In this document: positions 1-64,000 of the stretch, in pieces
How the letters are laid out: every line of letters begins with the position of its first letter
Numbering within the stretch: the first letter of the stretch is position 1
NCBI GenBank assembly: GCA_965178125.1
Contig: OZ237744.1
Coordinates: forward strand, 1,178,001-1,242,000
From: Bilabrum cf. latius
Taxonomy: Eukaryota
Reading direction: 5' to 3'
Length of the DNA: 64,000 nt
Notes under the pieces: model-generated
What the model was told of the DNA's origin: nothing
Seen by the model: the letters and a program-made list of their open reading frames with translations, nothing else
Databases searched by the model: none
Made by a program: the position numbers and the translations under genes

Positions 1-1106
1 TCGCCCTCTCCGCCCCTCTTGCCCGCCCCTGCCCCCAGCACCCGCTCCCGCACGGACCCCAGGAGCATGGCGCCCACCTCCCGCACCGCCGTGTCGTTGC
101 TACCCCCGATGCCCGCGCTGATGCTGTCCATCGCCGGGTCGAACCGGCTGTTCATCACGAACAGCGGAACATCCACGCGCGGCGCCGAGTCCTCGGGCAG
201 GACGCACACCACGCTCGGGTCCTTGCCCCCCTGCAGCGCCTCTTCGACGCAGTTCTGGTTGAGCGCGGCCGTGTTGTTCATGGCCCGGCTGATCCACGTG
301 AGGGCGGCGGGCCAGGCGGGCTTGAGAGGGGTGGAGAGGAAGTACCCAGAGTCGGGGGCGGCGCGGACCGTGGCCTGCGGGATGCGGGACTGCAGGTAGT
401 CCGCGTGGTAGTACGTGGCCAGGCCGCCGGCCGAGGCGCCCCCCACGATGGCGTGTGAGGCTTCGCCTAGGTTGAAGCGGGCGTGCAGATCGTCCAGCAC
501 CGACTGAAGGATGCGAAAGCCGCGGTAGTACATGGTCCTGGGCTTGCCGTCGTACACCACTTCCACAACCGTCTCGTTGTTACCGGAAAAAGACCCACCG
601 TCGCAGTATTCCAAAAAAACCTTGTTCCAATCGTGCGTGAGAGGGTCAACACTCGGGTCGTTGTTCATGAGGCCCCCGCACCAGCGCGAGCCCAAGCAGG
701 ACGGTATGTACTGGTAGTTCATCGTGGCATTGTAGGCCGACAGGTTACCCGGCATCATGTTTCCCGATTCGCGCAAGAAGCACGCCGGATCTGAACTTCC
801 CAAATAGCACTTCTCGCTAAACGCTCGCTTGGCGCACGAGCTCTCCGATTCGCACCAACCACCACCCTCAAAATGAAACGACCACTTTGTGGCATTCTTC
901 GAATGCGGCTCCGCCAGGTTGATCCAGTATCGCCCTGGCGTACCATCCAAGCAGCGAGCTCCATTGGATTCGACGTACTTCGAAAGCAACTGCGCATGGA
1001 ACAGGTTTGGCTCAGCAGCCGCATGCACAGCTGCTACGATAGGAAAGAGCAGTGCGCACGGAATGGTACTGACCATCATAGTCGTTAATGTTTCGATAGC
1101 TATCAT
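1..1106 (-). CDS. Pectin acetylesterase/Notum-family alpha/beta hydrolase, tandem copy 1 (3' end runs off the window)
   Basis: Near-identical to 1754-2859 at an offset of 1753 with no indels. Motifs ARCLDGT, FEGGGWC, YCDG and GASAGG. ATG at 1106, alternative MM at 1079/1076. Confidence 0.85.
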   Translation of the reverse strand, partial: MIAIETLTTMMVSTIPCALLFPIVAAVHAAAEPNLFHAQLLSKYVESNGARCLDGTPGRYWINLAEPHSKNATKWSFHFEGGGWCESESSCAKRAFSEKCYLGSSDPACFLRESGNMMPGNLSAYNATMNYQYIPSCLGSRWCGGLMNNDPSVDPLTHDWNKVFLEYCDGGSFSGNNETVVEVVYDGKPRTMYYRGFRILQSVLDDLHARFNLGEASHAIVGGASAGGLATYYHADYLQSRIPQATVRAAPDSGYFLSTPLKPAWPAALTWISRAMNNTAALNQNCVEEALQGGKDPSVVCVLPEDSAPRVDVPLFVMNSRFDPAMDSISAGIGGSNDTAVREVGAMLLGSVRERVLGAGAGKRGGEG

Positions 1107-1473
1107 GATGCTAATTCGTCAAGTTCGAAGGCAACACGGTGAGAAGATACTGTGCGGTGATGAAGCTGGTCGCCGATCATCATCGTCGCAACAAATTGGG
1201 TCCACCTCGCGGGGTCCTGCACAGAGTACCGGTGTCAATTTTTGAGTGTTTGATGACTTCGAGTAATACACATAGTGTAAATTATTATCACTACATGGTC
1301 AAATTTTGAAATAAATGCATAAGACGTGAAATATCCGGGCCCAAAGAGAACTGCTTTCGCCTCGACCAGCCTGCACCACCCCACGTAGCTCTATTGTCTG
1401 CTCTTTAGAAAAACCTACTAGCCTGCAACCGCCTGGGTATCTTTTTTGATACTACGGCCGTGACCCCGCCCCC

Positions 1474-2856
1474 TCACTGGCCCCCGCTGCAGCAGTCCTC
1501 GCACGGGTAGTCCGCCCCCTGCAGCCACAGCCGCGACCCGGGCACGAGGCCCCCGCCCCCCGCAGGCGCACCTGCATCCAGCCACCGCCACCACCGATCC
1601 GCAGCCACCGCCCCCGTGGATCCCTCAATCGTCACATTGAAGTCGTCAAACTTGCCCCCAGGCCCCAGCACCTGCCCCTGCCCCCACTGCCCGCAATGCT
1701 CGTGGCACGCTGTGATGAACGCCACGTTGCGGCTGACGTCGTGACCCTGCCACTCGCCCTCTCCGCCCCTCTTGCCCGCCCCTGCCCCCAGCACCCGCTC
1801 CCGCACGGACCCCAGGAGCATGGCGCCCACCTCCCGCACTGCCGTGTCGTTGCTACCCCCGATGCCCGCGCTGATGCTGTCCATCGCCGGGTCGAACCGG
1901 CTGTTCATCACGAACAGCGGAACATCCACGCGCGGTGCCGAGTCCTCGGGCAGGACGCACACCACGCTCGGGTCCTTGCCCCCCTGCAGCGCCTCTTCGA
2001 CGCAGTTCTGGTTGAGCGCGGCCGTGTTGTTCATGGCCCGGCTGATCCACGTGAGGGCGGCGGGCCAGGCGGGCTTGAGAGGGGTGGAGAGGAAGTACCC
2101 AGAGTCGGGGGCGGCGCGGACCGTGGCCTGCGGGATGCGGGACTGCAGGTAGTCCGCGTGGTAGTACGTGGCCAGGCCGCCGGCCGAATCACCGCTCACG
2201 ATGGCGTGCGAGGCTTCGCCTAGGTTGAAGCGGGCGTGCAGATCGTCCAGCACCGACTGCAGGATGCGAAAGCCGCGGTAGTACATGGTCCTGGGCTTGC
2301 CGTCGTACACCACTTCCACAACTGTCTCGTTGTTGCCGGAAAAAGACCCACCGTCGCAGTACTGCATCCAAACCTTGTTCCAATCGTGCGTGAGAGGGTC
2401 GACACTCGGGTCGTTGTTCATGAGGCCCCCGCACCAGCGCGAGCCCAAGCAGGACGGTATGTACTGGTAGTTCATCGTGGCATTGTAGGCCGACAGGTTA
2501 CCCGGCATCATGTTTCCCGATTCGCGCAAGAAGCACGCCGGATCTGAACTTCCCAAATAGCACTTCTCGCTAAACGCTCGCTTGGCGCACGAGCTCTCCG
2601 ATTCGCACCAACCACCACCCTCAAAATGAAACGACCACTTTGTGGCATTCTTCGACTGCGGCTCCGCCAGGTTGATCCAGTATCGCCCTGGCGTACCATC
2701 CAAGCAGCGAGCTCCATTGGTTTCGACGTACTTCGAAAGCAATTGCGCATGGAACAGGTTTGGCTCAGCAGCCGCGTGCACAGCTGCTACGATAGGAAAG
2801 AGCAGTCCACACGGAATGGTACTGAGCATCATAGTCGTTAATGTTCCAATAGCCAT
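1474..2856 (-). CDS. Pectin acetylesterase/Notum-family hydrolase, tandem copy 2, secreted
   Basis: Signal-peptide-like N-terminus, CLDGTPG, FEGGGWC, WNKVWMQYCDG, nucleophile elbow GDSAGG and ACHEHC. Ends at TGA 1474-1476. Confidence 0.9.
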   Translation of the reverse strand: MAIGTLTTMMLSTIPCGLLFPIVAAVHAAAEPNLFHAQLLSKYVETNGARCLDGTPGRYWINLAEPQSKNATKWSFHFEGGGWCESESSCAKRAFSEKCYLGSSDPACFLRESGNMMPGNLSAYNATMNYQYIPSCLGSRWCGGLMNNDPSVDPLTHDWNKVWMQYCDGGSFSGNNETVVEVVYDGKPRTMYYRGFRILQSVLDDLHARFNLGEASHAIVSGDSAGGLATYYHADYLQSRIPQATVRAAPDSGYFLSTPLKPAWPAALTWISRAMNNTAALNQNCVEEALQGGKDPSVVCVLPEDSAPRVDVPLFVMNSRFDPAMDSISAGIGGSNDTAVREVGAMLLGSVRERVLGAGAGKRGGEGEWQGHDVSRNVAFITACHEHCGQWGQGQVLGPGGKFDDFNVTIEGSTGAVAADRWWRWLDAGAPAGGGGLVPGSRLWLQGADYPCEDCCSGGQ

Positions 2857-2969
2857 CGCATTCGGCCATTGTTGCGAGCTGATTTGCACCGCCGTGAGGC
2901 AAGAACATACGAACAGCCAGTGAACTACAGTGTTTGGGACATCGAGCTGGAAAAGTTGCACTTCCCATT

Positions 2970-5375
2970 ATGGCAGTAGACCAGTCGGGGACATCGGTGT
3001 TTGATAGCGAGATGGTCGTCGTCAGATCCATGTATGGCGAAGACGGCGTAAGACCACTAGGCGAACAGAGCTATAGGGTTGCATTTCGGTGCGACGATGC
3101 AAACATTCCGTTTGATTCCATATTTCCGAACGGTGTGCACCTAGTGGTTGCGGCACCTCCGTCGTACCCGGCCTAGCCTGCGGTTTTTTCCGTGATGCCA
3201 GATGATCCGGGATCGACCGGGGCCCCAGATATGATGGAAGTAGTGGAGGAATTTACTTCAGCAGCAGCCTTAGAATGCGCTGGAAGGCCACATGTAGTGG
3301 AAGTCCTTGGCAAACTGAATACATCATTCGCGCATTGTCTCGCGGAGGCAGCTCAGCAGGGTGCCAGTGGGGCGGCTGGCGAGCAAGAGGAAGACGAGGC
3401 CGCACCAGCGCCCGAAAGTGCCGCGGCAATGGGAAGCTCAGCTGCTGCTGCTGCCATGGACAGCGGCCCTTCCTCCGGGGCTGGATTTGGCGGGGATGAC
3501 ACGGGGATAGGGGCCGACAGTGCTGCGCGCGTGGGCGATGGCGGCGATGGCATGGGTGGAGAGGAGGAAGGCGTGGAAGGCGACGGGAACTTGAGGCAGA
3601 GGATGGCAGACGCGGCAGAAGCGGCGCGCGAATTCGGGGTGAGCCCCCCACCTGGGGGCGGGGGTCCGGGGGTGCACTCTCTTGCTGACGTGGGGGACGT
3701 GGACGGCGGTGACATGGGAGGGGATGGGTTTGGGGGAGGCAGCGATGCCGGAGACGCTGATAGCACTGGGGTCCTTGATGACGGTGAGGGCGAGATGGAT
3801 GCCATGGGCGGGGGCATGGGTGGGGGCACGGGTATGGGGGGGGCAGTGGGGGGAGGGATTGGCACGGGGATGGGCGGGGGCTTCGGGGATGATGACGCGA
3901 TCGAGATCCTGCCAGGGCAGCAGGACCTGGCCTCGATCGAGTCCCTGCTGGCCGTGCTGCCCTGGCGCTGTGCCAAGTGTGACGAGTGCAACTCGGGCGG
4001 GTGCCTGTGCTCAAAGTGCGGGTTTGACATGAGGTCGTTGGCATCGGATGCACCCGGCGCGGAGGCGGCTGCCCAGGAGGGCCCCGGGCTGGGGGCCGGT
4101 GTGGGTGTGGGGTCGGGGGGCGGGCCAGTGTCCGGGGCGGGGGGCGGGGCCGGTGGAGGGGCGCTGTCGTCGCACGAGATTGGTTTGGACGGTGGTGCGG
4201 CGGCGTTTGGGGGTCCAGCAGGTGCCGCTTCGATGGGCGGGCAGGGGCAGGGGCAGGGGTTCGTGCTGGTGGACTCCCACGGCCCGGGGGATGCGGTGGG
4301 TCCTGGTGGGGAACACAGGGAGAGCGAGGGAGATCGCTTGAAGCGGATGGCGATGGCGCGGAAGGCCGAGGCAAGGAGGAGGAGGGAACTGGGGCTAGAC
4401 ATGGGCGTGGGGATGGGCATTGGCAGTGGTGTGGGTGCGATGGGCAGTGGCAGGGTGGGGGAAGGCGGGCCGTCGGTGGACAGCGCTCTGTTCGGGGGTG
4501 ACGCAGTGGAGCTGGAGATGCTTGGGGCCGTCGGAGGGAAGAGCAGCGGTGCGGCGGGTGCATCGCACGGTGGTGCAGGGAGCTCGCGGGCGGGGGATGG
4601 CGCGGTGGACAGCGGGGGCAGCGCTTCGGGTGCATCGCACGGCAGCGCAGCAGCTGCTGCTAGGGCTACAGACGCAGCTCCAGGCGGCGCGGGATCCTAT
4701 TCCGACGCCTCGTCTGCCGCGGCTGCTTCGGGCGGCAGATTTCAGGAGCTCGGCTTTTTGGAGGGCGACGAGGACGAGTCCAACTTGCTTGTGGAGCACC
4801 CCCCTAGCGCGGTGGTGGGGGAGGGCTCCAGGGTGAACATCCGGTGCAGGGACTGCACGGCCATAGCGAGGGGTGTGCTGCCGCGGAGCAAGTGCTCCGT
4901 GTGCGGCGCCACTCTGGCCACCAGTGCGGAACTGGAGAAGGAGCGGCTGCAGCGGAGGCCGGCGATGGTCAAGATCGCGGAGGTGGGCGCCTCTGTGGAT
5001 CTCCTTGAGGACGACGTAGATGCGGCGGCAAGGAGGTGCGCCGAGTTGTTCGAGACACCAATGCCTGTCACAGGCTCGAGCTCAAGGTAGCAGGATCCTG
5101 CGGTTGCGACGGCCGCCGGGTCAGCCGCAGCTGGCTCCGGCGCGTCCAGCGGCGCGGGCACTTCGGACCCGCGGGGCCCCATATCCGGTCTGTGCAAAGA
5201 GGACCTGGGCAAGCGGGTGGAGCGCATGCTGGAGCGATGCGCGAGGGCCTAGATGCAGCTGGACGGGATCGAGGCGATGAGCGGGACGCCGGCCAGGGAC
5301 GCAAGGAAGGCGCAGGCGCACCGTGTTGGTGCACTGGAGAGGAGGCTGCAGGACATTCAGCTGTCACTGTCGTGA
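2970..5375 (+). CDS. RWD-domain protein with two Cys4 zinc fingers and a C-terminal BAG-like domain (801 aa with TAG=Gln)
   Basis: One frame from ATG 2970 to TGA 5373-5375 with in-frame TAG at 3174, 5088 and 5250. RWD-like E..S.Y...PPSYPA(Q)P, fingers WRCAKCDECN..CSKCG and CRDC..CSVCG, and C-terminal MLERCARA(Q)MQLDGIEA..ARDARKAQAHRV. Confidence 0.75.
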
Positions 5376-5490
5376 GAGGGCGCTGGAGAGGAGGCTGCAG
5401 GACATTCAGCTGTCACTGTCGTGAGAGGGCGCTGGAGAGGAGGCTGCAGGACATTCAGCTGTCACTCTCGTGAGGAGGCACTGGAGAGGA
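5334..5490 (+). repeat. 49-bp tandem repeat, about 3 copies, spanning the stop codon of the upstream gene
   Basis: Unit ctggagaggaggctgcaggacattcagctgtcactgtcgtgagagggcg. Confidence 0.95.
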
Positions 5491-5614
5491 GAATTTAGCA
5501 GTACCGGCTTGCTGTTTCGTGCGATGGCGTGATTGGGCTGCTGGGTTCGACTCCGACTCGAGTTCATTCCAGCCAGTAACGACGATTCCGTAGATTAGAT
5601 GGATCCATTACTCA

Positions 5615-6846
5615 TCACACCACTTCTCCCGAGCCCCATCGGTCATCCCCGCTGCGGTCTTCGCCGCTGCCACCCTCCCATTCCCCCGCTTCGCCCTCCT
5701 CCTAGCCCAGGTCCACGGACTGGAGGTCGCCCGCACTGCCATTGCCAGTGCCCGGGGGACCCTCCGCATGCGTCTAGAGGCGTTGCTGGGCCCCGGCGAT
5801 GGCCGCCTGCCGCCCCAGGTTGCTCCCGCGAGAAGAGTTGCTAGGCGAGCGGTTGGTCGGACTCCCATGGGGCGGGGGCGGGGGAGGGGGCGGCTGGCCG
5901 TCGGCCTACACTCCTGCGACGGTCAGCGGGCTCACCGTCGCTCTCTCCTCGCCTTGCATCGCCGAGCCGCTCGCGCGGCTGTGCGCCAGCTTCTTCCTGT
6001 GCATCGGGCTCTAGGACCCCATCCATGTCATTTTCCTCGCATCCTTAGCACCCGCGCCTCCAAGGGCAGGCATGCTGCTCGCGGCACCCGCGCGCGGCAG
6101 ATGCGACTGCTGGATCCCACCAGCCGATTGACGGCTCGCAATCGGAGGTGATTGCCCCTATACAACACCTCCCATACTCGCAGTTCCACTCGGTTGCAAG
6201 CATGTAGGCTCGGCCCGCCGCTCTATGGTGGGAGAGGTCGAGACGACCTTCGACGTGGAACGCGGGGAAGCCTGTGAAGCGTTCGATCCGCGACGTTCGA
6301 GCCTCCTGCGCGCAGCTTGACACAGCCGTAGCATAGCAATATCAAGTTCGGGACAGTCGCCAACTGATTCGCTGCAGCAAGACAGGACTGCGGGAATTTC
6401 AACCGTTCGCTTGTAGAGGAGCCTACACGTCCCTTGCTCCAGCATGCTGTCACCTCCATGTAGGACCGACAAGGAAAACTCAGACTGGAATCCCATGCTT
6501 CCAGTGAACCGCATGCGAATCTCATTGGAGGAATTCTTCATGAGCGTGCAAGACACGTCGTACGAACGGTGCTGCTACTCAACCTTGAGTTTGAGATGCA
6601 GCTAGTCGAACTCGTTGGCACCAGTGCCACCAACTACCTGCAATATATAACATTCGGGTGAAATTGGCAGGGTACGGTTGATTGCATAGGCCTGTAGGTG
6701 GCAACAAGCAAATTCTGTGTCGTTCTAACCTCAATCCCGCTGTACAGCTCCTCCCACCGCTTGAGATCCTTAATAAGTTTGTAAACTGCATCTGTTTGTT
6801 CCATTATTCTAAAGACACTCTCATGGGTGCTGTGAGATGCCCCCAT
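5615..6846 (-). CDS. Hypothetical protein (about 379 aa with TAG=Gln)
   Basis: Exons 6846-6730 and 6637-5615, intron GTTAGA..TTGCAG in phase 0. About 7 in-frame TAGs. Ends at TGA 5615-5617. No family recognised. Confidence 0.55.
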
Positions 6847-6986
6847 TCGCTCGAATTTGGTTTGGGAGAAATCTCGAGCAGACCAGACCTCGAGCGGACT
6901 CGCGAAGGTGGCCGAACTTCTTGAAGCTTCTCTGCGAGGTGGTCAGTTCGGACGGCTTTGGCCATCAATCAGCCTACCAACGCATG

Positions 6987-9900
6987 TCATCGCTCCCTCT
7001 ACAGACGCCTTTTCAGCGCTGCTTTCCGTATATCGTCTTTTCCGATTACGTCGTCCCCCTGCAGCACGTTTGTTTGGCTAGCTCGAGCCGTACCGATCTG
7101 GATGCGGTCCAAACCAATGGCCGGCGCCAGGTGCGGCGACTTCGATTGGGAAGAGGACCCCGCCCGGTGGCTTCCCATCGCGGCCTATCCATCGGGACCG
7201 CTGCTTCCCTATTGTGGTTGCAGCCCGCGCACGGGATCTCCTGCCCGGACCTGCGGCCTTCCCTTACCAATGGCAGTGTCACTCTAACTGGCTCTGCCTG
7301 TTGGCGCCCCAACTTGAAGTGCAGCAGAAGCAGCAACAGGGGTACCGGAGCCGTGCATCTCGTTCGGCTCCAAAAACGCTTGCAGCACAGCGGGATGGAT
7401 CGGTGTCCCGCCTTTATGTCCCCCTGAGGAGGAAGCCCCAACCCCAGCCCCAGCCCCATCACCAACACCGACCCCACCACGGGAGCCCCGCACCCCGTTA
7501 CCCACACCCGCGGTGGCAGACCTGCCCGCCGCAATGCCCCCCGCTGCCCCCACCCGCGCACCTGCAACTCCTGCTCCTCTACTGACCCCCCCCTCACCGC
7601 CCTCACCGCCACCGCCATCATCTCCCCCTCCCCCACCCACCTGCCTGCGCAGCGCAGACCGCCTGGCAGGCCCCGCGCTCGCCCGCCGCCCTGCCAGCTA
7701 GATGCCCCCCTCTGCGGGCCCCCTGGCCCCAGCCCCAGCCCCAGCCCCAGCCCCAGTTCCATGGATCCTCGCAAGCTCCAGCCCCATGCTTGCAGGCCCC
7801 AGGGAGGACGAGTGCCTCCGCATCGCGCTCTCCAGCGTGGCCCTGGACGCCACAACGGACCCAGAGGCCCGCCGCTTCACCGCGATCTTGCTGTCCTCCA
7901 TCGCCTCTGCCAGCACGTGACTCCCGGCCGAGTCCATCCTCTCGATGAAGATCAGCTGCTCCCTTTGCTTGCAGTACCTCGCCAGGATACCCTGCAGCGC
8001 GCGCTTCAGATCCTCGGCGGTGTGAACGGCCCGGGCCTGCTCCTCTTGCTCCGCGGGGGAGCCCGGCCGCAGCTGGGGAACAAGGGAGGAGGGAGGCGGG
8101 GGCACGGGGATGAGCCCGTCTTGGGCCTGCTCTTGTCCGCCGGCTGCCCCCGTGCTGCCTTCCTTGTGCCCCGACTCGGCGATGGACGACGACGTCGCAG
8201 CTGCTGCCCCACCGTTTTGCTTGCCACCGCTCCAGTCGTCCACCTCCTCACCGCCCTCCTCTCCCACGCTGCCAGCCCCGTCATCGTCCTCGTCCTGGCC
8301 CTCGCACGACGTGCCAGTTCTGTACTTGTACTAGCTTCCTGCTCCCATGCCCCCGCTTGCGCGAGACATCAGGCCGGTTCTCGAGTTGACCGAATCGTGC
8401 CTCTGCGCGCTCACGCCCCCTCTACTCCGCGGGCCAGGCACCCCCTCCTCCAGCGCCATGTGAGACGGGAGTGACGAGAGCCGACGGGCCGCAGCAACTG
8501 TTCCCCTCGGGCCCAGCTCCCCCAGCCCCCCCGGATCCCCACTGTTCCCCACCTCTACCACCACGCTCTCTGCCGCGCTCGCCTGCCGCCCCAGGTCACT
8601 AACACCCGGAGGGGCCTCCCCGCTCGCGACGCTCTGTCCCTTGCCCCGGTCCTCGCCCGGAACCCCGTCCTCGCCGTCCCCGTCCCCGTCCCCGTGGATG
8701 GGCGCCTGGCTGCAGTAAAAGACCAGGTCTGCATCCCCCGAAGCGTTGTACTGGATGTGCGCCCGCTGCACGTCGAACCCCTTCTCCGTGAGCAGCGCCG
8801 CGATGTCCGCCAGCGCCCTTCGGTCCGCGTTGGGAAAGCCCACCCCGATGCGCAGGAGGGTCTCCTCATCCACCAGGACGGGCCGCTCGTCGCAGGGGCA
8901 CCGGCTGGTCATGCCCCCGCCCAGGTCCGGCACCTTCACCATGGCCTCTCCCTTGGTCCCTTGTTCTCTGAGGAGGCTGGTGAGCACCTCCTTGACCTTG
9001 CGCCGTTGGGCCGCCGGGATGGCAGCCCCCGGATCGTCCGCCCTCCGCACGAACAGCACGTCCACGTCAGTATCGCCCTCCCGCTTCTTAGCGTCTGCGG
9101 TCACGATGTCCAGCTGCAGGTCACGCAGCTTGGACAAGATGTGCACGAACAGGCGGTCCCTGTGGCCCGCAGTCAGCTGAATCTCCAGCATGGACGTGTC
9201 CTCCTGCGCGATTGGCGTGAACACCACCGTCCCGTTCGGATCGTCCAACGCCTCGAGGGCCTCGTGCCTGACCTCGTCCAGCTTCTCCTACCCGACGTCT
9301 CCCGTCCCGTCCCTCGGGGCCACCGTGAACTGGAACACGTCCAGGTCACCGTCCGTCTCGCAGTTGGCCTCCACCACCTCCAGCTCAGCCACCCTGAAGA
9401 TGTCGAGCACCTCCAGCAGCACCCCCGGCCTGTGCAGGCCCTCCACCCTCACCCCGAAGGCGCCCACGGCGTGCTTGCCGTGCCGTTCCTCCGCCGCGCT
9501 CGCCTTGGGTCCGATGGAGTGGGACCGCATCACCTCCACTGCCGCCAGCCGCTGCTGCAGCACGTACTTGAACGCCAGAGGGGAGGCCACCGTGCACAGC
9601 AAGAAGGCCCAGATCACCGCGGCGTACACCTGCTCGTTCATCAGCGAGCGAGGCCCACCGCCAGGCCCCTCGCCCTCGGAGCCTGCCACCTCCGTGTTGA
9701 GCGCCACCTCAGCCACGAGGTAGGCGAACTCCCCGCGCGCCGCCATGGCCCACCCCACCACCCACATTTCTTGCGCGCCCAGGTGAAGAGCAGAGATCAG
9801 CTTGCCGCCCAGCGCGCCCGCCACCCCCAGCACCAGCCCCTGCCACACCGCCGTTGGGCTGAACAGCACGGCCACGGGAATGCTGAAGGCCACCGAGGCC

Positions 9901-11077
9901 ATGAAGAAGAGCTTGATCAGGAGGCTGGACACCCGCTTGACCTGCCTCCGCCACACCACACCAGACCGCGGGACGCTCACGAAGCTCACACCGGCCAAAA
10001 AGGCGCCCAGGAGGTGCGTGCCCACGAGCCAGCCTATGGTGGCATATGCGATGAGCACGATCCCCATGCAGCCCAGGTGCACCATGTCCCGCATCTGCAC
10101 CTTCCTGGTCGAGTCCTCCCTGAAGTGGGAGAGGATCCAACGCATGACGGGCGGGAATGCAAACATGGCCAGCAGCACGCTGATCACCAGGAAAAGCACC
10201 GAGTAGACGAGCGGGAGCGCGATGTTGGTCGCGGATATCTCTGGCTGCGCCAGCTGCAGCAGCACCACGAGGGCGAGGAGGCTCATGACGTCGTCGATGA
10301 AGGCCGCCGTCACGATCGTCTGCCCGAAGAGCGTGTTCACGGCCTTGTCCTCCGCCAGCATCTGCATGCTGATGCCCACAGAGGTAGGGGCTAGTGCCAC
10401 GCCCACGGCCACTCCGTCGGGGAACACGTCGTATCCCATGGCCCACACGAGCAGCACGCCCAGCGCGACCGGGGCCAGCGTGCCGATGAGTGCGACCAGC
10501 ATGGCGCCCCCGCCCACCTCGAGCACTTTTGCGGGGCTCAGGTGCATGCCACTCTCCATGATCAGCAGCGAAACGCCGATCGAACCCGCGAGCGCAAACG
10601 CGCTCGGAACATGGTGCCCTTCTTCGTCGTCGTGGGCGCCGAGCGGCACGACGTCCAGCAAGTTCGGCCCTAGTATCACCCCTGCGGTAGTAGCGGCATT
10701 TCAGTTCACCGCATTCTTGCTGGTTGCTTTGGCTGTTCGGTATGATGCGCGTGGCATCATGGAGGCGGCCGAAACGATCGATTTAAGGTAGCAGGATATC
10801 TGATATGGTGCTAGCCCCGGCGATCCACACGGTGCCTCACCTGCTGCAACAAGACCGATGATAGGACTTATCCCGAATTGGCTAGCAAGCCCGGCAAGAA
10901 AGAAGCCTGCAGCCAGGAAGGCAACAACCTGCGACACGCAAGACAGTTCGCGACTGTTGGAAGGGTGATTGAGTGCCGGCTCCAATACCGACTCGATCTT
11001 GCCACGGAGCGCAGATTTGTGAGATCACCAAATACACATACACCTAGTATAAGAAGAAACTGCCCCCCCTCTGCCAT
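6987..11077 (-). CDS. CPA2-type cation/H+ antiporter with three ACT-like domains and a long low-complexity tail (about 1272 aa)
   Basis: Exons 11077-11042, 10928-10841 and 10681-6987, introns GTATGT..GCAG and GTGAGG..GCAG. Motifs GVILGP, APTSVGI, AAFIDDV, LGAFLAG and ARGEFA. In-frame TAG at 9288, 8331, 7698, 7284, 7209, 7185 and 6999. Ends at TGA 6987-6989. Confidence 0.85.
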
Positions 11078-11221
11078 TTTCTTGTCGGAAGGACAAGAAT
11101 AAGTAATCCTTCCGCTGCCCGGTTGTAACCACTGGCATCAACTCATCAAGATGGTGTGACCAGTGCATTCTAGGTTACATTGGTTTACTACACTAAGTGG
11201 CGGTGGTTGCCCACCTCCACC

Positions 11222-12548
11222 CGGCTGCATCGCAAGGCTATCCAGCCGAGACACCGCGAGGCCAGTCTGTGGCCGAGCCTCAATCATTCTAGCAGCCATC
11301 GGCTGCAGCACGAGGCTATCCAGCCGAGACACCGCGAGGCCAGTCCGTGGCCGAGCCTCAAGCATTCTAGCAGCCATCGGCTGCATCGCAAGGCTATCCA
11401 GCCGAGACCCCGCGAGGCCAGTCTGTGGCCGAGCCTCAATCAATCTAGCAGCCATCGGCTGCATCGCGAGGCTATCCAGCCGAGACGCCGCGAGGCCAGT
11501 CTGTGGCCGAGCCTCAAGCATTCTAGCAGCCATCGGCTGCAGCACGAGGCTATCCAGCCGAGACCGCACGAGGCCAGTCTGTGGCCGAGCCTCAATCAAT
11601 CTAGCAGCCATCGGCTGCATCGCAAGGCTATCCAGCCGCGACGCCGCGAGGCCAGTCTGTGGCCGAGCCTCAATCAATCTAGCAGCCATCGGCTGCATCG
11701 CAAGGCTATCCAGCCGAGACACCGCGAGGCCAGTCTGTGGCCGAGCCTCAATCATTCTAGCAGCCATCGGCTGCATCGCAAGGCTATCCAGCCGAGACCG
11801 CACGAGGCCAGTCTGGGGACGAGCCTCAATCATTCTAGCAGCCATCGGCTGCATCGCAAGGCTATCCAGCCGAGACGCCGCGAGGCCAGTCTGTGGCCGA
11901 GCCTCAATCAATCTAGCAGCCATCGGCTGCATCGCAAGGCTATCCAGCCGAGACACCGCGAGGCCAGTCTGTGGCCGAGCCTCAATCATTCTAGCAGCCA
12001 TCGGCTGCATCGCAAGGCTATCCAGCCGAGACCGCACGAGGCCAGTCTGTGGCCGAGTCTCAATCAATCTAGCAGCCATCGGCTGCATCGCAAGGCTATC
12101 CAGCCGCGACGCCGCGAGGCCAGTCTGTGGCCGAGCCTAAATCAATCTAGCAGCCATCGGCTGCATCGCAAGGCTATCCAGCCGAGACACCGCGAGGCCA
12201 GTCTGTGGCCGAGCCTCAATCAATCTAGCAGCCATCGCAAGGCTATCCAGCCGAGGCCGCACGAGGCCAGTCTGTGGCCGAGCCTCAATCATTCTAGCAG
12301 CTATCGGCTGCAGCACAAGGCTATCCAGCCAAGACCGCACGAGGCCAGTCTGTGGCCGAGCCTCAATCATTCTAGCAGCTATCGGCTGCAGCACGAGGCT
12401 ATCCAGCCGAGACGCCGCGAGGCCAGTCCGTGGCCGAGCCTAGATCAATCGAGCAGCCATCGGCTGCATGACAAGGCCATCCAGCCGAGACCGCACGAGG
12501 CCAGTCTGGGGACGAGTCACAATCATGCTAGCAGCCATCGGCTGCATC
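11222..12548. repeat. 78-bp tandem satellite, about 17 copies
   Basis: Unit ggctgcatcgcaaggctatccagccgagacaccgcgaggccagtctgtggccgagcctcaatcattctagcagccatc with recurrent variants. One copy near 12230 has a 9-bp deletion. Confidence 0.97.
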
Positions 12549-12580
12549 CCGAGGCCCCCGTGATCTGATCACAAACATGA

Positions 12581-13296
12581 GCGGGGCAGCGCTCTGCTGG
12601 TTGTGGCCGCCCACGGCAGGCCACTCCCACATGGGAGTCCGAAGACTACCAAGGGGCTTCAATGCCATCGGCACCGGAAAACATTTGTCGCAAACGACAT
12701 TGTCTGCGTTATCCTAACACAGACAGCAGCGGGACAGCGCCCTGCTGGTTGTGGCCGCCCACGGCAGGCCACTCCCACATGGGAGTCCGAAGACTACCAA
12801 GGGGCTTCAATGCCATCGGCACCGGAAAACATTTGTCGCAAACGACATTGTCTGCGTTATCCTAACACAGACAGCAGCGGGGCAGCGCCCTGCTGGTTGT
12901 GGCCGCCCACGGCAGGCCACTCCCACATGGGAGTCCGAAGACTACCAAGGGGCTTCAATGCCATCGGCACCGGAAAACATTTGTCGCAAACGACATTGTC
13001 TGCGTTATCCTAACACAGACAGCAGCGGGACAGCGCCCTGCTGGTTGTGGCCGCCCACGGCAGGCCACTCCCACATGGGAGTCCGAAGACTACCAAGGGG
13101 CTTCAATGCCATCGGCACCGGAAAACATTTGTCGCAAACGACATTGTCTGCGTTATCCTAACACAGACAGCAGCGGGGCAGCGCCCTGCTGGTTGTGGCC
13201 GCCCACGGCAGGCCACTCCCACATGGGAGTCCGAAGACTACCAAGGGGCTTCAATGCCATCGGCACCGGAAAATATTTGTCGCAAACGACATTGTC
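12581..13296. repeat. 148-bp tandem satellite, about 4.8 copies
   Basis: Period 148 (ORF starts at 12603, 12751, 12899, 13047). Internal hairpins actccca-ca-tgggagt and tgtcg-caaa-cgaca. Confidence 0.97.
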
Positions 13297-13670
13297 GAAG
13301 TTATACTGAGACAGAGCTACGCGGGCCGCAGGCCCTGGCAGCGGTCAGACTGCCTACATTAAGAAACTGGCTGAACGGACAAGCCGCTAGCAGCCCACAG
13401 CACACATCCGTCCCAGAGGGAACCAGAATAAAACATAGAAAAGAGGATTTGATTGTTCAAAATCTAGTCCGAAGTACCGTAGTTCCAGTTTTAACTAGGT
13501 ACTACAGGTGTCTTCTTTGTTATTTCGAGTGACTGCCGGTGAGCGCTCTGCCCAGCCGGTTAGTAACGTGCACTTTCATGTGCTAGAATGAGATATAACT
13601 AGAAGTGATCGCAGGCCAAATTTCTCGCCAGTGCCCACTTTTTGTCGAACGCGCGGAGCAGAAAGTTACT

Positions 13671-15214
13671 ATGCGTCTCGTTGCTGGCCTGACTAAATGT
13701 GGATAGTCACTGAGCTTCCTAGGACGTCTATTTCTAGGAGCAAGGCTGGAAGTTTCATCGGGATATCCTGACGTGAGTGGTGGCGGCCAACACACCGAGA
13801 ACCGCTTCGGTCTGCGATACTTCGTAGAATCAATGTGACAGTTGCGTTCCTTCTCTCAAGATCGCAGAGTATCTCACTCACTACTCGCGATGGCTTGGTC
13901 CTGTCTGGGCCCGGAACGATCGCGCAGGCCATGGTGGCAGCATCCGAGATCCCCCAGGCCGCGCAAATGCTCGGCGACGGACCGGCCGAGCAGGCCCGCG
14001 TCGCCAGCTGGCTAGCAGCTAGCGCTAAGGCTAGCGACGATGGTTCCGACTTGGATAGCCTGGACCGCGCCCTCAAGGCCTCTTCCTATGTGTCGGGCGG
14101 GCGCCTGACAGCCGCGGACATTCTGACGCTGCACGCCGCGCACTCAAAGATCGCCGCGGAGGCTCCCGAATCGCTGCAGAAGCTCCCCTCTCTGCTACGA
14201 TGGGTGGACCAGCTGCAGCACGAGCTGCCCGCAGTGTTCGCCGGCGTGCCCGGGGCCGCGGGGGTGCTCGCTCTCCATTGCCCCCCCCTGCCCGTCCCCC
14301 AGGTGGGGGGCGCAAAGGAGGCAGCCGAACTGGTCGCAGCTGCGATTGCAGCCCCAAGGGCAGCCGCAGGTGCCGGTGCTGCGGATGCTCCAGTAGCTGC
14401 TGCAGCTGCTGCCGGTGGTGCCGGTGGTGCCGGTGGTGCGGGTGCGTCCTCCGGGGCAGGAGCAGATGGAAGCGCGGCTGCCGCAGCCGCGGGAGGTGCG
14501 GGTGCCGCTGCCGGTGCAGACGACGTGGCAGCCGCTCGCGCCGCCAAGAAGGCGGAGAAGGAGGCGAAGAAGAAGGCCCGGGCTGCATAGAAGGCCGCTA
14601 ACGAGGCAAAGCTGGGCAAGGGCGGGAAGGGTGGGAATGGTAAGGGCAAGGGTGGTGGCGGGGGCGGAGGCGGTGCTGCCGCGGGGGGCGCTGCGGACGG
14701 CGCCCCGATCACCCGTGCGGACATCCGCGTGGGTCTCGTCGTGAAGGCGTACCCGCACCCGGAGCGTGAGAAGCTCGTGTGCGAGGAGATCGACGTGGGG
14801 GAGACCGAGCCCCGGACCATCGCCTCGGGTGTGAGCGCCTTCTACAAGCCGGAGGAGGTACAGGGGCGCAAGGTGGTGGTGCTGTGCAACCTGCCTCCCC
14901 GCAAGATGGGCGACGAGTTCGCCTTCAAGTCCAACGGGATGGTGCTCTGCGCCTCGGACCCCGAGCACAAGAACGTCAAGTTCGTGGAGGTGCCGGAGGG
15001 CGCCAAGCCGGGCGAGAGGGTCTCTTTCCCGGGCCACGAGGGGGAGCCCCTCGCGCCCAAGCCCTTCGCCAAGAAGAAGTGGCTCGAGAAGATCCTGCCC
15101 GGGTTCAAGGTGGACGGCTCCCTGCAGGCCACCTGGGACGGCGTGCCCTTCACCACCAGCGCGGGGCCATGCTTCATCAAGGACGAGTCCCTCAAGGGAG
15201 GCGTCATCGGGTGA
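13671..15214 (+). CDS. Arc1p/AIMP1-like aminoacyl-tRNA synthetase cofactor (GST-like domain plus EMAPII-type tRNA-binding OB fold), about 482 aa
   Basis: Exons 13671-13772 and 13868-15214, intron GTGAGT..CGCAG. GST-C-like SYVSGGRLTAAD..LLRWVDQLQ, then DIRVG..HPEREKL..EIDVGE..RTIASG..VLCNL..SNGMVLCAS. TAG at 13704 and 14588. Confidence 0.88.
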
Positions 15215-15333
15215 ACGATCAGCGCGCGAACTCGTCCTTCCTGCCAGGTTTTTTGGTTGATAATGTGCACTGCCAGTGACAACTCGGAGCGCATCGATGC
15301 CCATGTTGCGGCGCTGCATTCGTCCACGAGAGC

Positions 15334-17142
15334 ATGACAAAGCTCGCTGTCGTTATTGTTGCGGCATTCCTCATAACAATAGTTCGCAATGCACCTCTGC
15401 AGCCCTGCCCCTCAGCGCGTGTTGGCTTCATTGCTCAGCACGCCGCGGTGGAAGTTGGCTAGCTACCTTTGCCGATCTGGATCTCGTTCCAGGAGTGGCC
15501 AGGGAAGGAGTCATGCCCATGCTTGCTAGGAATTGAAGTATCCAATCATTTTACGAAGCAGCGCATGTACACGAGCACCGTTACTGCGGACCCGTGCCGA
15601 TCTAGACGACGGCAGTCGCAGCTGTCAATGAATCACTCTGCCCTACTGGATTCAATGTAGGGGGCACTACAGAAGCCAGGCATGGGCGTTGTAGATATTC
15701 GGATTCAGTCAGTCTCACGACGGCCGAATCAACCTGACCGGCTCATCTGGCACACGGACATTGCGAGCGAAGGAGAGGCCGACAAGTACACTACGAGGCT
15801 GGTTCTCTCCAGAAAGCCTGCATCCAGTGATGAGCAAGTTCCGGGGGACAGCATTGCTTCAACGCTAGTGCGGTACGCCGATGCATATTCCGATAGCCCC
15901 CGCTTCGCCGAGCAGGCGCGGCGCATGCAGTCGCCGTACGCCTCGGTCCGTGCCGAGTGGTCCGCCTGGCAGTATCGGCGGTACACCGACACTGTCGCGA
16001 GGCGCGTCACCGGCTACGCTTCTCGCCACCCAGCCCTGGCACAGCGCCCGGGCCCGACGGACCAGTTGCCTCTGCTCCCGTTCTCGCAGCTCCGCCGCGC
16101 CACCGGCACGGACTGGCCGGCGGCGGGCTCCCCACTCCGCTCCCCCTGGCGCCCCCTCCCAGGCCGAGGAACAAGGAGAGCGAGCCTCACTAATAACGCA
16201 TCGTCTGACCATGTTGCAGGCCCACCGGTGACGCCGCGGCGGCCTCACCCCTCGGGCCCTTCCACGATGATAGGCATGGTGAGGTGCAGGAACCTGATGG
16301 ACTCCATCTGGCACGTGCACCGGGGCTCGATCCCGGGAGATATCCTGGAGGCGGGGGTCTGGCGAGGGGGCGCCGGGGCGCTTGCCGTGGCCAGTCTCCA
16401 GTGGCTGTGGGAGCATGAGTGCTGGGGCGAGCAGGCGCAGCCGAGCAGGTGCTCGGTGCTCGCCTCCCGCGCCGTGTGGCTCGCGGACTCGTTCGATGGC
16501 CTGCCGCCGCCCCAGGGGCCCGAGGATGCGGTTGCAACCGCCCAGTGGGACAAGCTGGACTACGTGAGGGCGAGCATGGAGCAGGTGCGCGAGGCGGTTC
16601 GAAGCACGCTCGAGTGGGCGAGGATCGGATCAAGATCGAGAGCTAGGACAAGGCAATTGCAGGCCGCCAGTGGTGGCGGTGCCGACGCCGATGGTAGAGG
16701 AAAGGCAAGCGGGGCCCACACGGTGCCTGCACGCGCTATCACCGGGTTATTTCGGGATTCGCTTGCGCCCTGGCTTCAGGGCGAGCAGGGGGAGGTGCTG
16801 TGGCCCGCCGGCTCGGGCTCGAGCACTTGCTCGGGGCGGACGAGCACGCTTGGTGGAAGCGGGGTCGGGTGCCAGCTGGCCTTGCAGGGGGCCACCAATC
16901 GCACGATTGCGGTGCTTCGGGTAGATGCGGACATGTACTCCGGTACAATGGACGTGCTATCTCTTCTGTACGATCGTGTGAGCCCGGGAGGCATCGTGAT
17001 CGTGGACGACTGGGCAGTCTGGGAGGCACAGCGCGCCACCCTTGACTTCAGGGAGAGAATCGGGCTCGGCGGGGAAAATGGAGTACAAGCGCCGCTCATT
17101 ATTCTCGAGGATATGCAAGGTGCGTGGTGGCGCAAGCCATAA
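15334..17142 (+). CDS. TylF/MycF (macrocin O-methyltransferase) family protein with an N-terminal signal or anchor (602 aa with TAG=Gln)
   Basis: Motifs TMIG..R, PGDILEAGVWRGG, VWLADSFDGLP, GLFRDSL, IAVLRVDADMY, SPGGIVIVDD and C-terminal WWRKP followed by TAA. The frame extends upstream through TAG 15658 and 15460 to ATG 15334 (MTKLAVVIVAAFLITIV). Confidence 0.85.
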
Positions 17143-17279
17143 TCGTTGCACTAGCGGTGGCCAGTCGTTGCTCTGCCTCTGGCCGATAGATTTGCAAGGA
17201 TTCATAATAGCGAACACTTGATCTCTGATCGACTGGAACAATCAAATAAACATGAAATCAGTAAGGGCAATTGCCTGCA

Positions 17280-17627
17280 TCACGAAGCTTGCTCTTTGCC
17301 CTCTGCGGCGGTCCCGTCCTCTTTCTTCTGGTCCATGCCCAGCATCTCCTTGATCCCATCGCCCACCTGTTGCAGCCCTGTCCTCTCCTCGCGGACCTCG
17401 TGGCCTTCGGGCGCGATGGTCTCTGCTGCAGATTTACGCGCTTCTTCTGCTTGCTCCTTGGTATATTCGTGGGCGTCCTCGGCCTGCTTGTTCGCGGCTT
17501 CGTACGCATCGGATGCGGCCTGCGTGACCGCACTACCTGCCTCTCCTGCGGCGCCGGATGCCTTGTCCATGGCGCCTTCTGCATGCTGCATAGCTTTGGT
17601 ACTATCTTTTCCTTCTTTTGATGCCAT
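17280..17627 (-). CDS. Small hydrophilic LEA-like protein (115 aa)
   Basis: A/E/K/Q-rich with amphipathic repeats (ASDAYEAANKQAEDAHEYTKEQAEEAR). ATG 17627, TGA stop. Confidence 0.65.
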   Translation of the reverse strand: MASKEGKDSTKAMQHAEGAMDKASGAAGEAGSAVTQAASDAYEAANKQAEDAHEYTKEQAEEARKSAAETIAPEGHEVREERTGLQQVGDGIKEMLGMDQKKEDGTAAEGKEQAS

Positions 17628-18169
17628 CGTGCGTTGTTTTGTGTCTGCGATTCGAAATTGTGAGTGTTCCGGAATGACGTGTCGCAACAACTCGATAGCA
17701 TGCCCGCTGAGCAAATCATTGCAGCCACAAGTACTCCAATAACCAAGAATGTGTTAAAGAGAATACTGTCAGTGCCGATGGGGGCAGCACGCCCGCGCTC
17801 ACCTATTTTTGCACTTGTAATTGTGCGGTAGACGCCTTTCATCAGGGTAGATCTAGGTGACTCCGAGTGATCGGATCAGCACAATACAACTCCGAATCAC
17901 AGCACGGATCCAGGACACAGGCCTTGACTAGGAGGCAATGTACATCATCTCTTGGGCTTGATAGGGTGACCGAGTCCGAACTTGGGCTGGGCCTGGTGAT
18001 TCGAGATGCAATACTGCCAGCAGTGCTGAATGACCAGAAGTCACAACGCTTGTACAACAAACATCCCCAACTTGAAGCAGTCCTGGAGCCCCGCCCCTAC
18101 CCAGTAGAGTCTAGGTCCTTGGCGAACCCAATCCAACCCAATCCTGCTACGCGGTACGCCCATCGCTAT

Positions 18170-21100
18170 TCACTGCCCCCCTGTAGAGACCCTCTTAGCC
18201 AATAGATCCATGCAACCAGAAACGCTGCCGAGCGCCCCGGTTCTCTTTGCCTTCTTCCCCCCTCCCGCTTGCCCGGCTCCCTCGCCCCTGGTGCCACCAT
18301 TCCCGCTTCCTCCCGCTGGACCCTTCCCCCCCTCGCCATCCCCAACCCCTTCCTCTCCGTCCTGCCATCCTTGCCACTGGGATTCCACGATTGCCCGCTG
18401 TCTCGACTGGGAGGGTGGCACCGAGGAGGTCTGCGAGGCTGCTAGGCCGGCCGCAGCTGATGAGGACGAGGACGAGGACGAGGACGAGGAAGATGACGAT
18501 GAAGATGACGATGAGGCAGAGGCCTGCCTCGCCATGGCAGCGGCACGCTCCACGGCTGCACACGCACGATTCGCGCCATACTCGCCTGCACCTGCACCTG
18601 CACCTGCACCTGCACCTGCACCTGCACCTGCACCTGCACCTGCACCTGCACCTGCACCTGCACCTGCACCTGCACCTGCACCTGCACCTGCACCTGCACC
18701 TGCACCTGCACCTGCACCTGCTCCCGATCTGCCACTCCACTACTGTCGATTCCCGCCCACACCAGGCAACAGCCCCGCACCCTCCACTGGCAGCGACCCA
18801 GCCCCGCTCACGGACAAGGAGCTCAGCGCGCCGGAGCCAAGCCTGCTCGAGCTGCTGCCGGTACCAGCCGCGCGCCCATCCTCCAGAGTAGCACCGGCGC
18901 CTGCAGCCGCCGCCGCCAGGATCGCCACCCCGCTCGTCACTGCCTCTGGCCTGGGATGCAAACTCTGCCCTGAGTATTGCGGAGAAAGTTGCTGCCCGGA
19001 ATGTGGCTTCCTTGGCATACTGGCAATCTAGGCCGCTGCTGCAGCTGCGGCAGCCGCTGCGCTTGCCACCGAACTCGGACCACGCAGCAGCGCAGATTGG
19101 GGCGGAGGTATACCGCTCCCGCGGTGGCCTGGATGCCCAGCGCTTCCGTGCCCTGATGCACCTACTCCTGCCCACCCATGGGGTTGCATGTTCTGCCTGT
19201 AGACAGATGCGTCCTGATTCCAACCCGAAATATTCTCGGGAGGAACGAACTAAGATCCCACCGGGACAGGCTCCGTCAGTTCATACCGCGGAGAATCGTC
19301 CGCGCCGGGAAGAGAGTCGGGTGTGCCTCCTCGCCCGAGGCCGCTCCCGCCATGGCAGTACCCGTCTCCTCCCTAAGCGCTGGCCTCCTCGTCGCCGTCC
19401 TCGCCGTCATCATCTGACATGACCACCTGCCTTTTCCTTGCCTTCAAGAGGCGCTTGAGCTTGAGACCACCCTTTCCCATGCTTCTCTTGCGGTATGATG
19501 AGCCTCCGCCACGACGCCGCGGTCCTCCGCCCGGCACGAAAGACGACCGGCCGGTCGCGGTGAGCGTCCAGTCGGCCTACCCATCGACATCGACATCGCC
19601 CGCGTCCGCTTCCCCATTGGAGGACGCGCCCTCGCTTTCCCCATCTTCGTGGTACCGCTTGGCTTCCCTGGCAGTGAGGCCGGGGGCCAGGGCAGGTGCA
19701 GCTGGCAGGCGCACCTCCTGGTTATGAGGCAGGTCCACCCTCTCGTAGAACAGCTGTGGGAGCGGGAGGGGGGGAGGATAGAGAGGCCAGCGATTAGACA
19801 CAGGTGCAAGGCATTGGTGCGGTAACAACGTCAGGGTAGCACGGAATCGAGCGCGGGATGTCACGTTGCGGAGCAACTAGCATGGCAGAGCGAGCGAGCA
19901 GTACGGGCAGCGCAGCTAGATTCTCTCTTACCAGGTATGCCTGCTGCCGCTGCACCTCGTCCCAGTCGCAAGGGGTAACGTAGCTGTCGTTCATGCAATA
20001 CCACTGCTCTGCGGGCAAAGATTTGCAGTCCGTGTACCACCCGCGAGGCAAGCACTTAACGTACGCGAAGTAGTGCCCCGAGAAAGAGCTCTAGCCAGAG
20101 TGCACAACGACACCGCGCAGACGGTACGTGTGCCTCGCCCGGGCCTGCGGGCTACCGGCAGCTGCCTCGCTGGCTCCTTGCTTCCCCGCGGCAGCAGCTG
20201 CAGGCCCACTTGAGGCCGAGGAAGCCCCTCCGGTACCCTCCTGTTCCACGTCCCTGGGTGCCTCTGGCTCCACCAAGCCGTGCAGCTGCAGGACCTCGTC
20301 AAAGTCGAGGTGCGTCTGGATCTTGGACCCACCCCCAAGACTGAGACCGCTATTGTATCCACCATACCCTCCAAACCCACCATAGCTTCCGTACGATGAC
20401 GAAGTGCTGCTTCCGTTAGAAGGGTACCCACCTCCCATGCTTGCACCGTACCCACGGTAGCCGTTGTGGTTGCTACGGGGGTATGCCGAGCCGGGGCCGA
20501 ATGAATATGGGCCGCGGCCAGGGGGTTGACTGCGCCCTCCATGCGCCTTTGGATTGCCAGAATACCGCCCTGCCATCCCTTTCTTTCGGTAACCGCCGTA
20601 CAGGCCTCCTGCTCCGAACCGGAAACGCTTCAGATGGACGACAAGCATCTCGGGCATGGCATCCGGTAGCCGGAGCCCCTTCCGGGCTGGCTGGAGGCCC
20701 ATCTTCTTCTCCTTGCATTTCTCGCACTCGTACTTGTTGTCCCCATCCAGGATCTCGTCCGTGAAGAATGCCTCCAAGCAGTCTCCCACCGACCGAGCAC
20801 CCGCGGGGATCTCGAGGTTGAGGGCCTGGGAGTCGTCCTGCTTGCGGCTCACCGCCCCGCACGTGCTGCACTCCACCCGGTTGACCAGCCCAAAGTGCAT
20901 GACCTACGTCCATGGGAGCCCCGCCTTCCGGGCGTCCTCCTCACCCGTGTCGATGAGCTTGGCAAGGAACTCTTGCGCATCATGCTGCCGACCACGGGAG
21001 AGGCCACCGGATTGAAGCCGCGGCAGAGTTGCTTCTAGCTTGTGTGGCGACACTGATTTATCCATGCCACGGCCAGGAATACGATTTACAATCAACCGCC

Positions 21101-21847
21101 CAGCGTTAAAGGTTGTAAACATGATGGCTATCATGTCCATTTGCTGTCTCGTTGGGGGCTCCGGGACCTACTTGCCAGGCATGCACAGCAGCTTGCCGTC
21201 TTGCAGATCGGTAGGAGAGAGCCGTCCAGAGACGTTGAGAGCGAGCCGGCGAAAGAGGTGCCTGACGCAAAACCTTACGAACGGCTCGCAGTGCATCAGG
21301 CACTGCAACGTGCTATTCATGAAGCAAGTGTTCCCCAAGTTGTCCAGCCCCGCCCCAATGCCAGCCCTTCGCCTGCCAGAGGCGAAGTAAGCGTAATCGA
21401 GCCTGACTTTCATGGTGTCACCGTCTTCCGCCTTGTCCAGGATTGCCTATAGCATTGCGTCGGTTAGGCACTCGCACCAGCCCTCTCCGAGCGCCTTGTT
21501 CACGTCTTTCATCCCAGATGGATCCGACCCGAGGTGGTCGGCGGCCCCCTTCTTCTGTACCTCGGCTGCAGCTGAGCTGGGCGTTGGACTGGCAGGAACG
21601 CCGAGAGAAGAGGCAACCTTGGCAGCGGCAGGTACATTTGATTGGCGTGGACCGGTAGCAGCGCCCCCAGCGTACCCCGGGGGAGGCCGATGCGGACCAA
21701 AGGTAGGTGCCGGAGGTGCTTGTGCTTGTGAGCTGGCTGCCTCGCTGGCTGACGGTGCTGTCTTGTCGATGGCAGTGGCACCTTTCGTCCTCGCACCTGG
21801 GTCAGACCCCGCATTTCCCGCATCTACCGGGTCTACCACTGACTGCG

Positions 21848-21887
<40 letters not shown>

Positions 21888-23063
21888 GTTGATGGGGCTC
21901 TTGGATGGCTTGCAGACAGAAGAAGCAGATGTAGCCTATCGGGCTGCGGTGTCACCTCTTGGCGCAGGCTAGGCCTTGATTTGCGATTGAGAATTAGCCG
22001 AGCTGGACCCATGAGACCATGGGCGAGGCTTCAACGCGTCGAGCTGCTTCCACTGCTGGCCAGGCTTGAACTGCGCACCGGAGCTTGAGCTTGAGCCTCC
22101 TTCTCTTCCTCGGTCTGATCCCGAACTATGGACGCTCTTGCTGCTACTGGCAGGGCGCTTTGCGGCATGCTATGCGATTGGCGTTGACTTTGACGATGAT
22201 GCTGCCAGGGTTGCCTGGGCAGACGCCGGAGCGCCGCCACTGCTACTGCTGCTGCCATTTCCCCCCTTGCTCCTTGCGCCGCTGAAAGACATTTTGGCCG
22301 AGCCGCTCTGGTGCCCTGAATGCCCCGCGTGCTGCTGTTGGTACCTCTCGGGGGAGCTCATCCTCAGGACGTCGCTCACTCCCGGTGAGGAGCTCGCTGC
22401 CGCGGGGGAGCGGAGCAGGGCGCCGGATCCGCCGGTGGTGCTTTGTCCAGAAGCCGCCACTGCTGGCCCCAAGCCCCTGCGCGGCGACTTTACCTATCCG
22501 TTCCCGGGCGAGCTTCTCCTATAAGCGAGATTGCCTATGCTTGAGTGTCGGTGACGAGCCTTCGAGGAGCTGCCTGCAGTCCCGGCGCCTCCACGGTGGT
22601 GGGCCTGGGTCTTCTTGGCAGTCTGTGATGAAGATAACTGGCCTCCGAGACGGGCCGACGCAACAGGCCCCCCAGACCCGACACAAAACATAGCTGCCCC
22701 CCTTGGGACTTGTGGTAGACTAGACCTCTTGTTGCTTTGCATGCCAGCACGTATTTGCGACTCGGCTCGATACTACTTCCGCATTTTGACGAGCTACTTG
22801 TCTGCAGCGCGTTTGTGGTCTTGTTCTGGCAATTGAACGTCCATCTTGTGTTTTTTGGCATTCCGCGACCCTGCATCGTACGGCTGAGAACCTGCTGGCT
22901 CCGGCCTCTTGCGTTTCCGTCCAATCACCGGTGAGTGCGCATCGTAGTGGCGAGCGGCTGAATCGATTCCTTTCTGTAACTACGATGCTCTACCTGCAGC
23001 CCCGCTGGGCTTACTTCCAACCTATCTTGTACTGCCATCCACAGTGTCCTTGCAATTCATCAT
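18170..23063 (-). CDS. Ubiquitin carboxyl-terminal hydrolase (USP/peptidase C19, USP36/42-like), about 1571 aa
   Basis: Exons 23063-19932 and 19753-18170. The intron GTAAGA..CACAG joins AYL|LFYER. Cys box GLDNLGNTCFMNSTLQCL, QHDAQEFL, YECEKC, LVVHLKRF and His box VVHSG(Q)SSFSGHYFAYVK. About 17 in-frame TAGs. TGA stop. Confidence 0.88.
18585..18722. repeat. (CCTGCA)n microsatellite, about 22 copies, encoding (GA)n in the USP tail
   Basis: Perfect hexamer run. Confidence 0.95.
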
Positions 23064-23169
23064 AAAACGATCCACTCAAGTCGTCTTTGCCAGAGATACT
23101 CTCGCGAAAGTTTAGAAATACTTAATACAAGCAACTGACCAAGACGTTTCCGCGGATAACAGAAGGTGT

Positions 23170-23672
23170 ATGGAGAATTTGGAAGCCGAGCAGGTTGCAT
23201 CCGGATTATTCAAGTTCCGGCGCCGCGCATTTTTGCTAGCGGAACAAGACACTACGGCATTCCGAGCCGTTCCATTCAAACGAGATGGGTTTGCTTGCCG
23301 ACTTAGTCAAAATTGGGATTGGATTTGCTATTGGTGTGTGGTATCGCGAGCACCACGAGGTTGACTACGACAGTTTGAAAGCGCAGGCCTAGCGAGAGCT
23401 TGACCAGCTGCCGAAACGAGTGAGGCTAGCTTGATATCGTCGAATCGCGCTCATTTCCCGTCGATATAGCAGAATTCATCGTTAAATTATTGGTTGTTAC
23501 CGCCTTGCAGATGGAAGAATTGGCCAAAGTTATGCGAAATCTTCAGGAAGAAGCATCCAAGAAAGCGCCGAAATTGCCGAAAGGCGAAGATTCCAAGGAT
23601 GATTTCGACGGGATGGATGATGATTGGGAGAACGAGTATGAGAATGACGATGATGACGAGGGGAGGCGATAA
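23170..23672 (+). CDS. Small acidic coiled-coil hypothetical protein (tentative 3-exon model)
   Basis: MENLEAEQ | VDYDSLKAQA(Q)RELDQLPKR | MEELAKVMRNLQEE..DDDDEGRR-TAA. The second intron GTGAGG..TTGCAG is clear. The first intron's junctions are weak. Confidence 0.4.
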
Positions 23673-23855
23673 AGCCGCCTGGAAGGACGTAGGGTGTTGT
23701 TGGTGATTTGCACAGAAAAACAGTGCATAGTGCCTGTCTACTAGTACCCACTGACCTCGAGTCTTTTGCCAATTCAGAAGCCCTGCAGCAAGCAATCAAG
23801 TACTGCGCATCGTTTCAGGTGTCGTGACGCAGGTGCGCACGCCAGCCGCTGTCCC

Positions 23856-25605
23856 TCAGGCATCTGCGAGCGCCGACACCCCTGGCAGGTCCTTGCCCTC
23901 GAGCAGCTCGAGCGAGGCCCCTCCCCCAGTGGACACGTGGGACACCTTGTCCTCCGCCCCGTACTGCTTGGCCGCGGTGGCCGTGTCCCCCCCTCCGATG
24001 ATGCTCACGGCCCCCTTGCCCGTGCTGTCCACCACGGCCTGCATCAGCGACTCGGTCCCCTTGGCGAAGCTCTTCCACTCGAACACGCCCATGGGCCCGT
24101 TCCAAACGATGGTCTTGGCGCGCCCCGCCGCATCCGCGAAGATCTCGGCGCTCTTGGGCCCCACGTCCAGGCCCAGCCACCCCTCGGGCACGCCCTCGTC
24201 CTCACCCACCTCCTTGGTCTCGGCGTCCTCGGCGAACTTGTCTCCGCACACAAAGTCCACAGGGAGATGGATCTTGCACCCCGTGGCCTTGGCTTTCTCG
24301 AGCAGCTTGGGGACGATCTTGGCACCTTCCTCGTCGAACAGGCTCGACCCGATCTTCATCCCGCTGGCCACCTGCTTGAAGGTGAAGGCCATCCCGCCCC
24401 CGATGATCATCTCGTCCACCTTGTCCAGCAGGTTCTCGATCAGCTGGATCTTGTCGGTCACCTTTGCGCCCCCCAGCACGGCTAGGAAGGGCCTCTCAGG
24501 CTCGCTGAGCGCCTTCCCGAAGTAGTCCAACTCCTTCTTCAGCAAGAAACCGGCCGCCCTAGACTTGAGGTCCACGCCCACCATGCTAGAGTGCGCGCGG
24601 TGCGCCGTCCCAAAGGCATCGTTCACGTACACGTCGCCCAATTTGGTGAGGCTGGCTCGGAACGCCTCCACGTCCTTGGCGTCTGCCTTGACCTTGTTCC
24701 CCTCCCCATCCTCGCCCTTGCCCTCCTCCTCCACGTGGAAGCGAAGGTTCTCCAGGAGGAACACGCTCCCGTCCTCGGGGGAGGCGCAGGCCTTCTCCAC
24801 CTCGGGCCCCACGCAGTCCTCCAGAAAGGTCACGCCCCGGCCCAGGCGGTCCTCCAGCGTGCTCACCACCGGCTTGAGGCTGAACTTGTCCTACTTGCGG
24901 CCCTTGGGGCGGCCCAGGTGCGACATCAGCACCACACTCTGCGTGGGGTAGACACGGGGGGATCAACTGGCTGGGCCTTACGAACGTGACATCGGTCGCC
25001 GCACCGAGGTCGCTCGCTGGCAGTGGGAACGGAGCGAAGACCGGGGATTTCCACGGCAACCCAGCGGATGGATCCAGTGAGCTAGTTTTCACAAAGAATT
25101 CAAGTAGCGGGCGGGGCGCCATTTGTCAGGCGTTCCGAGACGTACATTGCCAAGCATTCGCTAGGTGCGGGGGTCATTGCCGAGATTTACGGGCTCGCTG
25201 AATCCTCACCTTTGCGCCATTATCAAGTGCATGTTTAATTGAAGGAATGGCTGCGTCAATCCGCTGTGTGTTCGTGATGGTACCCTGCGATGAGAGGTAT
25301 GTATGCTTGATCATCCCGTGATGGCAACTGATCAGTGGCAAGATCAATCGAATCGTGGCCCGTACGCCAGGAGCCGCGGTCTGTGTCGATTCGTGCGAAG
25401 TGCGCGACTAGGCTGCGTCGTGCACCTGCTATTCCTGAGATTGCATGCAAACTTTGATCATCTGTGTGTTGACGCGCAGCTGTCTTACATCTTTCAGGGG
25501 CACATTGAAGTCAACACGCATCAAAACTCTCCGACCTCGGAGGGCTACTGCGTCAATAGCTAGCTTACGCAGTGCTGAAGTGCCTGACTTGGCGGCGGCT
25601 GCCAT
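23856..25605 (-). CDS. PGK: Phosphoglycerate kinase (about 424 aa)
   Basis: Exons 25605-25489, 25284-25210 and 24938-23856. Motifs [49 protein letters not shown] and [16 protein letters not shown]. In-frame TAG at 24891-24893 ([11 protein letters not shown]). Confidence 0.97.
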
Positions 25606-26214
25606 ATCTGAGCCCTAGGATGCGCTCACTGCGGCCATGGATTGGTCTTGTGTTGCCGGCAGATCCTGCAAGGAACCCGGAAACGAAGGTTCGCCCACTA
25701 CGTGGTTGGCGAAACGCTTAGAACGCAGTAATCCGTAGTACTATACGCGCAGCGTAGTATTCGTTGCATCAAAGTTTGTTTGTCCCCAGTACATTGGACC
25801 AGCAGACGATACATATCTGATCTGGCCTTCAATTATTCTGAGCCGGGCCTGTTCTTGGCCACCAAGCACGGCAGCAGCACGAAGCAGAACGAATTTGCAA
25901 GCGGATTGAGCTAGAATGAAGAAATCTGTGAGATATAAAGAGTGTACTACTGTTGTTAAGGTCATACTGTGTCCCCCCATGCACTCTTTCTCATGCCCGA
26001 ATGGGTTGACAACGCGTGGCGCGCAGCAGAAAGAACCAAATGCGTTTGAAGCCAGCTACATTCTACACTATTGCAGAAAATTGATGTACAGCCGCCAGTG
26101 GCGTCAATCTGGTGCGATGCAGCGGGAAAGGGCTGCTCTACCTTGGTTGTCCGCGTGGACCTTTCCGAGAAAGATTTTCGCTTGCTGAAGCAAATCTAGG
26201 ACGGAACCGTGCAG

Positions 26215-29200
26215 ATGGAGGGCACAGTTATTGCTGACTATTAGCCCACTGCAGCCGCATGGGCGACCGGGTACGGTGCTCACACAGTCCGCGCTAAGAT
26301 GATCGGGGCAGACCGTGCGTCGCTCGCTGCCCGGGCAAGCTCCCGCTCGAGGGAAACGTTCCGCAAGGTGGCGCTGCTCGGCGAACCCTCGGGGAACACG
26401 ATGCGCGCCATGCTCAGCGTGGCCGCTCCTCGAGACAGGGGGGCCTCGAGCGCCTCGGCGGCAGGAGCAGCCACGGGTGGAGCGAGCACCGCATCAGCTG
26501 CCATCACGGAGGACCATTGGTGGCCCATGGAGTGTGAGTACAGCCTATTGCAAGCCTAGCGATGCATCTGTGTGTTTACTACTCCCAGCCTTGCCCTGCT
26601 TCCACCATCGTTTAGAAAATTCAATCACCCCTGCTGCTTGCTTCCATATCGGATCGCATGTTTTGTCCACCTCCACTTCCATACCGCCGCAGTCGAGGAC
26701 TCAGCGGAGGACGAGCCCGCCAAGCCCGCCTGCGTGTGCGTGCTGCGCGGCCTCAAGCCGGACCTTCCCTACAGCATCACCGCCACCCTCCGCCTCCGCC
26801 AGGTTGCCCTGACCGAGGGCGCCTCCTCGGGGCCCTGGGTGGAGAGCCCCCCGAGCACGCCCATCGTGGAGCAGGTCGTGGACCCTGCCACGGCCTGCGC
26901 CAACCAGCTGGACAGGGAGGCCCTCCTGGCAATGCAGTTCGCGCGGCGCATGCAGCTGGCCCGGAAGGCTCTGCTGGACGAGATCCGGCGCCCTGTGGAC
27001 GGGAGGGGCGGCAAGATCAAGGCCCTGGTGGCGCACGCGGAGGCCATGCAGAGGCGCATCGACCTGTTGTAGAAAGGGGACGGCACAGACGCGGCTTCGC
27101 TGAGACGGAGGGTCACCGAGTTGGAGTCCAGGCTGGCGCAGGCGGAGGCTGGGGCTGGGGCTGGGGCTGGGGCTGGGGCTGAGGCCGCTGCCTTGCCTCC
27201 AAAGGCGGCAGTATCTGTGCCAGGCCGCGACTTTGAAAAGGAGTCCGCAAGGCTCCGTGACGAGCTGGCCAAGGCACAGGCAGAGGCAAAGTCTCTGCAG
27301 CGGACCGCACGGGATGCAGGCAAGGTCGAGGTGGCTCGGCTTTCGTCTGAGGTGGAGGCAGCCAAGAAGGCGCAGGCAGAGCTCGAAAAGCAGCTCGATG
27401 AAGCCAAGGCGCAGCTGCAGCAAGCTCGCCGAGGTGATGCACTGGTGGACGAGAAGAACAGAGAGATTGAGGAGCTGCAGCGGGAGCTGGAGGCAGCCAA
27501 GGCCACGGCGGGACAGGTGGAGGAGCTGCAGCGGGAGCTGGAGGCAGCCAAGGCCACGGCGGGACAGGTGGAGGAGCTGCAGCGGGAGCTGGAGGCAGCC
27601 AAGGCCACGGCGGGACAGGTGGAGGAGCTGCAGCGGGAGCTGGAGGCAGCCAAGGCCACGGCGGGACAGGTGGAGGAGCTGCAGCGGGAGCTGGAGGCAG
27701 CCAAGGCCACGGCGGGACAGGTGGAGGAGCTGAAGCGGGAGCTGGAGGCAGCCAAGGCCACGGCGGGACAGGTGGAGGAGCTGCAGCGGGAGCTGGAGGC
27801 AGCCAAGGCCACGGCGGGACAGGTGGAGGAGCTGCAGCGGGAGCTGGAGGCAGCCAAGGCCACGGCGGGACAGGTGGAGGAGCTGAAGCGGGAGCTGGAG
27901 GCAGCCAAGGCCACGGCGGGACAGGTGGAGGAGCTGCAGCGGGAGCTGGAGGCAGCCAAGGCCACGGCGGGACAGGTGGAGGAGCTGCAGCGGGAGCTGG
28001 AGGCAGCCAAGGCCACGGCGGGACAGGTGGAGGAGCTGCAGCGGGAGCTGGAGGCAGCCAAGGCCACGGCGGGACAGGTGGAGGAGCTGCAGCGGGAGCT
28101 GGAGGCAGCCAAGGCCACGGCGGGACAGGTGGAGGAGCTGCAGCGGGAGCTGGAGGCAGCCAAGGCCACGGCGGGACAGGTGGAGGAGCTGCAGCGGGAG
28201 CTGGAGGCAGCCAAGGCCACGGCGGGACAGGTGGAGGAGCTGCAGCGGGAGCTGGAGGCAGCCAAGGCCACGGCGGGACAGGTGGAGGAGCTGCAGCGGG
28301 AGCTGGAGGCAGCCAAGGCCACGGCGGGACAGGTGGAGGAGCTGCAGCGGGAGCTGGAGGCAGCCAAGGCCACGGCGGGACAGGTGGAGGAGCTGCAGCG
28401 GGAGCTGGAGGCAGCCAAGGCCACGGCGGGACAGGTGGAGGAGCTGCAGCGGGAGCTGGAGGCAGCCAAGGCCACGGCGGGACAGGTGGAGGAGCTGCAG
28501 CGGGAGCTGGAGCAGGCTCGCAAAGATGCTGTCGAGGCTGCGGAGAGGGCGGAGAGGGCAGATCGTCTGGCGGAGGGCAGAGTCACCGATGCAGCCACGG
28601 GAGCAAGCATGGCCCAGCAGCGTGTGGCCCTGTTGGAGCAGGACCTGGTTGATGTCCGGGCTAAGCTGCAGGTGGAGCAAGACTCGGTCAGGGCGCTGAG
28701 GGCTGCCCAGAGGGCTCGGCAGGCGGACGCGAAGGAGCAGGACAACCGGAACGCTAACAAGGTGCAGCAGCTGGAGGCGCGTCTGCGGCAGGCGGAGGAG
28801 GCGGTGAGGGAGGCCAGGGCGGAGGCACAGCAGCACGCCGAGGCTGCGAGGGCGGCGGCCGGCAGCGCTGCCTCTCAGGAGGTGCAGAGCGCGCAGGAGG
28901 GGAGGGACCATGCGCAGAGACAGCGCGACGAGGCAGTGAGAGAGAAGGATGCGGCCAGGGCGGAGATGGCCGAGGCCAGGGTGGTGTTGCAGCGACTGCA
29001 GGAGCGAGTGGAGGCGGAGACGAAGGCCCGGCAGGAGGCGGAGGAGGGCAGGGCGGAGTTTGAGAGGCTCCGGGCGAGGTCAGAGGAGCAGCACAGCCGC
29101 ATGGTGTGCTGCACGCTGCAGCTGGAGGACCTGTGCAAGGACGTGCAGGCCACGGTGGGACAGGGGGAGTCGGCGAGTGGCGGAGAGAGGTCGGCTGTGC

Positions 29201-29703
29201 CCGCCTCTGCCGGCACAGCGCCGGAGGTGCGCCTGCAGCGGGCCGTCGAGCTGCTGACCAGCGTCACGCAGAGGGCACTGCGGGAGCTTCGACATACCAT
29301 GTCCGAGGTGGCTGCATTCAAGCTGCAGGGACAGGGACACGGACACGGACACGGGGGTGGGCTGGCCGGTGCCGGTCGCCACGACCAGGTCGCGAGCCAG
29401 TCGATTATGATCTCTCGGCTGCAGCGCGAGCATGGCAAGAGCATGGAGCTGGTCCGATCGCTGCAGGCAGAGAACGAGGCGCAGCGATCCGAGCTGACCA
29501 GGAACCGGCAGGAACTACTGGACGTGAGGCGCATGCTGGCAGGGGCACAGGATGAGCTGATGGCCTTGAGGCTTCACCAGAGCGAGGCGGGCCGGGCAGG
29601 TGGTGGTGCTGGGGGGAGTGCGGGGGGGGGCAGCGACGCGTACGTGGTGGTGCCCAGGCCTGCCAGTGCCAGTGGGGGCCCGGGCGGGGCTACGGGGTCA
29701 TGA
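26215..29703 (+). CDS. Long coiled-coil protein with an FN3-like N-terminal segment and 17-aa repeats (about 1109 aa)
   Basis: Exons 26215-26533 and 26693-29703, intron GTGAGT..CGCAG. VLRGLKPDLPYSITA is FN3-like. TAG at 26242 and 27070. TGA stop. The 5' end may lie further upstream. Confidence 0.7.
27469..28511 (+). repeat. 51-bp coding minisatellite, about 20 copies (EELQRELEAAKATAGQV)
   Basis: Near-perfect copies. Two carry CAG>AAG. Confidence 0.97.
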
Positions 29704-30436
29704 AGCGAACAGTTAACAAGTTGCGTGGTAAATCCGTTCAGAACGCCGTTTCAGGCGTGGACAGTCTGTCACTTATTTGGTGACCACCACCCTTACGCCA
29801 AGTCTCGCATAGCGGAACAGCCGTCTGGCGCTGCGCGGCGCCAAGCCCTCCAGCCATCGGCCGACACAAAGCACATCGTAGCTTCATGAGATTTTCGACT
29901 TCTGCGCGGCGTGTAATCAGTAGGATGAATAGTGAGTGTACAACAGTCCGTTGGCTGAATGCATCAGATAACAGTCGGCTGATTGCCTCTTGGCGCTCCA
30001 ACTGCTGACAAGTGATGCCTTCGTGTCTGTATCCACTTAAAGACGCAGCTGGGGCTTCTAGATTGCGCGTTATGGCATCTGTCATCAGGCCTATAAGCTT
30101 TGTATCCATGGAAGTGCCTGTGTGTGGTAATGCTGGACAGGGTAGCCTCCTCGTGGGGGCTGCTCAGGCGACTGCGGCAGGTTCAACTGGTAGCGCGTCC
30201 GGGCTTTCTGTCCTTTCAGAAGACAGCGACTTGGAGGGTTTGGCAGACGAGGACGACGTTGACCCAGTAGGATAACCAGCGGGTTTGCCACGGGGCTCGC
30301 TGGTTGGATTGAATCCGTGGTCAGTGGACAGATTCGTCTTGCGACGCACAAGCCGCACTCATGCTCTGCTTTGTGTGCTTCTGAATAGGAATGCGATTTA
30401 AACATGTATTTCACATCAAGTGCCTTGGTGCTGCTA

Positions 30437-33400
30437 TCACTACCCAGTGCGGGGCCGCTTGGCCGCTGGCTCGTCATCTTCACCGGTGAGGTCCACCACC
30501 CGTGTGGTGCTATGCGGCGGCGGGGCGACCGCCTGCCCAGGCACAGCCCCCATGGCATTTCCATCACTCCCCACAGCACGCGCTTCACCCTAGTGCACAC
30601 CTGCGGGCTGGACGGAGCTCCCACCGTCCGCTGCGGCAGCCGGTGCTAGTGGGAGCTACGCGACTGGCACGCCTCCGACGACTCCCGTTGCAACGGGCAC
30701 AGGCAGCCCCTACCCCTGCCCCCGCCCCTCCTGCTCGAGCGCTTGGATGGGCCTCTTGCTCCCGATTGCCGCCCCGCCTGCACCAGCACCAGTACCCGCA
30801 CCCGCACCCGCATGCATTGGCAATCCTGCATCCCCAACACCAGCAGCAGCAGGTGCAGCCACTGCAGCGCCAGTCACGCCGGGCACGAGCGATGCCGCAG
30901 CCGCTTGCACCTATCCCTGCACCTGTCCCTGCACCTGCACCCCCAGTGCCTGCATGGCCACTGGAACCACACCCTGCACCTGCTGCACCTGCACACCCCC
31001 ACTGGCTTGCAACGCAGCAGCACCGGCCCCTGGGATAACCACCCCGGCCCCAGCCCCCGCCTGCCCATGCAGATGGGCCACTCCTGGCACCAGGCCAACC
31101 GCCGGGCCCGGGCCCCCTGCGACAGAGCCAGGCACCGGGGTACCTGGCGTGACCGGCACAAACCCATGCCCGTTGGCCAAGCCAGCCGCCCCGGTGACTG
31201 CTGACCCGGTCCCACTGGTTGGCGCGCCTGCACCAACACCTGCACCTGACTGTGCAAGCGCCTGACCAGGCACGAGCCCGTGCACTGCCCCTGCCACAAG
31301 CCCGTGATGCTGCGGCTGCACCTGCAGCTGGGGCTGAAGTCCCTGGGTCGGAGCACCCTGCAGCTGAGGCGGCTGTGTGCCGTACGGCCCGCCCTGCTGC
31401 ACGGCCGGCATAGGCATTACGCCCTGCGGGGCCGGCTGCGGCTGGCTGGCGGAAGGGTAGGCCACAGCCTGCGCCTGGACCTGCGCTAGCGAGGCTGAGC
31501 CGGGGAGCGCGCCTGAGCTGGCAGGCATCGACACCATATAGGTGCTAGGTGCACTCGCCTGGCCCTGGCCCTGGCCCTGTATGGGCACGGGCATGGATGA
31601 AGGGGGGAATGCCTGTGTGCCCTGTGCCATGGCATATCCATGTGGCTGTGCCTGCCCTGCCTGCCCTGCCTGCTACTGCTGCTACTGCTGCATCAATTGC
31701 TGCTGCTGTTGCTGCTGCATCATGGCTCCCACCCTTTGCGCGGTGAGCATGAGTGCCTGCTTACCAGCGAGCGCGATGGTCTGAGAAGGCGCCCCACTGC
31801 GAGCTGCCTTGAGCGAGACCTGGTAGCACGCCTGCAGGCATGCCTCCCTCTGCACGGGAGGCATGCGGATCACCTCCTTCTTCTTCGCGTACTCGTCCGT
31901 CACCGCCTTGGCGATGCGCTGGGCCACTGCGTCGGTCACCACCAAGGGCTGGGTGGAGGAGATAGTCCCAGAGGACGCAACAGCACCGGCGCTGCCAGGG
32001 ACGCTGGCACCTGCAGTCCCGCCGGGCAGCATGGCTCGGGCCCCTGGACTGACCCCCGCTCCCGGTATACCCACGGGGATGGCGGGGTGGACCCCAAGTC
32101 GGGGGCCACTCCCGGGGATCATGACCCCGGGGGGCGCCCCCGGTAGAGCTCCCGCCCCCACCACGGGGAACCGCCCCGCACCCGCGTGCCCCGCCCGATG
32201 CAGCGGCGAGCCTTGCCCCACGGAGCCGAACCCTGCACGCAGCCCGACCCCAGGAGCCCCCCCCACGCCCAGCTGCGAGCCCACGCCCAGCCCCAGGCTG
32301 AACCCGTACCCCGACTGCCCCTAGGGCGCGTATCTCGAGAGGTCTCTCACCCGCAGAGAGGTGCAGAACCTGCGGTTGATCTCGCTCGCGGCGATGGGTG
32401 CCTCGTCCACCAGCAGGGCAGAAATGTCCCGGGGGTCCAGCGAGTCCACGCCGCGCATGCGCCGCAGCACCTGCAGCAGCGATGCGAATCGGCCCTGGCT
32501 GCGAGAAGCTGCCTCGAGCTCTTCAACGGGGGCCACAGCACCCGTCACCGGGACGTGCTTCTTCCCCCCGGCGGTCGTGTTGGCCGGGCATCGCGCCGAC
32601 AGGAGCTTGTCAGCGTGCGTCTTGTCGTAGGGCTGCGGGCCCTCGTCCTTTTTGGCTCCGGATCGCTTGCGCTTCCAACCGTTGCGGTGCAGCGCGGTGA
32701 ACGCCAGCAGCGCCGCCACGTTGCGGAGGAACATGAACGGGGTCAGGCTGCTCATGGCCTCCCTCGCCCTCTTCTCGATCTCGAAGTGCTGCACCGCGGG
32801 GTGAAGGTCGGACAGCCGGCCAAGGGTGCCCACCTCGCCGAGGGCCGCGCGCGACACCGCACCCGAAGTGGCACCAGCACTGCTGGCGGGCCCCACGCTA
32901 CCAGTAGTCCCTGCGCCCGCGATCGCCCCTGGCGCGCCTCCGCCTCCGACTACTCCAGGTGCTAAAGGCCCGGACCCCCCGCCCACGCTGCCGCCGATGC
33001 TGCTGCTGCTGCTCCCGCTCCCACCCGCGCCAGGCGCACCCGAGCCGTTGCTGGACCCAGCAAGCCCCCTGCCCCTAACCCCTCCCGCACCCACCACCGA
33101 CTGCCCCCGGGCCCGCCCCCCCCGTCCAAGCCCCCCAGAGGCATCCCTGCTGGCCCGGCCCGTGCTCAGCGCAGGCGCCCCCGGCATGTCCCCCGCGCTG
33201 ACCGCCGCGTGCACCGCCAGCGACAGGATCGTCCTTCGCTCGTGACCCCCAGCCCTGACGCACTCCTTGGAGTCAGAAGGGAGTGCTCTCAGGAAGGCCA
33301 GCAGCACGTCCAGTCCCGAGAGGAACCGCTTCAATGCCAGGCGCAGCGCGGGCGGGTCCGTGCGATGCGGCAGCCTCAGGGCTTCCTCCATGTAGGCGTG

Positions 33401-35758
33401 CAGGGGCAGCGTGTAGGGGCTCTGTGCGGCACAGTCATGGTGCACCATGAGCCAGTCGGGCATGCGGAGCGAGCCCAGCAGCTGGCTGCGCCTCCTCCTG
33501 TCGATGGGACGCACGGGCGGGACGTAGAGCGCGGCCGATTCGGGTGATACGAAGTCTTTGTCTTTCCTCCTGGCGTCCTTTTCCCGCTGTCTCTTCTTGC
33601 GGGCCTCCTCTTGAGGACCGCTGGCCTGGCTGGATGCGGCGGCGATGGCCTTGCTGGACGGGGGCTTGTGCCTCGTGGAGTGGGGCTTGCTTGGGCTCTC
33701 CGATCCAGAGGGCCCCGCCACGCCACTTGTGGCCATCGAAGAAGAGGAGGATGAGGAGGAGGAGGAGGAATGCCCCACTGCAGGGGTGGAGAGTGCTGTG
33801 GCGGACGATGCTTTCCCATCGCCGCCGCTGTCAGTGCCACCGCCGTGCGAGTGCCCGTCGCTCTTCGGGGTGGAGCCCCCTTCCCCCCCTGTGCTAGCCC
33901 CTCCCAGACTCATCTTGCGGCGCCCCGCCTCCTCCCTCCTTGCATCTGCAGCCTCTTGTTCCCTGACTCTCGGCCACTCCCCGAAGCAGTCCGAGGGGGG
34001 CTCCTCCGTCACTCGCGCGCTGATCCACGCAGCGTCCACGATCCCGCGCCCCGCGCACTTGAGGATGTAGAACACCGGGCCCACGCCGCGGGCGCACGGC
34101 AGCAGCAGTTGCTTCTTGCCCGAAGCGGGCATGGAGTGAAGCGAGCAGCACAGCATCTGAAATGCCTCGCGCTGGCGTCTCCGGAGCCCTCGCAGCATGA
34201 GTGCCAGCTGCCTGCGCGCCGCAGTGCGCGCATCCTCCTGCATAGCGTGCGCGTGCTGCACCTTGGGCAGGCTCGATCCAGGCTTCGAAGCTGGGACAAG
34301 CGTATTGGCTGCAGAAGCTCCATGTTTCAACAAGCCGCTGCTGCCCATGGAGGATGCAGAGCCAGAGCCAGAGCCAGCACCAGCACCAGCACCAGCACCA
34401 GCACCAGCACCAGCACCAGCACCAGCACCAGCGCCAGCACCAGCACCAGCACCAGCACCGGCACCAGCACCGGCACCGGCTGCGGGCCCCTGTACCGAGA
34501 GCTGGCTCGCTTCCGTGCTGGAGGACGGTACTGAGCCCGAGGAGGAGGCTGCGGGTGCTATGGCAGCTGTGCTTGTAGCAGAACTGCTAGCTGTGCTCTG
34601 CTGCGATGATCCCGGCATCGGCGCGGAGACCGTGGCCTCCATCGGAGCCGACGCAGGTGCGGCTGAGAGCGGTTTGGGCGCTCTAGACCCAGGCGTTGAT
34701 CCCTGCTTCATCCCGTTGCGAAACTTGTCGGCAGTCTACTAGCTTGAAGCGGGTGGCTAGGGTGGTAAGGTGAGCTCGCCTAGCTCCAGCTCATCCTCGG
34801 CCGGGTCCCAGTCGGGAAGGTTACCAAAAAGACCATGAAACAGCTGCTCTTGCGATCGCTACGTCACAGTTCGGCTGCACATAACTTCTGCAGCCTCATA
34901 CTATTGCGTTCGAGGGTGAGGCCTCGGTCGAAGAGACCAAACTCCCTTAAACAGAGCAGAGCCGCAGGACAGAAGCGCCGCAGTTGACAGTGACATCTCG
35001 TTGTCATCTCCATCCACCGTACCGAATCCCCAGTGCCCATTCTGCTCAAACAGTAGAAACTGCTCCAGATCTGCAAGAGTTCTTGCATGGTCCTTTGCCC
35101 CCTCGTCGATCAGGGCGTGATTCCTAGGCAAAAATAGTAGGTGGAGCATGTGCGCCCAACCTCGGCACGCACAGTGCAGCACCAAGTGACCATCTACGAG
35201 CGGGAGCTCTTCCAAGTGCTACACAGTACCATTTGAAGCTACCACTAGCTGTGCTTCGGGTAGCTTGACTCCGTTTGGCTTCGCAGATGCCGACGACCTG
35301 GCTCGATCCGGCACTGCGTTGCGAGCAGCTGCTACTTCCATTGCGTGCCTCTGATACGATTCCCATTCCGACTTGGCCTATCTAGAGAGCCCAAACGTGC
35401 GTTTGAAAGGAACGGGTGCCCTAGCTTGAAATGTTGGGGAGCGCATCGCGTCGTCCAAGGCACGCAGAAGACCAGTGTGGCCCCCACCGTGCGTAGCCTA
35501 AAACTTCTTAAATGCTGCTACAGCCTCTTCCTCGGTCGAGTCAGGGCGGCTAAGTAGCTCTAATAATTCTCTCGAAAGGGGTCCAATCGGAAGGTCTCCT
35601 GCTGTTGCATCTGATCGCGTGACAACAGACCTTCTACTACTGTGGCGGTCTAGTATGCTTACGCTGCCGGATTTGCCGGCACCTACGCCAATAGATGCAT
35701 TGCTGGGGCTACTGAAGCTTTTTGATTTATCTCTACCTTGTCTAGCTGCTGTTTCCAT
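30437..35758 (-). CDS. Large low-complexity, Q/G/A-rich, probably nuclear protein (about 1773 aa with TAG=Gln)
   Basis: ORF fragments 35498, 34901, 32321, 31682, 30911 and 30710 all lie in one frame, joined by about 16 TAGs. Ends VVDLTGEDDEPAAKRPRTG(Q)-TGA (SIM-like and NLS-like). Start uncertain: 35758 or 35845. Confidence 0.7.
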
Positions 35759-36030
35759 GCTGTGGATTCGCTGCGATTGCCGCGTGTGAAAGCTGGATTT
35801 GGCGGGTGCCGCAGTCCAGAATGACGATGGATGTTGCCGAGGCATGGGGGGCGGTGAAGGCAGGGCACGTGATGGAAGGAAAGGGTGCACGCGGGACAGG
35901 AACCAGCACAGAGCAAACAAGTACTTCCAACCTGGTATATCGAGTAAGCATACAGAGGCTAGCGACATCCACCGGCCCCGGCAGTCTAGGCACGAGGCCG
36001 GCAGCTTCCGGCCCTTCTGCAGCGAATCGG

Positions 36031-38474
36031 TCATTTCTCCACCACCATAGCCACCAGCTGCGAGATCCTCGCCTCATTCGCGTGCACCTGCGCCCTCCTC
36101 GCCGCGATCTTGGCCTGCATCTCCCTCCCCTGGTCCTCAGCCTCCCTCAGCTTGGCCTGCAGCGGCTGCAGCTCGGCCTCGGTCTCACGGGCCTCCTGCG
36201 CCAGCTCGCCCTGCCTCCTCCGGTGCTCCTCCCGCCAGCTCCCAAGCTCCACGCGCATCTCGTCCATGGCCTCCCGCGCGAATGCGATGCTCTTACCCAG
36301 CGGATTGGCAGCCCGGCACAGGCTCTGGATCGCTGCCTAGAGCTCCTCCGTCGACAGGCTCGCCCCACCCGGGCCCCCCGCGCCGGCCTTGCCCAGCCTC
36401 CGCAAGCGGATGCCCCCTCCCGCGCCCTGCTCCTCCTGTTCCTCCTTGCTCTCCCCTGCGCCCGATCTCGCCACCGATCCCCCCCGCATCTGCAAGATGT
36501 CCCGCGTGTGCCGCCCCCGCCCAGCGCCCTCCAGCGCGCCCGACCCCGACCCCGCGCCGCCTCCCGCCTCTTCTTCCTCCCCGCTGTCATCCGCGTCCCC
36601 TTCCTGCATCAGCCACGCGGCTGGGTCCTGCCCCTCGCCGCCCCCCTGACCTGGGCCCGCCTCCGAGGTTGCAACCGAGGGCTTCTCCACGCGCGGGGGC
36701 CGTCGACGCGCCGTGGCGGGGCGCTGCAGGGAAGCCCGCACGGGAGGTGCGGACGAACCCATCCCCGGGCCCCCGCCGCTGCCCCCCGCATCGTCCGCCC
36801 CATCGCCGCCCATGCCCCCCTGCATCCCGGGCTCCAGGTCGAGACCCAGCGCGGCCGCACCCGGTGCACGCAGCGGCTCCCTGCCGCTCGCTGCCGGTGC
36901 CGGTGCTGGTGCTGGGGCTGGGGCTGGTGCTGGGGCTGGGGCTGGGGCTGGTGCTGGGGCCGGTGCAGGCGCATGTGCGGGCGAGGCTGCCCCTCCACCA
37001 GCGGGCCCCGGTGCCGCCAGCTGCCTCGCGTGCCTCCCTTCAGGGTCTGCGCCCTCCCCCCCTAGGACCCTTTGTACCGCCTCGGTCTGGTGCCCCATGG
37101 AAGCCGCGATGCCGGCCAGCTGCAGGAGCTGGTTGGTGAGCTCGCTGTCCTTGCCCGCCGCGATACGGGCGGGCTTTGCCTCCGGAAACGTGTTGAGGGC
37201 GATGCCCACCGCGTCCACCAGTTTCTGCAGGTAGGCCAGCTTGTCGGCCTTCTCCTTGACGGCCTTGCCGTTGAGCTCGGGGCCCTGGTACAGGCCTTCC
37301 AGAAAGCCCGTGGCGGCAGTCAGGTTGGTGACAATGTCGTGAACAAATCGGAAGGGCGGTTTTCCCAGCAACTTGTCGCTGAGCTTGGGTCGGCTGATCT
37401 GAGGAGACAGGACCGCACGGGTCTGCTCGAAGCTGCCATCCGCCCCGAATGCCTGCAAGGTGAGAGAGGGGGAGAGGTAAAATTGGATACGGGGTGAAGG
37501 GATGTGGTTTGAGGAGGCGGAGTAGGCAGACAGCCAATTCTCGCAGAAGAGGTGGTATCTTCCAGCATCCCAGTCCCAGCTACGTGGCATTAAAACCGTC
37601 ACAGGTATAGGCCGGCGTATCGATTTTTAAATTAAACTAACGTGAGGAGGTGTGAAGCCGGAGTGCCAGCCGTCAGGGAGAGGAACCACTGCCTGGGGCA
37701 TGGCGGCCTGGCCCGACGGGGTCGGTGTATGGTCTGCAGGAGGGGCGGGTGCTGGTGCGGGCGCCTGGGCCGCCGCCTCCTGCTCTCTGCGTCGTTGCTC
37801 CTCCTCCTCCTGCTGCTGCTGCTGTTCCCTGGCGAGTGCCGCCTCTCGCTCCCTATTCGCTCGTTCCTGCGCCTCTCGCTCGGCAGCTGCCCGCTGCTCC
37901 CTCTCCCTCTCCTCCCGCTCCGCTTGCTCGTCGGCGGCCGCCCTGCCCCCTTGCGCCTGGTCCCCGCCCTGCTGCATGCGCTACCCGATTCTTGCGATTG
38001 CCTGCGACATCGAGCTTTCAGGCTAGATTGAATCATCCCATCTAGCGAATTCAGTGTATTCCAAGCATACGGGCGAGCAGCGAGCATGGCGGCATAGCAT
38101 GGATCTGACTGTCAACCGGCGATTGCTAGCACATCACCACTCACCAGGAGCATTCGCAATGTGTTTTCTACCTATGATCCCGCCAGCAATTTGTTGGGTC
38201 GTACCTGCACTGGTTCGCCCTGCTCCTCCAGATAGCCCAGAAGTTTCTCGACGTACTGTGTCTTCAGCGCTTTGTCTTTCATCGCCTTGCCGTCCAACTC
38301 GATGCCTTCGTACAATCCAGCAGCAAATCCGGTTGCTGCCGTCATATTACTAACAATGTCATGAATGAATCGAAACGGAGGCTTCGAGAGCAGCTTTGTC
38401 GAAAGCTTTGGCTTTCGGAAAAATGGCTGAAGCTGCTGCTGCACCTCAGGGGCAAGCTCGTCGAATGTTGACAT
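36031..38474 (-). CDS. IFT54: IFT54/TRAF3IP1 (MIP-T3) with two CH-like domains (about 703 aa)
   Basis: Exons 38474-38145, 38001-37642 and 37452-36031. KPKL..KLL.KPPFRF.HDIV occurs twice. C-terminal IQSLCRAANPLGKSI..MDEMRVELGSW coiled coil. TAG at 38172, 37981 and 36337. Confidence 0.9.
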
Positions 38475-38637
38475 GTCACGCCTTTCAAACGTATAAAACA
38501 ATCCAGTGTGTATCGGTTTGACAGAACAAAGGATTTAATTCGACGCGTAGTAGAGTAAACAGAGGCGTGCGTAAACCGCCCGATAGCGGTTGCAACTGCT
38601 TCGAATCCGTTGGAGCATCTCAGTAACACCTGAATTG

Positions 38638-39470
38638 ATGGCAGCAGCCGGTAGTGCTGGCTCTGAACGCAGCGACATCGACCATCATAGTGATTCAGAG
38701 CGCACAGTGGCCTCAGATGACCCAGGTAGTTCTGGAGAAGATACCGAAGCAGATGATGAGGAGGAGGAAGAAATAGATCCGATGGGGGTCTCATTGACCG
38801 GGGGAGCTGCCCCTGATGTATCACACCCATGCTCTGACAGATTAATGGTAATTAATGACAAAGCTGAGTGGGTACTTTCGGGTGCCAAGCCAGGTAATGG
38901 GATCGAGTGCCTTCTCGACGGCGATGTGAGGACTTGCTCGGCTCCTTTGGCTTTCAGTAAGGTGCTACAGTGATTCCAATCGCCTCCAAGTTCTCGCTCT
39001 GAACCTTGCAGTTGGAAACATATTGGCAATCGGACGGTGGCGGAATCCCGCACACGATCACGGTGCGATTCTACCAGCGAGAGACTGTGCTCGGCGTGGC
39101 GCTGTACGTAGATTTTACCAAGGACGACTCGTACACTCCAAAATTTGTTTCCTTCTTGGCTGGTCACCTCCCTTTCAACATGCGCGTGATCCGCGACGTC
39201 GAGCTGACCGAGCCCGTTGGCTGGGTGTGGGTGCCGCTCGGCGAGATGAGCAAGGACCGCGGGGGGTTCGTCAAGCCCCTGCGCCCGCATACCATGCAGA
39301 TCCAGATCAAGTCAATGCACGCCGGCGGGAGGGACACCCACCTGCGGCAGGTGTGCCTGTTCGGGCCGCGACCGGTCCGGCTGGAGCTCCCCGGCAGCGG
39401 AGGTGGGGACGGCTTGCTGGGCGGGGCGCCCCTCTCTGCCTCCATGGGCGCGGGGCTGGTCCTCAGGTGA
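38638..39470 (+). CDS. APC10: Anaphase-promoting complex subunit 10 (DOC domain), 248 aa
   Basis: Exons 38638-38925 and 39012-39470. AEWVLSGAKPGNGIECLLDGD|LETYWQSDG, DDSYTP, EPVGWV and GRDTHLRQ. Confidence 0.93.
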
Positions 39471-39657
39471 TGATCAGATGCATGATGGGAGGATGTTGCC
39501 AAAGGACACGAGCACATCCTGGGCATTCTACACGCCCGGTGCGCAGGCATCATGATCTCAGTGCACGGCACAAGCTATGGATAAAATGGCTCACATGTCG
39601 CTCAAGGCAGTCGGGGCGCACCCTGTATGCGACGACCCGAAGGTTGTCGGCCTCACG

Positions 39658-39794
39658 GAGGTGTTTCTGCCAGTGCCAAGGGGGGAGGTGTTTCTGCCGG
39701 TGCCAAGGGGGGAGGTGTTTCTGCCGGTGCCAAGGGGGGAGGTGTTTCTGCCGGTGCCAAGGGGGGAGGTGTTTCTGCCGGTGCCAAGGGGGGA
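39658..39794. repeat. 27-bp tandem repeat, 5 copies, in a convergent intergenic region
   Basis: Unit gaggtgtttctgccggtgccaaggggg. Confidence 0.95.
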
Positions 39795-40064
39795 AGGCTG
39801 GTCGAACTCGCGGGGGGCGCGCAGTCGCGCGGGTGGGTTGAGCTGGCAGGTGCGGGCGGTGGCCTGGTTGAGTTGGATGCGTTGCAGGCCGCGAGGTGGT
39901 GGGTGGGCTTGGTGAGTGTGCGAGGCTTGTGGAGGAGGTGAGGGTGACTGCAGGCAGCAGCGGTGTGTAAGACAGGGGTGATGCAGCGAGGTGGTGAGTG
40001 GGTGGCAGGAGAGCAAGCATAAGCATTGCTACACTCGAAACGATGCTGGTTCGGTGGCAGTGCT

Positions 40065-41207
40065 TCAGAGCTTAGCACGCTCCATGGGTCCCAGCTACGA
40101 AGCATCGAATGGCGGCTGCCTGCGCTCGGCGACCAAGGCACCCACACGCTGTGGCGGCTCACCGGCGAGGACTACACCGGATCCTCTCCCTCCAGACGCA
40201 CCGGAGCCATCGGAAGCTGATGCGCTCGAGCCGGGGCCAGCTGCAGCCGCAGAATCTCCCCGCCCCCCCTCCCCCTCCCCGTCCGCGGGCTCTCCCGCAT
40301 CCATGGCCGCCTCGATCGCGTCCGTGAGTCCTCCCATCCATGCGCCCCCGTCCACCACCAGCACGGTCCCAGTCACGTAGGCCGCCCCCTCGCCCACCAG
40401 GAAGAGCACCGCGTCGGCGATCTCGTGCTTCCTGCCGAACCGGCCCAGGGGGATGGTGCGTCGCTTGGCGGGTTCCAGAATGCGGTCAGGAAGGAAGCCG
40501 CCCAGCCTTCGGATGCCCTCCGTGTCATCGATCGGGCCAGGGGCCACGCAGTTGATGCGCACCCCGTCGGGGCCCCACTCCCGGGAGAGGTGCCTGCACA
40601 GCGCATCGATAGCGGCCTTCGCGGGGCCTGCGTGGGCCTGCAGGGGATCGCCTCGGTACGCTAGCGTTGCAGTAATGTTCACGATGCGGCCTCCATGCTC
40701 TCGCATCCACGCGAGGTAGGCGGCCCGGCAGGAATGGAAGGTGCCCACGAGGTCGATATCGATAACTGTCTTGAATGCCCTCGAGCTCATCTATGCGACT
40801 GGACACAAGAAATTGCCTGCAGCAGCGTTCACTAATACATCCAAGCGTCCAAACAGGCGAAGTGTTGACTGCATGGCCTTCTCTACTTCGCCATAGTCTC
40901 GGACGTCAACGAGCACTGCATCGGCCGATCCCCAGCCCTTGGATGAGCCTCCTGAGGCAAAGGACGACGCCTCGCCTCTCAAGTACTCCAGTGCTTTTCT
41001 CGCTCTTGCCTCACTTCTTCCTGACACGACTACGTTTGCACCGTGTGCCATGAGATCTCGCGCAATCTATAACCCGATACCTGATGTACCACCCGTGACC
41101 ATCGCTGTCTACCCAGCAAGGCAATCATGCTTGAAAACAGAACCTGTTCTTTTGCCTGGCATTCGTAGACCGCCGTGTTTGGTCGAGCAAGTGGCACGTT
41201 TTGACAT
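40065..41207 (-). CDS. DECR2: Peroxisomal 2,4-dienoyl-CoA reductase (SDR family), C-terminal PTS1 AKL
   Basis: VTGGTSGIG, LVNAAAGNFLCP, VIDIDLVGTF, QAHAGPAKAAID, NCVAPGPI and YVTGTVLVVDGG. TAG at 41109, 41067, 40791 and 40095. Ends ERAKL-TGA at 40065-40067. Alternative start at 41162. Confidence 0.92.
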
Positions 41208-41415
41208 TTTGATGGATCCAGCCTGGTGCACTGCACGCTACAGGCAGCCTCAGTCACTGGCATCAGGCCGGCAGCACTGCGCACTGCAAGCACTCATCCG
41301 TTGGCCGCCGGTGGCTGCGAGTCTCCAATCCATCGTGCAGCAAGCGACTTGGTCATACTATCAGCATCCTATGCAAAAAGCATGCAGAGCACGCGGAGTC
41401 TGCCCGTGCCACTCA

Positions 41416-42572
41416 TCATGCCATGACTGACCCGGGCATGACGGCGAAGGTCATCTGGATCGGCCTCTCGAACCCGTCCGAGTCGCGGCCTGCTCGCTTC
41501 GTGCTCAACGAGGGCCGCACGAAGCTACTCCCCTCCTTGGTCAGCACCACGACGGTGTCATCGCCCGCCCCCTCGGCCACCATCCGCCCTCTGGGAGACA
41601 GCGCCCTCCTAGCGCCAGGGCGGCCATGGCCCCCTCCCCCTCCCCCTCCCCCTCCACCCCTCCCCCTTGAGGACCCCGCCCCCGCCCTGGGGGATGTGCG
41701 GAACCCCTCCGCGGCGCCCACTCCCTCATCGTCCCTGTTCATGCCGTGTCCCTCCGCAACCACCGTGGGGAACACGAGCGGGCGCGGCATGCCGAGCCTC
41801 CTCGCGTCGTTGCACATGTGGGCGAGCACCTGCACTGCCTTGGTGGCGCCCCACTGGCCCTCCCCCACCACCACCGCGGGCCGATCGGAAGCAAGCTCGT
41901 GCAGACAGGCCAGGGATAGCTCCTTGCTGTGGGTTTCCTTGTCGGCAACCACCCTGCGAGCGCTTTGGGGTCATGCAGGCGTGCAGGTGTTGGTGCGAAG
42001 GCACGGGGAGGCAGGCGGGTGGCACCGCTTGCCCTCCTCCAGATTACGGGGCGCGAACACGACTAAAAAGTGGACATGTACTGTAGTTCTTACCTGTACG
42101 CCTCCGTATCAACTCCTAGGAGCCCGTCTTGCAACAATCGGGGTGGGGGGGACGAGAGACATTCCCCTTCAAACTGCAGCCGTGGCACCGATCCCTCCTC
42201 ATTCGAGCGCCGCTACCGCTTCGTGAAATACTCTACCTCCAACTGAAATCCAATGTCTCCTCTAAACTACGTTGATTCTACCAGCTTGCCCATTTTTCGC
42301 AGCTTTGTTGCGTGGCGCCGTGCTAAGTCGACCACTTTGAACGCGCGGAGCAAATTGAACTCGCTACGACCAAATACCTTAACGTGTTTGTCGTCACAAG
42401 CAACAGACGAACCTAACCAAACCCCGGATTCCATGAAACGAGTGGCTCGCGTAACTGTCATTCCTTCCTGGCGCGACCCCATCCCTGTTGAAGTGCCGCT
42501 GAACATTCTAAATCGCTTCCCACATCCGCACACCACACGTTTACCAATTCCTGCAGTACGCCACCTGGACAT
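41416..42572 (-). CDS. Hypothetical protein (338 aa), Arg-rich presequence-like N-terminus, possible SpoVS/Alba-like segments
   Basis: Exons 42572-42094 and 41953-41416. The intron GTAAGA..CGCAG is phase-compatible. Two in-frame TAGs. TGA stop. Confidence 0.6.
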
Positions 42573-42694
42573 GCCGAGCGCCACCTTCCAGGCCCAGGGT
42601 TGGCCAACTGAAAATCACGGCACTCATACTGCACTGCACAATATTATGTATATCAGATTCCGGCAGAATTCCATACCGGATCCAAACTGCTGAA

Positions 42695-43563
42695 ATGCGC
42701 GTGCTAGTTGGAGTAAAGCGAGTTGTCGATTATGCTGTCAAGATCCGTGTAAAGCCGGACAAGCTTGGTGAGCCCAGTTGGCAACTATTTTACATCCTGG
42801 AGCGGGAACCAGTACGCGTGCGTGTTGATACGATCGCTCGCGCTCCATTCCGTCTCAACGTACCGCAGGAGTTGATATTGGTAGCGTAAAGATGTCTATG
42901 AACCCTTTCTGCGAGATTGCTGTCGAGGAGGCGGTTCGATTGAAGGAAAAGAAGATTGCATCGGAGGTGGTCGCAGTCTCTGTCGGCCCGAAGCAGGCCC
43001 AGGAGCAGCTCCGCACCGCGCTGGCCATGGGCTGCGATCGAGCGGTGCATGTGACAACAGATATGCGCTTGGATCAGGAGCTGCAGCCCCTCGCGGTGGC
43101 CAAGGTTCTCAAGCACGTGTCTGAGAAGGAGGAGCCCAACATGTGGATTCTTGGCAAGCAGGCCATCGATGACGACAGCAACCAGACGGGACAGATGCTT
43201 GCCGCATTGCTGGACTGGCCGTAGGCAACGTTTGCTTCCGAGGTAAAGGTGTCCGAGGACAAGACCAAGGCCGAGATTGTGCGCGAGATCGACGGCGGCC
43301 TGCAGACAATCGAGGTGGACCTCCCCGCGGTGATCACGACCGACTTGCGGCTGAACGAGCCCAGGTACGCCACGCTGCCCAACATCATGAAGGCGAAGAA
43401 GAAGAAGATCGATGCCATGTCCATCGAGGACACGGGCGTGGACGTGACTCCGCGGCTGGAGGTGCTCGAGGTGTCGGAGCCCCCGCAGAGGGAGGCCGGC
43501 GTCACCGTGGAGAGCGTGGACGACCTCGTGGACAAGCTCAAGAACGAGGCGCAGGTCATCTGA
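42695..43563 (+). CDS. ETFB: Electron transfer flavoprotein beta subunit (255 aa)
   Basis: Exons 42695-42767 and 42869-43563. [49 protein letters not shown] (TAG 43222-43224) and [21 protein letters not shown]. Confidence 0.97.
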
Positions 43564-43850
43564 TGAGGCAGATGGGTGGCTGATTGGGGGCAGGGCGGGA
43601 CTCGTGTAAAGTGCAAAATCGATAGTAATTGCCTGATTCCACCGCAGCACATCACATCACGATGCAATTAGCCGATCGCTCCGGCCTCTTCAGCGGCACT
43701 GCTGAAGCGCCAAGCCTTCGTTTGAGAAATGAACCCAGCTGTGCCCCATCTCCTGGCTTGGACAGCCGACAGCCTGCCTTGACGTTTCGCAAAATATGAA
43801 ACGATGAAAACAAGAACGCTCGAGGACATTTGCTGTACAGCTTCGCTTGC

Positions 43851-44864
43851 ATGTCAAAAGCGCGCGAAGTACTCGATTCATTATCAGTGGCAGGTCTTGG
43901 GCCGTTCAATGACTCGAGGCCAACGCAGTCACAAATGGTGCAGCTTGTTTGTCGCTTGGAGGACCGCGTGATTCGTTCGTGGCCCACCGAGGAAAGAGCA
44001 TGCCTGCGCAAAGATGACCGGGACTGGTCTCAGCATTTTTCGAAGTATCTCATCGGTTTAGAGTGCCCGTATGCACGACCCGGGATGGCCTTGGCCGAAT
44101 CAATGTATCCGCTCCTAGCCCAGTGGCTGCTGCAGGAGGCCATCGCTGTATCGCACGAAGACGCCGAAGACAGATTAAAATCATTGCAGCCTTCGCATGC
44201 AGGCTCTAAGCGACCTCGAGCTCGAGACGCTCCCGGCGTCGAAGCCTCTAGCGCCCCGGCTAGACCATCAAGCAGCGCCGCTGCCAGCCCCGCAGCAGAA
44301 CCAAAGCATGATAGGCCTGCCGCAAGCGGAGCAGACGATGCAGAGCCTCGCCCCGCGGAGCCGATTGGGCCTGAACTGGCAAGGGAGGTAGGCGCCCTGT
44401 GCGACCTCCTCGGGGTGCCCGAGCACCCTCCTCTCTCCGGGGAGAGCACCACTGGCACTGGCAGTGCCGCTGGGCCGTCGAGCGGCGCGGGGAGTGATTC
44501 GAAGATCGCGACGGCCGACCGGGCCGGTCTCGTCGCGGCTAGTGCGGCCAGCCTCGGGGTGGGCCGGGAGGACGTGGAGGTGCTGCTGCGACTGCGGTCC
44601 GCAGTGCTCGTCGCAAAGGGCAGCGTGCTCCCCTCCTTCCGCCGAGCAAGTGCTCCGGCCCCCCGCGGCGATGTTCTGGAAGACTTCCCACCGGGGGTGT
44701 CTACGGGCGATCGTCGGCTGGACCGGCTCGCCTCCGTGCTCCGCATGCTGCAGGTGGCCCGCCTGAGGGACGCGCAGGATCGCGTGAATGGACTGCTCGA
44801 GGCTGCGCAGGAGTACACGGCTGATCCCAAGACAGAGAGTAGGCTCGGCAAGGTGGGAAGATGA
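43851..44864 (+). CDS. RTRAF: RTRAF/CGI-99 (C14orf166) family, tRNA-splicing ligase complex subunit
   Basis: LEDRVIRSW..EERACLR and the characteristic C-terminus LRDAQDRVN..AQEYTADPKTESRLGKVGR. Confidence 0.88.
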   Translation: MSKAREVLDSLSVAGLGPFNDSRPTQSQMVQLVCRLEDRVIRSWPTEERACLRKDDRDWSQHFSKYLIGLECPYARPGMALAESMYPLLAQWLLQEAIAVSHEDAEDRLKSLQPSHAGSKRPRARDAPGVEASSAPARPSSSAAASPAAEPKHDRPAASGADDAEPRPAEPIGPELAREVGALCDLLGVPEHPPLSGESTTGTGSAAGPSSGAGSDSKIATADRAGLVAASAASLGVGREDVEVLLRLRSAVLVAKGSVLPSFRRASAPAPRGDVLEDFPPGVSTGDRRLDRLASVLRMLQVARLRDAQDRVNGLLEAAQEYTADPKTESRLGKVGR

Positions 44865-45187
44865 CAGAGGATTGGAGAACATGCTGGGAAAGGCGGGGGA
44901 GTTTTGAGGCCTCGAAGCCGTCAGGTTCTTACGAGGGGGATGGCCCAGCTGGTAGTGCCTTGCTACCACAGCTGTTTAAACATTGACCCAGTGCGCTGCG
45001 CACGTGCTGCTGCACCCGCATTGTGCAAGCATCCCTGGATTTGCCGCACACCCTCGATGTGCACTGCACGATGAAGTCGTGGGACTCGCCGACACTTCGC
45101 TACACCAAGTCTAACTCTGCTCAACCCAACTAACTAAATCGCAGCACTGCATCTGGTACTTGATAGTTTCAAAAGGCTGACGGCTCA

Positions 45188-46969
45188 ATGCTTGCCGAGC
45201 AAGGCGATGCTGTGCCTCCCAGGAAGGATTCCACGCCACTTCTGAACGGCGAGACGAACGAGGTGCAGGTCTACGCCATTCGATGGGTGATTCTGATCGT
45301 ATTTGCCATTGGGGCCATCGTAAATGCCATCACTTGGATCTCATTTGCCCCGATCAGCGAGGAAAGCTCCGTCATTCTTGGCGTGTCGTAGGAAGCCATC
45401 AACATGCTATCTCTATGCTTCCTCATCGCGTACATTCCAGGATCTATTTTGAGTGTTTGGATGCTTGATGCCCATGGACTAGCTGCGTCATTATCACTAG
45501 CTGCGTGGCTTACGGCAGTGGGCTGCTGGGTGCGGTATCTGGGGGTGATCCTGCTGCTTCCGAAAGGCCACACTACCGCATCGTTCGTTGTGATGATGGT
45601 GGGACAAATCCTGGCCGCTTTGGCGCAGCCGATGTATGTGAACGTGCCGTCCCGCCTCAGCGGGGACTGGTTTGCCGTTAAAGAACGGGAGGCCGCCACT
45701 ACGATCGGCTCGATGGCCGGCCCGCTCGGGAACGCATTCGGGTCTTTCGTCCCTACCCTGATCGTCTCGGCGGGCGCGGCGGCGACCCGGCTGCAGTTCG
45801 ACCGGTTGCTAGTCATCGAGGCCGGCTTGGCGACCGGGGTTGCGATCGGTCTCTCCCTCGTGGCAAGGGACCGGCCCCCAACCCCGCCGAGCACCAGCAC
45901 GGAGGCCCGCGTGATCCACCGCGCCCTCTCCCTGCACCGCATGGCGAGCGCGGGCTCGGAGGCGGGCTCGCATCATTTTTTCGGGGCACAGGACGACCAC
46001 GATGGGGAGGGCTCATACCAGGGCCGCGAGGAGGGGGAGGAGCAGAAGCAGCAGCAGGAAGAGGCTGGCATCGTGCCTGCCAGCCCCCCCGTCACGCCCG
46101 TCACTCCCGCCATGCCAGGGACGAGCCGATTGTTCGCAGGTGAAGAGGGGGGGGAGGAAGGGGGGATCCAATCCCTAGACTCTCCCCGGCTGGAGGCATT
46201 GGAGAAGGGGGTGGGAGGCGCCGCTCGGGGGGGTGCCCCGCCCTTGCACCTGGAAGCGACGGAGTACGCCGCCCGCACGTCTGCGCTGCACCGGCTGGGC
46301 GTGGAGGTGTGGGTGCTCCTGCACGACGGTCCCTTCCTTCGTTTGACGCTGGCCATGGGCTGCGGGGTCGGACTGTTCAACTCGTTCCTGACTCTAATGG
46401 CGCAGGTCGTGGCGCCGTGCGGGTACGACTCCGGGGCTGCTGGGATCTTCGGAGCCATTTTGATCGTGAGCGGGCTGGTGGGCGCGGTGGTGGCTGGGGT
46501 TGTGCTAGAGAAGTGCCAGGCACACACTACAATCATTCGGTGCTGGGCCGTGGGCTGCATGGCGGCCACGGTCCTCTTCGTGCTGCTGCTGCGGAGGGAC
46601 ATGCAGGCCCCGCTCGCTGTGTCCTTCGGGATACTCGGGTTCGCAATCCTGCCTCTGCTGCCGCTGACATTCGAGGTCGCAGCCGAGCACACCTACCCGA
46701 TCCCTGAGGACAGCGCAGCCGCTGTACTGATGAGCTCTGGGCAGATCTTTGGGATGATCTTCATCTTCAGCCAGCAAGCCCTGCTGCAGCTGCAGGACCG
46801 CTGCGTGATGTTCCCGCCCATCTGCATCTTCCTCATCGTCGCGTTCGCTGTGGGTCTGGCGTTCATGATGAGCTTTGAGGCAGAGCCCCGAAGGTCAAGG
46901 TTCGACCGCAAGCAGGGCACCTTGTTGAAGGGCAAAGAAGCGGAGAGCCTGCTGGGGGACGTGGCTTGA
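45188..46969 (+). CDS. MFS transporter, FLVCR/SLC49-like (593 aa)
   Basis: VYAIRWVIL..NAITWISFAPI, GQILAALAQP, SGDWF..ER..AT and FEVAAEHTYPIPE. TAG at 45389-45391 joins the two ORF fragments. Confidence 0.9.
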
Positions 46970-47324
46970 TGGCCGCCGATTGATCGTGACGATGCGGAGC
47001 GCGAGAGGGTCGGTCGGACGGAGGCGGCGGTACATGCTGGAGCGGTTGGTGAAAAGGTATTGTACGGGGTGCATCTGCATGCTGGGAGCAAGCCCAAGTA
47101 AAGGGCCGGCCACACAGGGGGCAGTCGCCGCGGGTGCATGAATGCCGCAGCTACCGGCCCAATGGCGAATGGCGCACCAGCCTGCGAGCGAGTGCAAGAC
47201 GCTGCAACTCATTCAAATAATGAGTTCGTTCTGTCCATTTATTAATGCATTTATTAATGCGGGTACCAAATGAAGTTAGAGAGGGGGCTGGCACACAGCT
47301 GCCCACCTCGGCCTGACACGCCCG

Positions 47325-48069
47325 TCAGCGACCCATTTCCTGGAAGTTCGTGTGCCCTGTATCCGCATTGTGCGCCTGTGCCGCCTTCATCCCCGTCAGC
47401 GGGGCCATGCATTGCATGCACATGAGCTTAGCACCGCTCTCATCCACGTAGTCGTGCCTCCTCTTCTGCTCCGCCGCCAGCGCCAGAGCCCCTGCCTGGG
47501 CCCTTGCTGCACTCCCGTCTCCTATGGAAAACCTGCACCGAGCACCAGCACCGGTCCCGGCGGCGCAGAAGTCGTAGTGAACTCCGTTGAATATCAAAAA
47601 AATGGCTTCTTTCGGTCCCCTACTAGCTGACCCTGCTCCGGCCCCTGCCCCTGCCCCTGCCCCTGCCCCTGCCCCTGCCCCTGCCCCAGCCCCTGCCCCT
47701 GCCCCTTGCCCGAAGGAGTACACCTTCCCTGACTTGACCTCCACCGCCCTCATCTCCACACCCAGTTTCTCAGCCAGGATCTCAAGCTCAATGGCGCCCC
47801 CCCAGTGAGCGGGGTCCTGGATCCACCGGCAGTACTCCCCCGGGGATTTCCCCAGTACGGGGGCAGACCACCGGCCGGGGCTGGACCTAACCTGCTCGGC
47901 GATCTGCGCCCGCAACGCGCCCTCCTGCCCCTTCTTGCCCAGCGCGGCCTGCCCCACGCAGTTGAAGAGGCAGTTGTTGTTCGCCGGGACGCTCACCACG
48001 CGCAAGCCCGGCAGAGGACCAGCAGCAGCGGCAACACCTCCACCTCCACCTCCACCTCCACCTCCGCCG

Positions 48070-48152
<83 letters not shown>

Positions 48153-48719
48153 GGCCTCTGGCCCAGCGCCAGGGCGAGCACCGCCGCATGCAGAGCACTT
48201 ATTGTCGGATGCATCGTTGTGGAGCGTGCATTTGGGGCATGCCCAGCCTTTGGGTGCCACGGCGCTACTGCTCGCGGTTGAGCCGCTTGCACAGCCTGCA
48301 GACCCTCCAAGCGATACCCCACACATGTGACAGGACGATGCGGATGGGCCATTCGCAAATGTACATATAGGGCAGCACCTAACATCTGGAGCCGGTGCCG
48401 CGACGGGCGGCCGACTAGGCGAGCTTGGAGCATCTGCTTCGCCAGCGTCTGCTCGGTTCCTCACAACGAGCTGGGACATGTGAGTGACGCCAGCCTCGCG
48501 CAAAGACGCTCCTGAATTTGATATATCAATAAGCTCTCTACTATGCTTTACTTCAATCTCCATCCGATCAATACTTGGGCCGCCATGGCCAGCTATCTGG
48601 GCTGCAAGCTCTCCAAGCGTGGATTGTTCAGTCAAACCGGCTGTCTTGAACGTCGTAAATCGAGTGGCAGTATCCCCAGATACCACTTTTAACCTGATCG
48701 CCTTCGGTTTGGCCGCCAT
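47325..48719 (-). CDS. OTU1: OTU1/YOD1-like deubiquitinase with a Ub-like N-terminus, two RanBP2-type zinc fingers, an OTU domain and a C2H2 finger
   Basis: VPANNNCLF, YCRWI..WGGAIEL, GVHYD and C-terminal CMQC..G..AQAH..TGHTNFQE. Fingers CPICTFAN and WACPKCTLHN. Confidence 0.9.
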
Positions 48720-48895
48720 CCCGGTCCGAGGGGCGTTTTCGTCGGCTCAAGAATGGCCAAGCAAGTCTCGATTTGGTTCCGCTCCGCGCAGCATCTGCAA
48801 TGCGCGGCGCCGACTATCGCACTCATCATTCAATGCCCGAAAGCCACGCAAAACGCAACCATTCTAGGTTACGCAACATATCAAAGTTAATTGCA

Positions 48896-50158
48896 ATGCT
48901 TGGTAGAGTTGCAAGGACATGCGCGGGCTCACGATCATGGTCCATTGGATTGAAGCGCTTGACCAGCAATGGGATCCGAAGTATGTCATCTACGTCAGGC
49001 ATTGATATTATCAGCCCTCTGATCGGCTTGAACGAAGACTAGCGAGCTTACCACGAGATGGCTGAGCAGTTTGCAAAGGCTGAGTTTGCGCCTAGAGCCG
49101 CGGAGTGGGACGAGAAGCAAATTTTCCCGGAGGATCAGCTGAAGCAGGCTGCGTCCCTGGGGTTTGGCGGAATGTTCGTCGACCCAGAGTTTGGCGGCTC
49201 GGGACTGAGCCGCATGGATGGAACGATTATCTTCGAAGCCCTTTCCGCTGGCTGTACGTCAACTGCCGCGTACATTACAATCCACAACATGTGCGCGTGG
49301 ATGATCGACTCGTTCGGTAGCACCTATTTGCGAGAGAAGTACCTGCCCGAGCTGTGCTCGATGGACAAGTTCGCCTCGTATTGCCTCACAGAGTCGGGGG
49401 CCGGCTCTGATGCGGCTGGCTTGAGCACGCGGGCGGTGCGTGACGGAGACGAGTACGTGCTGAACGGCTCGAAGATGTTCATCAGCGGCGGCGGGCGGTC
49501 CGACGTGTACGTGGTGATGGCTCGCACTGGCGGGGAAGGGCCCAAGGGCATCTCGACCTTCGTGGTGGACAAGGGGACCCCCGGCCTGTCCTTCGGCAAG
49601 AACGAGACCAAGCTGGGCTGGAACTCGCAGCCCACGGCAGCCGTCATACTGGAGGACGTGCGTGTCCCCGCGAGCCACCTGGTGGGCGAGGAGGGGCAGG
49701 GATTCACCTTCGCCATGAAGGGGCTGGACGGGGGCCGCGTCAGCATAGGGACGTGCTCCATTGGGGCGGCCTACCGCTGCCTGCAGGAGGCGAGGACCTA
49801 CGTAAAGGACAGGGAACAGTTCGGCAAGCCCCTGGCCGCCAACCAGTCCGTCCAGTTCAAGCTAGCCGACATGGCCACCTCGCTGCAGCAGGCCAGGCTC
49901 ATGGTCAGACAGGCCGCGCAGATGCTGGACGCAAAGGACCCAAACGCGCGGGCCATGTGCGCGATGGCCAAGCGCACGGCCACGGACCAGGGGTTCGATA
50001 TCTGCAACGAGGCGCTGCAGCTGCACGGAGGGTACGGCTACCTGCGGGACTACCCGGTGGAGCGGTTCGTGCGGGACTGCCGCGTGCACCAGATCCTCGA
50101 AGGGACCAACGAGGTGATGCGGGTCATCCTCGGGAGGCAGGTGCTGGCGCACGACTGA
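48896..50158 (+). CDS. ACAD8: Isobutyryl-CoA dehydrogenase (acyl-CoA dehydrogenase family), mitochondrial, 420 aa
   Basis: Presequence MLGRVAR.., GLNED*RAY (TAG 49040-49042), [30 protein letters not shown] and [14 protein letters not shown]. Confidence 0.93.
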
Positions 50159-50406
50159 TGAGTTGGTTGGTGGCGGTCGGTGTGCGCTCGCTCCCGGTGC
50201 ACCAAGAGGGGCGGAGCGATTCGCCCCCACTGTGTTTGTGATGTCGGTGGTGGTGCACGGGTCTTGAAAAATGTGAATGCCGGCGGGTACTGTCGTCTTG
50301 GTACCTGCTTATGTACAAATCCACTTTGCACAAGCACAAGCACAGTCACACACGCCTCGATGGGCACCAGCAACGAGCCAGCCCCGAGGCCTGGGTCCCT
50401 GGGTCC

Positions 50407-51336
50407 TCAGTAGTCGAAGTCGCCTGTGGGCGCGGCCACCCCCGCAGGCGGCACGATGGCGTCCCTCACTTCCTTGCTGATCGCCACATCCACAGCGAGG
50501 GCGCCGTCTCGGTTCCGCAGCTCGGTGCTGGCGCCGCGCGACACCAGGCGAGCGCAGAACCCGGCGAAGCCGCATCTGGCCGCGATGTGCAGCGCGGTGT
50601 CGCCCATCTTGTCCTGGTGATCCAGGCTGGCCCCGCGCGTGACGAGCATCTTGAGCGCGCCCGAGTGCCCGTTGGCAGCGGCCATCATGACGGCGGTCGT
50701 GCCCATCTCCGTCTGAGCGTCCATGTCCAGGTCGAGCTCCTCGGCGATGAGCACCTTCACCGCGTTGATGTTTCCAGCTTTGCAGCAGAGGTGCAGCGGG
50801 GTGATACCGCGCGCATCTGTAGCGCTAGCGTCTGCCCCTGCCTCCACCAGAAGCTGAAGTTCAGCTTCGCGGCCGTACGCTGATGCAAAGTGCAGCGGCG
50901 TCCACCCGCCGTCCGCGCGGCTGTCGTAGTCTGCCTGTCGGACGCTCAGGAGATCCCTTACAACATCGCTGTACCCAGACCGACAAGAATGGGCCAACGC
51001 AGTCATTCCAGACCCGTCTTTTGCATCCACACCGACACCAACTTTCATTGCGAGCTTTGGAACGCCACTGCCGTCGTCTCCAGCTCCTGAGGCTGGCCCG
51101 GGGTCTCCCTTGCTCTCGCCATCTTCATCTTTTCGTGTGACGCGAATCTTTCCGTCAATTAAATCTCCTAGCCGCTTCGCATCACCAAGCCTACCGAGCT
51201 CTGAAGGCGAGTACGATGATCCAGGTTCATCAATGGGTACAGACACCCCAGAGTCTTGGCCCTTGCCTCTGGCAGACCGCTTCGTGGTTCTACCGCTTTT
51301 CCTTCCAGATCGACGCCCACTAGTCGTGGATGCCAT
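50407..51336 (-). CDS. Ankyrin-repeat protein (309 aa)
   Basis: GMTALAH, GWTPLHFA, GITPLHLC, GTTAVMMA and GDTALHIA repeats. TGA stop. Confidence 0.9.
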   Translation of the reverse strand: MASTTSGRRSGRKSGRTTKRSARGKGQDSGVSVPIDEPGSSYSPSELGRLGDAKRLGDLIDGKIRVTRKDEDGESKGDPGPASGAGDDGSGVPKLAMKVGVGVDAKDGSGMTALAHSCRSGYSDVVRDLLSVRQADYDSRADGGWTPLHFASAYGREAELQLLVEAGADASATDARGITPLHLCCKAGNINAVKVLIAEELDLDMDAQTEMGTTAVMMAAANGHSGALKMLVTRGASLDHQDKMGDTALHIAARCGFAGFCARLVSRGASTELRNRDGALAVDVAISKEVRDAIVPPAGVAAPTGDFDY

Positions 51337-51478
51337 TGCTGTTTTGTTGAATGGGTGCTATTGGTGTGCGACGCTGGTTCCGTTCGCCGATCGCCAAACG
51401 GCAACCCTTGAGTAGACCTGGTCGCAAATCGGTTCACCGCAGCAAACCCACTAGCAGTATCTTCGTTTCGGATGAAAA

Positions 51479-54400
51479 TCAATCCCAAGAGGACTACGAG
51501 GTTGGTGAAGTCCCCCCATCGGCCCCCAGCATCTGCCTCCATCCAGGCGCGCGCTAAGCGAGCATCTCACTCAGGGCGTGCTCCTCCTCGGGGCTCAGGT
51601 CGCCTAGCTTGGCCGCCGCTGCCTGCAAGCCACGCACAGTCTCCTGGTCCCCGCTTGACGCCGCTACCCGCGCGACCGCATCCATCAGCCCTCCCTCGGG
51701 CCTGCCAGCAAGCAGTCCCAGCCCCTGGCTCAAGTCCCTGGGCTGGGCCCCCCTGTCGACTTCGCATGCCCCGCCCTCCCCTTCCTTCAGGCTCTCCGCA
51801 GATGCATCCTGCCCTGCCCCACCCTCCCCTTCCTTCAGGCTCTCCGCAGATGCATCCTGCCCTGCCCCGCCCTCCCCTTCCTTCAGGCTCTCCGCAGATG
51901 CATCCTGCCCTGCCCCGCCCTCCCCTTCCTTCAGGCTCTCCGCAGATGCATCCTGCCCTGCCCCGCCCTCCCCTTCCTTCAGGCTCTCCGCAGATGCATC
52001 CTGCCCTGCCCCGCCCTCCCCTTCCTTCAGGCTCTCCGCAGATGCATCCTGCCCTGCCCCGCGCTGTCCTGCCGCCCCGTACCCATACCCACCCACAGCT
52101 GCAGCCCCTCGATCTGCAGCATTCCAGACACACTCGCCGCCAGACCAGGCCGACAGGGCCACGCTGAGCTCTTTCTGAAGCGCCGCCCGCATCCTGCGGC
52201 GCGGACTCGCCTCCTCCTCCCCGGCACTGGCAGGCATGCCCAGCTTGTCCGCATTCGATCCTGCCCCGACAGAAACAGGTGTCTTCAGGGGGGCATCGCA
52301 ACTCTAAGATGTCCCATCGGACCGCCTTGGGGACTCTGGGGCAGGCTTGACACTGCCATCAGCTGCCGTTCTAGTGCCTAGTTGCTCACCAGCCAGCCTC
52401 GCCTGCTCCCGCTTGCTCTCCTCTAGCTCACCAGCCAGCCTCGCCTGCTCCCGCTTGCTCTCCTCTAGCTCACCAGCCAGCCTCGCCTGCTCCCGCTTGC
52501 CGCCCTCTGGTGCGATGCTCAGGTCATTTTGCAGCCTCTTAACCTCGGACTCCAGCCCCTTCACCTAAGATCCTAGCCTCTCGCACTCGGCTCGTAACAC
52601 GCCCAGCTCGGCCTCGGCTTTCTCGGCAGCCTAGCCAGCCATCGCGGCTTCCTCCCTCGCCTGCTTCACCTCCTCTTCTCTCTTTGATTCCTCATCTTGC
52701 GCGATCTGTTCGGTCTGTGCAGCGGCACTCTTTGCCTCGCACAGTCCCTGCGCATCGTGTGCTGCTTCATGCAGGCAGTTTCGCGCCTTCTCTATCGCAG
52801 CTAGGACTCCGGCGCTCCCCAACGACTCCCCATCATCCCCAGAATCGAGCGCAAGGGTGCCAAATGCATGCGGCGGCTGGCTCTCGCCACCTTCCTTTCC
52901 ATCTTCCAACGCCTGTCCACTGCTCGTGGCTGCCCGCGCGCGCTCCCAAGCAGCCGAGGACTCCAGCAGCGATTTGCAAGCCTTCCCCAGCTCCCGCTGC
53001 TCCCTGTCTCGACCCGCCCGCAGTCCGACTGTCTCCTCCTGTAGGGTCCGGAGATCCTCGCGCAACACCTCGGCCTCCTCCCGCGCGCGAGTCGCCCTGT
53101 CCTCAGAGGCCCCGGCCATCTCGCGGGACTCTCGCTCCAACGCGGACACCCTCTCCTACAGGGCCGCGCGACCGCGCTCCGCAGCCTCTGCAGTGCGATG
53201 CACCCTATCCAGGTCCTCCTGTAAGCCTCCGGCACGCTGCCTGGCCTCGGCCAGCTGTCCCTGGAGCACGCCCTGCTCTCGCCCGGCCGCCTCCAGCTGC
53301 CTCCGCAGACGCCCCGACTCGTCCTCCCTCTCCGCCGCCCGCCGCCCCTCCTCCTGCTGCTGTGCCTGCCACCTCCTCTCGCTCGCCCGCAGCGCCTCCT
53401 CCCGATCTGTGAACTCCTTCTCCCTGCGCACCACCTCTTGTTCCCTGGCACGGAGCCCCTCCTCCTGCTCCTGAAGATCCCCCGCCCGGCGCCTGTCCTC
53501 CGCCAGCGATGCCTCACGCTGCGCCCTGCGACGAGCCGCCTCCTCCTCCCACCGCCCAGACCGGGCCCGCAGCCGAGCGGCCTCCTCCTACACCCTCTGG
53601 CACAGGGCCCTCGCCTGCGCCTCTTGTTCCCTGGCCCTGTTCTCCGCCTCGCGCGCTCTCCCCTGCGCCTCCGCAGCCCGCGATGTGCCTGCCTGGCACC
53701 CCCTCACTGCCTCCTCCACCTGCCCCTGCAGCGCGGCAAGCGAGTCCTCCACGCCTGATAGCCGAGCGTCCGACCTCTCCGTCGCGGCTTCCAGCGCCCG
53801 TCGGGCCCTCTCCCCCGCCTGCTCGGCTTCCCCCACGGCACCGGCTGCGGCCCGACGCACCTCCTCCACCCTCTCCCCCGCCTGCTGCTCCATCGCTGCC
53901 AGATCGGACCGCGCCCGCCGCAGCGCCTCAGCGACGGCCTCCTCCCTGAGTGGTCGTAGCGCCTGCTGCACGGCCCCCTGGACGTCCTCGGGCGATGCAG
54001 CCGACTAGAGCACCTGCTGCGCCGCCGCGAGCGCCTCGGCTGCCTCTCGCCGGTCCCGGCGGAGATCCTCCAGCTCCGCGCGAGCCGCTTCGTCACGGCG
54101 ACGCTCCTCCCCTGCGTTATGTTCTGCGTCTAGTAGTCCTATGGTTCTATCCACCGCGCGCACCCTGTCTTCCAGCGCGGTGGCGAGCAGCTCGACCGAC
54201 CGCATGCGCCGGTCCAACTCGGCGGATCCAACCCTTGCAGGGGGCATACCGACGGCAATAGCGCTGCTACTGTGGTAACTCGAAGCATATTTGGCCTAAG
54301 ATTCCTGTTCGCGCATCCCCTTGTCCAGGGGTGAGGCCACCAGAGCTTGAATGTGCTGCGCAGCTCGAGAGCTGCCATGCGAGCCAGGCCTGCTCTCAAT

Positions 54401-54586
54401 GGTGGTCTGGCTGTGAGACTTGAGGATAGACTAACTCGATGGCTTCCCGTGGTCGTCGTCTTGGGTAGGCAACGTAGGCGGCACGATTGCGTATCTGGCC
54501 TCCAAACCTATCCTATCCCTTGTCGCAAAGCTGCCTCCGTGCGACCTCGATGCTAAGTCATCACAATCTTCATCCAGTGCGCGCAT
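51479..54586 (-). CDS. Long coiled-coil hypothetical protein (about 1035 aa with TAG=Gln)
   Basis: Six E/R/A-rich ORF fragments share one frame and are separated only by TAG (about 10 in total). ATG 54586, TGA 51479-51481. Confidence 0.75.
51769..52060 (-). repeat. 48-bp coding repeat, 6 copies (GAGQDASAESLKEGEG)
   Basis: Near-perfect tandem copies. A separate 42-bp repeat of about 2.7 copies (KREQARLAGELEES) lies at about 52385-52500. Confidence 0.95.
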
Positions 54587-54790
54587 TGCATGTCCAATTA
54601 TACTATTAATGTCGCGCTAAAATTGCCTGCTTCGCCTCATGTTTGCTCCTATTTGGTGGGTCGCTTGCAACGGTCCTGTACCGCTATTTATATCTTCTTC
54701 TTGAACACTTGGTTGCAACCGTGCGCCGCCCGCGACACCACATTGTGCCGCAAGAGCTGCCCCAGTTCCGCCAATACCGCCTATTGGCGC

Positions 54791-57700
54791 ATGTGGCGGG
54801 CTTTATTTGTATGTCTGCTAGCGACGGTCGCGGTGTCAGAGTCGAACCGTGACAGCTTTTTCTCGGATCCGGACCCTTCGTCTGCGTTGGCAGCTCTGAA
54901 GGGCATATTTAGGTCCTTCGAAAGGGCAGTTGGTTCCGGCCAGGTAGCATTGCGCAGTATGATGGATACAGATCCAAGCACTGTTACGCAACTAGAAGAG
55001 ACGCTGCCCTTGTTCGCGCCTCCGGCGCTCGTAGCTGGTTGCACGCAAAGCACTGCCGAGCAGCCAGACGGGGGGTCGATGCATCCGTGCGTCGCCAGGA
55101 TGCAGCCGCATGATTCAGCTCTGATGGTTCGGCACGTGTATCGTGTCCTTTTTCGCGTCGTCGAAGTTGTTCCGCCGGGTTCTCCGGGGCTGGAAGCAGC
55201 GTCCATACAGCCTGCTCTTCGGCAGGCCATGGACGCCTTGGAGCAATACGGTTTCTTTGCACAGGCAGAGTTTGATCGGTAAGAGTACTCAACTCAGCTG
55301 CGTCTTGTATCGTGTTGCGCCTTGTCCCCTGGTTTTAGTTTGCCCCTCGCGCACTTGCACGCCGAGCACCATGTGGCACTTCTGACCAGCGCTTACCCCG
55401 GCTTCGCAGCGTGGGAATCGACGAAGACCCCGAGCTTGCCGCCGCTCTATTTGGAGCAAGCCATCCCATCTCGGCGCTCTCGGGCACCTCGGTGCAGGGC
55501 GAGCAGGAGCAGCGGCACGTCCTCCCGACGCTCGCCTAGTCCCGGGTCAACGTGGGCGAGCTGGCCGGACTGCTACGGGAGAGCAGGCACGCTCTCCTCT
55601 CTTTGACCTCGTTCGGTGACGGGGGCGTGGGCGACGAGGAGGACCAGGATGAGGAGGAGGCGCGCATCGAGGCGGCGCTCAACGGTGGCCAGGCCTGGAG
55701 GTGGGACAGGGATCCGGAGCAAGAATAGGGCTCGGGCCGACCCCAGGGTGGGGGCGCTGGCACCGCGGGTAGCAGGTCTGGCCCTGGCCTGGACACCGCC
55801 TCGCTTTCCCGCTCCGAGGAGCCGTGGCGCGGGGTGACTGGCGTGGTGCCGATCCTGGTGCTGGACGGCGCGCTGTTCCCCGCGCTGGACCTGCACGACC
55901 GCCTGGGGAACAAGGGAGACCACTCGGCGTACTCGGCCTCCGGGCAGCGGGGGGCATCGGGTGCCTCCGCCGAGGCGGCCGTGGTCTGGGTGCCTCCTGC
56001 AGAGGACGCGAGGGCAGACGGGTCGCTGCCCAGGAGGAGGACTGGCTTCACGGCGCATGCGAGGCCGCACGCCGATGCGGCCGTCGGAGGGGCGGGTGAC
56101 CCTCCCGGTGCATCGGACGCAGAGGCGGGGGAACAGGAGGAGGGCGGGCCCACTCTGGACGAGACGGACGCGGGCAAGTACCCGGAGGCGATCGGGCACG
56201 CGGCTGCGAGGCCAGTCGTGGTGCTGCGGGCCCCTGTGCCCCGACCCATGGGCTCCATGGGCGGAGGTGCGGCCTTCGGGGCCTCGGGGGGCGCGGGGGG
56301 CTCCTCCTCCGGCAGAGGTCCAGTCCCTGAGGTGAGCACTCCGGCGGCGAGGGCGGCTGTGGCAGATGCCCTCATGGGGTTGCACCTGCTGCCCGCCTCC
56401 GCGGCGGCAGAGGTGCGCAGGGGCAGCTTCCGCGTGCTCCCGGGGAGCCAGCCTATCGACGTGCCGCTGAGAGACCCCGCAGTGGTGGGCGGGGGCCGCG
56501 GCGGGCCCAAGTCAGGCATGCCGGCCAAGCGGCTCACCATCTCTGCCGTGCAGGCCGACCAGCTGCAGTCCAGGCGGCCGGGGCTCGTGGTGGCCGCTGC
56601 CGCCGCAGCCGTGCTGGAGGCCGCCAGGGAACAACTGGCCGCCGCCAAGGTCACCCCTGGCAACGCCCACGTCCTGCGGGACCTGCAAGGCATCCGTCGG
56701 TCCGTGTACAAGCAGTGCCGGCGGGCGGGCACTATGCTGGAGCTGGCCGCCAGCCCGCGGTCCAGCCTCGCCATGGTGGATGACGTGCACGCCGCCGTGG
56801 CGAAGAAGGATCGGATCAAGCTGTCGGGGGCGGTGGCCAAGCTGCACCACATGGCCCGCCGGCTGCGGGAGCGGTCCATGGGTTGCTTGAACGAGAGCCT
56901 GACGCTGGGCCGCATGCTGGAGGCCGCCTCGCAGCGGTGTGTGCGCTTCCAGGGCTCCTCCACTGGGATCAGCACAGCGGGCTGGTTCGCGGGGAAGGAG
57001 TGGGGGCCCCCTGCATGGGTGCCCTGGTTAGTGTGCCTCGGGGCGGCGGGGGTGGGGGTGCTGGGCCGCATGCTAGGGGAGGTGTCCTCCGGGGCGAGGG
57101 GGAGGGTGCGGGCGGCGGTGGAGCAGGCTGGCGGGGCGGGGGGGAGTACGGCCAGGGAACCGCAGGCGCTGCGTGCCATCGGCGACTGGGGCATTTTGCT
57201 GGGCATGGGGCGCGCGGGCAGCTGGGCCGAGGTGGCGCTGTCTGGGGGAGGCAGGGGCGGGGCGCGCCGCAGGGTCGGCAGCGGGCGCGGTGGAGGCGGG
57301 GGTGGCATCGGCAGCGCTGCTGGTCTGGACCAGATCCCCACGCTGACCGGGCTGGCCACTGGGCTCGTGAGCAGTGCCGTGTAGCACGCGCGGGGACAAG
57401 GGGGTAGAGGCGGGGGCGGGAGTGGCAGCGGGGTGCCGGGGATGGGGCTGCGGGGGGCGCTGCGGCAGGCCAACGGGGACCAGCCCGAGGGCGAGGTGAG
57501 GCGGCGGGGAGGGGGAGGAGGAGGAGGCGCCGGCGGGTTCGGCGCGGGCGGGATGCAGTACCAGGGTGCTGCAGCAAGCGGGTCATCTGCCGGCGGATTT
57601 GGATTCCGTTCGCCGGCAGTCTCTGGATCGAGTGGGGGGGCGCCTCGGTTCGGAACCACGCCAGTGTCGCAACGAAAGGCACGGGGCGGCAGCAGGGGTG

Positions 57701-57810
57701 GGGGCTCCTGGCTTGGCAGTGTATTTGGCGGCGGGTCCAAAGGCAGTGCAACGCAGCGGTCGTTTGGGACCGGTCCTGCAGCAGGGTCTTTACGCGACTC
57801 TGCAGTATGA
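54791..57810 (+). CDS. Hypothetical type-I membrane or secreted protein (about 962 aa)
   Basis: Signal peptide MWRALFVCLLATVAVS. Exons 54791-55278 and 55410-57810, intron GTAAGA..CGCAG. Three TAGs. Hydrophobic WVPWLVCLGAAGVGVLG before a Gly-rich tail. Confidence 0.65.
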
Positions 57811-57953
57811 GAAAATGAGTAGTCGTCTCTGCAACGACCCTTTATCGGTCTTTGTTTGAGCATCGGTGGATTTGGCCATTGCTGTCACGACTTCTTCAAT
57901 GTAGTATGAAGCCTCTGTTCAAGCCTTGCAATCAAGCAAAATAAACAGCGCGA

Positions 57954-59591
57954 TCAGATCTGCGACTTTGCCCCTGGCACGCGGAGCACCTCGGCGTCAA
58001 TGCGCTGGTTGTCCCGGTTGAAGAACTGCCAGTGCAGCCTTCCCGCCAAAACGTGTTTGTGCAGCTGCCACTTGTCCTCAAGGCCGTACGGGTAGCAGGG
58101 CAGGCCGAGGGCCTCGCCCATGCTCTGCCGCACGCTCTCAGCGTACCGGGCCGCGCTCTTGGTCTCCTGCTTGCCCGGGTGCACCGCGGGCATCCACTCT
58201 AAAGAGGCTGAGTGCGACAGCTGCGTGAGCACCCTGTGCATGTACGCCCAGAAGGGCACTGTCTCCCAGGAGGGCGAGTGCGTGTGCCAGTGGAACTTGA
58301 TGAGCAGCGGCTGCACCGGCACTCCCGCCCGGAAGGCGCCAGTGCGGAACCGCAACAGCCCCGTCCCATTGGTCGTTGTTCCCTCGGGGAACACAAGCAG
58401 CGGGGCCCGGTCCTTGTCGCTGCCCCCCGCGGCCCTGCCTCTCTCCAGCTTCCTGAGCCTCCTCACGATCACCTGGGTGGCGCCCCCCCCTCCCGCCGCC
58501 GACTGCTGCGAGGCGCTATGCACCAGGCTCCCGCTCCCGCTGCCGACGCTCGCCCCGCGCCTGTGGTTGCCCTTGGACAGCATCGACTGGCTGTCGCTGC
58601 GCTGAGCCGCGAACGCCTCGGTGGCCTGCTCGGGAGAGAGCTCCGCAGCAGCCTAGGCGGAGGGCGGGGGCAGCGAGGGAGGCGCTGCAGGCGCTGGCGG
58701 CAGTGCCTGGCCCTCGCCCTGGCCCTGGCCATGGCCCTCTTTCTTGTTGGTCTTGCCCGGCCCCTGCTTCCCGTGTGCGATAGTGGCAGTCGTCTTGTCT
58801 GCCTTGGGAGACAGCAGCCCGAGCCTCTCCTGACCCCCCTCCTCCTCCTGACCTTCCTCGCTCTCGTCCTCGTCCTCGTCCTTGTCCCCCCGGGTCTGTC
58901 CATCCGACGCGACTCCCCGCACAGGAGGACCACCGTCTCCGCTGCCACTGCCGCTCCCATCGCTGCTCATCCCCAGCAGTCGCGGGGTCGCCGACGGGCT
59001 CTCGAAATGCTCCGCGTCCACGGCGGCGTGCGGGAAAATGCCTCTTGTTCCCTGCAGCAGTCCCTGGCTCGCCTCGATCAGCTCCGCAAACGTCACGGCC
59101 TCCCCGCACGCGCCCCCGTCCCGCCTGTGCTCCCCGCCCGCGCCTGCCAGGGGAGGCACGGACATCGACCGAGAGCCCCCCCTCCTGCGCCGCCTCAGCC
59201 TCTTGCCGCCCTCCCCCGGCCCGCTCTCGTCCTGGCCCTCGCTCCCACGTGCCACCCCCGCGCCATAGTCCTCCCCATCCCCACTCATGTCTGACCCGCC
59301 TCTACCGCGGCTGTGGCTGCTGCCTGTGGATAGTCGCCTCCTCCCCCTCGAAGTGGAGGAGACGGACGCCGACCGGCTACTGCGCGGGGGGGGCACTGCC
59401 TGGGCCACTAGTCCGCTGCCGCTGCTTCCGCGGCCACTTCTTCCCTTTGCACCCCCCTCATTGCTCGCACGTGCACCTGCACCGCGCCCCTTCCCTGCCT
59501 CAGTGTGTCCTTGCACATCAGCGGCACCGGCCTTGGGCCCGTGCTTGCTGGGCTAACCATCTGGGCTGCTACTCTACTTGGCTCCACCCTG

Positions 59592-59676
<85 letters not shown>

Positions 59677-60924
59677 CTCTACTTCTGGCTCTAGCCGTGG
59701 CCCTCTGCTCTGGTGCTGGGGTGCAGCTTCTCTTGCTCCTTTGAGTCGTGCGGTGCCTTGAGCGCGCCTCGTCTGGGGACGAAGACGCAATCCAGGTGAG
59801 CAGCGATGGGCCCCACCACGGGGACGCGCTTCATGTCCCCTTTTGCCACGAAAGAGGGGCAGGCCTAGCTCATGGCCAGGAGCACGTCCAGGAAGGCCAT
59901 GTGATTCGCGACGATGAGCGGTGCCCGGTCCTGCGGGGATCCACACAAGGCAAGCATATACAACCTAGGATAGGCGGTGTAAGGGGCATTAAACGCGCAA
60001 ATAGCAACGAAATAATCCATTAATAAGATCAAGTGGCCACATAGCAGTGAGCGGGACGTGGACATGATGTGCACGGCGAATCGAACGAGCATGCCGGGAC
60101 CGAGCGGTGCTACGTGGCTGGCCAGTCAGCGCTCTTTTGGACGCTAAGCAACTTGCGTCGCCCGTTGATGCATCACCAATGCGCGTCGTACAATTGCACT
60201 TTGCATGCATTTGCAATGGCAACAATACAGACACAGATGTGGCCATCCAGAGCTACGCAGGCACTGGCTGTGCGCGCGATATTGCGGCGAAATGCGATCG
60301 AGCATGATCGGCCGCTGTTCTGGTTGCGCTTGACCCCTATCACGCCCGCAATCGTAAGCCCAAGCAAGCTCAATGCATTTAATGTACTCACATCTCTAGT
60401 TCCCTTAACAGATATCCAGTAGAATCCCATCACGAAGAGCGCAAACCGCGCCAGAATCATGCCAGCCCACCGCCGTATCGTGTACCCGCATCCAGGCGAA
60501 TCCGCAGTACCTCTGCAGCACCTGGTGCTGATTGCCACCAAGTAGTACAGCAAAAATACCAAAGAAACAACGATGACGCGAACGGGGAGGAGAGTCAACG
60601 ACATGATGACAACCTGCGAGCAAACACAGGCACACCCAGGCAGGTCCGTTGATTCCCCCCGTTTATATTGACACTTTAGAGTAAACATTCCACAAGTCAG
60701 TCGCATAAACATACCTTTATCATTTCTGCCGTCGTCATTCGCGGACTAGGGTGCCAGAAAAGTGAGTACCTTGGGGGCACTCTAGTTCTGGCAAATTGGA
60801 GGTACTTTGCTGCCCCCGGTGGGATTCCATCCCAGTCACGAGCCATCAACTTGGATGAAATGTGCTCCATCGGGTCGTTCGGCTCCCTCCATTTCTACGC
60901 GTGGGTCGCGCTCATCTAGCTCAT
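57954..60924 (-). CDS. Lysophospholipid acyltransferase, LPCAT/LPEAT-like (about 800 aa)
   Basis: Exons about 60924-60715, 60613-60392 and 59930-57954. [35 protein letters not shown] and [24 protein letters not shown]. About 8 TAGs. Start uncertain. Confidence 0.85.
59589..59693 (-). repeat. (AGCCAG)n microsatellite encoding (SQ)n, with TAG variants
   Basis: Minus strand reads ..GGC TAG AGC CAG AAG TAG AGC CAG AGC CAG.. Confidence 0.9.
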
Positions 60925-61156
60925 GCCAACCCTGTCAACGTGCAGCAACTCCGTGCTGTGCGGAACCAGCAGACCGCAAGTGCGCGGCGCCAGCCCTTGA
61001 TGAAACCGAAACCTAGCTGGACCCAAACCTGGTGCAGCCAGTCCATCGTTTTCTGTGTGGTATAACCTAGTTGGGATTGTTATATATCTGCGATGTGGGA
61101 CCCCACCGCTCACTAAAAGACCTGGTGGAAAAAGTTTGGCGCAGTTGCAGTAAATT

Positions 61157-64000
61157 ATGTCGCTGTCGCTTGATGATTTACTTGGCTTTCAGTTCGATAT
61201 TGATTCAGAGTCAGAGGCAGACCGCGCCAAAAAATTTCGGAAGGTAAGCTAGGAAACCTAAGTGCGCACATACCAGTCCTGTCTGCGTGTCGCGCACCAA
61301 TTCATCGCGAGATTTCAACCGCTGATGCCCGCGCTCGCAGACTGACGAGGAGCTCGCCCAGCTCACGGTGGATGCCACGCTCCCGCCGGGCGATCGAGCT
61401 GCATGTATTTTGCGCAAGGGCTAGCTTGTGCAGCAAGAAATCGTCCTGAACCAGCTGGCGTACTCGGTTGGTGCCGGCGATGTTTGGAAGTCGTCCGGGT
61501 TGCGCCCGCTGGCCCAGTCGCTGCAGGCAGTCGTGCTCTCTGACGACCTGGGTGATGAGGCAAGGCTATTAGCTACGCTGGCGCTAGCCCGCGTGGCGCA
61601 GGCCATGCCCCTGGACAACCACTCGGCGGGTGGCCGCAGCTACCGTTCTGACGCCGAGCGCGCTCTGCTCCCGGCCTGCGCGCGAGTGGTGCAGCACGCC
61701 TCTGGCCTGGACCCCTCCTCGCCCGAGAGGGAGATCCTTCTAGACGCTGCCACGGAAGCACTCGCCCAGACCGCGAGCAGGTGCTCGCTCCCTGCCGCCC
61801 GCCGGTCCGCCCTCACCCTCGCCCGGGACTGGGGCCGGAGGGACCGCACGAGGGAGGACCGGCAGAGGAGCTGCGTGCTGATCGGGGCTCTGGCCGCCTG
61901 TGCCGAGGCGGACGGGGCCTTCTGTCGCGACACGCTGCTGGCGCTGCTGCTGCCCATGTGTCAGGACACGTCAGGACACGTAAGGGAGAGGGCGGCCCAC
62001 CAGCTGCCTCTCCTGGCCCTGCGGATGGAGCCCAAGGACGTGAGGAGCAAGCTGGCGCCAGAGGTGGTGGAGCTGCTCGCAGACGAAGAGCCCGCCGTGA
62101 TCGTGGCGGCCATGCGGGCTAGCCTGGTTCTCGCCCCCATGCTGCCCCCCGGGGACAGGCGCACCCGGCTGCTGCCCGCGCTCTGCCTCCTGCTTGACGC
62201 CGCGAGGGTGCCCACCCGGGTGGTGGCCCAGCCCGCCTCCCCCGCGGCGACCAGTCTGTTCGCCTCCCCAGCCGGCGCGCGGGAGGCGAAGAGGGACCGG
62301 CTGAGGGCGAGGTCGCAGGGCATGGGCGGCGGGGCGGGGAGCGGCAGCGGCGGCGGCGGTGGGGCCGGTAAGGGGAGCAGCGGGGGCGCGGGAGGGTCCG
62401 GCGGGGGCTCGTCCAAGAGCAGCGGCGGTGGGGCGGGGGGAGATAAAGGGGGGAAAGGGGGTGGGGGGGCTCCCGTGGGTGTGACTGCCGGGGGATCCCA
62501 GATCTAGGTCCTACCTCCCGCGCTGGGCTCCCCCGAGGCCGCCGCGGTGTGGTCTGCCTCTGCCTCTGGATCGGCGACGAGTAGCTGGGGGGCCTCTGCG
62601 CCGGACCCTGCGGACTACGCTGATGTGTCTGCCGGGGAGCCAGCGCTGGATGGTGGCAAGCGTGACCTGCTGCGGAACTGCCTGGCGCTGGAGTGCCCTC
62701 GCCTGCTGCGGCTCTTTCACGCCCTGGGCGACCTGCAGGACCACGACCTGGGGGAGAGGGAGGGGGGTGATGGAGGAGATGCAGATGGAGAGGGGCCAGG
62801 GAACAAGGTGAAGCGGGCCGCGGGTCAGAGACGCAGCAGCAGCGCGCACGATTCGCTTTCGGAAGCGGCGCGTCGGGCGAGGGAAGAGGTCGGGGAGGAG
62901 GACGCGGACCAGCAGGTGGTGGGGCTGGCCATGGGCGGCTCCGCATCCCCTTCCCCGACGGCCGACATGATGATGATCGGCAGGGCTGTCGGTGCACCCT
63001 CCACGCCCCCGCCTCGACTCGCGGTGTCAACAGCGGTGGATGCAACCGTGCCAGCGTTCGCGTCACCCGCGGTACCCACCCCTGCGGGCATGATGGTGGC
63101 GCTGCTGCAGAGCCCAGAGGCCGGTGGGGCGGGGGCAGGGAGCGGCAGGCAAGTAGGAGCATCATCGCTGCCACCCTCCGCAAGCACCACTGCCCCCACA
63201 AGCGTCCCTTCCCAGTCGTCCTCCAGAGGGCCCAGCGGACTCAGCTTCAGGTCCCTGCTGGGCTTCTACATGTCTCTGACCAGGCATCCCGCCCGCAGGA
63301 TACGTGCCCTCTGCGCATGGGCGCTCCCTGCCTTCGCGGAGACCATGCGAAACAGCAGGCGGCTGGTGCCCCTCGTGCAGTCGGTGGTGCAGCGGCTGGG
63401 CTTCGACCAGGACCCCAGCGTCAGGGCAGCGGCGCTGCAGGCCATCGTGCCCGTGCTGGCGCATATCGGGGGCACTGCGGGCGCGGCCTCGCTGCAGTCT
63501 CCCCTCGCCATGGCACTGACAGACGATGCGCACGTCGTGCTCAACACGGCACTGGATTCGGTACACCTGTGGCTCCCCGCCATTGTTCCCCCGCTACCAG
63601 GGGGACCCGCGGCGCAGCTGCTGCCGGGGCACTGGCACGGGGCCCGGGAGGGCCTGCTGCACCCGCTGCTGTCTCTCCTCGGGGAACACATGCACCGCAG
63701 CAGGGTCGTGCTCAGCTGGAGGAGGCAGCTGCGCGTGCTGGTGGCGCTCAGGCACGTGGCATGCCTGCACCCCTCCCCGGACGTGCACGCGCTACTGCTG
63801 GCCCTCCTGGACAGGGGCCTCTCGGTGGCCGCCACGGCCGGGCTGCAGGCCAGGGCAGCGCACACGCTCGTGTGGATGGCCCGATTTGCCCCCTGCGGGC
63901 AGCTGCGGGCCGGCTTGGAGCAGACGATCCACCACCTGGTTGTTCTTTCGGAGGAGCCTCGGCTCAGGGCGCTGCTGGGTGAGATGGCTGGAGCCGCGTG
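61157..64000 (+). CDS. PPP4R4: HEAT-repeat protein phosphatase 4 regulatory subunit 4-like (3' end runs off the window)
   Basis: Exons 61157-61243 and 61341->64000. K|TDEELAQLTVDATL..DRAACILRKG*LVQ resembles the PPP4R4 N-terminus as I recall it. HEAT motifs LPMCQDTSGHVRE and VELLADEEPAV. TAG at 61422 and 62505. Confidence 0.8.

Follow-up and report, generated by a model that had tools for sequence, protein, structure and literature searches.

We read the window, the whole 64-kb stretch of DNA that was analysed, as part of the nuclear genome of a flagellated, heterotrophic protist, rich in GC (63%) and poor in introns, in which UAG encodes glutamine and genes usually end in TGA and rarely in TAA. 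We give this reading a probability of about 0.9. The reassignment looks confined to UAG, with no in-frame TAA required. It is a known but rare kind of code change, here probably in a lineage from which it lacks an earlier description. From the 64 kb, together with an orthologous contig from a metagenome and two fragments of protein from a relative, we infer that its scope is genome-wide. The first-pass annotation had proposed stop-to-glutamine reassignment rather than pseudogenisation, and this proposal is upheld by frame counts, spliced RNA, conserved Gln columns, CAG runs and codon exchanges with a diverged orthologue (L001).

In-frame TAG codons in otherwise intact genes

The gene set consisted of the 22 longest non-overlapping ORFs of 100 listed (stop-to-stop, at least 250 aa, TAG taken as sense) and the 244-aa ETFB ORF, 23 ORFs in all; the main features are given in Table 1. 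A credible Pfam family above the curated cut-off was found for 17 of the 23 ORFs, which represent 16 genes. The coiled-coil ORF at 26050-29700 was rejected as an 18th, and its NPV_P10 match, although above the cut-off, was discounted as a repeat artefact. The Pfam search of the 1878-codon ORF matched no family, and the candidate PPP4R4 ORF passes for HEAT repeats only (34.8 bits, with the cut-off at 23.5). ARAGORN found no tRNA genes in the 64-kb window, and the eRF1 gene lies outside it.

These ORFs contain 93 in-frame TAGs, spread over 19 of the 23, close to the earlier count of about 90 in about 20 genes. However, at least 12 of the 93 are non-coding, leaving about 80 in coding sequence. 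Six belong to the ORF with PGK exon 1, where they lie upstream of the PGK ATG or in an intron; two lie upstream of the RNA contig start of the ankyrin gene, two are inside the GT..AG intron of the USP gene, and one each precedes the start codon of SDR and that of MFS. At all six sites named in the first-pass annotation the codon is indeed TAG, and the surrounding peptides are exactly those given there.

In the 16 Pfam-supported segments (4861 codons, 15 genes), frame 0 contains 12 TAGs, all inside the Pfam envelopes of eight genes, and no TAA or TGA. The same codons read in frames +1/+2 contain 28/25 TAG, 10/12 TAA and 107/44 TGA, or 53, 22 and 151 when both off-frames are summed. Frameshifts are absent and the frames are otherwise intact, as had been claimed. 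TAG makes up 7% of the Gln codons in these segments (12 of 169, with 17 CAA vs 140 CAG) and about 12% (93 of 801) across the 23 ORFs.

The PGK exon matches human PGK1 with 543 bits, and no intron was seen in the ACAD8-like gene at 48896..50158. The large USP exon begins within the ORF 19797-23075 and extends down to 19932; judged from the sequence, a 178-nt GT..AG intron (19754-19931) and a C-terminal exon would follow, with the join reading ...AYL|LFYERVD. The seven in-frame TAGs of the Na+/H+ exchanger all lie outside its Pfam envelopes.

Table 1. Positions of the principal genes and in-frame TAG codons in the window
Feature	Position	Strand	Details
Sites named in the first-pass annotation, TAG on the + strand	43222, 49040, 61422	+	
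Sites named in the first-pass annotation, CTA on the + strand, hence TAG on the - strand	24891, 20091, 41067	-	
Electron transfer flavoprotein beta (ETFB), main exon	42868..43563	+	TGA stop 43561; Pfam ETF 1.5e-41
ETFB sense TAG	43222-43224	+	context LDWP[TAG]ATFAS
Isobutyryl-CoA dehydrogenase (ACAD8-like)	48896..50158	+	TGA stop 50156; three Acyl-CoA_dh Pfam domains
ACAD8 sense TAG	49040-49042	+	context GLNED[TAG]RAY
Short-chain dehydrogenase (SDR), 2,4-dienoyl-CoA reductase-like	40065..41207	-	Pfam adh_short_C2 4.9e-51; end ERAKL-TGA
SDR sense TAGs (CTA on the + strand)	starts 41109, 41067, 40791, 40095	-	
Phosphoglycerate kinase (PGK), large 3' exon	23856..24962	-	TGA stop 23856; Pfam PGK 4.4e-134
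PGK sense TAG	24891-24893	-	directly after HLGRP motif
USP-type ubiquitin hydrolase	18170..23075	-	Pfam UCH 2.4e-37; TGA stop 18170
USP catalytic-domain TAGs	starts 21168, 20904, 20091 (His box)	-	
IFT54/MIP-T3 (intraflagellar transport), partial gene	36031..37626	-	TGA stop 36031; MIP-T3 4.4e-33, MIP-T3_C 3.7e-27
IFT54 sense TAG	36337-36339	-	
MFS transporter	45188..46969	+	Pfam MFS_1 1.1e-19, envelope 48-532 of ORF
MFS sense TAG	45389-45391	+	ORF residue 76, within Pfam envelope
Acyltransferase with long low-complexity insert	57954..60092	-	Pfam Acyltransferase 7.1e-17
Acyltransferase TAGs	59865; 59691, 59679	-	59865 within Pfam domain; 59691 and 59679 heading (SQ)n run
Low-complexity ORF, 1878 codons	30437..36073	-	16 in-frame TAGs
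TylF-like O-methyltransferase	15280..17142	+	TAA stop 17140-17142; Pfam TylF 5.7e-37
HEAT-repeat protein (candidate PPP4R4), runs off the window	61326..63998	+	TAG starts 61422, 62505
Na+/H+ exchanger with ACT-like domain and long tail	6987..10700	-	Pfam Na_H_Exchanger 4.2e-31

TAG in spliced RNA

RNA-like runs X5, X6 and X7 come from two studies distinct from that of the DNA run X1. Five GT..AG introns are skipped in the contigs of X5, X6 and X7, four of the five in at least two of the three, while all five are retained in X1. One of them is the upstream intron of IFT54 (37452-37640), whose joint from 37451 to 37641 is present in X5, X6 and X7 and absent from X1. Over positions 36001-52000 there are no differing letters in any run; the RNA contigs represent the majority sequence only, at which level minority or low-level editing would escape detection.

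The listed RNA contigs cover the TAGs of SDR (all four), ETFB, MFS and ACAD8. The ETFB TAG is present in the spliced X6 record 17 (joint 42766 to 42868) and in X7 record 23, and the MFS TAG in X5 record 12 and X6 record 19. X5 record 14 and X7 record 25 span ACAD8 from 48874/48875 to 50302/50278, and X5 record 10 (39835-41179) covers SDR, again with no differing letters in any of these records. A check for TAG in mRNA had been proposed with the first-pass annotation, and the spliced contigs confirm it. The persistence of TAG in spliced RNA contigs of two further studies rules out both a sequencing error and its removal by editing.

These results bear on the alternative that the TAGs are untranslated, the genes being pseudogenes, the letters assembly or base-calling errors, or the codons edited to CAG in mRNA. 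Nothing was found in its favour, and we consider it extremely improbable: the letters are identical in the DNA run and in the RNA-like runs of the two other studies, the genes undergo splicing and are expressed (for ETFB, the RNA-like runs reach word depths of 87-646, compared with 14-22 for the DNA run in those bins), and the 4861 supported codons are free of frameshifts, TAA and TGA. In addition, the SDR core downstream of three TAGs differs from a relative at just 3 of about 165 residues, as counted by eye.

Glutamine as the residue at UAG

In alignments of homologues, the ETFB TAG falls in a column that is Q in 120 of 120 sequences, and the ACAD8 TAG in one that is Q in 109 of 120 (others L 4, R 2, E 1, G 1, N 1, A 1). 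The claim that TAG occupies conserved Gln positions holds for these two genes, the only strongly conserved columns among those with a TAG in the window. The TAGs said to interrupt the cores of PGK, the USP His box and the DECR2-like SDR are present as sense codons, but their columns are variable, so they show a sense codon and not which residue it encodes. Q is in the minority at the three SDR columns (12/121, 3/122 and 7/146) and at the PGK column (26/120, against N 54 and V 11), and the residues commoner than Q at the four are K, G/A, D/K/A and N. The residue at the USP His-box TAG is opposite Y in USP36, Q in USP9X and S in USP12, and that at the IFT54 TAG is opposite R in Chlamydomonas IFT54 (2.2e-41). 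When the log-likelihoods are summed over the six columns, Q scores -10.7 and the next-best residue, K, scores -25.1, a gap of 14 natural-log units. As a calibration, the query carries the consensus residue in 448 of 461 columns of at least 90% conservation.

Repeats also associate TAG with glutamine. A poly-Gln run in the 1878-codon ORF reads CAG CAG TAG CAG CAG TAG CAG, with TAGs at 31682 and 31673; in the acyltransferase, TAG heads an (SQ)n run (GHG[TAG]SQK[TAG]SQSQSQ), and TAG is also found within (GQ)n repeats.

The metagenome SDR locus L001 is identical to the window SDR at 232 of 283 residues, 138 of which are encoded by a different codon. Five codon pairs (window|L001) involve TAG: TAG|CAG, TAG|CAA, CAG|TAG, TAG|TCC and GAA|TAG, so that TAG is exchanged with CAG or CAA at three of five sites. 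L001 has CAG at 41067, CAA at 40791 and TCC (Ser) at 41109, and it has a TAG of its own opposite the window CAG in DPL[Q]AHAG, a position that is Q in 101 of 146 representatives. As a control, 28 metagenome loci with an SDR match were compared: L001 has three in-frame TAGs, and none occurs in the remaining 27. Two protein fragments of a close relative from one Logan contig, P0448 and P0361 (92% and 97% identical), end exactly ahead of the SDR TAG codons at 40791 and 40095, indicating that a diverged relative retains the in-frame stops at these sites.

It is highly improbable that UAG encodes another amino acid, such as Leu, Ser, Glu, Lys or Tyr, which are known or proposed elsewhere. The His-box and IFT54 alignments count against Gln, and a code of this kind would fit the four variable columns of the six and the TAG|Ser and Glu|TAG pairs with L001. 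It is opposed by the ETFB and ACAD8 columns, the likelihood gap, the TAGs within CAG runs and the three TAG/CAG/CAA exchanges, one of them at the column dominated by Q.

Terminators and near-terminal TAG codons

Eight genes, a small sample, have recognisable C-termini; seven end in TGA, one (TylF) in TAA and none in TAG, in agreement with the first-pass annotation, which had found no such gene ending in TAG. All 120 ETFB homologues finish within five residues of the C-terminus in the window. TylF is the only gene in the window with a TAA end. Its Pfam match extends to the last of the 264 profile positions, which is reached at residue 619 of 620, so the TAA marks the natural C-terminus.

TAG occurs within the last 10 codons in 4 of the 23 ORFs, against about one predicted by the overall TAG rate. 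It is the fourth codon from the end in the Na+/H+ exchanger, the fifth in the coiled-coil ORF and the tenth in SDR, and in the 1878-codon ORF it is the very last codon, directly before TGA. These codons could be relics of old TAG stops or reflect residual termination at UAG. SDR ends in AKL-TGA nine codons past its TAG, like the Cafeteria-like locus L002 and Cafeteria's own copy, and the AKL end is a putative peroxisomal signal. Because this shared end lies 3' of the TAG, the SDR TAG must be read through. The excess near 3' ends would suit an ambiguous UAG, read as Gln inside genes yet as a terminator close to some ends, as in Condylostoma, karyorelicts and Blastocrithidia. We regard this as quite unlikely, since TAG ends none of the eight recognisable C-termini, the AKL end lies past the TAG, former TAG stops would give the same picture after reassignment, and the ACAD8 3' UTR, at about 120-145 nt from the RNA contig ends, is not extremely short.

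UAA looks to be retained as a terminator, on the evidence of one gene (TylF) and the lack of in-frame TAA. A code in which both UAG and UAA encode Gln (UAR), with TAA merely rare in a GC-rich genome, is in our view very unlikely. If TAA had the same role as TAG, the Pfam-supported segments should contain about 1.5 in-frame TAAs, and none is seen; this is weak evidence, because the rarity of CAA leaves the test with little power. In favour of a UAR code, most lineages known to decode UAG as Gln give UAA this meaning too (PMC11687900). Against a UAR code, the TylF TAA stands exactly at the end of the profile, and the ORFs still contain every Pfam domain in full when TAA is treated as a stop. When TGA is taken as the sole stop, supported ORFs become joined across TAAs, and these TAAs are found in the RNA-confirmed IFT54 intron, in the GT..AG intron of USP or past the TylF C-terminus. 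Across the 23 ORFs, the TAG:CAG ratio predicts about 19 in-frame TAAs, and not one is required.

Phylogenetic placement

In the ACAD8 tree, the window sequence is sister to a clade with Cafeteria (SH-aLRT 91), and in the SDR tree, the window and L001 (100) are grouped with Cafeteria and L002 (SH-aLRT 89). The PGK tree places the window outside animals and oomycetes, and its pairing with Hondaea is unsupported; the ETFB tree leaves its position without resolution. The two single-gene trees, ACAD8 and SDR, suggest, short of proof, a stramenopile lineage beside Cafeteria, near Bicosoecida. An aphelid identity was considered but found no support: no fungus was among the named top matches of three protein searches, and two trees place the window beside Cafeteria.

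Proposed decoding and comparison with known codes

Under UAG-only reassignment, UAG would be decoded by a predicted tRNA-Gln with the anticodon CUA, which would pair with UAG but not with UAA, and eRF1 is predicted to ignore UAG while still terminating at UAA and UGA. Most new TAG codons would derive from CAG, an abundant codon, through C-to-T transitions.

The codon table matches the type of NCBI table 15 (UAG = Gln), whereas UAR-to-Gln is NCBI table 6. UAR is read as Gln in Amoeboaphelidium protococcarum, Ulvophyceae, Hexamita, Streblomastix and many ciliates (PMC5304391, PMC11687900). These lineages and the window share a stop-to-Gln change that includes UAG, but they also read UAA as Gln, while the genes of the window require no TAA in frame and one of them is terminated by TAA. 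In the rhizarian exLh, UAG encodes Leu, and in Scotinosphaera it encodes Ser, with UAA as a stop in both (PMC5304391, PMC11687900). UAG is uncoupled from UAA there as in the window, but the amino acid differs, and Leu and Ser are excluded in the window by the ETFB and ACAD8 columns.

In Protocruzia tuzeti and in two lineages of phyllopharyngean ciliates, UAG is read as Gln and UAA as a stop (PMC11687900). This codon table is identical to that of the window, and the variant has arisen independently and recurrently. UAA makes up 87-98% of the stops in these ciliates, unlike the TGA-dominated window, which also differs in its ordinary GT..AG introns, its high GC content and its nearest named relatives, which are stramenopiles. 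The nuclear code of Iotanema spirale (Fornicata) likewise has UAG as Gln and UAA and UGA as stops (PMC5304391). UAG alone is reassigned, to Gln, and UAA is kept as a terminator, as in the window, and TAG is a minority Gln codon in both (about 8% in Iotanema, 7-12% in the window). Iotanema is, however, an unrelated anaerobic metamonad, and its primary terminator is UAA, whereas that of the window, at 63% GC, is TGA (seven of eight natural C-termini).

In-frame TAG is tolerated in the coding frames of the window

The reading frame of the 16 Pfam-supported coding segments (4861 codons, with TAG read as sense) contains 12 TAGs, no TAA, and no TGA. The off-frames of the same segments contain 28 and 25 TAGs, 10 and 12 TAAs, and 107 and 44 TGAs, indicating that TAG is tolerated in frame and the other two stops are excluded. 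A GC3 filter for choosing coding frames gave no separation between frames. We also counted TAG in a set of 23 ORFs, comprising the 22 longest non-overlapping ones among 100 listed ORFs of at least 250 aa (TAG as sense) and the 244-aa ORF of ETF beta (ETFB). This set contains 93 in-frame TAGs spread over 19 of the 23 ORFs, close to the first-pass annotation of about 90 TAGs in about 20 genes. However, at least 12 of these TAGs are noncoding, leaving about 80 in coding sequence: six in the ORF around exon 1 of phosphoglycerate kinase (PGK) are 5' of the ATG or intronic, two are 5' of the start of the ankyrin RNA contig (51349), two are inside a USP intron (GT..AG, 178 nt), and one each is 5' of the start codons of the 2,4-dienoyl-CoA-reductase-like gene (SDR) and the MFS gene. 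At all six positions for which the first-pass annotation had quoted a TAG with its peptide context, the codon is present in that context.

Gene content and repeats

The window has a G+C content of 63% and, with TAG as sense, its Pfam families are those of ordinary eukaryotic nuclear genes; no tRNA gene was found within the 64 kb. The two pectinacetylesterase-family genes are almost identical, neither contains TAG, and they arose by a recent tandem duplication. The HEAT-repeat protein is the putative PPP4R4 of the first-pass annotation. The Na+/H+ exchanger protein has an ACT-like domain (27.7 bits; cut-off 27.6) C-terminal to the exchanger domain, and its last 780 residues or so form a low-complexity tail. 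Long Gly/Ala/Ser/Gln-rich inserts occur in many genes of the window, and TAGs are most frequent within them. The unit length of the 78-bp array is a multiple of three, and several frames of the array are open on both strands; it gives spurious Pfam matches and has 15 in-frame TAGs in one frame. The 51-bp repeat encodes a 17-residue coiled-coil repeat, VEELQRELEAAKATAGQ, within a 1217-codon ORF.

Genes and tandem repeats located in the window
Feature	Position	Strand	Basis or description
Pectinacetylesterase-family gene	3-1118	-	Pfam PAE, ~1e-51
Pectinacetylesterase-family gene	1477-2967	-	Pfam PAE, ~1e-51
Na+/H+ exchanger	6990-10700	-	Pfam
TylF-like methyltransferase			Pfam
USP ubiquitin hydrolase			Pfam
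Phosphoglycerate kinase (PGK)			Pfam
IFT54/MIP-T3			Pfam
SDR, 2,4-dienoyl-CoA-reductase-like	40065-41207	-	Pfam
ETF beta (ETFB)			Pfam
RLL-family protein			Pfam
MFS transporter			Pfam
OTU1-like protease			Pfam
Isobutyryl-CoA dehydrogenase (ACAD8)			Pfam
Ankyrin protein			Pfam
Acyltransferase			Pfam
HEAT-repeat protein			Pfam
Tandem repeat, 78 bp	11222-12555		17.2 copies, 90% matches
Tandem repeat, 148 bp	12580-13296		4.8 copies, 98% matches; adjoins the 78-bp array
Tandem repeat, 51 bp	27469-28512		20.5 copies, 99% matches

TAG is present in spliced RNA

In one search, 99% of the words sampled occur in DNA-like runs, and 61-84% in RNA-like runs from other studies. Four runs were aligned over 36001-52000. 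Contigs of X5, X6, and X7, RNA-like runs from two studies other than that of the DNA run X1, skip five GT..AG introns that are retained in X1 (37451-37641, 38000-38144, 38925-39012, 41952-42093, and 42766-42868), indicating that these three runs contain spliced RNA. The last joint was found in X6 only, and the other four in two or three of the runs. The RNA contigs listed span the four TAGs of SDR and those of ETFB (43222), MFS (45389), and ACAD8 (49040), and one contig over the ETFB TAG is itself spliced. No letter differing from the window was reported for any run over 36001-52000. The TAGs thus stand unaltered in RNA contigs, which rules out that they are base-calling errors or are removed by wholesale RNA editing; a minority of edited molecules may exist, as the contigs give the majority sequence. 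X5-X8 and other runs, labelled with organisms other than that of the best-matching DNA run, contain 50-84% of the words sampled from 40001-50000, and further runs contain smaller shares (5-11%). The organism may thus live in, or be a contaminant of, cultures grown for other species.

TAG stands at glutamine positions

TAG was entered as X in the alignments to avoid bias. The ETFB TAG column contains Q in all 120 homologues, and the ACAD8 column in 109 of 120 (L 4, R 2, and E, G, N, A, and gap 1 each), bearing out the earlier assignment of these two TAGs to conserved glutamines. The three TAG columns of SDR (K 57, R 28, Q 12; G 35, A 32, E 18; D 25, K 21, A 21) and of PGK (N 54, Q 26, V 11) are variable. 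The log-likelihood summed over the six columns is -10.7 for Q versus -25.1 for K, the second best residue, and as a calibration, 448 of 461 columns conserved at 90% or more have the consensus residue in the window proteins. In PDB alignments, the TAGs of the USP His box (Y, Q, or S), IFT54 (R), and the acyltransferase fall at variable positions that are uninformative on the residue. Independently of homologues, TAG also lies in a poly-Gln run (CAG CAG TAG CAG CAG TAG CAG), at the head of an (SQ)n run, and within (GQ)n repeats.

A diverged relative exchanges TAG with CAG and CAA

When a metagenome collection was scanned with the part of SDR that lacks TAG, it yielded L001, a contig of 2793 nt and 59% GC that carries a diverged SDR orthologue. 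Its product is identical to that of the window at 232 of 283 residues, and 138 of these 232 are encoded by a different codon, showing that the two copies are well separated. Two TAGs of the window are replaced in L001 by CAG (in GIGL[x]IA) and CAA (in CPVA[x]MSS), and a CAG of the window is replaced by TAG in DPL[Q]AHAG, a column with Q in 101 of 146 representatives; further window and L001 pairs are TAG with TCC and GAA with TAG. Judged from these codons, the diverged relative uses the same code as the window. No synteny was found between the upstream ORF of L001 and the window. Among the 28 metagenome loci with an SDR match, in-frame TAG occurs in L001 only (three codons), and the other 27 have none. 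One of these 27, the Cafeteria-like contig L002 (1-3041, 75% GC) from the same collection, has no in-frame TAG over about 1000 codons of the matched frame and represents a neighbour with the standard code beside the clade that uses TAG. Two protein fragments, 97% and 92% identical, from one Logan contig of a close relative (P0448 and P0361) end exactly before the TAGs at SDR residues 139 and 371; the SDR gene of this relative is truncated at the same in-frame stops by standard-code gene calling. Taken together, the frame counts, RNA contigs, Q columns, CAG runs, and L001 exchanges support the stop-to-glutamine reading proposed in the first-pass annotation, and show UAG to be a sense codon with the meaning of CAG and CAA.

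TGA is the main terminator

Eight genes have a recognizable natural end, of which seven end in TGA, one (TylF) in TAA, and none in TAG; the absence of TAG had been claimed from the sequence at first pass. The ends lie within five residues of those of 111 of 120 homologues for PGK, 120 of 120 for ETFB, and 117 of 120 for ACAD8; the Pfam matches of IFT54, RLL, OTU, and TylF extend to, or almost to, the last profile position, and SDR has the C-terminus AKL, as in the Cafeteria copy and L002. When TGA is taken as the sole stop, the TAAs at which supported ORFs become joined fall within the IFT54 intron confirmed by RNA, within that of USP, or beyond the TylF end. UAA looks like a retained terminator, with power limited by the rarity of CAA (17, compared to 140 CAG and 12 TAG in the supported segments).

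TAG occurs within the last 10 codons of 4 of the 23 ORFs (6999, 30440, 51494, and 40095 on the - strand), in one case directly before TGA. These near-terminal TAGs may be relics of ancestral TAG stops followed by what are now short C-terminal extensions, or may reflect residual termination. The SDR gene ends (40065-40097, -) with ...DAS[TAG]LGPMERAKL and then TGA, and the shared AKL end 3' of this TAG argues for its read-through. The AKL, which resembles a peroxisomal targeting signal, can be exposed only by read-through of this TAG, nine codons upstream.

The organism is probably a stramenopile near the bicosoecids

Searches with ACAD8, ETFB, and PGK gave no near-identical protein, the best matches being 71-74% identical. 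The nearest named matches are from Cafeteria for SDR (57% over 279 residues) and ACAD8 (64%), from Aplanochytrium and Mucochytrium for ETFB (72-74%), and from Hondaea, oomycetes, and animals for PGK (70-74%). The window is sister to a clade with Cafeteria in the ACAD8 tree (SH-aLRT 91) and in the SDR tree pairs with L001 (100), this pair grouping with Cafeteria plus L002 (SH-aLRT 89). It falls outside animals and oomycetes, otherwise without supported placement, in the PGK tree and has no resolved position in the ETFB tree. The presence of IFT54 indicates a flagellum. These proteins and trees point to a heterotrophic stramenopile near the bicosoecids, an assignment that is likely rather than established.

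Two other affinities were considered and rejected. An aphelid, by analogy with Amoeboaphelidium (UAR = Gln), was suggested by small shares of the stretch in runs with 'algae metagenome' or 'protist metagenome' labels, which are not evidence of habitat; no fungus or aphelid is among the named top matches of three protein searches, and the ACAD8 and SDR trees point to Cafeteria. A green alga would fit the GC content, the inserts rich in Gly and Ala, and Chlamydomonas as the best match of IFT54, but the PGK is of animal/oomycete type at 70-74% identity.

Discussion

The window code is possibly the first of its kind in stramenopiles: our literature search, which reached few subscription journals, found no report of a nuclear stop-codon reassignment, of UAG or otherwise, in this group, and PMC11412368 and a gene-finder preprint contained nothing of relevance. 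The fuller reading is that this is the first nuclear stop-codon reassignment in Stramenopiles, with UAG = Gln and UAA = stop arising independently in a clade that is GC-rich and comprises at least two species (those of the window and L001), beside the standard-code model flagellate Cafeteria; we give it slightly less than an even chance (about 0.45). If true, the reassignment would have arisen in a lineage subject to GC pressure in which TGA, and not UAA, is the chief stop codon, and comparison of so close a pair of standard and reassigned codes would make it possible to identify the changes in eRF1 and tRNA behind the uncoupling of UAG and UAA. Codes that split UAG from UAA bear on why both codons are usually coupled, and a further independent case would be a natural experiment in a GC-rich, TGA-terminating genome that seems to have in Cafeteria a close relative with the standard code and good genomes. 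This combination bears on how eRF1 loses UAG while keeping UAA. Standard-code gene callers truncate the proteins of this organism at every TAG, as in P0448 and P0361, so its genes are mis-annotated in public collections, and its sequences turn up in runs labelled as other organisms.

By analogy with other lineages that have reassigned stop codons, UAG and not UAA would be decoded by a tRNA-Gln with anticodon CUA, and pairing of this tRNA with UAG only would account for the uncoupling of the two codons. Recognition of UAG would have been lost by eRF1, and CAG-to-TAG transitions would supply new TAG codons.

Nuclear codes that split UAG from UAA are few, and PMC5304391 and PMC11687900 name several (Iotanema, a rhizarian, Scotinosphaera, Protocruzia, some phyllopharyngeans, and one oligohymenophorean). 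UAG = Gln with UAA still stop is described there for Iotanema spirale, Protocruzia tuzeti, and two phyllopharyngean ciliate lineages, UAG = Leu for the rhizarian and a further ciliate lineage, UAG = Ser for Scotinosphaera, and UAR = Gln for many ciliates, Ulvophyceae, Hexamita, Streblomastix, and Amoeboaphelidium (PMC5304391, PMC11687900). The code of the window adds a case to an already known variant and is unusual in its background, a GC-rich, TGA-terminating genome.

Follow-up and report, generated by a model that had tools for sequence, protein, structure and literature searches.

UAG read as glutamine and UAA probably kept as a terminator in a 64-kb stretch of G+C-rich eukaryotic DNA

Can UAG have become a glutamine codon in the DNA studied here while UAA went on serving as a stop? 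UAA and UAG are, with few exceptions, reassigned jointly, and the earlier note on this locus, made from the letters alone, had proposed that the two codons are decoupled. At the scale of the window, by which we mean the whole 64-kb stretch that was analysed, this reading is supported: TAG was used as a sense codon for glutamine, and TAA behaved like TGA, being absent from reading frames and present at two well-anchored gene ends. We are rather confident, without being certain, that the code is one in which UAG was reassigned to glutamine, with UAA and UGA kept as terminators, the pattern of NCBI table 15.

The description of the DNA as GC-rich and intron-bearing was likewise borne out, with 59-70% G+C across the window and spliceosomal introns in RNA-like contigs. 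Such contigs supported six introns of 91-271 nt, which had a G+C content of about 50%. Contigs of four runs (X1, X5, X6 and X8) were compared with the window between positions 18722 and 27300 only. Runs X5, X6 and X8 are RNA only by guess, though spliced joints are present in them, and no run is recorded as RNA. Run X1 contained none of the splice joints and agreed with the window without any differing letters. The repeat at 18585-18721, a (GCACCT)n-type microsatellite within the frame of the UCH tail, was left out of the comparison. A non-canonical joint (GC..CT) from 19060 to 19382 was present in X5 and X8 contigs, with 21 letters on its short side and loose ends on its flanks at 19038-19041 and 19402. 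It may be due to another allele, a repeat collapse or another organism and was left out of the splice evidence.

The 24 gene models of the window comprise 15,570 codons. TAG occurred in frame 81 times, in 18 of the 24 models, and was thereby about as common as in the other two frames (89 and 86). With TAG read through, frames stayed open for a Na+/H+ exchanger, a UCH protease, an Arc1p-like tRNA-binding protein, an acyltransferase, a HEAT-repeat protein, two pectin acetylesterases, IFT54/MIP-T3, RLL, an MFS transporter, PGK, ACAD, ETF-beta, a DECR2-like reductase and APC10. Three of the places that bear on the meaning of TAG are the following:

43222-43224 (+): in-frame TAG in ETF-beta at a conserved Gln, from the PDB alignment with 1efv_B (E 8.9e-86)
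49040-49042 (+): in-frame TAG in the isobutyryl-CoA-dehydrogenase-like ACAD at a conserved Gln, from the homologue column
40065-40097 (-): end of the DECR2-like reductase, from homology, with TAG at 40095-40097, nine codons ending in -AKL and TGA at 40065-40067

In ETF-beta, LLDWP-TAG-ATFAS aligns to FLDWPQGTFAS of the human protein (1efv_B). The TAG column of ACAD held Q in 109 of the 120 homologues listed and in 19 of 26 in a smaller alignment, and Ser was absent among the residues printed. The best PDB match of the DECR2-like reductase was human peroxisomal 2,4-dienoyl-CoA reductase (4fc6, E 1.6e-70), and the C-terminal -AKL reached by reading through TAG is what we take to be a peroxisomal signal. 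TAGs were also placed within polyQ, (SQ)n and (GQVQ)n runs. In two conserved genes the TAG columns were variable, with N in 52 and Q in 31 of 120 homologues of PGK and E in 4 of 6 for IFT54. Judged from these alignments, the amino acid is Gln, and not Ser as in Scotinosphaera, or Leu.

Several repeats were seen in the window. Two near-identical pectin-acetylesterase (PAE) genes lie in tandem at 3-1118 and 1474-2967 (-), both free of in-frame TAG. A 78-base tandem repeat fills 11197-12471, every one of its approximately 15 copies carrying a single TAG in one frame, and a 22-residue unit (EELQRELEAAKATAGQV...) recurs about 20 times in a coiled-coil gene at approximately 27400-28700.

The TylF-like gene of the window gave access to relatives. 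A search among representatives with the TylF protein returned the fragments P0247, P0248, P0250 and P0249, which are 88%, 84%, 62% and 63% identical to the window protein, the TylF of two relatives being filed as two fragments each (P0247 with P0248, P0250 with P0249). Both fragments of the second relative are encoded on L001, a metagenome contig of 4148 bases reached via P0249, and an in-frame TAG separates P0250 from P0249 on it. The gene order on L001, Arc1-like, TylF and UCH tail, is syntenic with the window, minus a LEA gene; L001 1-4148 corresponds to window 13772-19927, and in L001 only some 220 bases separate TylF from the UCH tail. Since the LEA-like gene is absent there, it was gained in the lineage of the window or lost in that of the relative. 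TylF is identical at 213 of 382 aligned residues. On L001 we counted five in-frame TAGs, no in-frame TAA and three TGA ends, next to 15 CAA and 20 CAG. All three TAGs in the UCH tail of the window are aligned with CAA or CAG codons of L001; of the two L001 TAGs in TylF, one faces a CAG of the window and the other an AGA in a poorly aligned insert. Four of five aligned TAG sites thus face CAA or CAG. Scanning metagenomes with the TylF of the window itself gave no match, and exact matches in the collection were obtained for none of five TAG-free window proteins.

The case for UAA as a terminator rests on the ends of two genes, the TylF-like gene and a small gene further downstream:

16264-17139 (+): conserved part of the coding sequence of a TylF-like O-methyltransferase, from Pfam PF05711, PDB MycF and L001
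17140-17142 (+): TAA terminator of the TylF-like gene, from the Pfam profile end and the codon score of the read-through
17280-17627 (-): LEA-like small gene, convergent with TylF, with its TGA end at 17280-17282, from the open reading frame and sequence; codon score +0.43
23285-23419 (+): exon 1 of the small gene, 45 codons with an in-frame TAG at 23390-23392, from sequence and the joint 23419 to 23511
23420-23510 (+): intron of the small gene, 91 nt, GTGAGG..TTGCAG, from the joint in X5, X6 and X8 contigs
23511-23669 (+): exon 2 of the small gene, 53 codons with an acidic tail, from sequence and spliced contigs
23670-23672 (+): TAA terminator of the small gene, from contig ends and the read-through score

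The TylF-like frame is open from 15280 (15280-17142, 620 residues), and similarity to L001 starts near 15796. At 17125-17142 (+) it closes with TGG TGG CGC AAG CCA TAA, that is W W R K P and stop. The match to the Pfam TylF profile (PF05711, E 5.7e-37) covers profile positions 186-264 of 264 at residues 535-619 of 620, and the TAA follows one residue past the profile end. The best PDB match was mycinamicin III O-methyltransferase (MycF, E 1.3e-22); in the three PDB alignments shown, the last-but-one residue of the query is placed 2-3 residues short of the end of mycinamicin O-methyltransferase, query residue 291/292 aligning to its residue 272/274 or 275/283. Among the best 150 of 3967 representatives, 122 align up to the end of the query, and of these 66 end no more than five residues further on, 31 extend by 6-30 residues and 25 by more than 30. 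The WWRKP-TAA ending given in the earlier note is therefore present as described, whereas its portrayal as the family's usual W-R-K terminus has to be softened: to judge from these homologues, such an end appears common without being universal, a bare majority of the 122 stopping within five residues. The TylF orthologue of L001 extends beyond WWRKP by 17 codons up to a TGA, so the TAA at 17140 is not a conserved terminator. The window sequence after this TAA looks different from the L001 extension. Reading on through the TAA would, as had been pointed out, lead antisense across the LEA gene: the next in-frame TGA lies 272 codons on (17961), beyond the LEA-like coding sequence (17283-17627), and the stretch scored -0.24 bit per codon vs +0.16 for the TylF coding sequence.

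The small gene, which starts with the ATG at 23285, was also correctly said to end in TAA at 23670. The joint of its intron (23419 to 23511) was seen in X5, X6 and X8 contigs and was missing in X1. Soon after the TAA the spliced contigs come to an end, at 23705 (X6) and 23733 (X8), 35-63 bases past it, and the X5 contig over the convergent PGK gene begins at 23748. These contig ends are only a weak hint in favor of termination at the TAA. Read-through would add 438 codons antisense to PGK with a score of -0.16 bit per codon. No Pfam family was found for either exon. The spliced X6 and X8 contigs span 23281-23419 including the TAG at 23390 and have no other letter there; since TAG is unchanged in these RNA-like contigs, the codon is not edited away.

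Taken over all 24 gene ends, 21 were TGA and three TAA, the third TAA being the one at 37629, which is counted in here and discussed below. Only two of the 24 are secure TAA terminators, and neither is conserved; the caveat attached to the original proposal, that support is limited to two TAA terminators, was thus justified. The rarity of TAA as a terminator (2/24) may be ascribed to the high G+C content of the genome. The TGA ends are well anchored in several genes: 114 of 120 homologues of PGK and likewise 114 of 120 of ACAD end within three residues, as do 6 of 6 for IFT54, and the RLL profile match reaches position 253 of 253 at the last residue before TGA. At seven ends anchored by homology or motif (TylF, PGK, ACAD, IFT54, RLL, ETF-beta and DECR2-like), TAG was not needed as a terminator.

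Another observation concerned codons close to the terminating TGA. In 4 of the 24 genes, a TAG lies 1, 4, 5 or 10 codons upstream of it, with about 1.25 such cases expected, by our own arithmetic, at the TAG frequency found overall: 30440-30442 in a 1878-codon gene, 6999-7001 in the Na/H exchanger, 51494-51496 in a coiled-coil gene and 40095-40097 in the DECR2-like gene, all on the minus strand. These TAGs may be former stops that are now read through to a back-up TGA. Furthermore, 3 of the 21 TGA-ended models carry a doubled in-frame TGA-TGA (ETF-beta 43561-43566, ACAD 50156-50161, APC10 39468-39473), which looks more than chance would give. The doublets recall tandem stops that have reportedly been described in ciliates with reassigned codons.

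If UAA is a terminator, it should be missing from within genes. In accordance with the original claim, no in-frame TAA occurred in any of the 24 models (0 in 15,570 codons), with 25 and 39 in the other two frames; TGA likewise numbered 0 in frame, with 246 and 170 in the others. The accompanying remark that CAA is used freely holds in part only, CAA amounting to 99 vs 574 CAG. If TAA stood to TAG as CAA to CAG, 14.0 in-frame TAAs would be expected, and the probability of finding none is 8.6e-7; the GAA:GAG or AAA:AAG ratio would give about 16. There is some circularity in the zero count, given that TAA and TGA had been used to delimit the models. When frames were cut at TGA alone, TAA occurred only at edges or in introns. 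We also ran a blind scan over every TAA, TAG and TGA site on both strands, requiring 40 open, coding-like codons on each side. It was positive for 40 of 839 TAG sites, 0 of 349 TAA sites and 2 of 1364 TGA sites. The codon-usage score, computed by leave-one-out over the 24 models, was positive in all of them (+0.11 to +0.62 bit per codon).

Apparent in-frame TAAs could be traced to introns in three instances. TAA 19796 lies inside the joint-confirmed UCH intron 19754-19931, TAA 25936 inside the RNA-supported intron 25928-26076, and TAA 55280 belongs to a GTAAGAG donor, through which 54557-55278 is connected with the gene from 55410. The last gene is longer than the 844-codon frame first modelled from 55276, since an upstream exon at 54557-55278 (+) precedes a GTAAGAG..TTCGCAG intron and the part at 55410-57810. 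Two further places call for comment:

37627-37629 (-): in-frame TAA after an IFT54-like exon, within a candidate 189-nt intron 37453-37641, GTTAGT..TTGCAG
30009-30275 (+): 88-codon coding-like frame ending in TAA (30273), from codon usage

The first of them is the one place in the window that could favor a UAA of double meaning, which would terminate at gene ends and now and then be read as sense in other places. Such stop/sense codons have reportedly been found in Blastocrithidia and Condylostoma, and a double meaning cannot be excluded from 64 kb. At TAA 37629, the IFT54-like locus indeed has a coding-like stretch on either side, with which the codon is in frame. Against a sense reading, the stretch around it has the outline of an intron, 50% G+C like the RNA-supported introns and a negative codon score (-0.23), and the 349 TAA sites offered no further candidate. 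The TAA most likely lies inside this candidate intron, for which there is no RNA evidence; the alternative would be a third TAA terminator. We consider a double meaning of UAA improbable, though the least improbable of the alternatives considered. A rare or context-dependent sense UAA nevertheless cannot be excluded in a sample of this size: zero TAA in 15,570 codons sets, by our own arithmetic, a 95% upper bound of about 2 per 10,000 codons.

The IFT54-like locus itself holds two IFT54/MIP-T3 CH-like domains in tandem at 36031-38474 (-), one at 38145-38474 and one from 37452 downstream. They may be two genes, or one gene with the 189-nt intron in between; an in-frame ATG is missing where the downstream copy would be expected to have one. 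The frame at 30009-30275 is possibly a further small gene terminated by TAA, unverified and without RNA evidence.

A second alternative is the code of table 6, known from some ulvophyte algae, diplomonads and ciliates, in which both UAA and UAG are glutamine; TAA would then be rare merely by G+C bias and the two TAA terminators would be mis-modelled. It could be argued that TGA ends 21 of 24 genes in the window and 3 of 3 on L001, as if it were the sole stop, and that TAA is rare overall, with 349 sites vs 839 for TAG. This rarity does not account for an in-frame count of zero where 14.0 were expected, nor for the lack of coding-like flanks on both sides at any of the 349 TAA sites; in-frame UAA at Gln positions, by which table 6 would be recognized, did not occur in the gene models of the window. 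Nor are the two terminators easily read as sense codons: both read-throughs (272 and 438 codons) have negative coding scores and run antisense to a neighboring gene, and for the small gene the spliced contigs reach only 35-63 bases beyond its TAA. PGK, moreover, is of the animal/oomycete type, and no green-plant name occurs among the named entries of the 120 matches listed. Joint reassignment of UAA and UAG is accordingly very unlikely. The standard code, with the in-frame TAGs explained as unspliced in-frame introns, pseudogenes, RNA editing or assembly error, is refuted for practical purposes and retains next to no probability: some in-frame TAGs are indeed intronic, such as 26557 in intron 26534-26692, but the 81 TAGs are spread over 18 of 24 models, never beside TGA or TAA, match conserved Gln positions, stay unaltered in RNA-like spliced contigs with X1 agreeing with the window letters, and recur in the same pattern in the relative L001.

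How UAG alone would be captured can only be inferred. No tRNA gene, no Rfam family and no eRF1 gene were found in the window, and the decoding mechanism is untested because neither a tRNA gene nor the eRF1 gene is included. A tRNA-Gln with anticodon CUA would decode UAG; C34 of this anticodon would pair only with G, so that such a tRNA would read UAG and leave UAA unread. In eRF1, the only release factor of its kind in eukaryotes, recognition of UAG would at the same time have been lost or weakened and that of UAA and UGA retained. Hypotheses on eRF1 are set out in PMC5304391.

As to the organism, the proteins give weak hints that suggest a stramenopile affinity without establishing it. PGK belongs to the type shared by animals, oomycetes and Hondaea (best identity 74%), and a FastTree phylogeny of all 120 listed matches put it on the oomycete and Hondaea side with weak support (68 and 84). 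The best IFT54 matches were from Phytophthora and Chattonella, only six having passed in a search limited by its word index. Named eukaryotic matches of ACAD were from Cafeteria, Rhizochromulina and Symbiodinium, and the RLL protein, searched against a protein atlas, yielded no informative taxon. The aerobic mitochondrial enzymes ETF-beta and ACAD together with flagellar IFT54 rule out Iotanema or another anaerobic fornicate, and 59-70% G+C, spliceosomal introns and long multi-kb genes are not the style of a ciliate genome. An ulvophyte green alga was considered and dropped on the PGK type and the match list; to our knowledge, green-algal PGKs are of another type. As the organism is not firmly placed, an independent origin of the code stays an inference.

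For the lineage of this DNA, we see about even chances that it represents a further independent origin of the code in which only UAG became glutamine. The organism would be an aerobic and flagellated protist with a G+C-rich genome, possibly a stramenopile, and the change would be one at the level of a clade, perhaps with traces of the take-over. The change would be clade-level since the code is shared with at least one environmental relative. As traces of the take-over, the former TAG stops a few codons before back-up TGAs and the doubled TGA-TGA terminators may qualify. If true, ciliates and metamonads would for the first time cease to be the only groups with such a code, and the setting would be a G+C-rich one, in which one would expect UAA rather than UAG to be dispensable. 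Each new exception probes the coupling of the two codons, that is the wobble of UUA vs CUA anticodons and the way in which a single eRF1 can give up one of its codons. This question could conveniently be studied in a G+C-rich genome whose genes are ordinary and for which there are public runs with RNA data as well as environmental relatives. On the practical side, gene calling with the standard code breaks genes at every TAG, and annotation of this lineage therefore needs table 15 rather than 1 or 6.

A table-15-like code is of a known kind; the lineage looks new. Within the literature covered, which included 2025-2026, was incomplete and excluded supplements, there was no report of a UAG-only glutamine code in stramenopiles, labyrinthulomycetes or a new non-ciliate lineage. 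According to PMC5304391 and PMC11687900, UAG alone is glutamine and UAA a stop in the fornicate Iotanema spirale, the ciliate Protocruzia tuzeti and two phyllopharyngean ciliate lineages. The discussion in PMC11687900 speaks of only a handful of exceptions to the joint change of UAA and UAG; the cases listed in the earlier note agree with it, Protocruzia being its addition. PMC2984419, PMC5304391 and PMC11687900 assign UAR to glutamine in ulvophytes, Hexamita, Streblomastix, many ciliates and Amoeboaphelidium. In Scotinosphaera (Ulvophyceae), UAG is serine and UAA a stop (PMC8271138), and in the rhizarian exLh, UAG is leucine with UAA kept as a stop (PMC5304391).

The window shares with Iotanema, Protocruzia and the phyllopharyngeans that UAG is glutamine, that UAA and UGA terminate and that the two codons are decoupled. 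It differs from them in its 59-70% G+C, ordinary introns and long multi-kb genes, and also in that it encodes aerobic mitochondrial enzymes and flagellar IFT, with best protein matches to stramenopiles. With the table 6 lineages (ulvophytes, Hexamita, Streblomastix, many ciliates and Amoeboaphelidium), it has in common the change from stop to glutamine and TGA as main terminator; unlike in these, TAA is not a sense codon in the window (0 vs about 14 expected) and ends two genes. Scotinosphaera and exLh, finally, are alike in that only UAG was reassigned and UAA was retained as a stop, whereas UAG is serine in the former, leucine in the latter and glutamine in the window.
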